Source: Botryllus schlosseri | Taxonomy: Eukaryota | Direction: 5' to 3' | Assembly (NCBI GenBank): GCA_051294905.1 | Contig: CM119373.1 | Coordinates: 1,986,001 to 2,050,000 of the forward strand | Length of the DNA stretch: 64,000 nucleotides | Shown here: piece after piece, positions 1 to 64,000 of the stretch | Numbering within the stretch: position 1 is the first letter of the stretch | How the letters are laid out: every line of letters begins with the position of its first letter | Position numbers and translations under genes: made by a program | Notes under the pieces: model-generated | Database searches by the model: none | Told to the model about the DNA's origin: nothing | The model's input: only the letters and a program-made list of their open reading frames with translations

Positions 1-1087
1 ATATGTGTGCGTAAAGTTTTGGATGTATCCTTCCAATTCATATTCCATAATGCACGCAATCAAACTTTAACTATCATTTAGGCCTACACCTTATTTCAGG
101 GGCGGGCAACATACGGCCCGCGAAGGGATTTTGTCCGGCCCGCCGAGAGTTTTTATTCCGAAAGTGAAATTTTATTGTGAATGTATTGACAACTTTTCTG
201 CGTCACAGAATGAATCGAAGTTTGCGAACCTGAAAAAGATGGACATTAAACTATACTTGCTCGGTTCGGGTCTACTTACATCTTCTACCATCGAACCAGT
301 GTTGGGATGACTCGAGTCACCTTTTTCGTATGACTTGACTTGACTCGAGTCACCTTGGAAAATGACTTGACTTGACTTGACGCTTCTGAAATGTAGATTG
401 ATTTATGACTCGAAGCAAAATTTACGAGTCAAGTTAGAGTCATCAAGTAATTTTATGTTGACTAAGTCTCTGTAACTTGTACAAGTTCGCCAAACCATCA
501 TTGTTATATCACAAATATATTGATTGCAAACGCAGTGATCGGAGCTTATACAACAGCTTACATTGTCGTAAACTTGCTTACCTCAACCAGCCCTCTTGTA
601 TATAATTTAAATCAAACGAATATCGTTCATACGTTTATAATTGTATATCGTTGATAAGTAGGTGGGTAGGGTATTGAACTATATCAATTTTAAACATTCT
701 GAGGTTTCGTATGTTGTCCTCTATTTTGGCTGATATTTAAAGACTGGCTACATCGCCATACTTGCGTAGTTGAGCAGTTCTGCGTATGCGTGAGCGATAC
801 AGCGCCTCTTCATTCCATTACTCCTCGCCACTTAATCCGCGTAAGCCGTGACTTGCGCAAAGTCTAGAAGTGGGCCGTGCTATAAGTCGGCAGTTGACGA
901 ATAAATATGAAGAATATTGGCCTGGTGTGAATGGCCGTAGTAGCTGACAAACACCATGAATATCTCAAAACAAACAAACAAACTATTTATTCGTTCGTCG
1001 ATTCCGAATAAATGGGTACTTCATCTGTATTTAAAACAGTTAGCAAAATGTAATGACTTTGAATCATGTCCAGTACGTTGAAATTTC

Positions 1088-1147
1088 AACTTGACTTGAC
1101 TCGTGACTTGACTTGACTTGACTTGTCTTGACTTGACTTGACTTGAC
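1088..1147. repeat. (GACTT)n microsatellite, short allele
   Basis: ~60 bp, within a repeat element starting cagtgttgggatgactcgagtc at ~297. Confidence 0.9.
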
Positions 1148-1879
1148 CCGAGTCACCTTTGAAAATCAAGTGACTTGACTTGACTCGAGTCAAAATGAAT
1201 TGGCAACAAAACGTTTCCATGAATCTCGACGAAGTCACAAAATCAATGTAAATACAGGCCAATGGCACACAAAGGCAGACAAAAGTTTACAGGGGATCCA
1301 AATATAAATAAGCAGTGGGACAGTATTGAATGCTTACACATCGGAATTGTATACTATATTGTTCCACATAATTCCATCGTTAATAATTCAACGGTATGAA
1401 GTGTATGCTCGAGCAGTATAGCTAACCCGTCGCTTCCACAATTGCATGTCTTAAATTGATATTTATCCAAACTTCAAGTCAAAAATATGGATGTGCGAAC
1501 CTGAATCTAGTAGCTATGAAATTCTAAATCCGATATTGATCGAATGAACCCTGCAAGATTGATATCTGAAATCGGTTCATCAAACAAACGGTATGTGCGA
1601 ATTCACAATCGTAATATCGAGAATCAACATCTGTGACTTTTCAGTGTCTTCTGATGGGAGTGCAATTCTTCAAAAAATATCACAAACCATAACGTATTCT
1701 TTATTGCAGTCTTGCCATAGCGGTACCCTATATAAAAAGATTGATGTGGCAATTATACAATTCATTTTTTATGTCGAAACAATAATACTACGTGTCGACC
1801 GGCACTGATATCTTAATGTCTAATATAATGAAAATCGAAACCACTAAGAATAATATTGTTAAAATTTCGTCTCCACCAG

Positions 1880-1969
1880 CTTCAGAAACTGCCCATCTTC
1901 GACAGTACACTACTCCCGGGTTCTTATTATGACGTGGCGGAAATTGCAAAAGCCACCAAATGCGCCGAA
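1880..1969 (+). pseudogene. Truncated type-B LRR exon (first repeat only)
   Basis: ctccaccag|LQKLPIFDSTLLPGSYYDVAEIAKATKCAE; similarity to exon B ends here and repeat sequence follows; upstream intron is homologous to that of 31923. Confidence 0.65.
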
Positions 1970-2214
1970 GTGTGTGTACCGAACCCAATTCCAACGTCCA
2001 CGTTTACGGTTTAATCTCTTGTATTCTTACCAACGCACACTCGGGGTCAACATCCAGTTACGACTAAAAAGAGTGGTGGGTTAGCGTAGTGGTGTAATCC
2101 ACTGCTGCAACACCTATGGGTTACTGGTGCGAGTGCGACCAATTTCGACTCTAGAATTCCTAATTAAGTGTTGGAGGTTTAGCTAGGCTCCTCCTCGCCA
2201 TCTCACACGCGTAA

Positions 2215-4163
2215 CAGACTTGGACAACTAGATAATTATAGTTGTCTAATTTCACTAAATTAGAGCGAAATAGCAGTAATCGAATTCTAATCTAATTTAT
2301 AAAATTTTTCTATGCTCCAATTCTAATTCTAATTCTGATTCTAATCTAAATTGAGAAACGTTCTTATACTCTAATTTTAATTCTAATCTAATTCATTGTT
2401 TTCCTGAAAATGCCTATTTGACTGCGGCATGTTGCCGCGAGTCCCTCTCGTACAGGGAAGTCCAGAGCCAAGACGCCATCGCATTACTTGCACCGTACAG
2501 AAATAGTAGTTATTGTGCGACGAATAAGAGCCATACTGGCATAGTAGCTTGTTTGTTGGTTTTCTTGAACAATTGCGAGGCTTATTGAATAAGCATGTTA
2601 TATGCGCCATGATAAGAAATGTTGCAATGTTCATTGATCTTTGCCTTATGAACTCTTTTCGGACTACTTCCAGTCACACACCCATTCATCATTGATATCC
2701 ATCTCGTTTGCATACGACCTCTTCAGTGTCTTTTACCGACGATTTTCGAAACTCGACTTTAATTGATCAATCTGGGCTTTTCTTACGGCACTGCATACGC
2801 AATGACGTCAGCTACTAACGATTCGATATTCGGGCAAGCCAGACATGTTGCTAGATGAAAGACTATCTCATCCTAAAGATTGGCTGTGGGGACACCCTAG
2901 CCCGTTTTCCAAGCGTTTCGGCGTCGCGTGCATTCTACGTCATGGCAATATGCCTATTCATACCAGCTGACTCTCCGTCGATGGAATGCTGATGCCTCCG
3001 TTGAAGCTATTTTCGCTATAGCGAGGAATAGTGTTGTTCAGGACAGACGAATAAGTTTTTTAAAACTACAACAATAATAATTTGAAACTGAAATCATTTT
3101 CGCATTTCAAAATGCTTTATTCGCGTTCTTCCAAATTCACAGATCAGATCGCCGGCCGCAAAATACAACCTCGCGGGCCGCCTGTTGATGACCCCTGGTA
3201 TTGTGCAAAACGAGCAAAGCTTGATATACGGACGTTAACCAATCTCTTTGTTATGAGACTCCATTGTGATTTGATATGAACTGAACTTTTTGCTGCATTT
3301 ATTTCTCATTCAAATTTTCATTCGATTTCCAAGTTTTTCCGAATTCAAATTCTGATGCTAATTATAATCTAATTTGGAAAAAAGCTGTGTAGCTTTAATT
3401 CTAATTCTAATCTAATTTGGAAAAATTGTATAGCTCTAATTCTAATTCTAATCTAATTTGGAAAAAGCTGTGTAGATGTAATTCTAATTCTATTATAATC
3501 TGGAAAAAAAGCTGTGTAGATTTAATTCTAATTTTAATTTAATTTGGAAAATATGCATAGCTCTAATTATAATTCTAATATAATTTGGAAAAAGCTGTGT
3601 AGATCTAATTCTAATTCTAATCTAATTTGGAAAAAGCTGTGTAGATTTAATTCTAATTTCAATCTAATTTGGAAAAATTGTATAGCTCTAATTATAATTA
3701 TAATCTAATTTGGAAAAAGCTGTGTGGATCTAATTCTAATTCTAATCTAATTTGGAAATAACTGTGTTGATCTAATTCTAATTCTATTCTAATCTGAAAA
3801 AAAGCTGTGTAGCTTTATTTCTAATTTGAATCTAATTTGGAAAAATTGTATAGCTCAAATTATAATTATAATCTAATTTGGAAAAAGCTGTGTAGATCTA
3901 ATTCTAATTCTAATCTAATTTGGAAATAACTGTGTTGATCTAATTCTAATTCTATTCTAATCTGAAAAAAAGCTGTGTAGCTTTATTTCTAATTTGAATC
4001 TAATTTGGAAAAATTGTATAGCTCTAATTATAATTCTAATCTAATTTGGAAAAAGCTGTGTAGATCTAATTCTAATTCTAATCTAATTTGGAAATAACTG
4101 TATAGCTCTAATTCTAATTCTAATATAATTTGTAAAAGCTTAAAAATTCTTAGTTGTCCAAGT
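2215..4163. mobile_element. Non-autonomous TIR element (CAGACTTGGACAACTAG...) with AT-rich subterminal repeats
   Basis: The left end cagacttggacaactaga matches the reverse complement of tctagttgtcc(t/a)agtctg (intact at ~12912-12929 and ~26268-26285). Probable 8-bp TSD Ncgcgtaa. Copies at 39604-41509 and 53375-55330. Confidence 0.65.
3355..4140. repeat. ~39-bp AT-rich minisatellite (aattctaattctaatctaatttggaaaaagctgtgtagatct variants)
   Basis: About 20 tandem units with a higher-order 3-unit pattern. Confidence 0.9.
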
Positions 4164-5678
4164 AAGCGGTGTCATATAAAAGCATCAGTGGGCCTTGCAG
4201 CAAGTCAGCAGCTACGGATTTTAAATGAAGCACATTGGCCAGGTGTAAATGACCATAGTATTCGACAAATCCCAAGATTACCTCAAAACAAACAAACAAG
4301 CGACTAAAAAGGGAGCATAAAAATACGCCAACTTCTATCGTCGTTACTGCCACTGATTTAGCGATCCATAACTGTACTCAACAGGCAAATCATCGCATTT
4401 TTGCCAATTTCATTGTTCGCGAATAAAGTCGTTGCTAGAATATAAACCCTATGATCCGTGATATGTTCTAATGTACTATTATGTATGTATATAATGATAG
4501 ATAATAAAGTATTCAAGTGAAAATACGGACATGTGACAAAATCTTTAAATGAGTTGACTGATGGTCCGGCCTGTGAGAGATTTGAAGGTTTGCATCCGAC
4601 CCGCGTCGCCTTTTCAGATTCACAATCCTGATCTAAGCTGAATCGCCATGACGAGATAGCATAATGGTATGATCCACGGCTGTAACACCAATTGGTTGCG
4701 GGTTCGATGCTGACCGAGGTCGACTCCAGAATTCCCAGCCGAGTGTTACAGATTTATCTAGGGCTATGCTACTCTTTATTCACCAGATCAGCGGTAGTGG
4801 TTTCTTAAAAAAGCCTAGAAGTGGATCGTGCTATGAGTGCTCTCAATATTGCAGGCCCTGAGTATCTTCTGCACAGCGATCAATGTATATTTTTATAATT
4901 GAATGCCTCTTGGCTTTGCATTCAGGACAGTTTGTTTTACATGCAATCGAAATTTAAATCATTGGTAAAACAGAGTATATATTGCACGACATTAATATTG
5001 CACACATTGTCTATTATAATATTTGAGATTCTATATAGTTGCTGAGTGACGTAAAGACCGAGTGAGTGTCTCACTTCGATTTCCCAAAAGTGTTTATGAA
5101 TACTGGCTGAGTGCCGTAGAAACCATATAGTACTGTCTTTATTGAGTGATCATTAGTAAATTAGTAATCATAAAAACTGCATAACGGTATGCTTTAAAGC
5201 TGCCAAAAACTGTAGACCTGCCGTCTCCGTGGATTCAATCGGACAGATTTACAAGCCGATATCCTAATGGCGACAGCATTTTGAAAGAGGCAGAGATTGC
5301 TATTATTCCATTCATCAGAATTCTACGTTGAAATCGGCCCCGCATATTTGTTACTCAGAAGACCGAGTTACAAATATTGCCAGGGACCTAGCTCGTCGGT
5401 AATTTTACAAATTTCTATTGTGTTTGAGTGTATTCGATCAAATGAAATCTAAAACATTATATTCGACTCGAGGATCAATTCTTGATTCGGAATCGTATCT
5501 TCCGAGTTCTCAATGTCGTCCAGCCACGATTGCAATTTTATTTTACTTGAAATGATGGCGAAGCAATCGTAGCACAGTAATGTGATACTAATAGTATTTT
5601 ACAGTTTAATGACAGAAATTTCAATTTCATTTCCGAAGGCTAATGAAAGTAATGTTATACGATATTTTATCATTTTAG

Positions 5679-5846
5679 TTGCAAAGGCTCAGTATCATCG
5701 ACAATTCAATGAATGAAGATGGATATGAAATACTCGTTCACATTCTGAAGCTGTCAGATTGCAAGGTACTGGTGCTCCAAAATTGTTGTCTCACCAAGAC
5801 TAAGTTGCAAGGAGTATTGAACGGATGTCGGGATCAAAATATCCAG
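5679..5846 (+). CDS. Internal coding exon type A1: two RI/NLR-like leucine-rich repeats (56 aa, phase 0-0)
   Basis: Acceptor cattttag|TTG, donor CAG|gtgcgt, 168 nt open. LQRLSIIDNSMNEDGYEILVHILKLSDCKVLVLQNCCLTKTKLQGVLNGCRDQNIQ fits LxxLxLxxN/C twice. Confidence 0.8.
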
Positions 5847-6506
5847 GTGCGTCATCATGAACAATCCGTGATATCCAAAAAGACATGTCATCTTACGATT
5901 CGAAATTGTTCGTCATCCTACTTCGCCTCAAATCCATGTAACATAAAATCGTTCACCATTTATTCTATCGTTTACCATTACTCGGCCATGTATTCCATGA
6001 AGCCAATTAAAATGACAGCATGTAACGAAGTTTATTTAAGCGCTGTTAACGAAACGACCGGTGGACGGTCATATTATCAATATATGTTATAGGATAATAA
6101 CCCACGTTAGAAATCTAACCACCAATGCCGAATGAGTAACGAAAATCAATTTAGTGTTTGATGTTTGACTCAAATGCACACGGGGCCAATTTTCAAATTT
6201 TTGACCACCCCGCGGAACACGGCGTCAATATGGGTATTCAATGTATGTTCAAGTATGTCGTATTTGACGAGGTGAAATTGTACTATTGGTCGGAATAGCA
6301 AATTGAGATTCCGCAAATATAGTGAACTTATGATTTACTACTTATTTTACCAATTTACGCGCGGCACGAATGAAAACCACATTCACAAATATTTGACTAA
6401 AATTGTCGTTGTACTAGGCAGGGAGTACGCATCATTTGTCACAATTATGAGAAATAGGCACCGTAGCCGAATCTAGGTTTGGGGTACCATATTGATAAGT
6501 GTAGGC

Positions 6507-7985
6507 CAGGGGTAGGCAAACCCCGGCACGCGTGCCATTTGTGCCACGCCAAATGATTTCACGCAAACGACATATTGATACCATGTTTTTGCAAAAAGTG
6601 AAACAGAAGTTTTCAAAACGTGAAAGGCTCGTAGGCGATCCAAAATTATTATTATTATTTCACATTTTACAGTGGTGCTTCTCGCCTTTTCCAGGCTATG
6701 TGCACCACGACACGAATATTTGGAATGTTCATAAGTCTTTGTTTTTGTGGTAATCTTGGGGACGACTTCTTCATTCTTTCGCACATCCAGACGTCAGTCT
6801 CTCTCGCACCCATGCGTCCCCGTCGAATTCTCTGCTGCCGACTTCTAGGACGGCTCACTTTCAATCTGGGCTTTTCAATGCACTGTAACTGCGGTGAGGT
6901 CGGCAATGGGTAGCCCAGAGAAACCTCCGACACATAGAGCCTGATGTGTTAATTATGTTATGGGAACCCCCAATAAATAGATAAATATATATGCATTTAT
7001 AAAATGTTTTAAAAATCTATGCATAGTGTACAGAAATGAGTCAACCGTATTAGCAGTTGTGAAAGAACGTCAACCGAATATCGTTTGAAAACGTTTGGAT
7101 GCTTTAGTCTCGGAGTGTTATTCACTGTGTAGCCTGTGGGATTGCAACTTCTGAACCGGCATTACGACGCTGGGCATCTTCACGCTATAGAATACACGAC
7201 CAAGATATAGAGTTTCGGACAACATCCGACCATGCGACTAACAGGCGGTCTATGCGTTGCCAAAATGATTGGCGGCGATAAAACCTTGAAACAAAATAGC
7301 CGCTGCATCATGGACAAAACGTTAGACATTGATATGTCCACTGGCAAAGCGCCGAAGTGACCAGCGCCGAATTGCCAGCGCCCGCAGCTTGAGCCGCACG
7401 GAAGATAATGAGCCCCGTGTCGAAATGCGAATCGTGTTCGTCTCTCGGAAGTAGAGTCTGGTGTGCACGCGATTCCATATCTTGAGCAACGACAATCTTT
7501 ACCGTTCGACTGCGACTGCCGACAAATCTAGTGTCAGACCGAACTTAATGTGACACCAAACCGATTTGAATGAGACTGTGGGGAGGGGGGAAACACTTTT
7601 CATCATCATCAGACCATATCATCGTAGCTACACTGATTGACCCGCCACTTACTGGATATGGTAACAAATATAGTGGACTTGGAAACGATCCAATCAACCG
7701 CAGAAGATCGATCATTGCCCAATGGCGCGACAGAAAATAAATTATGTAAATGTCGCGTAGGCCTACATATAAGCGATAGGTCGGGTGCGGTAGTGTCCAA
7801 AATTCAATCCCTTCAAGACCAATCAAGAATTGCCGTCGTGACGAATGGCGTTGCCAGGTTGGTGGTATTCCTTGCTGCTTGAAACGTTAAATAATAATAA
7901 ATTCAATGTTTGGCACGGAAACTAGTAAAAAATTGACATTTTTTGACATTTTGGCACGCTGCACATAAAAGGTTGCCGGCACCTG
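6507..7985. mobile_element. Non-autonomous hAT-type element (with internal repeat fragments)
   Basis: Termini CAGGGGTAGGCAA ... TTGCCGGCACCTG; 8-bp TSD gtgtaggc/gtataggc; empty site 'aagtataggctattg' at ~28751. Confidence 0.8.
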
Positions 7986-10900
7986 GTATAGGCTATTGAT
8001 CTTGTCATTGCCCAAGTCAAAATAAAACAGCGTTGGATTTCACTTTACTGGTGTCACAGCGGTGGAGCGTGCCGCTGCGGTATTTGCCATCTTTAATCGG
8101 CCATAAAGCTATGGATTAAGGGTTCAAAGATGCAACTGAGTGCACATTAAGGGGGAAACAGCATGCTAAATGTTGATATAACAACTTACGTCGATAGCGA
8201 AATACCATGTCACGAGCTTATCATCTAATACGATCCCCTGGTCACGCGAAAAATAATTTTTGCGTCCAGGTTATAAACATGTCACGACACTCCGAGTTAC
8301 TCGGAGTCGACTCGAGTCATTTTCACTTTTTATCACCGAGTCATTCTGACTAATTCAGCGAAAGGTCGCCTCCAACTCCAAGTCACATTTTTCAGTCTCG
8401 AATCATATACGGTTCATGTTTTATCATCAAGATTAGAATATTCTATGTAATAGCAGATCTTCCACCGCATAGTAGCGTTTGAAAGTGATGCCATATAGCG
8501 AACTTTAATCAGTAGTTGTATGTTTTTTTGGCAAATTTAAAGGAAATGATAACTTTTCAAATCTGTCAAAAAGAAACGTTGCACTGAGCTGCTTCCAAGT
8601 ATCGCCTCCTTGGAAATCCAAAATTTTGACGTGGCCGAGCAAAATGTCCTTGTGGGTCGCGTGTTCGGGACCCAGGCTTAGATCATACGGGTTACCACTA
8701 TCAAAACTACTGCTGGTGTAAATAGAGAAAGTAATGCCTAGCTTTGGCATGACGTTACTGGATTATTGCAAATTAATCGTCAAATATGCGGCAATACAAA
8801 ATTGACGATTTTGGACCGAAAAGTTAGCATTTCACCACACGCATGTCCGTTCTCTAAGGTTGCTTGTAAAATGCAAATTAAGACGGACGGAGCTATGTCG
8901 AACAATAGCAGAGAAATCTAGCGTACCGCCGTACATGCAGTGTGACATAATGCTTATTCTTTATGCGGAATGCGGTCACTAAATGTCGCTAAAAAGTCGC
9001 TGGTAATAACAACATGTCAATGCCTACGCGCGAATTTGCGTGCTTTTTGTGCTACCAAGAAACACCATGTCGATCCAAAAAAACTCCTAAAACCGAACTA
9101 ATCTCCATGCTAATATATTTTCATCATTTCTGGCCTTCAATATTATTCACGACACATCGCACCGTAGATATCTTGAAGATTGCGTTCTGCAACGAACTAT
9201 AGCACTGGTCAACAAAATGAAAAATAAAAACAATTGGCAGAACATCTAGGAACTGCTATAGGGTTTTCAAGGTTGCTGATGACGAATAGTACATTTGTTT
9301 TGCCAGATTGACTTGCCCACTAGACTTGAGTCTTTTCTCTGGGTCATTTGCTGTCATCATTCAAGAGTTCGGCTCTCTCTTTGTCTGAGCCTTTCAATGC
9401 ACTGTATTTATAGCGGGATCGGAGATGAGGAGCCCAGATAAACCTCCGACACATAGAAACATGGCAGAGCCGAGACTCGACCCGCCGTGACAGCAGTGTT
9501 TAACCAACTGCGCCACTCGCTTCCCCGTGACATAAATATATCCTTATTCTTATGACGCGGTCACATGTTAACGTATAGCTTATACAGACGTGGTGGTGTA
9601 CTAGCGTTACAGCTATAGGGATCGCTCGCATGATTATAACGATAATGAAGACGTCATAGTTCAGTCGTAACAAATGATCGATCGTGTTCTGTATTCTAAC
9701 TCTAATCTTTTTAATGCTGTCTGTTGATTCGTGCGTAACCTGAATAATTCCGACTTTCAGCAGCATCGGATTATTCGCACGTTTCCATACCACTGCTTCA
9801 CACCTACAGAATAGTCTGCCGATCACTGTCGCAACAAGAACCACAATTATACTCATTTATACGTTCATTGTATTTATTACTCTGAAATCAAACTCTTAAC
9901 AAAAACACGTACAATCGTTTCATTAATTTTTTTATCGTCACCAAAATAATTCAGTTATTCCTTGGTTGAAAAATTTTGAGCTCGTTTCGTCAAGAATGTT
10001 ATAGTATGATCTTCAAACACATCTGATGTTTTACTCTGTAACTGTTTCCCAGTCACGGAAAATTCATCCGGTTCCATGAATTCGATTATCCGAGGTTTTA
10101 GTGGTCCGAAACCTAGTGAAACATGAAAATGAGTCTGGCGCCCCCTATTTTAAGGACTGTAGTAAAAACCAATGGGTAAGTGGTCGAAGTCCGCTTTCGG
10201 GTTAGGAATTCACTATTAGACCTCTCGACTAATTAACGATATAATTTTTCATGCTGTTTTCGAGATCTAATCCAGGTTGTTATAACAACCATCGGGTAAG
10301 GACTACGGGCTCATGGCATTTGGTTCGAGATCGATGGACACATCTCGAATTCTCCTCTGCGATTGGCAATACGGTGAATAAAATTGTATTGGTTTCGTTT
10401 TATTGCTTTGTCTGACCACTTGATCAAATGAGAATGTGGTAGAGATTTGCTCACATTACATTTAGTGCTGCTCTTAGTTTCAACATGAATGCGGGTAACA
10501 ACACTCAGCAGTATCACCCTTTATGATACGATGAAGAAATATTCTGACGACATAATTTTGTAGCTCTCAAATACAAGCATATTTAATTACTCGTTTTTAC
10601 CAAAAAGCTACAAAACACCTTTATTGTACAAAGGACATCACTCTCGAAAGTTGTTCAGTAGCCTTTAGCGCCTTTACGATTTAGGCACGCAGTGCGCTTC
10701 AGGATAAAATACCTAGTTAAAAATATTTTATGGAAAACAACCCGAGCTATCAGTATAAGTATCAGTTTATTATTATTTTCATAATTTCAAAACACCACGA
10801 AACTGTGATAAAATGAGGGGATAGGAAGATGTCAAAACGACTTGGAGTAGCTAGCGTGAAAGGAGTGTTATAACGGGGAATTAGCAATCCAAAAGTACGC

Positions 10901-11251
10901 CAAATTCATTTTACATGATTTAAAATTAATCACTGCATTCATGAAAACAGGGGTCGGTTGATATTTCGCGATGAGCGCAACGAAAAACGTTGTGAATGAG
11001 CAGATTTTGTCGAATGTTAGTTTGCAATGAGAAGTCAGCAATAATCATATGTCCATACTACACCATATGCTGCGAGACAATTTTCTTCAGCGGCCCAACC
11101 GCCACCAGAGCCCAATGCTCCCTATTTCGTCCCCTGAGCGTTTCCGCCCCTTCAAAATTCAAGCCGCCCCCTGGTAGGCGCTGGAGACAAGGTAAAGAAC
11201 CACTGATCTAAATAATCACGAACTATATTAGTAAAATTACGTCTCCTCCAG

Positions 11252-11299
11252 CTTCATAAACTGCTCATCTTCGACAGAACAATGCTCCCGGGCGCATAG
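11252..11299 (+). pseudogene. Truncated type-B LRR exon ending in TAG
   Basis: ctcctccag|LHKLLIFDRTMLPGA*; homologous to the 5' end of exon B. Confidence 0.6.
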
Positions 11300-13462
11300 A
11301 AGAGTAGCGTACGGCCAGTGTTGCTGAATACAAATTCTGTAGGCGGAATTGGACTCTGAGCTGTCGTAGGAATTCGTCAGAAACAACATATACAAATGCG
11401 CGTGGTCTTATTCGTGTAGTTTTTGCGCTATCACGAAGCAACTAACGATCCAGATTAAACATTTAAATTCTAACCTTATCCAAGTCTATATCATGGTCTC
11501 ATGCTCAGTCTTCTAGAATGATAGATACTTTTGTGCTCAGCGCTTCTTTGGAAATTGTATCAATCATCACACCCATCTCTGATCTGAACATATAAAGTGT
11601 CATTACCATGTTTTCATCTGATATCAAACTAATCTAATTTGTGAATTGTTCTTATGATCTAATTTTACTTCTAATCTAATTTATAAAATGTTTCTATGCT
11701 CCAATTTCAATTCCAATCTAATTTATGAATTGTACTTATTCTCTAATTCGAATTCTTATCTAATTTGTGAAATGTTCCTATACTTTAATTTTAATTCTAA
11801 CCTAATTTATTGTTTTTCTGAAAATGCCTATTAGACCGCGGCATTTTGCAGCGAGTCCCTCTCGAACAGGGAAATTCAGAGCCAAGCCGCCATCGCATTA
11901 CTTACACCGTACATAATTAGTAGTTGTTGTGCGACGAATAATAGCCTACCGGCATGGTAGATTGTTCGTTTGTATTCTGGAACAATTGTGACGCTTATCG
12001 TCCAATCATGTTATTTGCGCCATGATAATGAATGTTGCAATGTTCATCGATCTTTGCCTTTGGAACTCTTTTCGGAGTACTTCCTATCACGCGTCCATTG
12101 ATCATCGATATCTATCTCGTTTGCATGCGTCCTCTTCAGTGTCTTTTGCTGACGATTTTAGAAGCTCGACTTCAATAGATCAATTTGGGGTTTTCTTACG
12201 GTACTGCATACGCAGTGAGGTCAAATACAAATGAATCGATATTGGGACTGGATAGACATGTAGCTAGGTGAAAGACTATCTCATCCTAAAGATTGATTGT
12301 GGGGAAGCTCAGGCCCGTTTTCTAAGCGTCTCGGTCTTGGGCTTGGCGGTGTCGGGTCCATTGTACGTCATGGCAATATGCCTATTCATACTAGCTGACT
12401 CGCCATCGATGCAATGCTGTTGCCATCGTTGAAGCCATTTCCGCTATCGCGAGGAATAGTGTTGTTGAGCACAGACGAATAGGTTTATTTAAAATAACAA
12501 CAATATTAATTTGAAAGTGAAATCATTTTCCGCATTTCAAAATGCTTTATTCGCCTTTATTCAAATTCACAGATCAGATTGCCTGCCTCAAAATACAGAT
12601 TCGCGGGCCGCGTGTTGATGACCTCTGATATAGTGCAAAACGAGCAAAGCTTGATATACAGACGTTAACCAGTCTCTTTGCTATGAGACTCCACTGTGAT
12701 TTGATATGTACTTAAATTTTGCTGCATTTATTTCTCATTCAGAATTCCATTCAATTTCCAAGTTTTTCCGAATTCAGTAGCCAAAGTCTAATTGTAATTA
12801 TAATCTAATTTGGAAATAACTGTGTTAATCTAATTCTAATTCTAATCTAATTTGGAAAAATCGTATAGCTCTAATTATAATTATAATCTGATTCGGAAAA
12901 GCTAAAAATTTTCTAGTTGTCCTAGTCTGTCGCGTAAGTGGCGTCTTATAAAAGCCTATGAGTGGACCGTGCTGCAGGTCAGCAGCTACGAAATTTAGAT
13001 GAAGCACATTGTCCTGGTGTAAATGACCATAGTAGTCGACAAACCCCATGAATACCTCAAACCAAACAAACAAGCGACTAAAAAGGGAGCATAGAAATAC
13101 GCCAACTTATATCGTCGTTAGTGCCACTGATTTAGCGCTCCATAACTCTACTCAACAGACAAATCATCGTATTTTTGCCAATTCCATTGTTCGGGAATAA
13201 AGTCGTTGCTAGAATATAAACACCATGATCCGTGATATGATTTGATGCACTATTAAGTATATATGATCGATACTAGAATATTCACGTGAAAAATAAGGAC
13301 ATGTGGAAACATTTTGAACCGAGTTGACTGATGGTCCGGCTCGTGACAGATTTGAAGGTATAAATCCGACCCGCGTCGCCATTTGAGTTTGACAACCCTG
13401 CTTCAAGCTGAATCGCCATAACAAGATAGCATAATGGTATGATCCACGGCTGCAACACCAAT

Positions 13463-15894
13463 GGGAGACATTCACAAACCACTTGGGGCGCCAACACCAC
13501 GCCCTATCGTCCGTAGTAAACAAACAAAACTTACAGCTATATTCGCTCGAAACCAGGTCAGCCACTGCCTGTTGGATTCGGGTAACAGAATTAATGTCTT
13601 GTATGTACGGAGTTTGAACATATTTACGACTGATGATTGAGTTCAGTGCAATTTATGAATTGTCAGGTTACTTCGTGTACCGATATTTCATTTCCAGAGA
13701 GTGACGTTTGAATATTAGCTGAGTGACATATATATTTCATTTTAATAGACTGTCATCTATCTACATTATAAAATGACACGATATTGCTGTGTACCTGGTT
13801 GCACGAGTCGGATTGGTGGTCATTTGATTCCTAAGTCACCAGGGAAGCTGATGAAATGGAGAGAAGCAATTAATAGATCAAACTCCAAAACGAAACAGCT
13901 TTGGACAGAGACATTGGGCAGAGGGCAGAGACATTGCTTGCTATGGTCATTTTCTTCCAAGTGATTATATGAGCCGAACATGAAACTTGAAAGACAGGAG
14001 GCAGTCCCATCAGTCTTTCAGCATGATAAAAGAACGCCACTAAAAACTGTCAGAAAGACAAACAATTCGAACCCATTTACACCAGAACCTACTGAAATAA
14101 TTCATTCCGGAACACATAGTGACCAGAAATTTCAAACAGACTCGGAAAATATGGGCATTCAGTGCCAACTAGGTGCTTCAATGCCAGCTTTCAGCTTAGA
14201 AAATATCAAGGATGATATTAAGCAGTGCATGGTATTTTACTGGATTTGATGACATCAAACAGTTTCTGCTTTTAAAGGACATTGCAATGTACGATGTTCA
14301 TCTATTGGAGTACACCTGTACGTTGTGTTCAAATGAAGAGCAAGTTTTTTCTGACACTAATCAAGCTCTTGATCATCAACTGCTTGGTATTGTTTCAGAA
14401 TCAACAGCTTCCCGCATTATTAATGCTTGCTTGGATCAAGCATATGTACTGTTTATCATCAAAATTACTAATTTCGCCTTCAAAACAAGTAATATTGGAT
14501 CCCATGCCAGATGATTTAAAAAACTATATCCATCAACGAGATAATTATTGACTGTACAGAAATCCCAATTGAGAAGCCATCTGATTTCCATGCACACTGC
14601 ACAGTCTGTTACATTCTCCACTTGAAAGAATGGAAATACCATGGAAGTATTAATTGGTAATGCACCCACGGGTGCTGTCTCCTTCATAAGTGACTGCTAT
14701 GGTGAATCCGTTAGTGACCGCAGCATTATTGAGCAATCTGATTTGCTGGCCGAAGCCAGAGCAACGTTTGAAAAGGGCGACAGTATCATGGCTGATAAAG
14801 GATACCTACTGCAAGGTTTGTTTGCACCATTCGATGTGAAAATCAACACCCCTACTTTGATGAAAGGCATGACTCAGCTCTCTCAGGAACAGCGGGTAGA
14901 GGATTACTCCATCTCCTCAAAACATGTACCGTACACCTTGTAAGGGTTACTGGTTATGCAAGGACATTCAAAATCATTCAAAATGTCTTGCCTTACAATC
15001 TCTTGCATTTGAAAAATGTAATAGTCTTTATCTGCTTTATGATTTTTAAATTTAGGAAAGACATACTTTGATATAGTCCTACATAATAGCATTTGATGCT
15101 TTTATTATTTTGTGTTTGCTGAAGCAGACTTGGTTAGTGATAATGATTGATTACTATTAGTGTTGCATGAATTTTCTTGCTCCCACTTCAATATTGATGC
15201 CGCCATAATAAACCGGAATATCACTGTACTGGATTTGATGACTGAACAGAAAACATATCACTACCTAGAGTCTAGACGCAAGTTTTGTTTTCATTTACTA
15301 AACGAGATACATAAAAACTGCCAATATACAGGTAGACTACGTAATCAACAGAAAGAATCATGGAATTTGGAAATACCAATAATCACCACGACGGCATGAA
15401 CGGTTTTGCTCAAAAAATCGTATTCAAAGCTACATTGCATTCAGCAGTTTTCAGTTTTTCGTCTTGCGGTAACACAATCTTGACCACCAAAAAAGGACGC
15501 CAATACATTTCGTAGAACTTTTGCAACTTCAGAATCCTAAATTTAGGAACAAATTATGGGTCAAACTCTATATCTTCCATGTGCACATTACGAAATGTAT
15601 GCATAAAACAACATATAGTTTCATACAAGCGCAAGTCATTTGGCCTTGTACTTGGGCATACCATCTGTGATTTTTTTTCAGATAATAGCCATCTGCAGCA
15701 ATCATCAAATATTGAAAATACTTTCAAGGTGTTATTAGGTCATCCTTTACCGTGTATGGCCACTTGACTTCCAACCAGCTACGCTAGGGATGTCAAAAGA
15801 CAACAAATCAAGACGACGTTTCTTTCGGTATCCAATGTAAGCAATGGATCACTAGGACGAGGTTTTGGCGCCCCTAAGTGTATGAATGTCTCCC
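13463..15894 (+). mobile_element. ISL2EU-type (Harbinger-related) DNA transposon, decayed
   Basis: AT target duplication (13461-62 and 15895-96). ~34-bp imperfect TIRs beginning GGGAGACATTCA. Empty site 'acaccaattggttgcg' at ~4685 and ~27021. Confidence 0.85.
13773..14990 (+). pseudogene. THAP-domain + HTH + DDE_Tnp_4 transposase pseudogene
   Basis: MTRYCCVPGC...W...CYGHF...AVPSVF (THAP), YFTGF, FLTLIKL, IIDCTEIPIEKP, VLIGNAPTGAVSFISDCYG..SD and IMADKGY, spread over several frames with stops. Confidence 0.85.
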
Positions 15895-16880
15895 ATTGGT
15901 TGCGGGTTCGAGTCTGACCCAGGTCCACTCCAGAATTTCCAGCCAAGCGTTACAGATTTATCTAGGGCTAGGCTCCTCTTCATTCACCAGATCGGCGGTA
16001 GTTGTTTCTTAAAAATGCCTAGAAGTGGACCGTGCTATGAGTGCTCTCAATATTGCAGGTCCTGGGTATTTTCTGCACAGCGATCAATGTATATTTTTAA
16101 AATTAAATGCCTCTTGGCTCTGCATTCAGGACAGTTTATTTTACATGCAATCGAAGTTTAAATCATTGGTAAAACAGAGTATATATTGCACGACATTAAA
16201 AGCTGGTGATTTTGTTTATTATAGCATTTGAGATTCTATATAGTTGCTTAGTGACGTATAGACCGAGTGAGTGTCTCACTTCGATTTCCCAAAAGTGTTT
16301 ATGAATACTGGCTGAGGCCGTACAAACCCTATTACTGTCGTTATTGAGTGATCACTAGTAAATTAGTAATCATAAAAACTGCATGAAGGTATGCTTTAAA
16401 GCTGCCAAACACTGTAGAACTGCCGTCTCCGTGGATTCAATCGAACAGATTTACATGCTCATATCCTAATGGCGACAGCATTTTGAAAGAGGCAGAGATT
16501 GCCATCATTCCAGTCATCAGAACTCTACGTCGAAATCGGCCCCACATATTTGTTCCTCAGAAGGCCGAGTTTCAAATATTGCCAGGGAACTAGCTCGTAG
16601 GTAATTTTACAAATCAATATTGTGTTTGATTGTACTCGATCAAATGAAATCTAAAACATTCTATTCGACTCGAGGATCAATTCTCGATTCGGAATCGTAT
16701 CTTCCTAGCCCTGGATGTCGCCCGGCCACGATTGCAATATTATTTTACTTGAAATGATGGCGAAGCAATCGTAGCAGAGTAATGTGATACTAATAGTATT
16801 TTACAGTTTATTGACAGGAATTTCAATTTCATTTTCGAAGGCTAATGAAAGTAATGTTATACGATATTTTATCATTTTAG

Positions 16881-17048
16881 TTGCAAAGGCTCCTTATCAT
16901 CGACAATTCAATGACTGAAGATGGATATGAAATACTCGTTCACATTCTGAAGCTGTCAGATTGCAAGGAATTGGTGCTCGAAAATTGTTGTCTCACCAAG
17001 ACTAAGTTGCAAGGAGTGTTGAACGGATGTCGGGATCAAAATATCCAG
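16881..17048 (+). CDS. LRR exon type A2 (56 aa, phase 0-0)
   Basis: Same splice sites as A1; LQRLLIIDNSMTEDGYEILVHILKLSDCKELVLENCCLTKTKLQGVLNGCRDQNIQ. Confidence 0.8.
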
Positions 17049-18860
17049 GTGCGTCATCATAAACAATCCGTAATATCCAAGAAGACATGTCATCTTACGA
17101 TTCGAAATTGTTCGTCATCCTACTTCGCCTCAAATCCATGTAATATACCATTCACCATTCACCATTTATTCTATCGTTTACCAATACTCGGCGTAGGTAA
17201 TTCGAATACCGCAGGGGTTTAGTATTTGTAACACAGATTACTTTGGATATGTTTAAAATTATTAACGACGTGACAGCGTAGATATCATCAATGTAGGAAT
17301 ATTCATGACATAAATCTAGCCGAAAAGGCCGAAAGGGTGATAAAAATCGTTTTAGGGTTTGTTGGTGCGGTTCCATTCACTTGTTGTCATGGATCGGCAT
17401 TTGGGAATTCTAGGAAAATGGTTGCTGGTAGAAATGCGAAAAATAATTTGCAGCTTTGGTATGGCGTCCTTGATCTACTGTGAGGTAATCTGCAGAGAAG
17501 AGCCGATGTTGCATTTATGATTTTGGACGAAAATTGGGCACACTTTCATACTTTTACGTTGCCTATAAATTAGGGTGGATAGAGCTATGTCGATTAATGA
17601 TTGTCAACTTGGGAGGTCAAGAAATAACAGCATGCAACAAAGTGACTGATAAAAATTGGCCCACAGCATGATGCACCATTATGCAAAACTTGCCCTCAGT
17701 TTTTGAAGACACCCCTTGATCAACTCTACCGGTGAATGCGATCACGGGGGCTGAAAAAGAATTAATGTTTGATAGGAATATGTGAAACTATCAACAATAA
17801 TGACGAAATTAGTGAATCTGAAAGTTTTTCGCACTTCGCGCGATCATAACCGTTCCCGTAACATGACCAATTGACCACTCGCGATTTCGGTGCCGGTGCG
17901 TGTAGTAAGCGAATATGAACTAATAGATAAGTCTGGAGCTCACCGGAAATGGAGATGAATCTCTTAACATCGGTATTTTGCATCCTGATAGTTCATCGCG
18001 ACTATGCCATGGAATGTGGCCGCAGGCTACATGATTAATCGTAATGCAGCCGTGAATAGGAGAAGGGTTTGCAACCACTGATTCACCCCTTGGAAATGAA
18101 TTCCAGCTAAGCTTTTCATTCAAGAAAGCTTGATTCTCATGCACTCAAAATTCAAATCATTCAATTTTTTTTCATCCCGGTGTTGAAGCATTTACAATTT
18201 GCCAGCGACGTCCAAACTAGTTGACAATACGCAACAGTATTTTAATAATCTGTAATATGCAGGCTATTGTGCTGCATCCGGAAAATTTCGCGAGCCTTAT
18301 CTTTCATTACGTGTCGCTATATATCTGGCCGCAAAACCATGTATTCCATGAAGCTCATTGTAAAATGACAGCATGTAACGAAGTTTATTTAAGCGCTGTT
18401 AACGAAACGACCGGCGGACGGTCATATTATCAGTATATATTATAGGATAATAGCCCACGTTAGAAATCTAACCACCAACGCCGACTGAGTAACGAAAATC
18501 CATTTAGTGTTTGATGTTTGACTGAACTGCACTCGGGGGCCAATTTTCAAATTTTTGACTACCCTGCGGAACACGACGTCAATATGGGTATTCAATGTAT
18601 GTTCAAGTATGTCGTATTTGACGAGGTGAAATTGTACTATTGGCCGGAATAGCAGATTGAGTTTCCGTAAATATAGTGAACTTATGATTTACTACTTATT
18701 TTACCAATTTACGCGTGACACCAATGAAAACCACATTCACAAATATTTGACTAAAATTGTCGTTCTACTAGGCAGGGAGTACGCATCATTTGTCGCAATT
18801 ATGAGAAATAGGCACCATGGCCGAATCTAGGTTTTAGGTGACATATTGATAAGTGTAGGC

Positions 18861-20392
18861 CCGGGGTAGGCAAACCCCGGCACGCGTGCCATTTGTGCCA
18901 CGCGAAATGATTTTTCATGGCATGCCAAATGATTTCACGGAAACGACATATTCATACCATGTTTTTGCAAAAAGTGAAACAGAAGTTTTCAAAACGTGAA
19001 ATGCTCGTAGGCGATCCAAAATTATTATTATTATTTCACATTTTACAGTGGTGCTTCTCGCCTTTTTCAGGTATGTGCACCACGACACGAATATTTGTAA
19101 TGTTCATAAGTCTTTGTCTTTGTGTTAATCTTGGGGACGACTTCTTCATTCTTTCGCACATCCAGAGGTCAGTCTCTCTCGCACCAATGCGTCCCCGTCG
19201 AGGTCTTTGCTGCCGACTTCTAGGACGGCTCACTTTCAATCTGGGCTTTTTAATGCACTGCAACTGCAGTGAGATCGGCAATGGGTAGCCCAGAGAAATC
19301 TCCGACGCATAGAGCCTGATGTGTTAATTATGCTGTGGGAACCCCCAATAAATAGATAAATATATATGTTGTATTTATAAAATGTTTTAAAAATCTATGC
19401 ATAGTGTACAAAAATGAGTCAACCGTATTAGCAGTTGTGAAAGAACATCAACCGAACATCGTTTGAAAACGTTTGGATTCTTTAGTCTAGGAGTGTTATT
19501 CACTGTGTAGCCTGCGGGAGTGCAACTACTGAACCGGCATTACGACGCTGGGCATCTTCACGCTATAGAATACACGACCTAGATCTAGAGTTTCGGACAA
19601 CATCCGACCATGCGACTAACAGGCGGTCTATGCGTTGCCAAAATGATTGGCGGCGATAAAACCTTGAAACAAAATAGCCGCTGCATGATGGCAAAAACGT
19701 TATACATTGATATGTCCACTGTCAAGGCGCCGAAGTGACCAGCGCCCGCACCCGCAGCTTGAGCCGCATGTATCAAATGAGATCTGCCAAGAATAATAAT
19801 AAGCCCCGTGTCGAAATGCGAATCGTGTTCGTCTCTCGGAAGTAGAGTCTGGTGTGCACGCGATTCCATATCTTGAGCAACGACAATCCTTACCGCTTGA
19901 CTGCGACCTTTGCCAACAAATATAGTGTCAGACCGACCTTAATGTGACACCAAATCGATTTGAAAAAGACTGTGGGGAGGGGGGAGACATTTTTCATCAT
20001 CATCAGACCATATCATCGTAGCTACACTGATTGGCCTGTCATTTATTGGATACGGTAACGAACATAGTGGACTTGGAAACGATCCAATCAACCACACAAG
20101 ATCGATCATTGCCCAATGGCGCGACTGAAAATAAATTATGTAAATATCCCGTGAGCCTACATAGAAGCGATAGGTCGGATGCGGTAGCGTCCAAAATTCA
20201 ATCCCTTCACGGCCAATCAAGAATTGCTGGCGTGACGAATGGCGTTGCCAGGCGTAGAAAAACGGTTGGTGGTGTTCCTCGCTGCTTGAAACGTTAAATA
20301 TTAATACATTAAATGTTTGGCACGCAAGCTGGTAAAAAATCGACATTTTTTGACATTTTGGCACGCTGCACATAAAAGGTTGCCGGCACCTA
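18861..20392. mobile_element. Paralogous copy of the hAT-type element at 6507-7985
   Basis: Same flanks, TSD and internal sequence. Confidence 0.75.
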
Positions 20393-22242
20393 GTATAGGC
20401 TATTGGTCATGTCATTGCCCAAGTCAAAATAGAACAGCGTTGGATTTTACTTCACTGGTGTCACAGCGGTGGAGCGTACCATTGCGGCATTCGCCATCTT
20501 TAATCGGCCATAAAGCTACGGATGAAGGGATCAAAGATGCAACTGGCTGCACATTAAGGGGGCAACAGAATGCTAGATGTTGTTATAACAACTTGCGTCG
20601 ATAGCAAAATACCATGTCACGAGCTTATCGTCTATTACGATCCCCTGTTCACGCGAATAATAATTTTTGCCTCCATGGTTATAAACATGTCACGACACTC
20701 CGAGTTACTCGGAGTCGACTCGAATCATTTTCATCTTGTCACCGAGTCATTCCGATTAATTCAGCGTAAGGTCGCCTCCAACTCCAAGTCACAGATTTCA
20801 GTCTCGAATCATATGCGGTTCATGTTTCATCATCAAGATTAGGCTATTCTATGTAGGCCTAATAGAAGATCTTCCACCGCATAGTAGCGTTTGAATGTGA
20901 TGCCATATAGCTAACTTGGATCAGTCGTTTGATGTTTTTTGGTAAATTTAAAGGGAATGATAACTTTTCTAATCTGACAAAAAGAAATTTTGCATTGAGC
21001 TGCTTCCAAGTATCGCCTCCTTGGAAATCCAAAATTTTGACTTAGCCGAGCAAAATGTTCTCGTGGATCGCGTGTTCGGGACCCAGGCTTATATCATTCG
21101 GGTTACCGCTATCAAAAATACTGCTGGTGTAAACAGAGAAAACAATGACGTTACTGGATTATTGCAAATTAATCGCCTACGAGCAAATTTGCGTGCTTTT
21201 TGTGCTATCAAGAAACATCAAGTCGATCCCAAAAACCTCCCAAAACCCAGCCTATACTAACCGAACCCAAGTCAAACTAATCTCCATGCTAATATGCTTT
21301 CATCATTTCTGGCCTTATTCACGACACATCGCAGCGTAGATATCTTGACGATTGCGTTCTGCAACAAATTATACCACTGGTCAACAAAATAAAATAAAAA
21401 TAATTCGGCAGAAAATCTAGGTGCTGTTATAGGGTTTTCAAGGTTGCCGATGACGAATACTACTTTTGTTTTGCCAGATTGACATGCCCACCAGACTTGA
21501 GTCTTTTTACCGTGTCATTTGCTGTCATCATTCTGGAGTTCGGCTCTCTCTTCGCCTGAGCTTTTCAATACGCTGTATTTACAGCGGATCGGAGTTGAGG
21601 AGCCCAGATAGACCACATATAAACATGGCAGAGCCGATACTTGAACCACCAACCATTGGTGTCGTGACTGCAGTGTTTAACCAACTGCGCCACTCGCTTC
21701 CACGTGACATGAATATATCCTTATTGTTATGACGCGGTCACATGTTAACGTAGCTTATATAGCGTTACAACTATAGGGTTCGCTCGCATGATTCTAACAA
21801 TAATGAAGACGTCATAGTTCAGTCGTAACAAATGATACATGGTGTTCTCTATTCTAACTCTAATCCTTTTAATGCTGTCTGTTGATCCATGCGTAACCTG
21901 AATAATTCCGACTTTCAGCTGCATCGTATTATTCGCACGTTTCCATACCGCTGTTTCACACCTACAGAATAGTCTGCCGTTCACTGTCGCAACAAGAACC
22001 ACAATTATACACATTGATACATTCATTGCATTTATTACTCTGAAATAAAACTATTCACAAAAACACGTACAATCGTATCAATAATCACCAGAATAATTCA
22101 GGTATTCATTGGTTGAAAATCCTTGCGCTCTTTTTGTCAAGAATGCCATAGTAGGATCTTCGCCCACATCTGATGTTTTACACTGTAACTGTTTCCCAGT
22201 CACGGAAAATTCATCCGGTTCCATGAATTCGATTATCTAAGG

Positions 22243-23566
22243 CAGTGGTTCTCAACCTTTTTTGACACGCGCCCCCCCTTGGAGATGGTCAAAAAAATCG
22301 CGCCCCCTGACCCCCCTTGCATTTATCGTCATGTCAAAAAGAGCACATCATCTAATACAGAGGTGGGCAACGTTTTTGATAATCATGACTGCATTTAGAT
22401 TGCTTATGTAGCGTAAGGCCGCATTCCAGGGCATAGCCGCAATGAACGATCTGGACGCAAAATTCCTATGGTAAACAGTCCATATCCATTCCCGGTGAAC
22501 TCCGGACTATTCTACTTTTCACAATGGCCTATTGTATGCGCCGAAATCGCGAGTGGCAATGTTATGAATAATTGCCGGGAGGCGGATATTGTCGCGCGGA
22601 GCGCGAAAATTTTTCAGGGCCGCGAACGAATTGTTATTTCTTGCCATTTCCCATTCCGGCTCAGATTAAGAAGGGTGCTACTGCAATAAAATCGAAAAAT
22701 GAAGTCGTGTTGAATTGCACGGAGGGCGAAGAAAATTTCAAAAATTGCGGAAAATGCGGGAGTGAATTCGTAATTGCAATTTTCATGTCTACGGCCGCCA
22801 ACACATCCTAATTGATCAAATGAGGCGTCGACGGCCGCTCGAATTCCCTTCTAGGACCGCAGGCTGCCCACCCCTGATCTAATAGTATACATAAGGTATA
22901 TTTTACGTCAATTTTGAATCTGCATTCCAGTTGTTGAGTCTTTTACATTGCTGACAAATTTCTCCAAACTTGTTTGAAAATAACAATAAAACGTTGAACA
23001 AGACATCCATTAATTAATTTCAAGGTAGGTCACCCTGAGACTAATCCTGATGCTGGTAGTGAGTACAGAGAGCAAGGCATCGTTCTGTCCTGCCAGGCTA
23101 AATTTGATCAGTTTTGGAAATTAATAAAATTGTGTTGATTTATAGCCTAATCGAGGGCGAAACCGTGCAACCTATGTTGCATCTAAGTCTGCCTTAGGCA
23201 GTGCAGTTCACAAGCTACTAACAACAGCTGCCCAGCGCGACAAGCTTTAGGCTACTGTCAAAGCTATGAATCAATGAATGACTTACACGTGGGAATTGCT
23301 CTCTATATCTCCAAAGAATATCAAAAATTTGCTCAAATGAAGTTGAAATCAGACTATACTCCGTTGAGCGCGGTTGCTAGAGTTTGTATTTTGCAAGCTT
23401 TCCTGAATATGGAATAATTTTCATCTCCATCAATCGTCTTCTCATAATGGATGTGAAACACATGTTCAGACATGTACAATTTATACTGACCTTGTCAATT
23501 TCTCGCGCCCCCCCCCCTATACTGACTTCGTCAATTTCTCGCGCCCCCCCAGGTTGAGAACCTCTG
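22243..23566. mobile_element. hAT (Charlie-like) MITE
   Basis: TIR CAGTGGTTCTCAACCT / AGGTTGAGAACCTCTG; perfect 8-bp TSD atctaagg; empty site at ~10088. Confidence 0.88.
22358..22876. mobile_element. hAT MITE nested in 22243-23566
   Basis: TIR CAGAGGTGGGCA / TGCCCACCCCTG; perfect 8-bp TSD atctaata. Confidence 0.85.
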
Positions 23567-24733
23567 ATCTAAGGTTTTAGTGGTCCGAAACCTAGTGAAT
23601 CATGAAAATAAGTCTGGTGCCCCCCTATTTTAAGGGTGTAGTAAAAAACCAATGTGTAAGTGGTCGAAGTCCGCCTTCCGGTTAGGAATTCACTATTAGA
23701 CCACTCGACTGATCAAGGGTATAATTATTTATGCTGTTTTCGGGATCAAATCCAGGTTGTTATAACAACCATCGGGTAAAAACTACGGGCTCATAGCATT
23801 TGGTTCGAGATCGATGGACACATCTCGAATTCTCCTCTACGATTGCCAATACGGTGAATAAAGTTGTATTCGTTTCGTTTTATTGCTTTGTGTGACCACT
23901 TAATCAACTGAGAATGTTGTAGAGACTGGCTCACGTTACATTTAGCGCTGCTATTAAATTCAACATGAATGCGGGTAACAACACTCAGCAGTATCATCCT
24001 TTATGATACGATTACGAAATATTCTGACGACATAATTTTGTAGCTCTCAAATACAAGTATATTTAGTTACTCGTTTTTGCCAGAAAGCTGCAAAACACCT
24101 TTAATGTACAAATGACATCACTCTCGAAAGTTGATCAGTAGCCTTTAGCGCCTTTGCGATTTAGGCACGCAGTGCGCATCAGGATAAAATACCTAGTCAA
24201 AAATATTTTATGTAAAACAACCCGAGCTATCAGTATAAGTATCAATTTATTAATATTTTCATCATTTCAAAACACCACAAAACTTCGATACCATGAAAGG
24301 ATAGGAAGATGTCAAAACTACTTGGAGTATAGCTAGCGTGACGGGGTTGTTATGAAGGGGAATAAGCAATCCAAAAGTACCCCAAATTCATTTTACATGA
24401 TTTAAAATAAACCACTGCATTCATGGAATCATGAGTCGGTGGATATTTCGCGATGAGCGCGACTAAAAACGTTGTGATTTAACAGATTTTGTCGAATGTT
24501 AGTTTGCAATGAGAAACCAGGAATAATCATATGTCCTTACTACACCATCTGCTGCGAGACCATTTTCTTCAGCGCCTCAACCGCGTCCAGAGCCAAGTGC
24601 CCTCTATTTCGCCCCCTGAGCGTTTCCGCCCCTTCAAAATCCAAGTAGCTCCCTGGGAGGCGCTGGAGACAAGGTTAAGAACCACTGATCTAAATCATCA
24701 CGAACTATATTGGTAAAATTACGTCTCCTCCAG

Positions 24734-24781
24734 CTTCATAAACTGCTCATCTTCGACAGTACAATGCTCCCGGACGCATAG
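24734..24781 (+). pseudogene. Truncated type-B LRR exon ending in TAG
   Basis: ctcctccag|LHKLLIFDSTMLPDA*. Confidence 0.6.
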
Positions 24782-26335
24782 AAGAGTAGCGTACGACCAG
24801 TGTTGCTGATTATAAATTCTGTAGACGGAATTGGGCTCTGAGCTGTCGTAAGAAGTCGTCAGAAACAACATATACAAATGCGCGTGGTCGTGTTCGTGTG
24901 GTTTTTGCGCTATCACGAAGCAACTAACGATCCAGATTAAACGTTTAAATTCTAATCTTTTCCAAGTCTATATCATGGTATCATGCTCAATCTTCTAGAA
25001 TGATAGATACTTTTGTACCCAGCGCTTCTTCGGAAATTGTTTCAATCATCACACCCATCTCTGATCTGAACATATAAAGTGTCATCACCATGTTTGCATC
25101 TGCTTTAACAATAATCGAATTTTTGAATTGTTCTTATGCTCTAATTTTAATTCCAATCTAATTCATGAATTGTTCTTATGCTCTAATTCTAATCTAATTT
25201 ATTGTTTTCCTGAAAATGCCTATTTGACCGCGGCATGTTGAAGCGAGTCCATCTCGCAAAGGGATATCCTGAGCCAAGCCGCAATTGCATTACTTACACC
25301 GTACAGAAATAGTAGTTGTTGTGCGACGAATAATAGCCATACTGGAACAATTGTGACGCTTATCGCCGAATCATGTTATTTGTGCCATGAAAATGAATGT
25401 TGCAATGTTCATTGATCTTTGCCTTTGGAACTCTTTTTGGACTACTTCCAGTCACGTATATATTCATCATATATCTATCTCGTTTGCATACGACCTCTTC
25501 AGTGTCTTTTGCTGACGATTTTCGAAGCTCGAGTTCAATTATTTAAACTGGGCTTTTCGTACGGCACTGCATACGCAGTGAGTTCAGCTACTAACGATTC
25601 GATATTAGGGCTATCCAGACATGTTGCTAGGTGAAAGACTATCTCATCCTAAAGATTGGCTTTGGGGACGCCCTATAGCCCTAGTTTTCCAAGCGCCTCG
25701 GTGTCGAGTGCACTGTACGTCATGGCAATATCCCTATTCATGCCAGCTGACTCATCATCGATGGAATGCTGTTGCCTTCGTTGAAGCTATTTCCGCTATA
25801 GCGAGGAATAGTGTTGTTGAGGACAGACGAATAGGTTTATTTAATACAACAACAATAATTATTTGAAACTGAAATCAATTTTCGCATTTCAAAATGCTTT
25901 ATTCGCGTTCTTCCAAATTCATAGATCAGATCGCCAGCCGCAAAATACGACTTCGCGGGCCGCCTATTGATGACCCGGGTATAGTGCAAAACGAGCGAAG
26001 CTTGATATACAGACGTTAACCAATCTCTTTGTTATGAGACTCCACTGTGGTTTGATATGAACTGAACTTTTTGCTGTATTTATTTCTCATTCAGAATTTC
26101 ATTCGATTTCCAAGTAGTTTTTCCGAATTCAGTAGCCAAATTCTAATTGTAAGTATAATCTAATTTGAAAATAACTGTGTTAATCTAATTCTAATTGTGA
26201 TCTAATTTGAAAAAAATTGTATAGCTCTAATTATAATTTTAATCTAATTCGGAAATGCTAAAAATTTTCTAGTTGTCCTAGTCTGCCGCGTAAGTGGCGT
26301 CTTATAAAAGCTTATGAGTGGGCCGTGCTGCAGGT

Positions 26336-26533
26336 ATTGTTTGTTTGTTTTGGGGTATTCATGGTGTTTGTCGACTACGATGGTCATTTACACCAGGCCG
26401 ACATTCTTTTTATTTTCCGTAACTGCCGACTTATAGCACGGCTCACCTCTAGGCTTTTGTAAGACACCGCTGACGCGGATGAGGTGGCGAGGAGGAGCCT
26501 AGGTAAACCTCCAACACTTGGGTATCGAGATTT
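26336..26533 (-). mobile_element. 5'-truncated SINE copy inserted antisense into another copy (duplicated at 44420-44617)
   Basis: 13-bp TSD ccgtgctgcaggt; (gttt)n tail at the left end; empty site at ~12967. Confidence 0.75.
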
Positions 26534-26979
26534 CCGTGCTGCAGGTCAGCAGCTACGAAATTTAAATGAAGCACATTGGCCTGGTGTAAATGACCATAGT
26601 AGTCGACAAACCCCATGAATACCTCAAATCAAACAAACAGGCGACTAGAAAGGGAGCATAGAAATACGTCAACTGATATCGTCGTTAGTGCCACTGATTT
26701 AGCGCTCCATAACTGTACTCAACAGGCAAATCATCACAATTTTGCCAATTTCATTGTTCGCGAATAAATTCGTTGCTAGAATATAAACCCTATGATCCGT
26801 GATATGATTTAATGTACTATTATGTATATATGATTGATAATAAAGTATTCAAGTGAAAATACGGACATGTGGCAAAACTTTGAAACGAGTTGACAGATGG
26901 TCGGGCCCGTGAGAAATTTGAAGATGTTAATCCTACCCGAGTAGCCATTTGAGTTTGACAACCGTTCTCTAAGCTTAAT

Positions 26980-27175
26980 TGCGATGACGAGATAGCATAA
27001 TGGTATGATCCACGGCTGCAACACCAATTGGTTGCGGGTTCGAGTCTGACCGAGGTCGCCTCCAGAATTCCCAGCCAAGTGTTAGAGGTTTATATAGGGC
27101 TAGGCTCCTCTTCATTCACCAGATCGGCGCTAGCGATTTCTTAAAAAAGGCTAGAAGTGGATTTTGCTATGAGTG
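26980..27175 (+). mobile_element. tRNA-derived SINE-like repeat (copies at ~2075, ~4645, 13420/15895, ~42000, ~45065, ~46590, ~55820)
   Basis: A-box-like TAGCATAATGG and B-box-like GGTTCGAGTC at tRNA spacing; other family members end in an (AAAC)n tail; boundaries approximate. Confidence 0.65.
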
Positions 27176-27466
27176 CTCTCAATATTGCAGGCCCTGAGTA
27201 TTTTTCTGCACAGCGATCAATGTATATTTTTAAAGTTAGATGCCTCTTGGCTCTGCATTCAGAACAAGTCGTTTTACATGCAATCTAAATTCAAATCATT
27301 GGTAAAACGGAGTATATATCGCACGACATTAAAAGCTGGCGATTTCGTCTATTATAACATTTGAGATCGACCGAGACCGAGTGTCTCATTTCGATTTCCC
27401 AGAAGTGTTTATGAATACGGGCTGGGCACCGTTTAAACCCTAATATTGTCGTTATCGAGTGATCAC

Positions 27467-27787
27467 ATATTAAAATGGCTATCTGGACCACATATTAAAA
27501 AGCTCCATCTCTAGGGTATTGAAAAAATCGGATACAGGTCCAAAATATGGCCCAGAAAAATGCCCGCCATTTTTGCCCCTACCTTGGCTAGGTAACGTGT
27601 CTAGCCGTTTTGAAAAGCTTATTAAATCGGCTGTTCACCGTTGCTATTACAGCGTTAACACGCATGTAGTGTACACGACGAAACCCTTGTTACCCAACTC
27701 TCGAAAAGATGTACTTCCTGCCTTTGATGCAAGTAATGTTGTTTACCAATACAAGTACCACTGTGATAGTAGGTATGTAGGATGTAC
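27467..27787 (+). mobile_element. Penelope-like fragment truncated by a deletion
   Basis: Near-identical to 45551-45871, cut at YVGC. Confidence 0.75.
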
Positions 27788-29053
27788 GACCACTCGCAAT
27801 TTGGGTGCGTGTAGTAAGCGGATATGAAATAATATAGATAAGTCCGGAGCTCATCGGAAATGGACATGGATCTCTCAATATTGGTAGTTGGCGTCCAGCT
27901 AGTTCATCGCGACTAAGCTCTGGAATGCTGCCGTAGGCTACATGATTAATCGATATGCAGCCGTGAATAGTAAAAAGGTTGGCGACCCCTTGGAAATGAA
28001 TTCCAGCTAAGCTTTTCATTTAAGAGAGCTCGTTTCTCATGCACTTGAAATTAACATCATTCAAACTTTTTTTTATAATGGTGTCGAAGCATATACACTT
28101 ATACAATCTTCCAGCGATTTCAATACCAATTGACAATATATACCAGTATTTTAATAATCTGTAATATGTATTGTGCTGCATCCGGAATATTTCGCGATCG
28201 GTATTTTTCGTTACATGTCGCTACATCTCTAATCGCAAAACCATGTATTCCAAGGCGCCCATTGTAAAATGCCAACATGTAACAAGGTTTTTGTTATCGC
28301 TGGTAACGAAACGACCGGCGAACGGTCATATTATCAATATCTATTATAGGATAATAACTCATGGTATAAATCTAGCCGACTGAGTGAAGAAAATCGATTT
28401 AGTGTTTGATGCTTGACTCATATGTACTCGGGATCCAATTTCCTAGTTTTTGATCACCCCGCTGGCCACAGCGTCAATATGGGTATGCAATGTATTTTTA
28501 AGTATGTCGTATTTGACGAGGTGAAATTGTTCGATTGAAGGTTAACCGAAATAGCAGACTGAGATTCCACAAATATCGTGACATTGTGATTTACTATTTT
28601 TTAGCAATTTATGCGTTGCACGAATAAAAACCACATTCATAAATATTTGACTAGAACTGTCATTGTACTTGACAGGGAGTACGCATCATTTGTCAAAATT
28701 ATGAGAAATAGGCAACATAGCCGAATCTAGTTTTAAGATATCATATTGATAAGTATAGGCTATTGATTATGTCATTGCCCAAGTCAAAATAAAACAGCGT
28801 TGGATTTAACTTCACTGGTGTTACAGCGGTGGAGCGTAGCACTACGGTATTCACCCTCTTAAATCGGCGATAAAGATATGGATAAAGGGGTCAAAGATGA
28901 AACTGACTACACATTCAGGGTGCAATAGAATGCTCACTGTTGTTATAACAACTTGCGTCGATAGCGAAATACCGTGTCACGAGCTCAATTCCAATCAGTC
29001 GAAGCGGAGTTATTGCCGTCGCAAAATTTTGGATTTGAATAAAATAGTATTTA

Positions 29054-30399
29054 CGATTACCAGAGAACCCGTCCCTTGGGGAACCCGTCCCTACCAACTC
29101 GGCCCTCGGAGAACCCGGCCCTTGGAGAACCCGGCCCTCGGGAAATTTTGCATATCAAGCACGCGTGGTCTACTTGTTGTCGTATTTACGGTGTTTTTCG
29201 ACTACTCTGGACCTCGGAGAATGCGGCCCGCGAATAATTTTGTATTAAAAATGCATTAAATGTGAAGCCGGCCCTCGGGAAATATTGTATTCACCGGCAA
29301 CCCTAATATCCCACCTCCGGCAACCCTAATATCCCACCTCCACCAACCCTAATATCCCACCCCCGGCAACCCTAATATCCTAACCCTAACCCTAATATCC
29401 TCCGCCTACCCTAATATCCCCCTCCCCCAACCCTAATATCCCACCTCCGGCAACCCTAATATCCCACCCCCGGCAACCCTAATATCCCACCCCCGGCAAC
29501 CCTAATATCCCCCTCCCCCAACCTTAATATCCCACCTCCGGCAACCCTAATATCCCACCCCCGGCAACCCTAATATCCTAACCCTAACCCTAATATCCTC
29601 CCCCAACCCTAATATCCCCCTCCCCCAACCCTAATATCCCCCTCCCCCAACCCTAATATCCCACCTCCGGCAACCCTAATATCCCACCTCCACCAACCCT
29701 AATATCCCACCCCCGGCAACCCTAATATCCCACCCCCGGCAACCCTAATATCCCACCCCCGGCAACCCTAATATCCCACCCCCGGCAACCCTAATATCCT
29801 AACCCTAACCCCAATATCCTCCCCCAACCCTAATATCCCCCTCCCCCAACCCTAATATCCCACCTCCGGCAACCCTAATATCCCACCTCCACCAACCCTA
29901 ATATCCCACCCCCGGCAACCCTAATATCCCACCCCCGGCAACCCTAATATCCCACCCCGGCAACCCTAATATCCCATCCCCGGCAACCCTAATATCCCAC
30001 CCCCGGCAACCCTAATATCCCACGCATGCCCTGACCTCCTTACAAGACCGACAAATCAGTTGATAATAACATTATTACTTTATTAATTCATATTAATACT
30101 TGTGAATACACTTAATTTCTAAATTTCCCGAGGAATATTACTTTTCATTCAGTGTGCATGCCTCTTATTTACTTCGCCTAGGCTAAGGTGGGTGTCTGAT
30201 CTTAATGGCTACTCCAAGTTGTTTCGACACCCTCCTATCTTTTCATTGTATCGCAGTCTCGTGATGTTTTGAAACGATGAAAATATTAATAAACCTGACT
30301 GACTGACTTCACCGAGGGCCGGGTTCTCCAAGGGCCGGGTTCTCCGAGGGCCGAGTTGGTAGGGACGGGTTCTCCAAGGGACGGGTTCTCCGGCAACCG
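29054..30399. mobile_element. Non-autonomous foldback-like DNA element with ~87-bp TIRs and an internal minisatellite
   Basis: TIRs built of gagaacccgg/tcccttg subrepeats; 6-bp duplication TATTTA (29048-53 and 30400-05); empty site 'tagtatttacggtg' at ~49971. Confidence 0.85.
29294..30023. repeat. ~22-bp C-rich minisatellite (ggcaaccctaatatcccacccc variants)
   Basis: More than 30 tandem units, including taaccctaaccc stretches. Confidence 0.95.
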
Positions 30400-31922
30400 T
30401 ATTTACGGTGACCGATTCTTTAATCATTTATTACAATTGTGCCCACCGTAAATACTATTTTATGCAAATCCAAATTTGTCGACATCAATCACTACGCTAC
30501 GGCTGGTTTGAATGGAGCCAAATTTGGTGGACATCGTTTCTATCGACAACCTTACAATTTCATGGGTGAACAGAAAATTTTGAATTTTTTTTTATTAATT
30601 CTTATATAATAAATAAAAAAACTTTCTTCTCCTGCAGCAATGCGGCTACTGGTTGGAATTGAACCAAATTTGGTGTGTAGGCTTCAATTCGGTAATCTAA
30701 CAATTTTATCAAGTAGCCAGTAGAATTTGAAAGAAAAAGTCATTTTTGAACACCCCTACTGTACAGTGTACAGACATTTGCTATTCCCATGCGCATAAGA
30801 TGAACTATGATTTGATATAACGGTGAGTATACACCATGGCACAAGAGACCTGAACGTACCTCATACTTATACCGCGGTATAAATTGAGTGCAATATTTTA
30901 ATCCAAATTTTGCATGCACGTAGGATATATGACCTCGATCTCATTATGACTCAGGTTTTGTTTTCATGTACCACTCTTTTCGGCCCCTTAGGTGCAAATA
31001 CACACTATTTTCGCTAAAAGTGCACTCGAATAAAATATGCATGTTACGCATAAAACGCGTAGTATATTATGCCCATTAGAAATCGGTGTCTACTCTACCA
31101 GTTGTAAACCCAAATGTACGAACGGTCAGTGCATTCATCGATTCGATATCTCTAAAATTCCATTGTGAGTCAACAAACCTGACTAAAATACGAGGTCACT
31201 GCAAATTGGTCGATTGTCGCTTCATTGCGAAACATTCCTTATTTTCAATGAAACATTCTTTCTTTGACGATATAATCAGTGTTTTTCCAAATCGTAACGA
31301 CCGTAAAAGCATTTTAGCACTATTACACGCGGCATTTTTCATTTCATCGCCGATATCCACTAATTGCATATTAATATGAAATTCGCTAAAATATTCATTT
31401 ATGCGAATGAGAATCTAGAGTTAGTGATCATTATGCAAAGGTGAATTGCAAAATATGGTCGGAAGTTTCATCGCCCTTATTCTTGAATAGGCAACACAAC
31501 TGTAAGAAGTCCATCCGTCTGAAGTATAATTATGCGATCGTTTTCACAATAAAATATTTTAAATTGATAATAATACAAACATCAAGTCAAGTGTTTAGAT
31601 GTGCAAATCTGAATTTATTAGCTATGAAAATTCTGTAACCGAAAATATATAAAAAGGAACGATATTTATCATGTTCCCAGCTATATTCGGATGAACTCTC
31701 GCAACTTTCGTATCTGATATCTTAAATTGGCTCATTAAACAAACGCTCTGTACGAATTCACATTCATATGACGATAATCAACATATGCGACTCGTCAGTG
31801 CCTCCTGAAAGGATAGCAAAACGTCAAAACAGTAATACACCGTGTCGTGCGATACTGATATCTAATATAATGAAAATGTAAATCACTGTGAAATATTATT
31901 GTAGAAATTGTATCTCTTCCAG

Positions 31923-32090
31923 CTTCAGAAACTGGCCATCCTTGATAGTACGATGCCTGCGGACGCTTATCATGACGTGGCAGCCGTTGTCAAAGCCACC
32001 AAATGTACATGGGTGCATTTCGAACGATGCGATCTGTCAAAGGAGAAATTGGAATGCTTGGGGATGGGCTGCAAAGAAAGCCAGGTCTTG
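31923..32090 (+). CDS. LRR exon type B, intact (56 aa, phase 0-0)
   Basis: Acceptor ctcttccag|CTT, donor TTG|gtaagt, 168 nt. LQKLAILDSTMPADAYHDVAAVVKATKCTWVHFERCDLSKEKLECLGMGCKESQVL aligns without gaps to A1 (17/56 identical). Confidence 0.8.
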
Positions 32091-35000
32091 GTAAGTTCGT
32101 ACGATTTTTACGTCATCTATACTTCAATGAGGGGAAATCTAATTCGAAAACGAACATCTTTCGAAATCGAAAACAAAAAACGATTCACACAACGAGAGAT
32201 AAATCCCATCAATATGAATGCATATGTTTGGCTGGCATTTTGATTTGATCGATATGTGTTTAAAGCCACGGAATAGTGTGTTCTGTTCAACATTGGGTGG
32301 AATGGTATTGACGTCACGGCAAATATCAGACTCCTATTTACGCTATCAAACATATGACTGCAATTTCGTAAATACATGGTGTTTGTTGATATTTTTGTTT
32401 ATTGAAAGAGGAATTTGGCGCTTATCACTTGGTCTTTTGCACCACGATCAATAATGACGCAAGAAATGAAAAGCAGTCAATGATGGCCTACGTAATGGAT
32501 AGGAGACATAATATTGAAAATAGCATTTCAGCAAGAAGTAAAAATGTCATAGCCAGAAAAAGGAAATTTCGGTGCGATGGGATAATAAAACAGTATTTCG
32601 CAAATGACGGTTGCAGAATCTGAATCTGGAGGGAAGCGGGCGCAAGATGGTGCAATTCGAAATACAAACAGAAAGATAGAATATAAAACAGTCCAACAGA
32701 GCTTTCACTTCATCCAATTAGTCAAACGAATGCAGATTATATAAAAACTACCATAAAATGATATGCAATTAATATCTCAGCCATGATGTTGTTTGTATTC
32801 CTCACGGATCACATACAATAAGGATAAGTTATCAATTATTATTTGTTTTCCTCCTAATTGTCAAAGTCGTGGATAAAATTTGTTTTTGTTTCTTCCGACA
32901 CTTAAAAGACAATGCACATTTGAGTCGGTGAAAAACTACCTCTTGCAAGATTTATGAAGCCGCTTAAATTAAACTTCAGGACTCAGACCGTTTACAACAG
33001 CATCAAGAATAGATTCCGCATTCAGGAAAGACTTGCTATATTCGGTAATTTTATTGTGGGATTCTGAGAAATAATTTGCCTCCATTACCTTCTTCTGTAA
33101 AGGGGAATTGACTTTTTGGTACAAGTCCTTTACTATTGCCTAAAGCATTTGTTTCAATTTTGTTCTGTGTAGCAGCTACTAGATTTATAAATTCAACCTG
33201 TCATTGGTAGGTTTGTTTTCCAAGCGATGTGTCATATTGCATTCATTTAATGTATAACCATGCATATTGTATTATCTGCGACCCACGATCAGAATTATTT
33301 TTCTGCCCAATACTTATTGATTTTAAAACCTCAATCCTCATGATTCAGCTGGTTGAATTGATATCTCATAAGAGCGTACAGTTAAACCAATGAAACATGT
33401 CGTGAACAAATTTGCCCAGCACTGAAGTATTGATATGGTGTGATACGATAAAATTATTCGTAATTCGAACTGCAGTAGTATGGAATTACAACACATCCCA
33501 CCGCACAAGTAAATTATCGTAAGTCAGCTTTCCGCTGATGGGATCAAACTACGAATGAATATTTTTGATCCCTTGTACCATTTTTTTTTGCAATAACACC
33601 ACCAAGATATCGAAATAGGATTATAATATTCACCTGTATGCAGTGGCCCAGCCAAGGGCAAAAGAACTCGCGTCTCCTTCAGATTGTTTACTTGTTTCCG
33701 GTGACGCCATTTGTTCACACTGTCATAATATATATTCGTAAGGTCACATCGCTATTTAGTTTCTTTCAGAATGAAAATGAAAATTTTCATCTTGACTTCT
33801 CCTATGAATTGATGGTATTCAGAAAATATCATAAATCTCGTCAAAAAATTATGCAGATTGTACATTTTAAGATATATATGCTACATCGTCATTTTAGGAC
33901 CGAAGCGCTGGGGTAAATCTTGACTAGTTTCTAAAATTTTATGCCGCGGCTACGATTTATTAAAACAGGTAAATCAAATATATAAAATTTCCTTTATTGT
34001 TTTGACAATTGATATGGGTACACCTACGTCCATCGCGATAATAGAACATGGTACAGAAGTCATGGTCAAGTTTCAAAACAAATATAGCCTTTAGCGGGGC
34101 TATATCGTTATACCTATGTTATATATATGTTTATATATATGTGTGCGTAAAGTTTTGGATGTATCCTTCCAATTCATATTCCATAATACACGCAATCAAA
34201 CTTTAACTATCATTTAGGCCTACACCTTATTTCAGGGGCGGGCAACATACGGCCCGCGAAGGGATTTTGTCCGGCCCGCCGAGAGTTTTTATTCTGAAAG
34301 TGAAATTTTATTGTGAATGTATTGACAACTTTTCTGCGTCACAGAATGAATCGGAGTTTGCGATCCTGAAAAAGATGGACATTAAACTATACTTGCTCGG
34401 TTCGGGTCTACTTACATCTTCTACCATCGAACCAGTGTTGGGATGACTCGAGTCACCTTTTTCGTATGACTTGACTTGACTCGAGTCACCTTGGAAAATG
34501 ACTTGACTTGACTTGACGCTTCAGAAATGTAGATTGATTCATGACTCGAAGCAAAATTTACGAGTCAAGTTAGAGTCATCAAGTAATTTTATGTTGACTA
34601 AGTCTCTGTAACTTGTACAAGTTCGCCAAACCATCATTGTTATATCACAAATATATTGATTGCAAACGCAGTGATCGGAGCTTATACAACAGCTTACATT
34701 GTCGTAAACTTGCTTACCTCAACCAGCCCTCTTGTATATAATTTAAATCAAACGAATATCGTTCATACGTTTATAATTGTATATCGTTGATAAGTAGGTG
34801 GGTAGGGTATTGAACTATATCAATTTTAAACATTCTGAGGTTTCGTATGTTGTCCTCTATTTTGGCTGATATTTAAAGACTGGCTACATCGCCATACTTG
34901 CGTAGTTGAGCAGTTCTGCGTATGCGTGAGCGATACAGCGCCTCTTCATTCCATTACTCCTCGCCACTTAATCCGCGTAAGCCGTGACTTGCGCAAAGTC

Positions 35001-35224
35001 TAGAAGTGGGCCGTGCTATAAGTCGGCAGTTGACGAATAAATATGAATAATATTGGCCTGGTGTGAATGGCCGTAGTAGTTGACAAACACCATGAATATC
35101 TCAAAACAAACAAACAAACTATTTATTCGTTCGTCGATTCCGAATAAATGGGTACTTCGTCTGTATTTAAAACAGTTACCAAAATGTAATGACTTTGAAT
35201 CATGTCCAGTACGTTGAAATTTCA

Positions 35225-35477
35225 ACTTGACTTGACTAGTGACTTGACTCGTGACTTGAGTCGTGACTTGACTTGACTTGACTTGACTTGACTTGACTTG
35301 ACTTGACTTGACTTGACTTGACTTGACTTGACTTGACTTGACTTGACTTGACTTGACTTGACTTGACTTGACTTGACTTGACTTGACTTGACCTGACCTG
35401 ACCTGACCTGACCTGACCTGACCTGACCTGACCTGACTTGACTTGACTTGACTTGACTTGACTTGACTTGACTTGAC
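35225..35477. repeat. (GACTT/GACCT)n microsatellite
   Basis: ~250 bp with an internal GACCT block. Confidence 0.95.
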
Positions 35478-36209
35478 CCGAGTCACCTTTGAAAATCAAG
35501 TGACTTGACTTGACTCGAGTCAAAATGAATTGGCAACAAAACGTTTCCATGAATCTCGACGAAGTCACAAAATCAATGTAAATACAGGCCAATGGCACAC
35601 AAAGGCAGACAAACGTTTACAGGGGATCCAAATATAAATAAGCAGTGGGACAGTATTGAATGCTTACACATCGGAATTGTATACTATATTGTTCCACATA
35701 ATTCCATCGTTAATAATACAACGGTATGAAGTGTATGCTCGAGCAGTATAGCTAACCCGTCGCTTCCACAATTGCATGTCTTAAATTGATATTTATCCAA
35801 ACTTCAAGTCAAAAATATGGATGTGCGAACCTGAATCTAGTAGCTATGAAATTCTAAATCCGATATTGATCGAATGAACCCTGCAAGATTGATATCTGAA
35901 ATCGGTTCATCAAACAAACGGTATGTGCGAATTCACAATCGTAATATCGAGAATCAACATCTGTGACTTTTCAGTGTCTTCTGATGGGAGTGCAATTCTT
36001 CAAAAAATATCACAAACCATAACGTATTCTTTATTGCAGTCTTACCATAGCGGTACCCTATATAAAAAGATTGATGTGGCAATTATACAATTCATTTTTT
36101 ATGTCGAAACAATAATACACCGTGTCGACCGGCACTGATATCTTAATGTCTAATATAATGAAAATCGAAACCACTAAGAATAATATTGGTAAAATTTCGT
36201 CTCCACCAG

Positions 36210-36299
36210 CTTCAGAAACTGCCCATCTTCGACAGTACACTACTCCCGGGTTCTTATTATGACGTGGCGGAAATTGCAAAAGCCACCAAATGCGCCGAA
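36210..36299 (+). pseudogene. Truncated type-B LRR exon, copy of 1880
   Basis: Same sequence as 1880-1969. Confidence 0.65.
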
Positions 36300-37030
36300 G
36301 TGTGTGTACTTAACCCAATTCCAACGTCCACGTTTACGGTTTAATCTCTTGTATTCTTACCAACGCACACTCGGGGTCAACATCCAGTTACGACTAAAAA
36401 GAGTGGTGGGATAGCGTAGTGGTGTAATCCACTGCTGCAACACCTATGGGTTACTGGTGCGAGTGCGACCAATTTCGACTCTAGAATTCCTAATTAAGTG
36501 TTGGAGGTTTAGCTAGGCTCCTCCTCGCCATCTCATACGCGTAAAGCGTCGATCACACACAATGCGACCAGAACAACAGCGATCGATGCGACGGAGCATT
36601 TCTTTGTATCTTTATCTTAATGATCGCGAGCGCCATTCCGTCCGAATGACGATGCGACGAGAAGGCGATGGTACCTATTTTGTTGCTGTGGTTGTCGTGC
36701 TGACATATCGTGCGAGGGCAGTGAGCGATGCATATGGCGATTGTGGTACTAGACGAGAAAGACAGAAGGCTTTTGGTGATGTTGCATAGTTGGTGTAATA
36801 TAGTTGGTGTATAGTTGGTGTAATATAGTTGGTGTAATATAACTAGTCTTGATTTGCACAAACTACCCATTTTGAAAATTAAGTAGCCTAGTTCTATAGT
36901 TGCGCATTTTTCAAATCCAGTAGTTAGTACAGATCTGTGTGCTTTGGGCAGAGTTGCGGGTACCTCTGTATCTTCATATCACATCAATGACTCTGTATTT
37001 ATACCTTGCAGTGTATTTATACCTTGCAGT

Positions 37031-38206
37031 ATGATATTAACTCCTGATCAGAAGCAAGCCTTGGCAATTTTGTGCATTCGAAGAAGAATGAAAAAAAAGA
37101 TGCAGGCCAGATCGATCTGGGTGCATCCTATTTTACAACGGCGGGAACAGCTAGGAGAATATCATAGGTTGGTCAAGGAATATGAATTAGAAAGAGAAGC
37201 GCATTATTTCGACTACTTTCGGATGAAACCGCAGCAGTTTCATTATCTAATCCAACTGATTGGAGAAGATATCGCCAAACTCGATACCAACTGGAGGAAA
37301 GCTGTTTCTGTAGAGGAAAGATTGGCTGTCACTTTGAGATTTCTCGCGCATGGGGACTCATTCAGAACAATCGCTGGATCCTATCGACTCGGCCGCTCAA
37401 CTGTATGTAACATTGTTCATGAGACTTGTACGGCGTTATGGAATAACATGCGATGGACATATATGAAAACTCCATCCTCTGCTTCTGAGTGGGTTGAAAT
37501 AGCAGAAAAGTTTGAAGAACTGTGGCAGTTCCCAAATTGTGTCGGAGCAATCGATGGGAAACATGTTCAGATGAAATGTCCCGCAAATAGTGGTTCATTG
37601 TTTTACAACTACAAAGGAACTTACAGTGTGGTTTTGATGGCGGTTGTTGACGCAGAGTACAGGATTCGTTTCGCTCAAGTTGGAAGCTATGGACGCGAAT
37701 CGGATGGAGGAATTTTCCGCGATTCACCATTTGGCCGTGCACTAGCTGCAAATGAACTGCAGCTACCTGCAGATCGGGAAGTTGAGCCAGGAAAGCCTCC
37801 GTTACCATATGTATTTGTTGGCGATGAAGCCTTCCCCCTATCATATCACCTGATGAGACCATATCCTGGAAAATACCTAGCCCAACCGAGATACGTTTAT
37901 AATAAACGACTATCTCGGGCACGGCGTGTCGTGGAGAATGCGTTTGGCATCCTCGTCCAACGTTTCCGGATTCTACTAAAGCCTGTCCCCCTAAAGGTCG
38001 AAAATGTGGATAACATGGTCAAGGCAATTTGTTGTCTCCACAATTTTCTGCTCAAACATTCGCCCAACTATACCGAATGTTCTACGGATGATGTCATTCC
38101 TGAGGATCGTTCGTTGGATCATTATACTGGAAATTCCACTACTATTGCAAAAAACGTTCGAAATGCCTACACCGACTATTTCAATAGTCATCCAATCATT
38201 CGCTGA
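37031..38206 (+). CDS. Harbinger (HARBI1-like, DDE_Tnp_4) transposase, 391 aa from the first ATG
   Basis: Uninterrupted ORF with YFRM, EERLAVTLRFLAHG, FPNCVGAIDGKH, GRESDGG, VGDEAFPL and RLSRARRVVENAFG motifs (D-D-E triad present). Confidence 0.95.
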   Translation: MILTPDQKQALAILCIRRRMKKKMQARSIWVHPILQRREQLGEYHRLVKEYELEREAHYFDYFRMKPQQFHYLIQLIGEDIAKLDTNWRKAVSVEERLAVTLRFLAHGDSFRTIAGSYRLGRSTVCNIVHETCTALWNNMRWTYMKTPSSASEWVEIAEKFEELWQFPNCVGAIDGKHVQMKCPANSGSLFYNYKGTYSVVLMAVVDAEYRIRFAQVGSYGRESDGGIFRDSPFGRALAANELQLPADREVEPGKPPLPYVFVGDEAFPLSYHLMRPYPGKYLAQPRYVYNKRLSRARRVVENAFGILVQRFRILLKPVPLKVENVDNMVKAICCLHNFLLKHSPNYTECSTDDVIPEDRSLDHYTGNSTTIAKNVRNAYTDYFNSHPIIR

Positions 38207-38266
38207 AACTTAATTCACGGAGTACATGTATTGGTTTGTTGTTCAATGAAAACATTACAGCTGAAT

Positions 38267-39414
38267 TCACTGAGTACATGTATTGATTTGTTGTTCAGTG
38301 AGAACATTACGTTTCGCATTCGTAATACACAGCGTAATTTTTTCTATCACTTCAGATCTCTTAGGTTCTTCGATGGTCTTCAGTGATCCTGTGATAAATC
38401 TGGCAAAGTAGTCGAGTTCATCATCATCTTTTTTCAAGTGTTTGATAACAAGCGAATCAAAGTCGTCTAGCACCTCGGTACGCTTTCTCGAGGGAGTCAT
38501 GCTTGTGTTCTGTTTTGAAGATAGGCTTGATTTTTTTGAAGAGACTGATAGGGATAAGCTTGAGTTTTTTGAAGAGACTGATGGCAAGGGAGAGCTAGAG
38601 TTTTCATGTGTAGGAGATGACAACACGTCCCCGATAGATTCCAGATCCATAGAATTTGATTGAGCCTCGATAGCTTCAGCTTCAGCTTCAGGATCTAAAT
38701 CTGCAGAAACGGATTCCTCCTGAAGTAAGACCGTGATCATCGGATCCATGTTACTGGATGTCCTGCAAAAAGAAGTGAATTTGTAATGTGTGCGAGAAAA
38801 TCGGTAGTCAATGATTTCATAGACTCGTAATATTATTCATCATACGGCCTAATCATCCCCTTGATAACATTTTCATCAAATATAAATACACTGATTGTGA
38901 TATAATGAACATATAGGCATAGGTTATTTGATGAAAGATAAATTAAATAAATCCAACGGTGAAGATGGAAGTTTCGTGTTTAGTGAAAATGAGATGAAAC
39001 AAGGACAATTCGAAGGAAGGAAGATGGTATGGTATGCGAACCAAACTTACGTTCTTGACTGCACATACGGTTCGATGAAAGCCATCTGCTTCTGAAGGGG
39101 CCACTCACTGATAAAGCTTGCCCCTGCTCCACTTTTCTTCAGTCTCTTCCCATCACGACGATTCCTCATGTACTTCTGCCTTAAAGAATCCCATTTAGCT
39201 TTAGCTTCTTCTGCTGTACGACAATTAATTAAAAGATATGATAGACATAACAGTAAACAATATTTCATTTCTCACCTGGTATGTTCAAGGCCTTGCCAAT
39301 GCTTGTCCAGCTCTGTTCACGAAGAGAAGACTTCCTATAGGACTTTGTTGATTGGTCATATAAATGCACATGCTGCCTGACCAACGAAATCAGCGTCTCT
39401 TCGAAATCGTACAT
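38267..39414 (-). CDS. Harbinger accessory Myb/SANT-like (MADF) DNA-binding protein, 3 exons: 39414-39276, 39213-39051, 38762-38267
   Basis: GT-AG introns join in frame: MYDFEETLISLVRQHVHLYDQSTKSYRKSSLREQSWTSIGKALNIP-AEEAKAKWDSLRQKYMR...WPLQKQMAFIEPYVQSR-TTSSNMDP..., ending in a BESS-like DDELDYFARFITGSL segment. Confidence 0.88.
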
Positions 39415-40744
39415 TATTCCGGTTCTGTAAACTATTCCTGTGCGTAGTCAGCCGAAAGCTTCGCTGGAAACAAACTTTCGCGCGGTTACTGGACTCGCGC
39501 AGCCTGTTCACTGTTTTGTTCAGTGTGGCCACCCTGTTGCTGTGGTTGGAGTGAGAACGAAACCGCGCGTTGGAATGTTCGATTGTGTGTGATCGCGGCT
39601 TAACAGACTTGGACAACTAGATAATTCTAGTTGTCTAATTTCACTAAATTAGAGCGAAATAGCAGTAATCGAATTCTAATCTAATTTATAAAATTTTTCT
39701 ATGCTCCAATTCTAATTCTAATTCTGATTCTAATCTAAATTGAGAAACGTTCTTATACTCTAATTTTAATTCCAATCTAATTCATTGTTTTCCTAAAAAT
39801 GCCTATTTGACTGCGGCATGTTGCCGCGAGTCCCTCTCGTACAGGGAAGTCCAGAGCCAAGACGCCATCGCATTACTTGCACCGTACAGAAATAGTAGTT
39901 ATTGTGCGACGAATAAGAGCCATACTGGCATAGTAGCTTGATTGTTGGTTTTCTTGAACAATTGCGAGGCTTATTGAATAAGCATGTTATATGCGCCATG
40001 ATAAGAAATGTTGCAATGTTCATTGATCTTTGCCTTATGAACTCTTTTCGGACTACTTCCAGTCACACACCCATTCATCATTGATATCCATCTCGTTTGC
40101 ATACGACCTCGTCAGTGTCTTTTACCGACGATTTTCGAAACTCGACTTTAATTGATCAATCTGGGCTTTTCTTACGGCACTGCATACGCAGTGACGTCAG
40201 CTACTAACGATTCGATATTCGGGCAAGCCAGACATGTTGCTAGATGAAAGACTATCTCATCCTAAAGATTGGCTGTGGGGACACCCTAGCCCGTTTTCCA
40301 AGCGTTTCGGCGTCGCGTGCATTCTACGTCATGGCAATATGCCTATTCATACCAGCTGACTCTCCGTCGATGGAATGCTGATGCCTCCGTTGAAGCTATT
40401 TTTGCTATAGCGAGGAATAGTGTTGTTCAGGACAGACGAATAAGTTTTTTAAAACTACAACAATAATAATTTGAAACTGAAATCATTTTCGCATTTCAAA
40501 ATGCTTTATTCGCGTTCTTCCAAATTCACAGATCAGATCGCCGGCCGCAAAATACAACCTCGCGGGCCGCCTGTTGATGACCCCTGGTATTGTGCAAAAC
40601 GAGCAAAGCTTGATATACGGACGTTAACCAATCTCTTTGTTATGAGACTCCATTGTGATTTGATATGAACTGAACTTTTTGCTGCATTTATTTCTCATTC
40701 AAATTTTCATTCGATTTCCAAGTTTTTCCGAATTCAAATTCTGA

Positions 40745-41490
40745 TGCTAATTATAATCTAATTTGGAAAAAAGCTGTGTAGCTTTAATTCTATTCTAATC
40801 TAATTTGGAAAAATTGTATAGCTCTAATTCTAATTCTAATCTAATTTGGAAAAAGCTGTGTAGATGTAATTCTAATTCTATTGTAATCTGGAAAAAAAGC
40901 TGTGTAGATTTAATTCTAATTTTAATTTAATTTGGAAAATATGCAGAGCTCTAATTCTAATTCTAATCTAATTTGGAAAAAGCTGTGTAGATTTAATTTT
41001 AATTTCAATCTAAATTGGAAAAATTGTATAGCTCTAATTATAATTATAATCTAATTTGGAAAAAGCTGTGTAGATCTAATTCTAATTCTAATCTAATTTG
41101 GAAATAACTGTGTTGATCTAATTCTAATTCTATTCTAATCTGAAAAAAAGCTGTGTAGCTTTATTTCTAATTTGAATCTAATTTGGAAAAATTGTATAGC
41201 TCTAATTATAATTATAATCTAATTTGGAAAAAGCTGTGTAGATCTAATTCTAATTCTAATCTAATTTGGAAATAACTGTGTTGATCTAATTCTAATTATA
41301 TTCTAATCTGAAAAAAAGCTGTGTAGCTTTATTTCTAATTTGAATCTAATTTGGAAAAATTGTATAGCTCTAATTCTAATTCTAATCTAATTTGGAAAAA
41401 GCTGTGTAGATCTAATTCTAATTCTAATCTAATTTGGAAATAACTGTATAGCTCTAATTCTAATTCTAATATAATTTGTAAAAGCTTAAA
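40745..41490. repeat. AT-rich minisatellite, paralogue of 3355-4140
   Basis: Same unit. Confidence 0.9.
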
Positions 41491-44400
41491 AATTCTTAGT
41501 TGTTCAAGTAAGCGGGGTCATATAAAAGCATGAGTGGGCCTTGCAGCAAGTCAGCAGCTACGGATTTTAAATGAAGCACATTGGCCCGGAGTAAATGACC
41601 AATGACCATAGTATTCGACAAATCCCAAGATTACCTCAAAACAAACAAACAAGCGACTAAAAAGGGAGCATAAAAATACGCCAACTTCTATCGTCGTTAC
41701 TGCCACTGATTTAGCGATCCATAACTGTACTCAACAGGCAAATCATCGCATTTTTGCCAATTTCATTGTTCGCGAATAAAGTCGTTGCTAGAATATAAAC
41801 CCTATGATCCGTGATATGTTCTAATGTACTATTATGTATGTATATAATGATAGATAATAAAGTATTCAAGTGAAAATACGGACATGTGACAAAATCTTGA
41901 AATGAGTTGACTGATGGTCCGGCCTGTGAGAGATTTGAAGGTTTGCATCCGACCCGCGTCGCCTTTTCAGATTCACAATCCTGCTCTAAGCTGAATCGCC
42001 ATGACGAGATAGCATAATGGTATGATCCACGGCTGTAACACCAATTGGTTGCGGGTTCGATGCTGACCGAGGTCGACTCCAGAATTCCCAGCCAAGTGTT
42101 ACAGATTTATCTAGGGCTATGCTCCTCTTTATTCACCAGATCAGCGGTAGTGGTTTCTTAAAAAAGCCTAGAAGTGGATCGTGCTATGAGTGCTCTCAAT
42201 ATTGCAGGCCCTGAGTATCTTCTGCACAGCGATCAATGTATATTTTTATAATTGAATGCCTCTTGGCTTTGCATTCAGGACAGTTTGTTTTACATGCAAT
42301 CGAAATTTAAATCATTGGTAAAACAGAGTATATATTGCACGACATTAATATTGCACACATTGTCTATTATAATATTTGAGATTCTATATAGTTGCTGAGT
42401 GACGTAAAGACCGAGTGAGTGTCTCACTTCGATTTCCCAAAAGTGTTTATAAATACTGGCTGAGTGCCGTACAAACCCTAATACTCTCGTTATTGAGTGA
42501 TCACTAGTAAATTAGTAATCATAAAAACCGCATGAAGGTATGCTTTAAAGCTGCCAAACACTGTAGACCTGCCGTCTCCGTGGATTCAATCGGACAGATT
42601 TACAAGCCGATATCCTAATGGCGACAGCATTTTGAAAGAGGCAGAGATTGCTATTATTCCATTCATCAGAATTCTACGTTGAAATCGGCCCCGCATATTT
42701 GTTACTCAGAAGACCGAGTTACAAATATTGCCAGGGACCTAGATCGTCGGTAATTTTACAAATTTCTATTGTGTTTGAGTGTATTCGATCAAATGAAATC
42801 TAAAACATTCTATTCGACTCGAGGATCAATTCTCGATTCGGAATCGTATCTTCCGAGTTCTCAATGTCGTCCAGCCACGATTGCAATTTTATTTTACTTG
42901 AAATGATGGCGAAGCAATCGTAGCACAGTAATGTGATACTAATAGTATTTTACATATACAAATGCGCGTGTTCGTGTTCGTGTAGTTTTTGCGCTATCAC
43001 GAAGCAACTAACGATCCAGATTAAACGTTTAAATTCTAATCTTTTCCAAGTCTATATCATGGTATCATGCTCAATCTTCTAGAATGATAGATACTTTTGT
43101 ACTCAGCGCTTCTTTGGAAATTGTGTCAATCATCACACCCATCTCTGATCTGAACATATAAAGTGTCATCACCATGTTTTCATCTGCTATCACACTAATC
43201 GAATTTTTGAATTGTTCTTATGCTCTAATTTTAATTCCAATCTAATTCATGAATTGTTCTTATGCTCTAATTCTAATCTAATTTATTGTTTTCCTGAAAA
43301 TGCCTATTTGACCGCGGCATGTTGCAGCGAGTCCATCTCGCAAAGGGATATCCAGAGTCAAGCCGCAATTGCATTACTTACACCGTACAGAAATAGTAGT
43401 TGTTGTGCGACGAATAATAGCCATACTGGAACAATTGTGACGCTTATCGCCGAATCATGTTATTTGTGCCATGAAAATGAATGTTTCAATGTTCATTGAT
43501 CTTTGCCTTTGGAACTCTTTTTGGACTACTTCCAGTCACGTATCTATTCATCATATATCTATCTCGTTTGCATACGACCTCTTCAGTGTCTTTTGCTGAC
43601 GATTTTCGAAGCTCGAGTTCAATTATTTAAACTGGGCTTTTCGTACGGCACTGCATACGCAGTGAGTTCAGCTACTAACGATTCGATATTAGGGCTATCC
43701 AGACATGTTGCTAGGTGAAAGACTATCTCATCCTAAAGATTGGCTTTGGGGACGCCCTATAGCCCTAGTTTTCCAAGCGCCTCGGTGTCGAGTGCACTGT
43801 ACGTCATGGCAATATCCCTATTCATGCCAGCTGACTCTCCATCGATGGAATGCTGTTGCCTTCGTTGAAGCTATTTCCGCTATAGCGAGGAATAGTGTTG
43901 TTGAGGACAGACGAATAGGTTTATTTAATACAACAACAATAAATATTTGAAACTGAAATCAATTTTCGCATTTCAAAATGCTTTATTCGCGTTCTTCCAA
44001 ATTCATAGATCAGATCGCCCGCCGCAAAATACGACTTCGCGGGCCGCCTATTGATGACCCGGGTATAGTGCAAAACGAGCGAAGCTTGATATACAGACGT
44101 TAACCAATCTCTTTGTTATGAGACTCCACTGCGGTTTGATATGAACTGAACTTTTTGCTGTATTTATTTCTCATTCAGAATTTCATTCGATTTCCAAGTA
44201 GTTTTTCCGAATTCAGTAGCCAAATTCTAATTGTAAGTATAATCTAATTTGAAAATAACTGTGTTAATCTAATTCTAATTGTGTTCTAATTTGAAAAAAA
44301 TTGTATAGCTCTAATTATAATTCTAATCTAATTCGGAAATGCTAAAAATTTTCTAGTTGTCCTAGTCTGCCGCGTAAGTGGCGTCTTATAAAAGCTTATG

Positions 44401-45550
44401 AGTGGGCCGTGCTGCAGGTATTGTTTGTTTGTTTTGGGGTATTCATGGTGTTTGTCGACTACGATGGTCATTTACACCAGGCCGACATTCTTTTTATTTT
44501 CCGTAACTGCCGACTTATAGCACGGCTCACCTCTAGGCTTTTGTAAGACACCGCTGACGCGGATGAGGTGGCGAGGAGGAGCCTAGGTAAACCTCCAACA
44601 CTTGGGTATCGAGATTCCCGTGCTGCAGGTCAGCAGCTACGAAATTTAAATGAAGCACATTGGCCTGGTGTAAATGACCATAGTAGTCGACAAACCCCAT
44701 GAATACCTCAAATCAAACAAACAAGCGACTAGAAAGGGAGCATAGAAATACGTCAACTGATATCGTCGTTAGTGCCACTGATTTAGCGCTCCATAACTGT
44801 ACTCAACAGGCAAATCATCACAATTTTGCCAATTCCATTGTTCGCGAATAAATTCGTTGCTAGAATATAAACCCTATGATCCGTGATATGATTTAATGTA
44901 CTATTATGTATATATGATTGATAATAAAGTATTCAAGTGAAAATACGGACATGTGGCAAAACTTTGAAACGAGTTGACAGATGGTCGGGCCCGTGAGAAA
45001 TTTGAAGATTTTAATCCTGCCCGAGTAGCCATTTGAGTTTGACAACCGTTCTCTAAGCTTAATTGCGATGACGAGATAGCATAATGGTATGATCCACGGC
45101 TGCAACACCAATTGGTTGCGGGTTCGAGTCTGACCGAGGTCGCCTCCAGAATTCCCAGCCAAGTGTTAGAGGTTTATATAGGGCTAGGCTCCTCTTCATT
45201 CACCAGATCGGCGCTAGCGATTTCTTAAAAAAGGCTAGAAGTGGATTTTGCTATGAGTGCTCTCAATATTGCAGGCCCTGAGTATTTTTCTGCACAGCGA
45301 TCAATGTATATTTTTAAAGTTAGATGTCTCTTGGCTCTGCATTCAGAACAAGTCGTTTTACATGCAATCTAAATTCAAATCATTGGTAAAACGGAGTATA
45401 TATTGCACGACATTAAAAGCTGGCGATTTCGTCTATTATAACATTTGAGATCGACCGAGACCGAGTGTCTCATTTCGATTTCCCAGAAGTGTTTATGAAT
45501 ACGGGCTGGGCACCGTTTAAACCCTAATATTGTCGTTATCGAGTGATCAC

Positions 45551-46400
45551 ATATTAAAATGGCTATCCGGACCACATATTAAAATGCTCCATCTCTAGGG
45601 TATTGAAAAAATCGGATACAGGTCCAAAATATGGCCCAGAAAAATGCCCGCCATTTTTGCCCCTACCTTGGCTAGGTAACGTGTCTAGCCGTTTTGAAAA
45701 GCTTATTAAATCGGCTGTTCACCGTTGCTATTACAGCGTTAACACGCATGTAGTGTACACGACGAAACCCTTGTTACCCAACTCTCGAAAAGATGTACTT
45801 CCTGCCTTTGATGCAAGTAATGTTGTTTACCAATACAAGTACCACTGTGATAGTAGGTATGTAGGATGTACATCTCAAAGATTGTTTGAACGTATTAAGC
45901 AGCATATCCCAAAATTGTTTCGGTCAAAAACTTGCGCAAATGATCGCACGGAGCTCGCACGTCAGTGCAAATTGGCTGCAAAAACAGACTGCTATGATGA
46001 TTACCAAGTATATGTTTCGTCAATTGGTCAGCATAGGAGTGAAAACCTTGCCTGTGCACAGCACTATGATGACAATATGTTCACTGTCATTGCGCGTGGT
46101 AGGTCTGTGTTTCATTTAAAAGTGTTGGAGTCTACTATTATTCAGTTGAGCAAACCTATTTTATGATAACCTACAAATTTCTCATTAGTGCGTGTTGTTC
46201 CGTGCGTGTAATTGTTTATTTACAAATTGTGCTGCTACTATAGTACCGTATGTCCGTATAGGCCTACTTCATAGTTTGTTATTGTTGCCATTGGTACAAT
46301 GCGAATTTCATGGTTTGTGATTTTGATTGTTGCGTCATACTTTGCCTTTTTGGTTTTGATTTTAAATCTGTTTAAATCCCTTTAGTGTGCCGATAACTCT
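45551..46400 (+). mobile_element. Penelope-like retroelement 3' fragment (linker + GIY-YIG endonuclease)
   Basis: GYPDHIL...LPWLG...KD...SNVVYQYKYHCDSRYVGCTSQRLFERIKQH...SSIGQH...LKVLES.II....P.L (ORF 45603-46166). The 3' boundary is approximate. Confidence 0.8.
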
Positions 46401-47579
46401 TGAAAATATGATTTAATGTACTATTGTGTATATATGATTGATAATGGAGTATTCAAGTGGAAAGTAAGGACAGGTGGCAAAATTTTTAACCGAGTTAGCT
46501 GATAGTCCGGCCAATGACAGATTTGGAGGTTTGAATCCGACCCGCGTTGCCATTTGAGTTTGACAACCCTGCTCTAAGCTGGGTCGCCATGGCGAGATAG
46601 CATAATGGTATGATCCACGGCTGCAACACCAATTGGTTGCGGATTCGAGTCTGACCGAGGTCGACTCCAGACTTCCCAGCCAAATTTTAGCGGTGCTAGG
46701 CTCCCTTCTTGCGGTTTCTTAAAAAAAGCCTAGAAGTGGACGTGCTATGAGTATTCTCAATATTGCAGGCCCCGGGTATTTTCTGCACAGCGATAAATGC
46801 ATATTTTTAAAATCAAATGCCTCGTGGCATTGCATTCAGGAGAGTTTGTTTTACATGCAATCGAAATTCAAATCATTGGTAAAACAAAGTATATATTGCA
46901 AGACATTAAAAGCCGGTGATTTTGTCTATTATAACATTTGAGATTCTATATAGTTGCTAAGATGTAAAGACCGAGTGTCTCATTTCGATTTCCCAAAACC
47001 GTTTATGAATACTGACTGAGTGCCGTACAAACCTTAATACTGTCGTTATCGAGTGATCACTAGTAAATCATGAAAACTACATAAAGGTAAGCTTTAAAGC
47101 TGCCAAACACAGTAGACCTGCCGTCTCCGTGGATTCAGTCGGACGGATTTACATGCCGATGTATTACTGGCGACAACTTTTTGAAAGATGCAGAGATTGC
47201 TATCATCCCATTGTACAGAATTCTACGTCGAAATCGGCCCCATATATTTGTTACTCAGAAAACAGAGTTTCCAAATAATGTCAGGGAACTAGCTCATAGG
47301 TAATTTTACAAATTTCTATTGTGTTTGAGTTTATTCGATCAAATGAAATCTAGAAGCTTCTACTCGACTCGAGGATCAATTCTCGAATCGGAATCGTATC
47401 TCCTGAGCCCTCGATGTCGCTCAGCCACCATTGCAATATTATGTTACTTGAAATGATGGCAAAGCAATCGTAGCACAGTAATGTGATACAAATAGTATTT
47501 AACCATTTAATGACAGAAGTTACAATTTCATTTTCGAAGGCTAATGAAAGTAATGTTATACGATATTTTATCATTTTAG

Positions 47580-47747
47580 TTGCAAATGCTCGTTATCATG
47601 GACAATTCAATGAATGAAGATGGATATGAAATACTCGTTCACATTCTGAAGCGGTCAGATTGCAAGGAATTGCAACTCCAATATTGTTGTCTCACCAAGA
47701 CTAAGTTGCAAGGAGTATTGAACGGATGTCGGGATCAAAATATCCAG
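47580..47747 (+). CDS. LRR exon type A3 (56 aa, phase 0-0)
   Basis: Same splice sites; LQMLVIMDNSMNEDGYEILVHILKRSDCKELQLQYCCLTKTKLQGVLNGCRDQNIQ. Confidence 0.8.
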
Positions 47748-50700
47748 GTGCGTCATCATGAAAAATCAGTAATATACAAGAAGACATGTCCCTAACGATT
47801 CAAAATTGTTCGTCATCCTACATCGCCTCAAAAAGTATGCAGCATAAAATCGTTCACCGTTTATCCTGGCGTTTACCAATACTCGTCTGAGATTCGAATA
47901 CCGCAGGCGTTTCGTATTTTGCAACACAGAGAAGCTTGTACATTTTTGAAATAGTTAACGACGCGACAGGGTGGATATTATCAATATTGGAATATTCTTG
48001 ACATAAATCTAACTGGTGAGGCCGCTTTAGTGTTAGATGATGCGGTTCCATGCACCTGTTGTCGTGGCATGGAATTTGGGAATTCTAGACAAACTGTTGC
48101 AGATGGAAATGCGGACAGTAATTTGCGGCTTTGGTAAGGCGTCCCTGATCTACAGTGAAGTAATCGGCAGAAAAGGGCCAATGTTAAATTTAGGATTTCA
48201 GGCCGCAAATTGGACACAATTTCATACTTTTAAGTTGCTTATAAATTTGGGTGGAGATAGTTATGTCAATCACTGATTGTCCAATTGGGAGTTCAAGAAA
48301 TAACAGCATGCAATAAAAGTGACTAATAACAATTGGGCCACAGCATGATGCATCATTATATATAACTTGCCCCCCCCCCCCCCCCCGGTTCGAAGATACC
48401 CCTCGATCAACTCTACTGGTGAATGGGATCACATGGGCTGAGAAAGGATTCATGCTTAATAGGAAGATGTGAAACTATTAACATTAATGACGAAATTCAT
48501 TAGTGAATCTGAACAGCTTCTTGGAGGTACATAACTTCAATATCCGATTGAATAGTATATTCATACTGAAATGAACCCGAATATTTTCGGCTGACACTCG
48601 TTAGGGGTAATCGTCAGCAACTAGTAGAGAATTCAAAAGAACAGCGTATATCAACACTCGTAACACAAAATATGACGTCACCAGCAGCATTAGTGAATCT
48701 GGAAGTTTTTCGTTCCCATAACGTGACCACTCGCAATTTGGGTGCGTGTAGTAAGCGGATATGAAATAATATAGATAAGTCCGGAGCTCATCGGAAATGG
48801 ACATGGATCTCTCAATATTGGTAGTTGGCGTCCAGCTAGTTCATCGCGACTAAGCCCTGCAATGCTGCCGTAGGCTACATGATTAATCGATATGCAGCCG
48901 TGAATAGTAAAAAGGTTGGCGACCCCTTGGAAATGAATTCCAGCTAAGCTTTTCATTTAAGAGAGCTCGTTTCTCATGCACTTGAAATTCAAATAATTCA
49001 AACTTTTTTTTATAATGGTGTCGAAGCATATACACTTATACAATCTTCCAGCGATTTCAATACCAATTGACAATATATACCAGTATTTTAATAATCTGTA
49101 ATATGTATTGTGCTGCATCCGGAATATTTCGCGATCGGTATTTTTCGTTACATGTCGCTACATCTCTAATCGCAAAACCATGTAATCCATTGTAAAATGC
49201 CAACATGTAACAAGGTTTTTGTTATCGCTGGTAACGAAACGACCGGCGAACGGTCATATTATCAATATCTATTATAGGATAATAACTCATGGTATAAATC
49301 TAGCCGACTGAGTGAAGAAAATCGATTTAGTGTTTGATGCTTGACTCATATGTACTCGGGATCCAATTTCCTAGTTTTTGATCACCCCGCTGGCCACAGC
49401 GTCAATATGGGTATGCAATGTATTTTTAAGTATGTCGTATTTGACGAGGTGAAATTGTTCGATTGAAGGTTAACCGAAATAGCAGACTGAGATTCCACAA
49501 ATATCGTGACATTGTGATTTACTAGTTTTTAGCAATTTATGCGTTGCACGAATAAAAACCACATTCATAAATATTTGACTAGAACTGTCATTGTACTTGA
49601 CAGGGAGTACGCATCATTTGTCAAAATTATGAGAAATAGGCAACATAGCCGAATCTAGTTTTAAGATATCATATTGATAAGTATAGGCTTGATTATGTCA
49701 TTGCCCAAGTCAAAATAAAACAGCGTTGGATTTAACTTCACTGGTGTTACAGCGGTGGAGCGTAGCACTACGGTATTCACCCTCTTAAATCGGCGATAAA
49801 GATATGGATAAAGGGGTCAAAGATGAAACTGACTACACATTCAGGGTGCAATAGAATGCTCACTGTTGTTATAACAACTTGCGTCGATAGCGAAATACCG
49901 TGTCACGAGCTCAATTCCAATCAGTCGAAGCGGAGTTATTGCCGTCGCAAAATTTTGGATTTGAATAAAATAGTATTTACGGTGACCGATTCTTTAATCA
50001 TTTATTACAATTGTGCCCACTGTAAATACTATTTTATGCAAATCCAAATTTGTCGACATCAATCACTACGCTACGGCTGGTTTGAATGGAGCCAAATTTG
50101 GTGGACATCGTTTCTATCGACAACCTTACAATTTCATGGGTGAACAGAAAATTTTGAATTTTTTTTTAATAATTCTTATATAATAAATAAAAAAACTTTC
50201 TTCTCCTGTAGCAATGCGGCTACTGGTTGGAATTGAACCAAATTTGGTGTGTAGGCTTCAATTCGGTAATCTAACAATTTTATCAAGTAGCCAGTAGAAT
50301 TTGAAAGAAAAAGTCATTTTTGAACACCCCTACTGTACAGTGTACAGACATTTGCTATTCCCATGCGCATAAGATGAACTATGATTTGATATTAACGGGT
50401 GTGAGTATACACCATGGCACAAGAGACCTGAACGTACCTCATACTTATACCGCGGTATAAATCGAGTGCAATATTTTAATCCAAATTTTGCATGCACGTA
50501 GGATATATGACCTCGATCTCATTATGACTCAGGTTTTGTTTTCATGTACCACCCTTTTCGGCCCATTAGGTGCAAATACACACTATTTTCGCTAAAAGTG
50601 CACTCGAATAAAATATGCATGTTACGCATAAAACGCGTAGTATATTATGCCCATTAGAAATCGGTGTCTACTCTACCAGTTGTAAACCCAAATGTACGAA

Positions 50701-51907
50701 CGGGCAGTGCATTCATCGATTCGATATCTCTAAAATTCCATTGTGAGTCAACAAACCTGACTAAAATAGGAGGTCACTGCAAATTGGTCGATTGTCGCTT
50801 CATTGCGAAACATTCATTATTTTCAATGAAACATTCTTTCTTTGACGATATAATCAGTGTTTTTCCAAATCGTAACGACCGTAAAAGCATTTCAGCACTA
50901 TTACACGCGGCATTTTTCATTTCATCGCCGATATCCACTAATTGCATATTAATATGAAATTCGCTAAAATATTCATTTATGCGAATGAGAATCTAGAGTT
51001 AGTGATCATTATGCAAAGGTGAATTGCAAAATATGGTCGGAAGTTTCATCGCCCTTATTCTTGAATAGGCAACACAACTGTGAGAAGTCCATCCGTCTGA
51101 AGTATAATTATGCGGTCGTTTTCACAATAAAATATTTTAAATTGATAATAATACAAACATCAAGTCAAGTGTTTAGATGTGCAAATCTGAATTTATTAGC
51201 TATGAAAATTCTGTAACCGAAAATATATAAAAAGGAACGATATTTATCATGTTCCCAGCTATATTCGGATGAACTCTCGCAACTTTCGTATCTGATATCT
51301 TAAATTGGCTCATTAAACAAACGCTCTGTACGAATTCACATTCATATGACGATAATCAACATATGCGACTCGTAGCTTACATTGTCGTAAACTTGCTTAC
51401 CTCAACCAGCCCTCTTGTATATAATTTAAATCAAACGAATATCGTTCATACGTTTATAATTGTATATCGTTGATAAGTAGGTGGGTAGGGTATTGAACTA
51501 TATCAATTTTAAACATTCTGAGGTTTCGTATGTTGTCCTCTATTTTGGCTGATATTTAAAGACTGGCTACATCGCCATACTTGCGTAGTTGAGCAGTTCT
51601 GCGTATGCGTGAGCGATACAGCGCCTCTTCATTCCATTACTCCTCGCCACTTAATCCGCGTAAGCCGTGACTTGCGCAAAGTCTAGAAGTGGGCCGTGCT
51701 ATAAGTCGGCAGTTGACGAATAAATATGAAGAATATTGGCCTGGTGTGAATGGCCGTAGTAGTTGACAAACACCATGAATATCTCAAAACAAACAAACAA
51801 ACTATTTATTCGTTCGTCGATTCCGAATAAATGGGTACTTCATCTGTATTTAAAACAGTTAGCAAAATGTAATGACTTTGAATCATGTCCAGTACGTTGA
51901 AATTTCA

Positions 51908-52307
51908 ACTTGACTTGACTAGTGACTTGACTAGTGACTTGACTCGTGACTTGACTCGTGACTTGACTTGACTTGACTTGACTTGACTTGACTTGACTTG
52001 ACTTGACTTGACTTGACTTGACTTGACTTGACTTGACTTGACTTGACTTGACTTGACTTGACTTGACTTGACTTGACTTGACTTGACTTGACTTGACTTG
52101 ACTTGACTTGACTTGACTTGACTTGACTTGACTTGACTTGACTTGACTTGACTTGACTTGACTTGACTTGACTTGACTTGACTTGACTTGACTTGACTTG
52201 ACTTGACTTGACTTGACTTGACTTGACTTGACTTGACTTGACTTGACTTGACTTGACTTGACTTGACTTGACTTGACTTGACTTGACTTGACTTGACTTG
52301 ACTTGAC
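51908..52307. repeat. (GACTT)n microsatellite, long allele
   Basis: ~400 bp, mostly perfect. Confidence 0.95.
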
Positions 52308-53039
52308 CCGAGTCACCTTTGAAAATCAAGTGACTTGACTTGACTCGAGTCAAAATGAATTGGCAACAAAACGTTTCCATGAATCTCGACGAAGTCACAA
52401 AATCAATGTAAATACAGGCCAATGGCACACAAAGGCAGACAAACGTTTACAGGGGATCCAAATATAAATAAGTAGTGGGACAGTATTGAATGCTTACACA
52501 TCGGAATTGTATACTATATTGTTCCACATAATTCCATCGTTAATAATTCAACGGTATGAAGTGTATGCTCGAGCAGTATAGCTAACCCGTCGCTTCCACA
52601 ATTGCATGTCTTAAATTGATATTTATCGAAACTTCAAGTCAAAAATATGGATGTGCGAACCTGAATCTAGTAGCTATGAAATTCTAAATCCGATATTGAT
52701 CGAATGAACCCTGCAAGATTGATATCTGAAATCGGTTCATCAAACAAACGGTATGTGCGAATTCACAATCGTAATATCGAGAATCAACATCTGTGACTTT
52801 TCAGTGTCTTCTGATGGGAGTGCAATTCTTCAAAAAATATCACAAACCATAACGTATTCTTTATTGCAGTCTTACCATAGCGGTACCCTATATAAAAAGA
52901 TTGATGTGGCAATTATACAATTCATTTTTTATGTCGAAACAATAATACACCGTGTCGACCGGCACTGATATCTTAATGTCTAATATAATGAAAATCGAAA
53001 CCACTAAGAATAATATTGGTAAAATTTCGTCTCCACCAG

Positions 53040-53129
53040 CTTCAGAAACTGCCCATCTTCGACAGTACACTACTCCCGGGTTCTTATTATGACGTGGCGG
53101 AAATTGCAAAAGCCACCAAATGCGCCGAA
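53040..53129 (+). pseudogene. Truncated type-B LRR exon, copy of 1880
   Basis: Same sequence as 1880-1969. Confidence 0.65.
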
Positions 53130-54524
53130 GTGTGTGTACCGAACCCAATTCCAACGTCCACGTTTACGGTTTAATCTCTTGTATTCTTACCAACGCACAC
53201 TCGGGGTCAACATCCAGTTACGACTAAAAAGAGTGGTGGGATAGCGTAGTGGTGTAATCCACTGCTGCAACACCTATGGGTTACTGGTGCGAGTGCGACC
53301 AATTTCGACTCTAGAATTCCTAATTAAGTGTTGGAGGTTTAGCTAGGCTCCTCCTCGCCATCTCATACGCGTAACAGACTTGGACAACTAGATAATTCTA
53401 GTTGTCTAATTTCACTAAATTAGAGCGAAATAGCAGTAATCGAATTCTAATCTAATTTATAAAATTTTTCTATGCTCCAATTCTAATTCTAATTCTGATT
53501 CTAATCTAAATTGAGAAACGTTCTTATACTCTAATTTTAATTCTAATCTAATTCATTGTTTTCCTGAAAATGCCTATTTGACTGCGGCATGTTGCCGCGA
53601 GTCCCTCTCGTACAGGGAAGTCCAGAGCCAAGACGCCATCGCATTACTTGCACCGTACAGAAATAGTAGTTATTGTGCGACGAACAAGAGCCATACTGGC
53701 ATAGTAGCTTGTTTGTTGGGTTTCTTGAACAATTGCGAGGCTTATTGAATAAGCATGTTATATGCGCCATGATCAGAAATGTTGCAATGTTCATTGATCT
53801 TTGCCTTATGAACTCTTTTCGGACTACTTCCAGTCACACACCCATTCATCATTGATATCCATCTCGTTTGCATACGACCTCGTCAGTGTCTTTTACCGAC
53901 GATTTTCGAAACTCGACTTTAATTGATCAATCTGGGCTTTTCTTACGGCACTGCATACGCAGTGACGTCAGCTACTAACGATTCGATATTCGGGCAAGCC
54001 AGACATGTTGCTAGATGAAAGACTATCTCATCCTAAAGATTGGCTGTGGGGACACCCTAGCCCGTTTTCCAAGCGTTTCGGCGTCGCGTGCATTCTACGT
54101 CATGGCAATCTGCCTATTCATACCAGCTGACTCTCCGTCGATGGAATGCTGATGCCTCCGTTGAAGCTATTTTCGCTATAGCGAGGAATAGTGTTGTTCA
54201 GGACAGACGAATAAGTTTATTTAAAACTACAACAATAATAATTTGAAACTGAAATCATTTTCGCATTTCAAAATGCTTTATTCGCGTTCTTCCAAATTCA
54301 CAGATCAGATCGCCGGCCGCAAAATACAACCTCGCGGGCCGCCTGTTGATGACCCCTGGTATTGTGCAAAACGAGCAAAGCTTGATATACGGACGTTAAC
54401 CAATCTCTTTGTTATGAGACTCCATTGTGATTTGATATGAACTGAACTTTTTGCTGCATTTATTTCTCATTCAAATTTTCATTCGATTTCCAAGTTTTTC
54501 CGAATTCAGTAGCCAAATTATGAT

Positions 54525-55310
54525 GCTAATTATAATCTAATTTGGAAAAAAGCTGTGTAGCTTTAATTCTAATTCTAATCTAATTTGGAAAAATTGTATA
54601 GCTCTAATTCTAATTCTAATCTAATTTGGAAAAAGCTATGTAGATGTAATTCTAATTCTATTATAATCTGGAAAAAAAGCTGTGTAGATTTAATTCTAAT
54701 TTTAATTTAATTTGGAAAATATGCATAGCTCTAATTATAATTCTAATATAATTTGGAAAAAGGTGTGTAGATCTAATCTGATTCTAATCTAATTTGGAAA
54801 AAGCTGTGTAGATTTAATTCTAATTTCAATCTAATTTGGAGAAATTGTATAGCTCTAATTATAATTATAATCTAATTTGGAAAAAGCTGTGTAGATCTAA
54901 TTCTAATTCTAATCTAATTTGGAAATAACTGTGTTGATCTAATTCTAATTCTATTCTAATATGAAAAATAGCTGTGTAGCTTTATTTTTAATTTGAATCT
55001 AATTTGGAAAAATTGTATAGCTCTAATTATAATTATAATCTAATTTGGAAAAAGCTGTGTAGATCTAATTCTAATTCTAATCTAATTTGGAAATAACTGT
55101 GTTGATCTAATTCTAATTCTATTCTAATCTGAAAATAAGCTGTGTAGCTTTATTTCTAATTTGAATCTAATTTGGAAAAATTGTATAGCTCTAATTATAA
55201 TTCTAATCTAATTTGGAAAAAGCTGTGTAGATCTAATTCTAATTCTAATCTAATTTGGAAATAACTGTATAGCTCTAATTCTAATTCTAATATAATTTGT
55301 AAAAGCTTAA
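54525..55310. repeat. AT-rich minisatellite, paralogue of 3355-4140
   Basis: Same unit. Confidence 0.9.
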
Positions 55311-56800
55311 AAATTCTTAGTTGTCCAAGTAAGCGGTGTCATATAAAAGCATGAGTGGGCCTTGCAGCAAGTCAGCAGCTACGGATTTTAAATGAAGCAC
55401 ATTGGCCCGGTGTAAATGACCATAGTATTCGACAAATCCCAAGATTACCTCAAAACAAACAAACAAGCGACTAAAAAGGGAGCATAAAAATACGCCAACT
55501 TCTATTGTCGTTACTGCCACTGATTTAGCGATCCATAACTGTACTCAACAGGCAAATCATCGCATTTTTGCCAATTTCATTGTTCGCGAATAAATTCGTT
55601 GCTAGAATATAAACCCTATGATCCGTGATATGTTCTAATGTACTATTATGTATGTATATAATGATAGATAATAAAGTATTCAAGTGAAAATACGGACATG
55701 TGACAAAATCTTGAAATGAGTTGACTGATGGTCCGGCCTGTGAGAGATTTGAAATTGAAGGTTTGAATCCGACTCGCGTCGCCTTTTCAGATTCACAATC
55801 CTGCTCTAAGCTGAATCGCCATGACGAGATAGCATTATGGTATGATCCACGGCTGTAACACCAATTGGTTGCGGGTTCGATGCTGACCGAGGTCGACTCC
55901 AGAATTCCCAGCCAAGTGTTACAGATTTATCTAGGGCTATGCTCCTCTTTATTCACCAGATCAGCGGTAGTGGTTTCTTAAAAAAGCCTAGAAGTGGATC
56001 GTGTTATGAGTGCTCTCAATATTGCAGGCCCTGAGTATCTTCTGCACAGCGATCAATGTATATTTTTATAATTGAATGCCTCTTGGCTTTGCATTCAGGA
56101 CAGTTTGTTTTACATGCAATCGAAATTTAAATCATTGGTAAAACAGAGTATATATTGCACGACATTAATATTGCACACATCGTCTATTATAATATTTGAG
56201 ATTCTATATAGTTGCTGAGTGACGTAAAGACCGAGTGAGTGTCTCACTTCAATTTCCCAAAAGTGTTTATGAATACTGGCTGAGTGCCGTAGAAACCCTA
56301 TAGTACTGTCTTTATTGAGTGATCATTAGTAAATTAGTAATCATAAAAACTGCATAACGGTATGCTTCAAAGTTGCCAAACACAGTAGACCTGCCGTCTC
56401 CGTGGATTCAATCGGACAGATTTACTTGCCGACATCCTGATGGCGACCACTTTTTGAAGGAGGAATAGATTGCTATTAATCCAGTTAACAGAATTCAACG
56501 TCGAAATCAGCCAACACATATTGTACTCAGAGGACCGAGTTTCCAAATAATGTCAGCCAAATAGCTCATAGGTAATTTTACAAATTTCTGTTGTGTTTGA
56601 GTGTATTCGATCAAATGAAATCTAGAACATTCTACTCGACTCGAAGATCAATTCTCGTTTCGAAATCGTATCTTCCGAGCCCTCGATTTCGCCCAGTCAC
56701 AGTTGCAAGATTATGGTATTTTAAAGTCTACTGACAGTAATTTCGATTTCATTTTCGAAGCATAATAAAAGTCATTTTATCCGATATTTGATCATTTTAG

Positions 56801-56968
56801 TTGCAAAGGCTGATTATCGTCGACAATTCAATGAATGAAGATGGATATGAAATACTCGTTCACATTCTGAAGCGGTCAGATTGCAAGGATTTGCAACTCG
56901 AAGATTGTTGTCTCACCAACACCAAGTTGCAAGGAGTATTGAACGGATGTTGGGATCAAAATATCCAG
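56801..56968 (+). CDS. LRR exon type A4 (56 aa, phase 0-0)
   Basis: Same splice sites; LQRLIIVDNSMNEDGYEILVHILKRSDCKDLQLEDCCLTNTKLQGVLNGCWDQNIQ. Confidence 0.8.
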
Positions 56969-58777
56969 GTGCGTCATCATAAACAATCCGTAATATCCAA
57001 GAAGACATGTCATCTTACGATTCGAAATTGTTCGTCATCCTACTTCGCCTCAAATCCATGTAACATAAAATCGTTCACCATTTATTCTATCGTTTACCAA
57101 TACTCGGCGGAGGTAATTCGAATACCGCAGCGTTTTAGTATTTTGCAACACAGATTACTTTGGATATGTTTAAAATTGTTAACGACGCGACAGCGTAGAT
57201 ATCATCAATATAGGAATATTCATGACATAAATCAAGCCGAAAAGGCCGAAAGAGTGATAAAAATCGTTTTAGGGTTTGTTGGTGCGGTTCCATTCACTTG
57301 TTGTCATGGATCGGCATTTGGGAATTCTAGGAAAATTGTTGGTGGTAGAAATGCGAAAAATAATTTGCAGCTTTGGTATGGCGTCCCTGATCTACTATGA
57401 GGTAATATGCAGAAACGAGCCGATGTTGCATTTAGGATTTTGGGCCGAAAATTGGGCACACTTTCATACTTTTACGTTGCCTATAAATTAGGGTGGATAG
57501 AGCTATGTCGATTAATGATTGTCAACTTGGGAGGTCAAGAAATAACAGCATGCAACAAAGTGACTGATAAAAATTGGCCCACAGCATGATGCACCATTAT
57601 GCAAAACTTGCCCTCAGTTTTTGAAGACACCCCTTGATCAACTCTACCGGTGAATGCGATCACGGGGGCTGAAAAAGAATTAATGTTTGATAGGAATATG
57701 TGAAACTATCAACAATAATGACGAAATTAGTGAATCTGAAAGTTTTTCGCACTTCGCGCGATCATAACCGTTCCCGTAACATGACCAATTGACCACTCGC
57801 GATTTCGGTGCCGGTGCGTGTAGTAAGCGAATATGAACTAATAGATAAGTCTGGAGCTCACCGGAAATGGAGATGAATCTCTTAACATCGGTATTTTGCA
57901 TCCTGATAGTTCATCGCGACTATGCCATGGAATGTGGCCGCAGGCTACTTGATTAATCGTAATGCAGCCGTGAATAGGAAAAGGGTTTGCAACCACTGAT
58001 TCACTCCTTGGAAATGAATTCCAGCTAAGCTTTTCATTCAAGAGAGCTTGATTCTCATGCACTGAAAATTCAAATCATTCAATTTTTTTTCATCCCGGTG
58101 TTGAAGCATTTACAATTTGCCAGCGACGTCTAAACTAGTTGACAATACGCAACAGTATTTTAATAATCTGGAATATGTAGGCTATTGTGCTGCATCCGGA
58201 AAATTTCGCGAGCCTTATCTTTCATTACGTGTCGCTATATATCTGGCCGCAAAACCATGTATTCCATGAAGCTCATTGTAAAATGACAGCATGTAACGAA
58301 GTTTATTTAAGCGCTGTTAACGAAACGACCGGCGGACGGTCATATTATCAGTATATATTATAGGATAATAGCCCACGTTAGAAATCTAACCACCAACGCC
58401 GACTGAGTAACGAAAATCAATTTAGTGTTTGATGTTTGACTCAAATGCACTCGGGGGCCAATTTTCAAATTTTTGACTACCCTGCGGAACACGACGTCAA
58501 TATGGGTATTCAATGTATGTTCAAGTATGTCGTATTTGACGAGGTGAAATTGTACTATTGGCCGGAATAGCAGATTGAGATTCCGCAAATATAGTGAACT
58601 TTGATTTACTACTTATTTTACCAATTTACGCGTGGCACCAATGAAAACCACATTCACAAATATTTGACTAAAATTGTCGTTCTACTAGGCAGGGAGTACG
58701 CATCATTTGTCGCAATTATGAGAAATAGGCACCATGGCCGAATCTAGGTTTTGGGTGACATATTGATAAGTGTAGGC

Positions 58778-60330
58778 CCGGGGTAGGCAAACCCCGGCAC
58801 GCGTGCCATTTGTGCCACGCGAAATGATTTTTCATGGCATGCCAAATGATTTCACGGAAACGACATATTCATACCATGTTTTTGCAAAAAGTGAAACAGA
58901 AGTTTTCAAAACGTGAAATGCTCGTAGGCGATCCAAAATTATTATTATTATTTCACATTTTACAGTGGTGCTTCTCGCCTTTTTCAGGTATGTGCACCAC
59001 GACACGAATATTTGCAATGTTCATAAGTCTTTGTCTTTGTGTTAATCTTGGGGACGACTTCTTCATTCTTTCGCACATCCAGAGGTCAGTCTCTCTCGCA
59101 CCAATGCGTCCCCGTCGAGGTCTTTGCTGCCGACTTCTAGGACGGCTCACTTTCAATCTGGGCTTTTTAATGCACTGCAACTGCAGTGAGATCGGCAATG
59201 GGTAGCCCAGAGAAATCTCCGACACATAGAGCCTGATGTGTTAATTATGCTGTGGGAACCCCCAATAAATAGATAAATATATATGTTGTATTTATAAAAT
59301 GTTTTAAAAATCTATGCATAGTGTACAAAAATGAGTCAACCGTATTAGCAGTTGTGAAAGAACATCAACCGAACATCGTTTGAAAACGTTTGGATTCTTT
59401 AGTCTAGGAGTGTTATTCACTGTGTAGCCTGCGGGAGTGCAACTACTGAACCGGCATTACGACGCTGGGCATCTTCACGCTATAGAATACATGACCTAGA
59501 TATAGAGTTTCGGACAATATCCGACCATGCGACTAACAGGCGGTCTATGCGTTGCCAAAGTGATTGGCGGCGATAAAACCTTGAAACAAAATAGCCGCTG
59601 CATCATGGACAAAACGTTAGACCTTGATATGTCCACTGGCAAGGCGCCGAAGTGACCAGCGCCGAATGACCAGCGCCCGCACCTGCAGCTTGAGCCGCAC
59701 GTATCAAATGAGATCTGCCAAGGAAAATAATCAGCCCCGTGTCCAAATGCGAATCGTGTTCGTCTCTCGGGCGTAGAGTCTGGTGTGCACGCGATTCAAT
59801 ATCTTGAGCAACGCCAATCCTTACCGCTTGACTGCGACCTTTGCCGACAAATATAGTGTCAGACCGACCTTAATGTGACGCCAAACCGATTTGAATGAGA
59901 CTGTGGGGAGGGGGGAAACATTTTTCATCATCATCAGACCATATCATCGTAGCTACACTGATTGGCCCGTCATTTATGATTTATTGGATACGGTAACCAA
60001 CATAGTGGACTTGGAAACGATCCAATCAACCACACAAGATCGATCATTGCCCAATGGCGCGACTGAAAATAAATTATGTAAATATCACGTGAGCCTACAT
60101 ATAAGCGATAGGTCGGGTACGGTAGTGTCCAAAATTCAATCCCTTCACGGCCAATCAAGAATTGCTGGCGTGACGAATGGCGTTGCCAGGCGTAGAAAAA
60201 CGGTTGGTGGTGTTCCTTGCTGCTTGAAACGTTAAATATTAATACATTAAATGTTTGACACGCAAGCTGGTAAAAAATCGACATTTTTTGACATTTTGGC
60301 ACGCTGCACATAAAAAGTTGCCGGCACCTA
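58778..60330. mobile_element. Paralogous copy of the hAT-type element at 6507-7985
   Basis: Same flanks, TSD and internal sequence. Confidence 0.75.
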
Positions 60331-62179
60331 GTATAGGCTATTGGTCATGTCATTGCCCAAGTCAAAATAGAACAGCGTTGGATTTTACTTCACTGGTGTC
60401 ACAGCGGTGAGCGTGCCCTTGCGGCATTCGCCATCTTTAATCGGCCATAAAGCTACGGATGAAGGGATCAAAGATGCAACTGGCTGCACATTAAGGGGGC
60501 AACAGAATGCTAGATGCTGTTATAACAACTTGCGTCGATAGCAAAATACCATGTCACGAGCTTATCGTCTATTACGATCCCCTGTTCACGCGAATAATAA
60601 TTTTTGCCTCCATGGTTATAAACATGTCACGACACTCCGAGTTACTCGGAGTCGACTCGAATCATTTTCATCTTGTCACCGAGTCATTCCGATTAATTCA
60701 GCGTAAGGTCGCCTCCAACTCCAAGTCACAGATTTCAGTCTCGAATCATATGCGGTTCATGTTTCATCATCAAGATTAGGCTATTCTATGTAGGCCTAAT
60801 AGAAGATCTTCCACCGCATAGTAGCGTTTGAATGTGATGCCATATAGCTAACTTGGATCAGTCGTTTGATGTTTTTTGGTAAATTTAAAGGGAATGATAA
60901 CTTTTCTAATCTGACAAAAAGAAATTTTGCATTGAGCTGCTTCCAAGTATCGCCTCCTTGGAAATCCAAAATTTTGACTTAGCCGAGCAAAATGTTCTCG
61001 TGGATCGCGTGTTCGGGACCCAGGCTTATATCATTCGGGTTACCGCTATCAAAAATACTGCTGGTGTAAATAGAGAAAACAATGACGTTACTGGATTATT
61101 GCAAATTAATCGCCTACGAGCAAATTTGCGTGCTTTTTGTGCTATCAAGAAACATCAAGTCGATCCCAAAAAACTCCCAAAACCCAGCCTATACTAACCG
61201 AACCCAAGTCAAACTAATCTCCATGCTAATATGCTTTCATCATTTCTGGCCTTATTCACGACACATCGCAGCGTAGATATCTTGACGATTGCGTTCTGCA
61301 ACAAATTATACCACTGGTCAACAAAATAAAATAAAAATAATTCGGCAGAAAATCTAGGTGCTGTTATAGGGTTTTCAAGGTTGCCGATGACGAATACTAC
61401 TTTTGTTTTGCCAGATTGACATGCCCACCAGACTTGAGTCTTTTTTCCGTGTCATTTGCTGTCATCATTCTGGAGTTCGGCTCTCTCTTCGCCTGAGCTT
61501 TTCAATACGCTGTATTTACAGCGGATCGGAGTTGAGGAGCCCAGATAGACCACATATAAACATGGCAGAGCCGATACTTGAACCACCAACCATTGGTGTC
61601 GTGACTGCAGTGTTTAACCAACTGCGCCACTCGCTTCCACGTGACATGAATATATCCTTATTGTTATGACGCGGTCACATGTTAACGTAGCTTATATAGC
61701 GTTACAACTATAGGGTTCGCTCGCATGATTCTAACAATAATGAAGACGTCATAGTTCAGCCGTAACAAATGATACATGGTGTTCTCTATTCTAACTCTAA
61801 TCCTTTTAATGATGTCTGTTGATCCATGCGTAACCTGAATAATTCCGACTTTCAGCTGCATCGTATTATTCGCACGTTTCCATACCGCTGTTTCACACCT
61901 ACAGAATAGTCTGCCGTTCACTGTCGCAACAAGAACCACAATTATACACATTTATACATTCATTGCATTTATTACTCTGAAATAAAACTATTCACAAAAA
62001 CACGTACAATCGTATCAATAATCACCAGAATAATTCAGGTATTCATTGGTTGAAAATCCTTGCGCTCTTTTTGTCAAGAATGCCATAGTAGGATCTTCGC
62101 CCACATCTGATGTTTTACACTGTAACTGTTTCCCAGTCACGGAAAATTCATCCGGTTCCATGAATTCGATTATCTAAGG

Positions 62180-63506
62180 CAGTGGTTCTCAACCTTTTTT
62201 GACACGCGCCCCCCCTTGGAGATGGTCAAAAAAATCGCGCCCCCTGACCCCCCTTGCATTTATCGTCATGTCAAAAAGAGCACATCATCTAATACAGAGG
62301 TGGGCAACGTTTTTGATAATCATGACTGCATTTAGATTGCTTATGTAGCGTAAGGCCGCATTCCAGGGCATAGCCGCAATGAACGATCTGGACGCAAAAT
62401 TCCTATGGTAAACTGTCCATATCCATTCCCGGTGAACTCCGGACTATTGTACTTTTCACAATGGCCTATTGTATGCGCCGAAATCGCGAGTGGCAATGTT
62501 ATGAATAATTGCCGGGAGGCGCATATTGTCGCGCGGAGCGCGAAAATTTTTCAGGGCCGCGAACGAATTGTTATTTCTTGCCATTTCCCATTCCGGCTCA
62601 GATTAAGAAGGGCGCTACTGCAATAAAATCGAAAAATTAAGTCGTGTTGAATTGCACGGAGGGCGAAGAAAATTTCAAAAATTGCGGAAAATGCGGGAGT
62701 GAATTCGTAATTGCAATTTTCATGTCTACGGCCGCCAACACATCCTAATTGATCGAATGAGGCGTCGACGGCCGCTCGAATTCCCTTCTAGGACCGCAGG
62801 CTGCCCACCCCTGATCTAATAGTATACATAAGGTATATCTTACGTCAATTTTGAATCTGCATTCCAGTTGTTGAGTCTTTTACATTGCTGACAAATTTCT
62901 CCAAACTTGTTTGAAAATAACAATAAAACGTTGAACAAGACATCCATTAATTAATTTCAAGGTAGGTCACCCTGAGACTAATCCTGATGCTGGTAGTGAG
63001 TACAGAGAGCAAGGCGTCGTTCTGTCCTGCCAGGCTAAATTTGATCAGTTTTGGAAATTAATAAAATTGTGTTGATTTATAGCCTAATCGAGGGCGAAAC
63101 CGTGCAACCTATGTTGCATCTAAGTCTGCCTTAGGCAGTGCAGTTCACAAGCTACTAACAACAGCTGCCCAGCGCGACAAGCTTTAGGCTACTGTCAAAG
63201 CTATGAATCAATGAATGACTTACACGTGGGAATTGCTCTCTATATCTCCAAAGAATATCAAAAATTTGCTCAAATGAAGTTGAAATCAGACTATACTCCG
63301 TTGAGCGCGGTTGCTAGAGTTTGTATTTTGCAAGCTTTCCTGAATATGGAATAATTTTCATCTCCATCAATCGTCTTCTCATAATGGATGTGAAACACAT
63401 GTTCAGACATGTACAATTTATACTGACCTTGTCAATTTCTCGCGCCCCCCCCCCCCCCTATACTGACTTCGTCAATTTCTCGCGCCTCCCAGGTTGAGAA
63501 CCTCTG
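62180..63506. mobile_element. Duplicated nested hAT MITE pair (inner element 62295-62813)
   Basis: Near-identical to 22243-23566 including both TSDs. Confidence 0.85.
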
Positions 63507-63864
63507 ATCTAAGGTTTTAGTGGTCCGAAACCTAGTGAATCATGAAAATAAGTCTGGTGCCCCCCTATTTTAAGGGTGTAGTAAAAACCCAATGCGTAAG
63601 TGGTCGAAGTCCGCCTTCCGGTTAGGAATTCACTATAAGACCACTCGACTGATCAAGGGTATAATTTTTTTTGCTGTTTTCGGGATCAAATCCAGGTTGT
63701 TATAACAACCATCGGGTAAAAACTACGGGCTCATAGCATTTGGTTCGAGATCGATGGACACATCTCGAATTCTCCTCTACGATTGCCAATACGGTTAATA
63801 AAGTTGTATTCGTTTCGTTTTATTGCTTTGTGTGACCACTTAATCAACTGAGAATGTTGTAGAG

Positions 63865-64000
63865 CAGGGGTGGGCAATTATTTTCCTCCGCGGGCCAAAT
63901 GAGGAAAATAAATACGTTGGCGGGCCGAGTGAAAAATTTTGGCTATATTCTCCAGCGTATTTTAATTTTATTTCTAAATCACATTGTTAATAAATGCTGC
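63865..64000. mobile_element. Left end of a hAT-type MITE running out of the window
   Basis: CAGGGGTGGGCAA begins exactly where identity to the paralogue (23924) stops. Confidence 0.7.

Follow-up and report, generated by a model that had tools for sequence, protein, structure and literature searches.

The window analyzed here (64 kb, C3:1986001-2050000; coordinates refer to the window unless prefixed C3) is probably, at about 60%, part of the interior of a single giant NLR (NACHT-LRR) gene, whose exons are likely joined as a long solenoid. This + strand gene would extend between a NACHT exon (C3:1929385) and a terminal exon with a stop (C3:2166507), and its ligand-sensing domain would be made of at least 19 frame-preserving exons of 168 nt, each encoding two 28-residue RI-type LRRs. 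Five orphan exons are thus placed in a defined gene frame.

LRR exons and introns of the window

The window was searched in six frames with the exon-family profile. As in the initial annotation, exactly five full-length matches were obtained, all on the + strand (E 1e-28 to 1e-34). Each exon is 168 nt long, in phase 0, bordered by ag and gt, and open in frame 1. Four are of type A and one of type B, and all five differ from each other. They are distributed as follows:

5679..5846, + strand: intact type A LRR exon, 168 nt, phase 0, preceded by ttttag and followed by gtgcgt, two predicted 28-residue RI-type LRRs
16881..17048, + strand: intact type A LRR exon, with a nucleotide-identical copy at C3:1820251 in the neighbouring gene
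31923..32090, + strand: intact type B LRR exon, preceded by ccag and followed by gtaagt, with a protein-identical copy at C3:2118076
47580..47747, + strand: intact type A LRR exon, found with the exon-family profile
56801..56968, + strand: intact type A LRR exon, found with the exon-family profile

Stops are present in frames 2 and 3 of all type A copies; the intact B exon has them in frame 3 only, its frame 2 being stop-free. The array contains 27 A-type copies (profile matches), and 16 of these, from the window, C3:1.42-1.62 Mb and eight 3-kb loci, were examined. The donor gtgcgt is found in 16/16 of them, as is the ag acceptor: the type A donor is conserved, not aberrant. The donor gtaagt reported for type B is that of the window's intact B exon. 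Introns between consecutive intact exons, computed from the coordinates, measure 11.0, 14.9, 15.5 and 9.1 kb, in agreement with the 9-15 kb first described. Within the window, tblastn gave no match to the NACHT exon at E<=10 and none to the terminal exon, Pfam recognized only a Harbinger DDE_Tnp_4 transposase among 144 ORFs, and neither Rfam (0 matches at gathering threshold) nor ARAGORN (0 tRNAs) returned anything. The tblastn, Pfam and profile searches of the window thus bear out that no start or NACHT exon lies between the LRR exons. The idea of one small gene per exon was rejected, as the sequence between the exons holds no start, no NACHT and no further domain.

Besides the intact exons, the window contains four B-type remnants, of which three are truncated copies and the fourth is a fragment, so that 4/5 of its B-type copies are broken:

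1880..1978, + strand: type B copy truncated after about 31-33 codons; the acceptor is kept, a donor is missing, and the rest is unrelated repetitive sequence containing an in-frame stop
36210..36305, + strand: truncated type B copy with nearly the same sequence as the copy at 1880
53040..53138, + strand: truncated type B copy with nearly the same sequence as the copy at 1880
24734..24778, + strand: fragment of a type B exon in which stops follow the first 15 codons

The range first given for the array starts at 1880. This has to be corrected, since no intact exon is present there: only 31 codons precede the unrelated sequence and its stop.

The introns of the window are packed with transposons and satellites, and are segmental duplicates of each other (81-99% identity, many blocks at 97-99%). 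The main elements are:

16793..23924, + strand: segmental duplicate of 56713-63864 (7.1 kb, 97.8% identity), whose start lies 88 nt before the A exon
1089..5535, + strand: segmental duplicate, 4.5 kb, 97.5% identical to 52251-56708, carrying a truncated B copy and the intron satellite
36887..38206, + strand: intronic PIF/Harbinger transposase ORF, 439 aa, DDE_Tnp_4 at E 3.7e-33
14626..14940, + strand: intronic Harbinger transposase fragment, DDE_Tnp_4 at E 6e-15

The ORF at 36887..38206 partly accounts for the longer B'-to-A spacing of the unit in which it lies. Copies differ in flanks and order and are not colinear, and protein-identical exons occur far apart (C3:2017923 and 2118076; 2002881 and 1820251; 2033580 and 1812552). 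With many blocks at 97-99% identity, part of the copies may have arisen too recently to have decayed. The array probably grew as exon-plus-intron blocks of 4-15 kb underwent segmental duplication again and again, together with unequal crossing-over; these blocks would then have been filled by transposons and satellites while some B-type exons were broken.

To assign the exon products to a family, 19 units were aligned (alignment A1). Conserved positions are L4, I6, N/D9 and M11 in repeat 1, and L31, L33, C36 and L38, 27 residues on, in repeat 2; the LxxLxLxxN/CxL motif recurs in the exons at the spacing of RI-type LRRs (28-29 residues). Pfam LRR models did not match the exon products directly: none reached E<=10 on the 19 units or E<=0.01 when the exon ORFs were scanned, and the repeat regions of their Styela clava homologues have no Pfam LRR matches either. 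Against a library of 1.84 billion proteins, the A1 profile matched P0015 (2.7e-13), P0017 (4.4e-12, 18 stretches), P0020 (4.8e-10), P0021 (5.4e-10) and P0026 (3.1e-9), the last having a PYRIN-FISNA-NACHT-LRR_6 architecture. In P0017 and P0026, among others, the regions matched are LRR_6 repeats certified by Pfam, and the proteins are genuine NLRs. LRR_6 is present in 9/15 of the scanned hits, with E-values of 1e-17 to 6e-111 on these five proteins, and LRR_6 is the only named family among the ESM look-alikes. Ribonuclease inhibitor is the best match, a weak one (E 0.15), of the PDB profile search, and phmmer against PDB with the Styela homologues P0006 and P0007 gave no matches. A search for longer homologous proteins with the exon alignment found none. 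On sequence grounds, the exon products are RI-type LRRs, with two predicted 28-residue repeats per exon.

Probable gene frame and joining of the exons

The distribution of the other exons of the family was analyzed around the window. The family NACHT exon is present in the region only at C3:1422156, 1696722 and 1929385, the post-NACHT exon only at C3:1427945, 1700144 and 1930642 (37/37 candidates scored), and the terminal exon only at C3:1600608, 1838856 and 2166507 (35/35 candidates scored), all on the + strand, and the A and B exons are positioned between NACHT and terminal exons. This threefold succession on one strand, with A and B exons in between, points to three tandem genes of 179, 142 and 237 kb, that is 4-12 times the length of the compact paralogues, which measure 20-39 kb and of which one lies at C3:7175115-7195347. 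The NACHT exon of gene 1 encodes 404 aa (PF05729 at E 1e-14); a search for near homologues of it gave two Logan NACHT fragments only, and a search for longer ones gave none. Its 85%-identical copy at C3:1929385-1930530 (+) precedes the window by 55 kb and is followed by no other NACHT exon copy before C3:6.03 Mb. The terminal exon of the third gene (C3:2166507-2166689) lies 116 kb downstream of the window. The third frame, from C3:1929385 to C3:2166507 (237 kb), contains the whole window and at least 19 LRR exons, i.e. about 38 RI-type LRRs, and its NACHT and terminal exons are open. With a single family NACHT exon upstream and a single terminal exon downstream, the initial view that the five exons do not come from separate genes is upheld. 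From order and strand only, we infer that NACHT, LRR and terminal exons belong to one transcript. The terminal exon of gene 1 has a phase-0 acceptor and ends in a stop; any A or B exon therefore reads into the terminal exon in frame.

The exons would most likely be joined consecutively, giving an LRR solenoid of great length, in which skipping would not go beyond the ordinary cassette kind that any in-frame LRR exon permits. A number of about 38 RI-type LRRs is far above that of solved NLR or RI structures, so that inclusion of all exons is not self-evident. The long consecutive solenoid is nevertheless the best reading, because models of Styela clava, which are automatic predictions, hold 22-32 units in one protein: 32 stretches of XP_039248824.1 (2508 aa) and 22 stretches of XP_077976009.1 (1383 aa) match the exon profile, and the isoforms of LOC120336943 have 10 such stretches. 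NACHT, NOD2_WH and Death domains lie upstream of the repeats in these models. The Logan-derived P0010, from another species, is a continuous ORF in which 56-residue units are joined in the same register and end in the same terminal cap; as it has no match in the Botryllus schlosseri genome at E<=1e-8, it is a cross-species precedent only. Of the two possibilities first proposed for the array, the long solenoid thus fits best, and a Dscam-like or combinatorial choice of exons is unsupported here.

Transcripts were examined between window positions 4300 and 24299 in four bulk RNA-seq runs from two studies (about 33.5 million records, 6-13% per run, without a positive-control paralogue). Depth was 0 over the bin with exon 5679-5846 and the bin with the start of exon 16881-17048, and at most 0.27 in the bin with the end of the latter; no joints were seen at exon borders. 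For window positions 5001-15000, the index of sequencing runs listed none with RNA. Complementarity of the docking/selector kind was searched by reverse-complement comparison of 160-nt flanks, taken from a single exon of each type, over 330 kb, a span that leaves out the 5' 55 kb of the window's gene: the best match, 14 nt with E 0.13, is at chance level. In Styela clava, skipping of LRR exons was looked for in LOC120336943 X1-X4 and rejected: the isoforms differ by one residue or by an alternative 3' end.

Selection, exchange and alternative readings

Substitutions were compared among 14 close A copies. Framework codons show pN 0.015 and pS 0.073 (ratio 0.20), as against pN 0.347 and pS 0.161 (ratio 2.16) for eight variable codons (3, 5, 7, 12, 30, 32, 34 and 35), seven of which are at predicted beta-strand surface positions. 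Among codons with at least three residues, 7/9 fall within the 10 surface positions of LxxLxLxx defined a priori (p 1.7e-5). Compared with older, 73%-identical copies, the framework ratio is 0.40. Divergence of the upstream intron among A copies is 0.129, and the best-conserved intron sequence is found in the 50 nt flanking the exon (0.90 and 0.89). No in-frame stop occurs in any of the 27 A-type matches of the array, for a neutral expectation of 0.41-0.75 per copy. The surviving exons thus look functional and appear to be working coding sequence, with a scaffold probably under purifying selection and predicted solvent-exposed beta-strand residues that seem to be diversifying. Sequence exchange is indicated by 96/210 incompatible pairs of informative sites (PHI permutation p 0.0036) and by one exon that differs from its copy at 17/168 sites, compared to 28/1200 in the flanks (p 7.5e-6). 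Copies appear to exchange sequence both inside each of the three giant neighbours and from one of these genes to another. Such a signature of ligand-surface diversification and concerted exchange is well described in plant and fungal NLR-type receptors. For zebrafish NLRs, the text available of PMC4852459 places positive selection in the B30.2 domain, not in the LRRs.

These values bear directly on a rather unlikely reading, in which the array is largely dead or silent and owes its intactness to recent duplication and gene conversion from few functional copies. The zero depth on exon 5679-5846 and near-zero depth on 16881-17048 in four runs would agree with it, as would the broken state of 4/5 window B-type copies, the broken form being itself re-duplicated, the load of transposons and satellites in introns where many blocks are 97-99% identical, and gene lengths 4-12 times those of compact paralogues. 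Yet framework pN/pS is 0.20 in young copies and 0.40 in older ones, the replacement excess is found exactly at predicted surface codons, all 27 A copies are stop-free with conserved splice sites and adjacent 50 nt, and the gene's NACHT and terminal exons are open. It is very unlikely that copy number is partly inflated by mis-assembled haplotypes or by collapsed or expanded repeats, the real gene being shorter: protein-identical exons do recur at a distance and 97-99% identical blocks are common, but the copies differ in flanks and order without colinearity, and the five window exons are all distinct. Also very unlikely is a germline reservoir, in which the array would serve as conversion donor for a smaller expressed set of LRR exons (pseudo-V-like, or lamprey VLR-like if somatic). 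The mosaic of shared variable codons with incompatible sites, and an identical exon in two genes with different flanks, are what such a reservoir would give; a pure conversion donor, however, needs neither acceptor nor donor, both kept in 16/16 A copies examined, and the array lies on the coding strand, flanked by the NACHT and terminal exons of its own gene.

Regulated combinatorial or mutually exclusive splicing of the Dscam type, each mRNA taking a varying subset of A and B exons to produce an isoform repertoire, is improbable. All exons are indeed symmetric, in phase 0 and self-contained as two-LRR units that the terminal exon accepts in phase 0, their variation is concentrated on predicted ligand-facing residues, introns reach 9-15 kb, and about 38 LRRs would be unusually many if all were included; alternative use of modular LRR exons is moreover described, in the sections available, for human NLRP3 (PMC6642158) and brown-alga ROCO genes (PMC11378527). 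However, the four RNA-seq runs hold no supporting transcripts, docking/selector matches occur only at chance (in the 330 kb searched, 5' part of the gene left out), and the Styela clava models string 22-32 units together, with LOC120336943 isoforms that involve no choice of LRR exon. The symmetry emphasized in the initial annotation is real, each exon being in phase 0 and in frame, but it is a general rule of NLR LRR exons according to the available text of Hoss et al. 2019 (PMC6642158) and nothing special to this array.

The consecutive solenoid is therefore retained as the preferred reading, and as it stands the array is an ordinary, if extreme, exon-modular LRR expansion. It reveals a tunicate NLR family whose sensor domain would have reached about 38 repeats, or more, spread across hundreds of kilobases; a literature search on tunicate NLR LRR arrays, supplements being outside its scope, found no paper describing this family. 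It is doubtful that the three giant NLR genes form a splice-selected repertoire, with differing subsets of at least 19 exons per cell or transcript and cassettes renewed by germline exchange. If true, this would be a combinatorial intracellular receptor system in an invertebrate chordate, and the array is a concrete test case for asking whether innate receptors diversify by exon choice in these animals.

Comparison with known systems

The Styela clava models share the repeat family and a similar terminal cap (E 0.008) with the array, but their NACHT identity is only 32-36%. Arthropod Dscam1 has tandem paralogous exons of the same length and in frame, with variable binding residues and mutually exclusive clusters. 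The array resembles it in that its paralogous exons follow one another in tandem with the same length and phase (5 intact in the window, 27 A-type in the array), and differs by encoding LRRs instead of Ig domains and by a spacing of 10 kb instead of hundreds of bases. VLR-type somatic cassettes, which lack splice signals and flank an incomplete germline gene, were also considered and rejected: ag and gtgcgt are kept in 16/16 A copies examined, and both a NACHT and a terminal exon belong to the gene frame itself.

Human NLRP3 is alike in having RI-type LRRs downstream of NACHT, two per exon, with the exon border at the same repeat position. According to the parts of Hoss et al. 2019 (PMC6642158) available, its LRR exons contain two LRRs each, are strictly frame-preserving and can be skipped without frameshift. 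NLRP3 exons measure 171 nt (28+29 residues) and form a compact run, whereas those described here measure 168 nt (28+28) and number at least 19 over about 230 kb, with introns of 4-25 kb; surface codons are hypervariable between exons here, and alternative splicing is documented for NLRP3 exon 5. The LRR-ROCO and NB-ARC-TPR genes of brown algae, as presented in the available portion of Teng et al. 2024 (PMC11378527), where Zambounis 2012 is cited, are candidate receptors of the STAND/GTPase type with tandem in-phase repeat exons, shuffling and diversifying selection; combinatorial exon use is proposed for them and alternative transcripts are reported. They belong to another lineage and carry another NTPase, and their exons are of 72 nt in phase 2 and encode a single LRR, compared to 168 nt in phase 0 here. 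In the fungal het-d/het-e NWD genes, following the accessible text of Paoletti et al. 2007 (PMC1805685), conserved repeats are likewise exchanged within and between STAND paralogues and few codons of the interaction surface are positively selected, but the repeats are WD40 units within one exon, whereas here they are LRR exons with long introns.

LRR exons in the window

The distribution of LRR exons was analyzed by a translated search of the window with both exon types, which identified five intact exons, four of type A and one of type B. A family profile HMM, run on all six-frame ORFs of at least 20 residues, returned, besides partial B copies, exactly five matches of full length, each on the + strand (E 1e-28 to 1e-34).

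LRR exons and exon fragments of the window
5679-5846, +, intact type A exon (translated search and profile HMM)
16881-17048, +, intact type A exon (translated search and profile HMM)
31923-32090, +, intact type B exon (translated search and profile HMM)
47580-47747, +, intact type A exon (translated search and profile HMM)
56801-56968, +, intact type A exon (translated search and profile HMM)
1880, 36210 and 53040, truncated B copies, profile positions 1-33 (profile HMM)
24734, B fragment, profile positions 1-15 (profile HMM)

All five intact exons are 168 nt long, with ag/gt borders and frame 1 open; stops are present in frames 2 and 3 of the type A exons and in frame 3 only of the intact B exon. 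They are separated by introns of 11.0, 14.9, 15.5 and 9.1 kb. Given this count, strand, size, borders and frames, the observation of the initial annotation (five intact phase-0 exons with 9-15 kb introns) stands. The start it gave for the array, 1880, is a broken B copy: its acceptor and ~31 codons are kept, and beyond them lies unrelated repeat sequence containing a stop. A B-type exon of the first giant gene (locus L022, C3:1550400-1550564, where C3 is contig CM119373.1) is truncated at its 5' end, without acceptor and with its first 18 codons replaced; B-type exons were thus broken more than once, and differently, while A-type exons were not. Weak LRR-like relics (profile positions 2-24, E ~2-3, + strand), which may be left from a further repeat exon, were seen at 1617-1685, 35947-36012 and 52777-52842, each ~200 nt 5' of a truncated B copy. 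Downstream of the type A donor, at a distance of 31-48 nt, there is a conserved 18-nt near-palindrome (17079-17096 and 56999-57016), also present in four other copies examined.

Pfam recognized LRR neither in single exon products nor even in the Styela repeat regions, and a PDB profile search gave ribonuclease inhibitor as top match, at only E 0.15. In the exon alignment the motif L..L.I..N.M / L.L..C.L repeats at 27-28-residue intervals. An exhaustive search with the exon profile against 1.84 billion representative proteins matched proteins with Pfam-certified LRR_6 repeats, including PYRIN-FISNA-NACHT NLRs (E 4e-12 to 6e-6); LRR_6 was carried by 9 of the 15 matches scanned, and every ESM look-alike with a named family was LRR_6. 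By motif, exon-profile matches and ESM look-alikes, we accept the exon products as predicted RI-type LRRs. Their closest database relatives are Styela clava proteins.

Gene frame and joining of the exons

Within this 495-Mb genome, where the window corresponds to C3:1986001-2050000, type A and B exons are found between C3:1.471 and 2.163 Mb, on the + strand and 1-26 kb apart. Three further exons each have exactly three copies in the interval; the last of them was located through the C-termini of Styela models, which match it weakly (E 0.008).

Exons framing the LRR arrays
C3:1422156, 1696722 and 1929385, NACHT exon
C3:1427945, 1700144 and 1930642, post-NACHT exon (37 of 37 candidates scored)
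C3:1600608, 1838856 and 2166507, stop-bearing terminal exon (35 of 35 candidates scored)

These triplicate exons point to three tandem gene frames, predicted at 179, 142 and 237 kb, with the window entirely within the third. The absence of a NACHT exon between the LRR exons had been noticed correctly: tblastn with that of the family gave 0 matches at E<=10 within the window, where the family terminal exon has no match either. The third frame contains at least 15 A and at least 4 B-like exons, i.e. at least 1064 residues and ~38 LRRs. In compact paralogues, shorter family genes elsewhere, NACHT-to-terminal distances are 20-39 kb and LRR exons are 0.6-3 kb apart. In the gene that holds the window, NACHT and the next exon share one 483-aa open frame (C3:1929385-1930815, 55 kb upstream of the window); compact paralogues and the two sister genes have these exons 0.6-4.6 kb apart, and the fusion looks like a precise intron loss.

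The acceptor of the terminal exon is in phase 0, the same phase as the LRR exons. The exon profile matches 32, 22 and 10 stretches in single Styela clava Gnomon models, and in a Logan-derived continuous ORF of another species 56-residue units follow one another in the same register, with the same cap at the end. These are precedents for consecutive joining, and we infer that the LRR exons would be joined in this way as a long solenoid. Regulated combinatorial (Dscam-like) exon choice by splicing, also proposed by the initial annotation, is in our estimate quite improbable, and nothing was found in its favour. Symmetric LRR exons are the known rule for NLRs (Hoss 2019, PMC6642158); no docking/selector-type complementarity of the exon flanks was detected in the sequence searched; and Styela isoforms are alike in their LRR exons. 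The donor is gtaagt in the intact type B exon and, as had been described, gtgcgt in type A; the latter is not degenerate but conserved across copies (16/16).

Bulk RNA-seq records from four runs (33.5 million in total; 6-13% of each run) were mapped to 4300-24299. In these partial runs depth was 0 at exon 5679-5846 and at the start of exon 16881-17048, and <=0.27 in the bin with the end of the latter; almost all signal consisted of partial matches, in thousands and in 4/4 runs, to SINE-like pieces. Such tRNA-derived pieces lie at 9408-9526 and 21643-21701, where ARAGORN calls no tRNA genes.

Duplication and exchange between copies

Between the exons, segmental duplicates of 81-99% identity form a mosaic, with tandem arrays of 42-nt, 23-nt and 5-nt units. 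Pfam, applied to 24 then 120 window ORFs, found PIF/Harbinger transposase as the only family.

Duplicates and transposase sequences
16793-23924 and 56713-63864, segmental duplicate pair, 97.8%
1089-5535 and 52251-56708, segmental duplicate pair, 97.5%
36887-38206, +, apparently intact 439-aa PIF/Harbinger transposase ORF inside an NLR gene intron (Pfam, DDE_Tnp_4 E 3.7e-33)
14626-14940, +, decayed Harbinger transposase fragment in another intron (Pfam)

Intron and exon were therefore copied as one. The intronic 42-nt satellite (3351-4137, 40740-41483 and 54523-55304) travels with the duplicated unit, between truncated B copy and A exon; that its 168-nt higher-order period equals the exon length is probably a coincidence. 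The 23-nt repeat (CCGGCAACCCTAATATCCCACCT, ~33 copies, 29294-30023) has the strongest GC skew of the window, -0.35.

Incompatibility was seen at 96 of 210 informative site pairs among A copies (PHI-type permutation p 0.0036), and the copies group differently by upstream and downstream flanks. Exon 56801 differs from that at C3:2103033 at 17/168 exon sites, against 28/1200 flank nt (p 7.5e-6). Together these results indicate that unequal crossing-over or exon-centred conversion shuffles variable codons. Exon 16881-17048 is identical at all 168 nt to C3:1820251 in the neighbouring giant gene (locus L002:1501-1668), whereas upstream the flanks differ by 2.5% and downstream they are not alignable, a sign of between-gene exchange.

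Selection on the exons and comparison with known families

Sixteen A copies were analyzed with their flanks, 14 of them closely related. Differences among these 14 fall nearly all at codons 3, 5, 7, 12, 30, 32, 34 and 35. By Nei-Gojobori averages, pairwise statistics that ignore shared ancestry and recombination and are no formal test, framework codons have pN 0.015 and pS 0.073 (ratio 0.20), and the eight variable codons pN 0.347 and pS 0.161 (ratio 2.16); the direction of this pattern is strong. Mean upstream intron divergence is 0.129, and framework pN/pS against two older, 73%-identical copies is 0.40. Seven of the nine codons with at least 3 residues are among ten a-priori solvent-exposed LxxLxLxx positions (hypergeometric p 1.7e-5). 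Splice sites are kept in 16/16 copies, old ones included, and the intron is most conserved in the 50 nt adjoining the exon (mean pairwise identity 0.90 and 0.89, dropping to 0.45-0.7). In-frame stops occur in 0/27 array A-type matches, compared to 0.41-0.75 per copy in neutral simulation at 3-10% substitution, a count merely supportive because copies are not independent.

The locus belongs to the animal NLRs with exon-modular RI-type LRRs, and its gene length and repeat number are extreme. For zebrafish NLR-B30.2 genes, positive selection is placed in B30.2 and not in the LRRs (PMC4852459). Surface diversification together with exchange, the pattern seen at this locus, is described for NWD genes of fungi (PMC1805685) and ROCO genes of brown algae (PMC11378527).

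Follow-up and report, generated by a model that had tools for sequence, protein, structure and literature searches.

The 64,000-nt stretch of Botryllus schlosseri DNA analysed here (the window; position 1 is position 1,986,001 of CM119373.1, and coordinates prefixed C3 refer to the same contig) is probably an internal LRR-coding stretch of a giant NACHT-LRR gene unit, in which an array of LRR exons is diversifying by duplication and positive selection. This reading is built on the anatomy of the exons, their copy number, the pattern of selection, genomic linkage to a NACHT exon and the fold that the module family adopts, each of which is documented directly, and an immune-receptor role for the locus would follow from its family membership. 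The variation among the exons is not a chance pattern; it clearly bears the mark of selection that favours diversity.

Exon anatomy, duplicated blocks and module fold

There are four type-A exons in the window, all on the + strand: A1 (5679..5846), A2 (16881..17048), A3 (47580..47747) and A4 (56801..56968). Each is 168 nt (56 codons) long, as the sequence-only reading of this DNA had claimed, open in phase 0/0 and bordered by AG and GT, with ttttAG in front and GTGCGT behind (AG/TTGCAA...ATCCAG/GTGCGT in A1), and encodes two LRRs of the ribonuclease inhibitor (RI) type. The protein of A2 is identical to that of a copy at C3:1820251 and the protein of A3 to that of a copy at C3:1812552. The claim that frame and splice sites are kept is true of these four exons and extends to every copy found in a genome-wide search, where 30 of 30 are open and flanked by AG and GT; a 6-nt deletion in one of them is in frame. 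At least 27 copies lie within C3:1.49-2.15 Mb (670 kb), every one on the + strand, and three further copies lie at C3:33.0-33.3 Mb; those in C3:1.41-1.786 Mb and past 2.05 Mb were located by search coordinates alone. Neighbouring A exons are 4-31 kb apart. Mean column identity is 84 % over 31 aligned rows, with most copies diverging by 5-10 % in the exon and by ~13 % in the introns; several arose by very recent duplication and encode identical proteins. Since each exon is in phase 0/0 and contains exactly two LRRs, every gain or loss of a copy preserves the reading frame. Two other origins were considered and rejected: a bacterial or viral one by the splice sites, the NACHT-LRR architecture and the animal transposons, and transposon-borne exon capture by the single orientation and the one 670-kb tract.

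The exons are carried by a patchwork of segmental duplications that spans the window (1..64000, +) and is 85-99 % identical in self-BLAST. For example, 1-5603 pairs with 52251-56708, 16793-23924 with 56713-63864 and 24868-27787 with 42952-45871. The earlier proposal that exon cassettes are duplicated was borne out, as tandem segmental duplication, by self-BLAST, by the genome copies and by their mosaic structure. The transposon-filled introns (4-31 kb) are far larger than those of paralogues on the same contig, in which LRR matches are 0.6-1.6 kb apart. One intronic cargo, which is not part of the receptor, is a Harbinger-type DNA transposon at 36541..39604 (DDE_Tnp_4, E 4e-33; MADF, E 1e-5) with 23-nt terminal inverted repeats at its insertion borders, present in one duplicated unit only.

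A second exon type has fared differently. A single intact B-type LRR exon of 168 nt in phase 0/0 (31923..32090, +; ccAG/CTTCAG...GTCTTG/GTAAGT) is the sole one in 264 kb, a tract that holds 14 A exons. Three B' copies retain ~110 nt of the B-type exon: B'1 at 1880..1969 (+; AG...GAA/GTGTGT), representing the 5' part of the exon and either a 90-nt single-LRR exon or a truncated relic, and two more at 36210..36299 and 53040..53129 (both +). Two B-type stubs at 11252..11311 and 24734..24793 (both +) are dead relics in which the acceptor and ~45 nt are kept before an in-frame TAG, followed in the first by unrelated sequence. Thus the A copies of the previously described A/B array are real, but the two types do not alternate and the B-type pieces are mostly truncated relics.

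The assignment of the exons to RI-type LRRs held up in the motif, the AF2 model, the PDB profile match and the solenoid fold of a homologue. The exon reads directly as 28-29-residue LxxLxLxx(N/C)xL repeats (28 + 28 residues), and an AF2 model of the 56-aa exon (pLDDT 77) places β-strands at 3-6 and 30-33 and α-helices at 13-25 and 40-48. A PDB profile search puts ribonuclease inhibitor on top with an alignment in LRR register, at an E value of only 0.015. The single-exon model had no Foldseek match at E up to 0.001, and in VIA its Z did not exceed 5, LRR proteins and Rossmann-like ones being interspersed among the matches. Pfam returned no family for the 56-aa exons at E up to 0.1; short divergent repeats often score below the Pfam LRR models. 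The 8-module homologue from the ascidian Styela clava is modelled with a pLDDT of 93 and strands at module positions 3-7 and 30-34, and its best Foldseek matches in the PDB are NLRP2, RI, NLRP9 and NLRP3 (E 2e-9 to 1e-6).

Diversity at the strand positions

Variation among A1-A4 was reproduced exactly as first counted. Eleven of the 56 residues vary (3, 5, 7, 12, 25, 30, 32, 34, 35, 40 and 51), seven on the 10 x positions of the strands and four on the other 46, and a further 4 codons (4, 31, 41 and 46) vary only synonymously. Codon 32, for example, reads GTG/GTG/CAA/CAA. We extended these counts to the genomic copies, leaving out the divergent copies at C3:1487510 and 1551675 (79-83 % identity) and the three at C3:33.0-33.3 Mb, with the copy carrying the 6-nt deletion additionally omitted from the codon models. 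Among 24 core copies, the entropy of the amino acids is above 1.5 bits at positions 3, 5, 7, 30, 32, 34 and 35 only (Fisher p 4e-6), and these seven hypervariable positions sit in the two predicted β-strands. Defined by these seven residues, 22 different surfaces occur among 25 copies.

The flanking introns provide a yardstick, with a diversity (π) of 0.134 over 520 aligned sites. At codon positions 1+2, π is 0.416 for the seven sites, 0.299 for the ten a priori x codons and 0.027 for the other 46 codons, and of 20000 blocks drawn at random from the introns, 0 came to either extreme. In nonsynonymous terms the seven sites are ~3 times as diverse as the introns. Codon counting on three trees gave ω of 4.0-4.3 for the seven sites, 2.8-3.0 for the ten x codons and 0.31-0.39 for the other 46. 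A maximum-likelihood GY model fitted to the intron tree of 24 copies gave ω of 5.26 for the ten x codons (2ΔlnL 13.9, p 2e-4), and in fits of the same type ω was 11.6 when only the seven sites were taken and 0.38 (p 6e-4) in the remaining 46 codons. Tree-based ω is inflated by recombination, the copies being clearly mosaic; the excess persists in the tree-free comparison of π. The concentration of diversity on the strand x positions, proposed from four exons, became stronger with 24-25 copies, with ω well above 1 at these positions and purifying selection on the framework. Simple relaxed constraint was rejected on the strength of ω above 1 at sites chosen a priori.

NACHT linkage, transcription and competing readings

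A NACHT domain (Pfam E 3e-13) followed by NOD2_WH (E 4e-4) is encoded by the ORF C3:1929367-1930815 (+), 57 kb upstream of the window, the only NACHT ORF among 98 of at least 100 aa in a Pfam scan of the 200 kb upstream. The splice phases chain from it to the array: NACHT exon 2 ends in phase 1, exon D runs from phase 1 to 0, and exons C, A and B are 168 nt in phase 0/0. The locus can therefore be placed among NLRs, as first suggested, by a same-strand NACHT exon with compatible splice phases, a linkage seen on the DNA. Of the NACHT or death-fold exon that was to be looked for upstream, the NACHT exon was found, with phase-compatible LRR exons in between; the 23 kb upstream of it contain 104 ORFs of 45 aa or more, and no death-fold exon was seen among them. 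A tblastn search with the Death-NACHT protein of S. clava found no Death domain upstream of NACHT either, but that query is only ~30 % identical, which gives this search low power. Altogether three NACHT exons accompany 27 A exons, and that of the middle unit has two TAA stops. A homologue search with the NACHT ORF returned two unnamed matches only, a genome search with the C-terminal 82 aa of an S. clava model gave no match for a last exon, and a word search found no protein of at least 99 aa that contains the exon. The missing death-fold exon, last exon and exon-containing protein, the two stops, the truncated B-type partners, the wide introns and the RNA-seq result below all count against the gene unit proposed next.

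In the model that we favour, the unit would open with the NACHT/winged-helix exon at C3:1,929,367 and two unique LRR exons, followed by at least 15 copies of the 168-nt exon, reaching at least C3:2,152,361; upstream, the same strand carries two sister units. Tandem duplication took place repeatedly, probably by unequal crossing-over, in blocks of 4-25 kb that each comprise an exon with transposons and satellites. After duplication, purifying selection held the hydrophobic/Cys/Asn framework, and positive selection pushed apart the seven outward-facing β-strand residues. All copies would presumably be spliced into one mRNA. The predicted protein is an intracellular receptor in which RI-type LRRs would form a very long solenoid, with a mosaic of diversified patches on the concave face; its ligand may be non-self.

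Transcription was examined in four RNA-seq runs with the same species label (6-13 % of each sampled, ~33.5 million reads in total) over one 20-kb stretch. Depth was 0 in the bins that contain B'1, A1 and A2 at 95 % likeness in all four runs, with repeats elsewhere in the 20 kb covered, and a search of sequencing runs with the 168-nt exon found no RNA run containing it. A pile-up of reads occurs at 9339-10005; a tRNA scan of the window found none.

The zero depth over these three exons would fit an array of dead debris, that is, untranscribed NLR leftovers passively duplicated in a transposon-rich region and varying through relaxed constraint. The truncated B-type partners in the same units and the stops in one of three NACHT exons point the same way, and the intactness of several copies says little, since they were duplicated very recently and encode identical proteins. 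However, we consider this explanation unlikely. Framework codons are five-fold less diverse than the flanking introns at positions 1+2 (0.027 versus 0.134, with 0 of 20000 blocks as low) and have a significantly low ω of 0.38 (p 6e-4), none of the 30 copies has a stop, a frameshift or a lost splice site despite ~13 % intron divergence, and ω at the x codons is significantly above 1, beyond what relaxation alone gives.

It is likewise unlikely that the array is a library of alternative exons, from which combinatorial or mutually exclusive splicing or several internal promoters would select a subset per mRNA and so give one NACHT many LRR surfaces. With 168 nt, phase 0/0 and near-identical splice sites, any subset would be in frame. 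There are precedents as well: four isoforms of 1337-1651 aa are predicted for S. clava LOC120336943, and PMC6642158 argues that alternative splicing of NLRs presupposes LRR exons that preserve the frame, and describes skipping of a 171-bp NLRP3 exon. The absence of reads over B'1, A1 and A2 weighs against such a library, and in the S. clava models a single ORF can hold as many as 33 modules, which makes constitutive inclusion of many modules plausible.

Additionally, mis-assembly of haplotypes or repeats could have inflated the copy number of an array that is really much shorter. Several blocks are 97-99 % identical, and alleles of marine invertebrates with high heterozygosity can differ by as much. 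This reading is rather improbable, as most copies are 5-10 % apart in the exon and ~13 % in the introns, the units carry different insertions (the Harbinger element, for example, in one only), and the selection pattern is independent of the near-identical pairs, with 22 of 24 sequences unique.

A more far-reaching interpretation, which we regard as quite improbable, is that the array constitutes a germline library of interchangeable recognition modules, from which cells or animals would build different receptors by using exon subsets or through rapid turnover of copy number and gene conversion. If true, it would represent an NLR-based diversity system in a tunicate, the sister group of vertebrates, with a functional parallel to fungal allorecognition NLRs and lamprey VLRs, and, the host being a colonial ascidian, it might bear on self/non-self discrimination. 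Very improbable, finally, is that each block is its own transcription unit making a small LRR-only protein with no link to NACHT: wide exon spacing and three NACHT exons against 27 A exons would suit it, but every exon has both an acceptor and a donor and lacks the context of a start codon, neither first nor last exons were found in 264 kb, the 98 + 104 ORFs scanned gave transposon and NACHT domains only, and in relatives a single long ORF carries the modules after NACHT.

If transcripts of the proposed NACHT-LRR unit exist, the locus would make the diversification of a receptor in the germline tractable in those invertebrates that are most closely related to vertebrates, and would provide a name and a testable function for giant ascidian proteins now annotated as uncharacterized.

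Comparison with known repeat receptors

The closest relatives come from S. clava, whose RefSeq models head a profile search of 1.84 billion proteins with 21-33 tandem modules of 54-57 aa in one ORF. XP_039248824.1 (2508 aa), XP_077976009.1, XP_077976001.1 and their relatives, all named "uncharacterized protein", share the two-LRR module in the register seen here. Across the S. clava models, 8-33 tandem modules lie behind NACHT and NOD2_WH; one model has a Death domain as well, and Pfam finds no LRR family in these proteins at E up to 0.01. Modules inside one protein are highly alike, and in a set of 9 that belong to one type, positions 34 and 30 are among those that vary most. The S. clava proteins differ from the present array in sequence, with 23-40 % identity per module and ~30 % in NACHT, and they are computed gene models. 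We found no paper describing tunicate arrays of this sort in a literature search that covered open sources and few subscription journals.

Outside the animals, equal-length phase-0 repeat exons are duplicated and shuffled in the LRR-ROCO as well as the NB-ARC-TPR genes of Ectocarpus, with positive selection on solvent-exposed LRR residues, according to PMC3341825. Ectocarpus differs in being a brown alga and in having a ROC-COR GTPase in place of NACHT. In lampreys, many germline LRR cassettes exist for the VLRs, which are diversified on the concave face, and these cassettes are donors for somatic gene assembly and are not known to be spliced as exons. The VLR system is alluded to in PMC6642158 and PMC3341825. 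Unlike VLR cassettes, the exons described here carry canonical splice sites on 30 of 30 copies.

Vertebrate NLRP/NOD proteins and ribonuclease inhibitor likewise have frame-preserving exons with two LRRs each, and the module fold is matched by NLRP2/3/9/14 and RI. According to PMC6642158, an NLRP3 exon measures exactly 171 bp and encodes two LRRs, whereas the exons here are 168 nt in phase 0/0, with at least 15 near-identical copies per unit, 4-31 kb apart. For zebrafish NLR-B30.2 genes, which form the expanded animal family that has been studied best, PMC4852459 describes LRRs that are not particularly variable and selection on B30.2. In contrast to the vertebrate NLRP/NOD genes, the present array is hypervariable on the strand face.

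In fungal NLRs of the HET-E/HET-D type, the repeats are contiguous in one exon and polymorphic in number between alleles; the present units differ in being LRRs and in lying in separate exons kilobases apart. In PMC4986451, fungal NACHT/NB-ARC NLRs of the HET-E/HET-D type are described as having near-identical repeats with few positively selected positions on a predicted interaction surface, repeat reshuffling is proposed as a fast route to diversification, and the repeats reported are WD, ANK and TPR, with no LRRs (see also PMC12222747 and PMC1805685). The array resembles these receptors in its near-identical units (84 % identity) with few positively selected surface positions (seven sites).

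The usual picture of animal NLRs is that they sense microbial patterns that do not vary. The family described here appears to follow a mode more like that of plants and fungi, in which near-identical repeats multiply and diverge only on the binding face, and because the repeat unit is a whole exon, the length and surface of the receptor can change without a break in frame.

Diversity and selection in the type-A exons

The window (C3:1986001-2050000) has a GC content of ~40 % in a source genome of 495.5 Mb and is a patchwork of segmental duplications (85-99 % identical), satellites and transposons. By tblastn and DNA alignment, four type-A exons, two-LRR exons of 168 nt each, were located on the + strand at window positions 5679 (A1), 16881 (A2), 47580 and 56801, all with an open frame, phase 0/0, and identical borders (ttttAG on the 5' side, GTGCGT on the 3' side). 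The counts of the sequence-only reading proved exact: 11 residues vary among these copies, 7 of them on the 10 exposed x positions of the two LxxLxLxx(N/C) strands (x10), four codons vary purely synonymously, and codon 32 is GTG versus CAA. A DNA search of the same genome returned at least 41 matches, from which we extracted 30 copies, one per locus listed; copy numbers are lower bounds, since scoring covers the best candidates only. Frame and splice sites are indeed kept, as 30/30 extracted copies are open with AG/GT borders, one of them with a deletion of 6 nt that stays in frame.

Selection was analyzed in 25 core copies, leaving out two 79-83 % copies of the first tandem unit and three distant copies, and, for codon models, the deletion-bearing copy as well (24 copies). 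The x10 class was set a priori by the LRR consensus, independent of the data, and 520 well-aligned flanking intron sites served as the neutral comparison. Amino-acid entropy among 24 core copies exceeds 1.5 bits at positions 3, 5, 7, 30, 32, 34 and 35 only (the seven sites), with position 12 next at 1.35 bits, and 22 different seven-residue combinations occur among the 25 core copies. Diversity (pi) at codon positions 1+2 is 0.416 at the seven sites, 0.299 at x10 codons, 0.134 in introns and 0.027 at the other 46 codons, whose third positions have a pi of 0.068; random intron blocks matched these extremes in 0/20000 draws for high and 0/20000 for low diversity. Parsimony steps per site on the intron tree are, in the same order, 4.86, 3.50, 1.08 and 0.32. 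Codon counting over three topologies gave omega values of 4.0-4.3 for the seven sites, 2.8-3.0 for x10 and 0.31-0.39 for the other 46 codons, and maximum likelihood (GY+F1X4, intron topology, 24 copies) gave 11.6, 5.26 (2dlnL 13.9, p 2e-4) and 0.38 (p 6e-4), respectively, with a whole-exon ML omega of 0.93 that does not differ from 1. The copies are mosaic, and recombination inflates tree-based omega tests; despite this, tree-free diversity places the strand sites two- to three-fold above neutral proxies. The proposed positive selection on the strand x positions is upheld by both the x10 omega and the excess of pi over introns. Additionally, the five-fold diversity deficit at framework codons shows that protein-level constraint has acted on the exons during the ~13 % divergence of their introns.

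The 264 kb examined contain 14 A exons versus one intact exon of the related B type (window 31923-32090). The remaining B-type pieces are B', a 5' part of ~110 nt that could still serve as a single-LRR exon of 90 nt, and stubs, dead relics in which a stop follows after ~45 nt. Since these truncated forms were copied along in their turn, they reflect few independent events.

Tandem NACHT-LRR units and their repeats

Among ORFs of at least 100 aa in 200 kb fetched upstream of the window, 1 of 98 has Pfam matches to NACHT (E 3e-13) and NOD2_WH. This NACHT exon is on the + strand 57 kb from the window at C3:1929367-1930815 (C3 being contig CM119373.1; L045:3367-4815 in the fetched stretch). Its ORF reads through a short (~126 nt) intron that is open by chance; at this position the intron of the NACHT paralogues measures 2-5 kb (C3:1423307 to 1427954 and 1697900 to 1700111). 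NACHT exon 2 has a phase 1 end, the LRR exon after it (~1,936,893) has a phase 1 acceptor and a phase 0 end, and the following LRR exon (C3:1938009-1938176, 168 nt) is phase 0/0. All A exons and the intact B exon are 168 nt, 0/0 and phase-compatible with these upstream LRR exons. NACHT paralogues at C3:1,422,162 (85 %, intact) and C3:1,696,710 (74 %, two TAA stops) define a tract of three tandem units, the third of which includes the window; they hold at least 5, 7 and 15 A-type exons. In the tree, copies from units 2 and 3 are intermixed, so large blocks were copied not only within units but also from one unit to another.

At the DNA level, the linked NACHT/NOD2_WH exon and the phase-compatible LRR exons uphold the assignment to the NLR receptor family. 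The duplication of exons is likewise borne out by at least 27 type-A copies within the segmentally duplicated tract at C3:1,487,510-2,152,361, every one on the + strand; three further copies are at 33.0-33.3 Mb on the - strand. Genome-wide there are at least 224-236 NACHT-like candidates, with 94/94 scored above Pfam's cut-off and dense clusters on C1 (23.4-24.8 Mb; 39-41 Mb), C10 (11.5-12.6 Mb) and C16 (1.2-1.9 Mb), and the NLR repertoire is large for a tunicate.

Several repeats occupy the tract. Just downstream of the NACHT exon, a 177-bp tandem satellite (L045:5639-7051) reads as eight successive open frames of 174 nt that each run into a stop. A complete Harbinger-type transposon (window 36541-39604) is bounded by 23-nt terminal inverted repeats that are 87 % complementary. 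Its 439-aa DDE_Tnp_4 transposase ORF (36887-38206, +) is intact, and a MADF/Myb-like ORF (39047-39271) runs in the other direction. The absence of this transposon from the paralogous blocks at ~2214 and ~53374 indicates insertion after duplication, and it may still be active. The A1-A2 intron holds an older and no longer intact Harbinger/THAP-type element (13749-14943), made up of a THAP-domain ORF in degenerate form (E 2e-4) and, after it, a fragment of DDE_Tnp_4 (E 6e-15). Three paralogous blocks share an (ACTTG)n microsatellite at one and the same position; it has 11, 49 and 78 copies (1089-1147, 35225-35477 and 51908-52307), which shows that it grew rapidly once the blocks had duplicated. 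The region 29063-30391 shows strong GC skew and is missing from its paralogous block at 49981; it has 33 copies of a 23-bp satellite (29294-30023) with inverted arrays of a 16-bp repeat on either side (29063-29138 and 30315-30391). A 202-aa ORF at 45558-46166 is without a Pfam match and resembles a GIY-YIG/Penelope-like element. Its sister block (27474-27827) lacks ~2.85 kb equivalent to 45872-48724, from inside this ORF past the A exon, which was therefore either lost there or never present.

Predicted fold, relatives and expression

The exon pattern LxxLxIxDNxM...CKxLxLxxCCLT corresponds to two 28-residue ribonuclease-inhibitor-type LRRs. A PDB search with a 31-row profile (30 A-type copies and the window's B exon) had ribonuclease inhibitor as its top match, in repeat register, at an E of only 0.015. 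AlphaFold2 with the same alignment predicted beta 3-6, alpha 13-25, beta 30-33, alpha 40-48 and beta 52-55 (pLDDT 77); structure searches gave no clear fold match for this isolated 56-residue model, which is too small. A profile search of 1.84 billion representative proteins yielded 47 matches at E up to 0.001, the best five being RefSeq "uncharacterized protein" models from the ascidian Styela clava; short unnamed matches are individual exons in the genomes of other species, read through into an intron. For example, one S. clava model of 2508 aa has NACHT, NOD2_WH and 33 tandem modules, and another of 1650 aa has Death, NACHT, NOD2_WH and ~12 modules. These share module spacing (54-57 aa) and register with the window exons, but identity is only 23-40 % per module and ~30 % for NACHT. 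Given these relatives, the host is probably a styelid ascidian. An eight-module S. clava model (pLDDT 93) forms 16 alternating strands and helices; the strands fall on module positions 3-7 and 30-34. Structures matched by this model are NLRP2, ribonuclease inhibitor, NLRP9 and NLRP3, at E values from 2e-9 to 1e-6. In LRR strands, residues 4/6 and 31/33 point to the core and 3/5/7 and 30/32/34 to the concave surface, and the predicted exon and S. clava models are consistent with this geometry.

Four raw RNA-seq runs with the same species label (~33.5 million reads, 6-13 % per run) were mapped to window 1-20000. Depth was zero over the bins of B'1 (a B' piece at 1880..1969), A1 and A2 in 4/4 runs with dispersed repeats covered, which is real negative evidence for those four libraries; a sequencing-run search with the 168-nt exon listed no RNA run containing it. 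At window 9339-10005, depth reached ~100-400x in three of the four runs, with reads that are all partial fits and have many loose ends, as would fit a dispersed repeat with high expression, possibly SINE-like. ARAGORN found no tRNA in the window. The genomic sequence bears out the receptor family, the duplication and the positive selection; transcription of the exons and their order in an mRNA are putative.

Comparison with known systems

Our literature search found no paper on such exon arrays in tunicates or other animals. Vertebrate NLRs as a rule have frame-preserving two-LRR exons, and one such exon of NLRP3 is documented to be skipped (PMC6642158). The LRRs of zebrafish NLR-B30.2 genes are described as not particularly variable (PMC4852459). 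Brown-algal ROCO genes shuffle equal-length phase-0 LRR exons whose exposed residues are under positive selection (PMC3341825), and the repeats of fungal WD/ANK/TPR-repeat NLRs are near-identical except at a few selected surface positions (PMC4986451).
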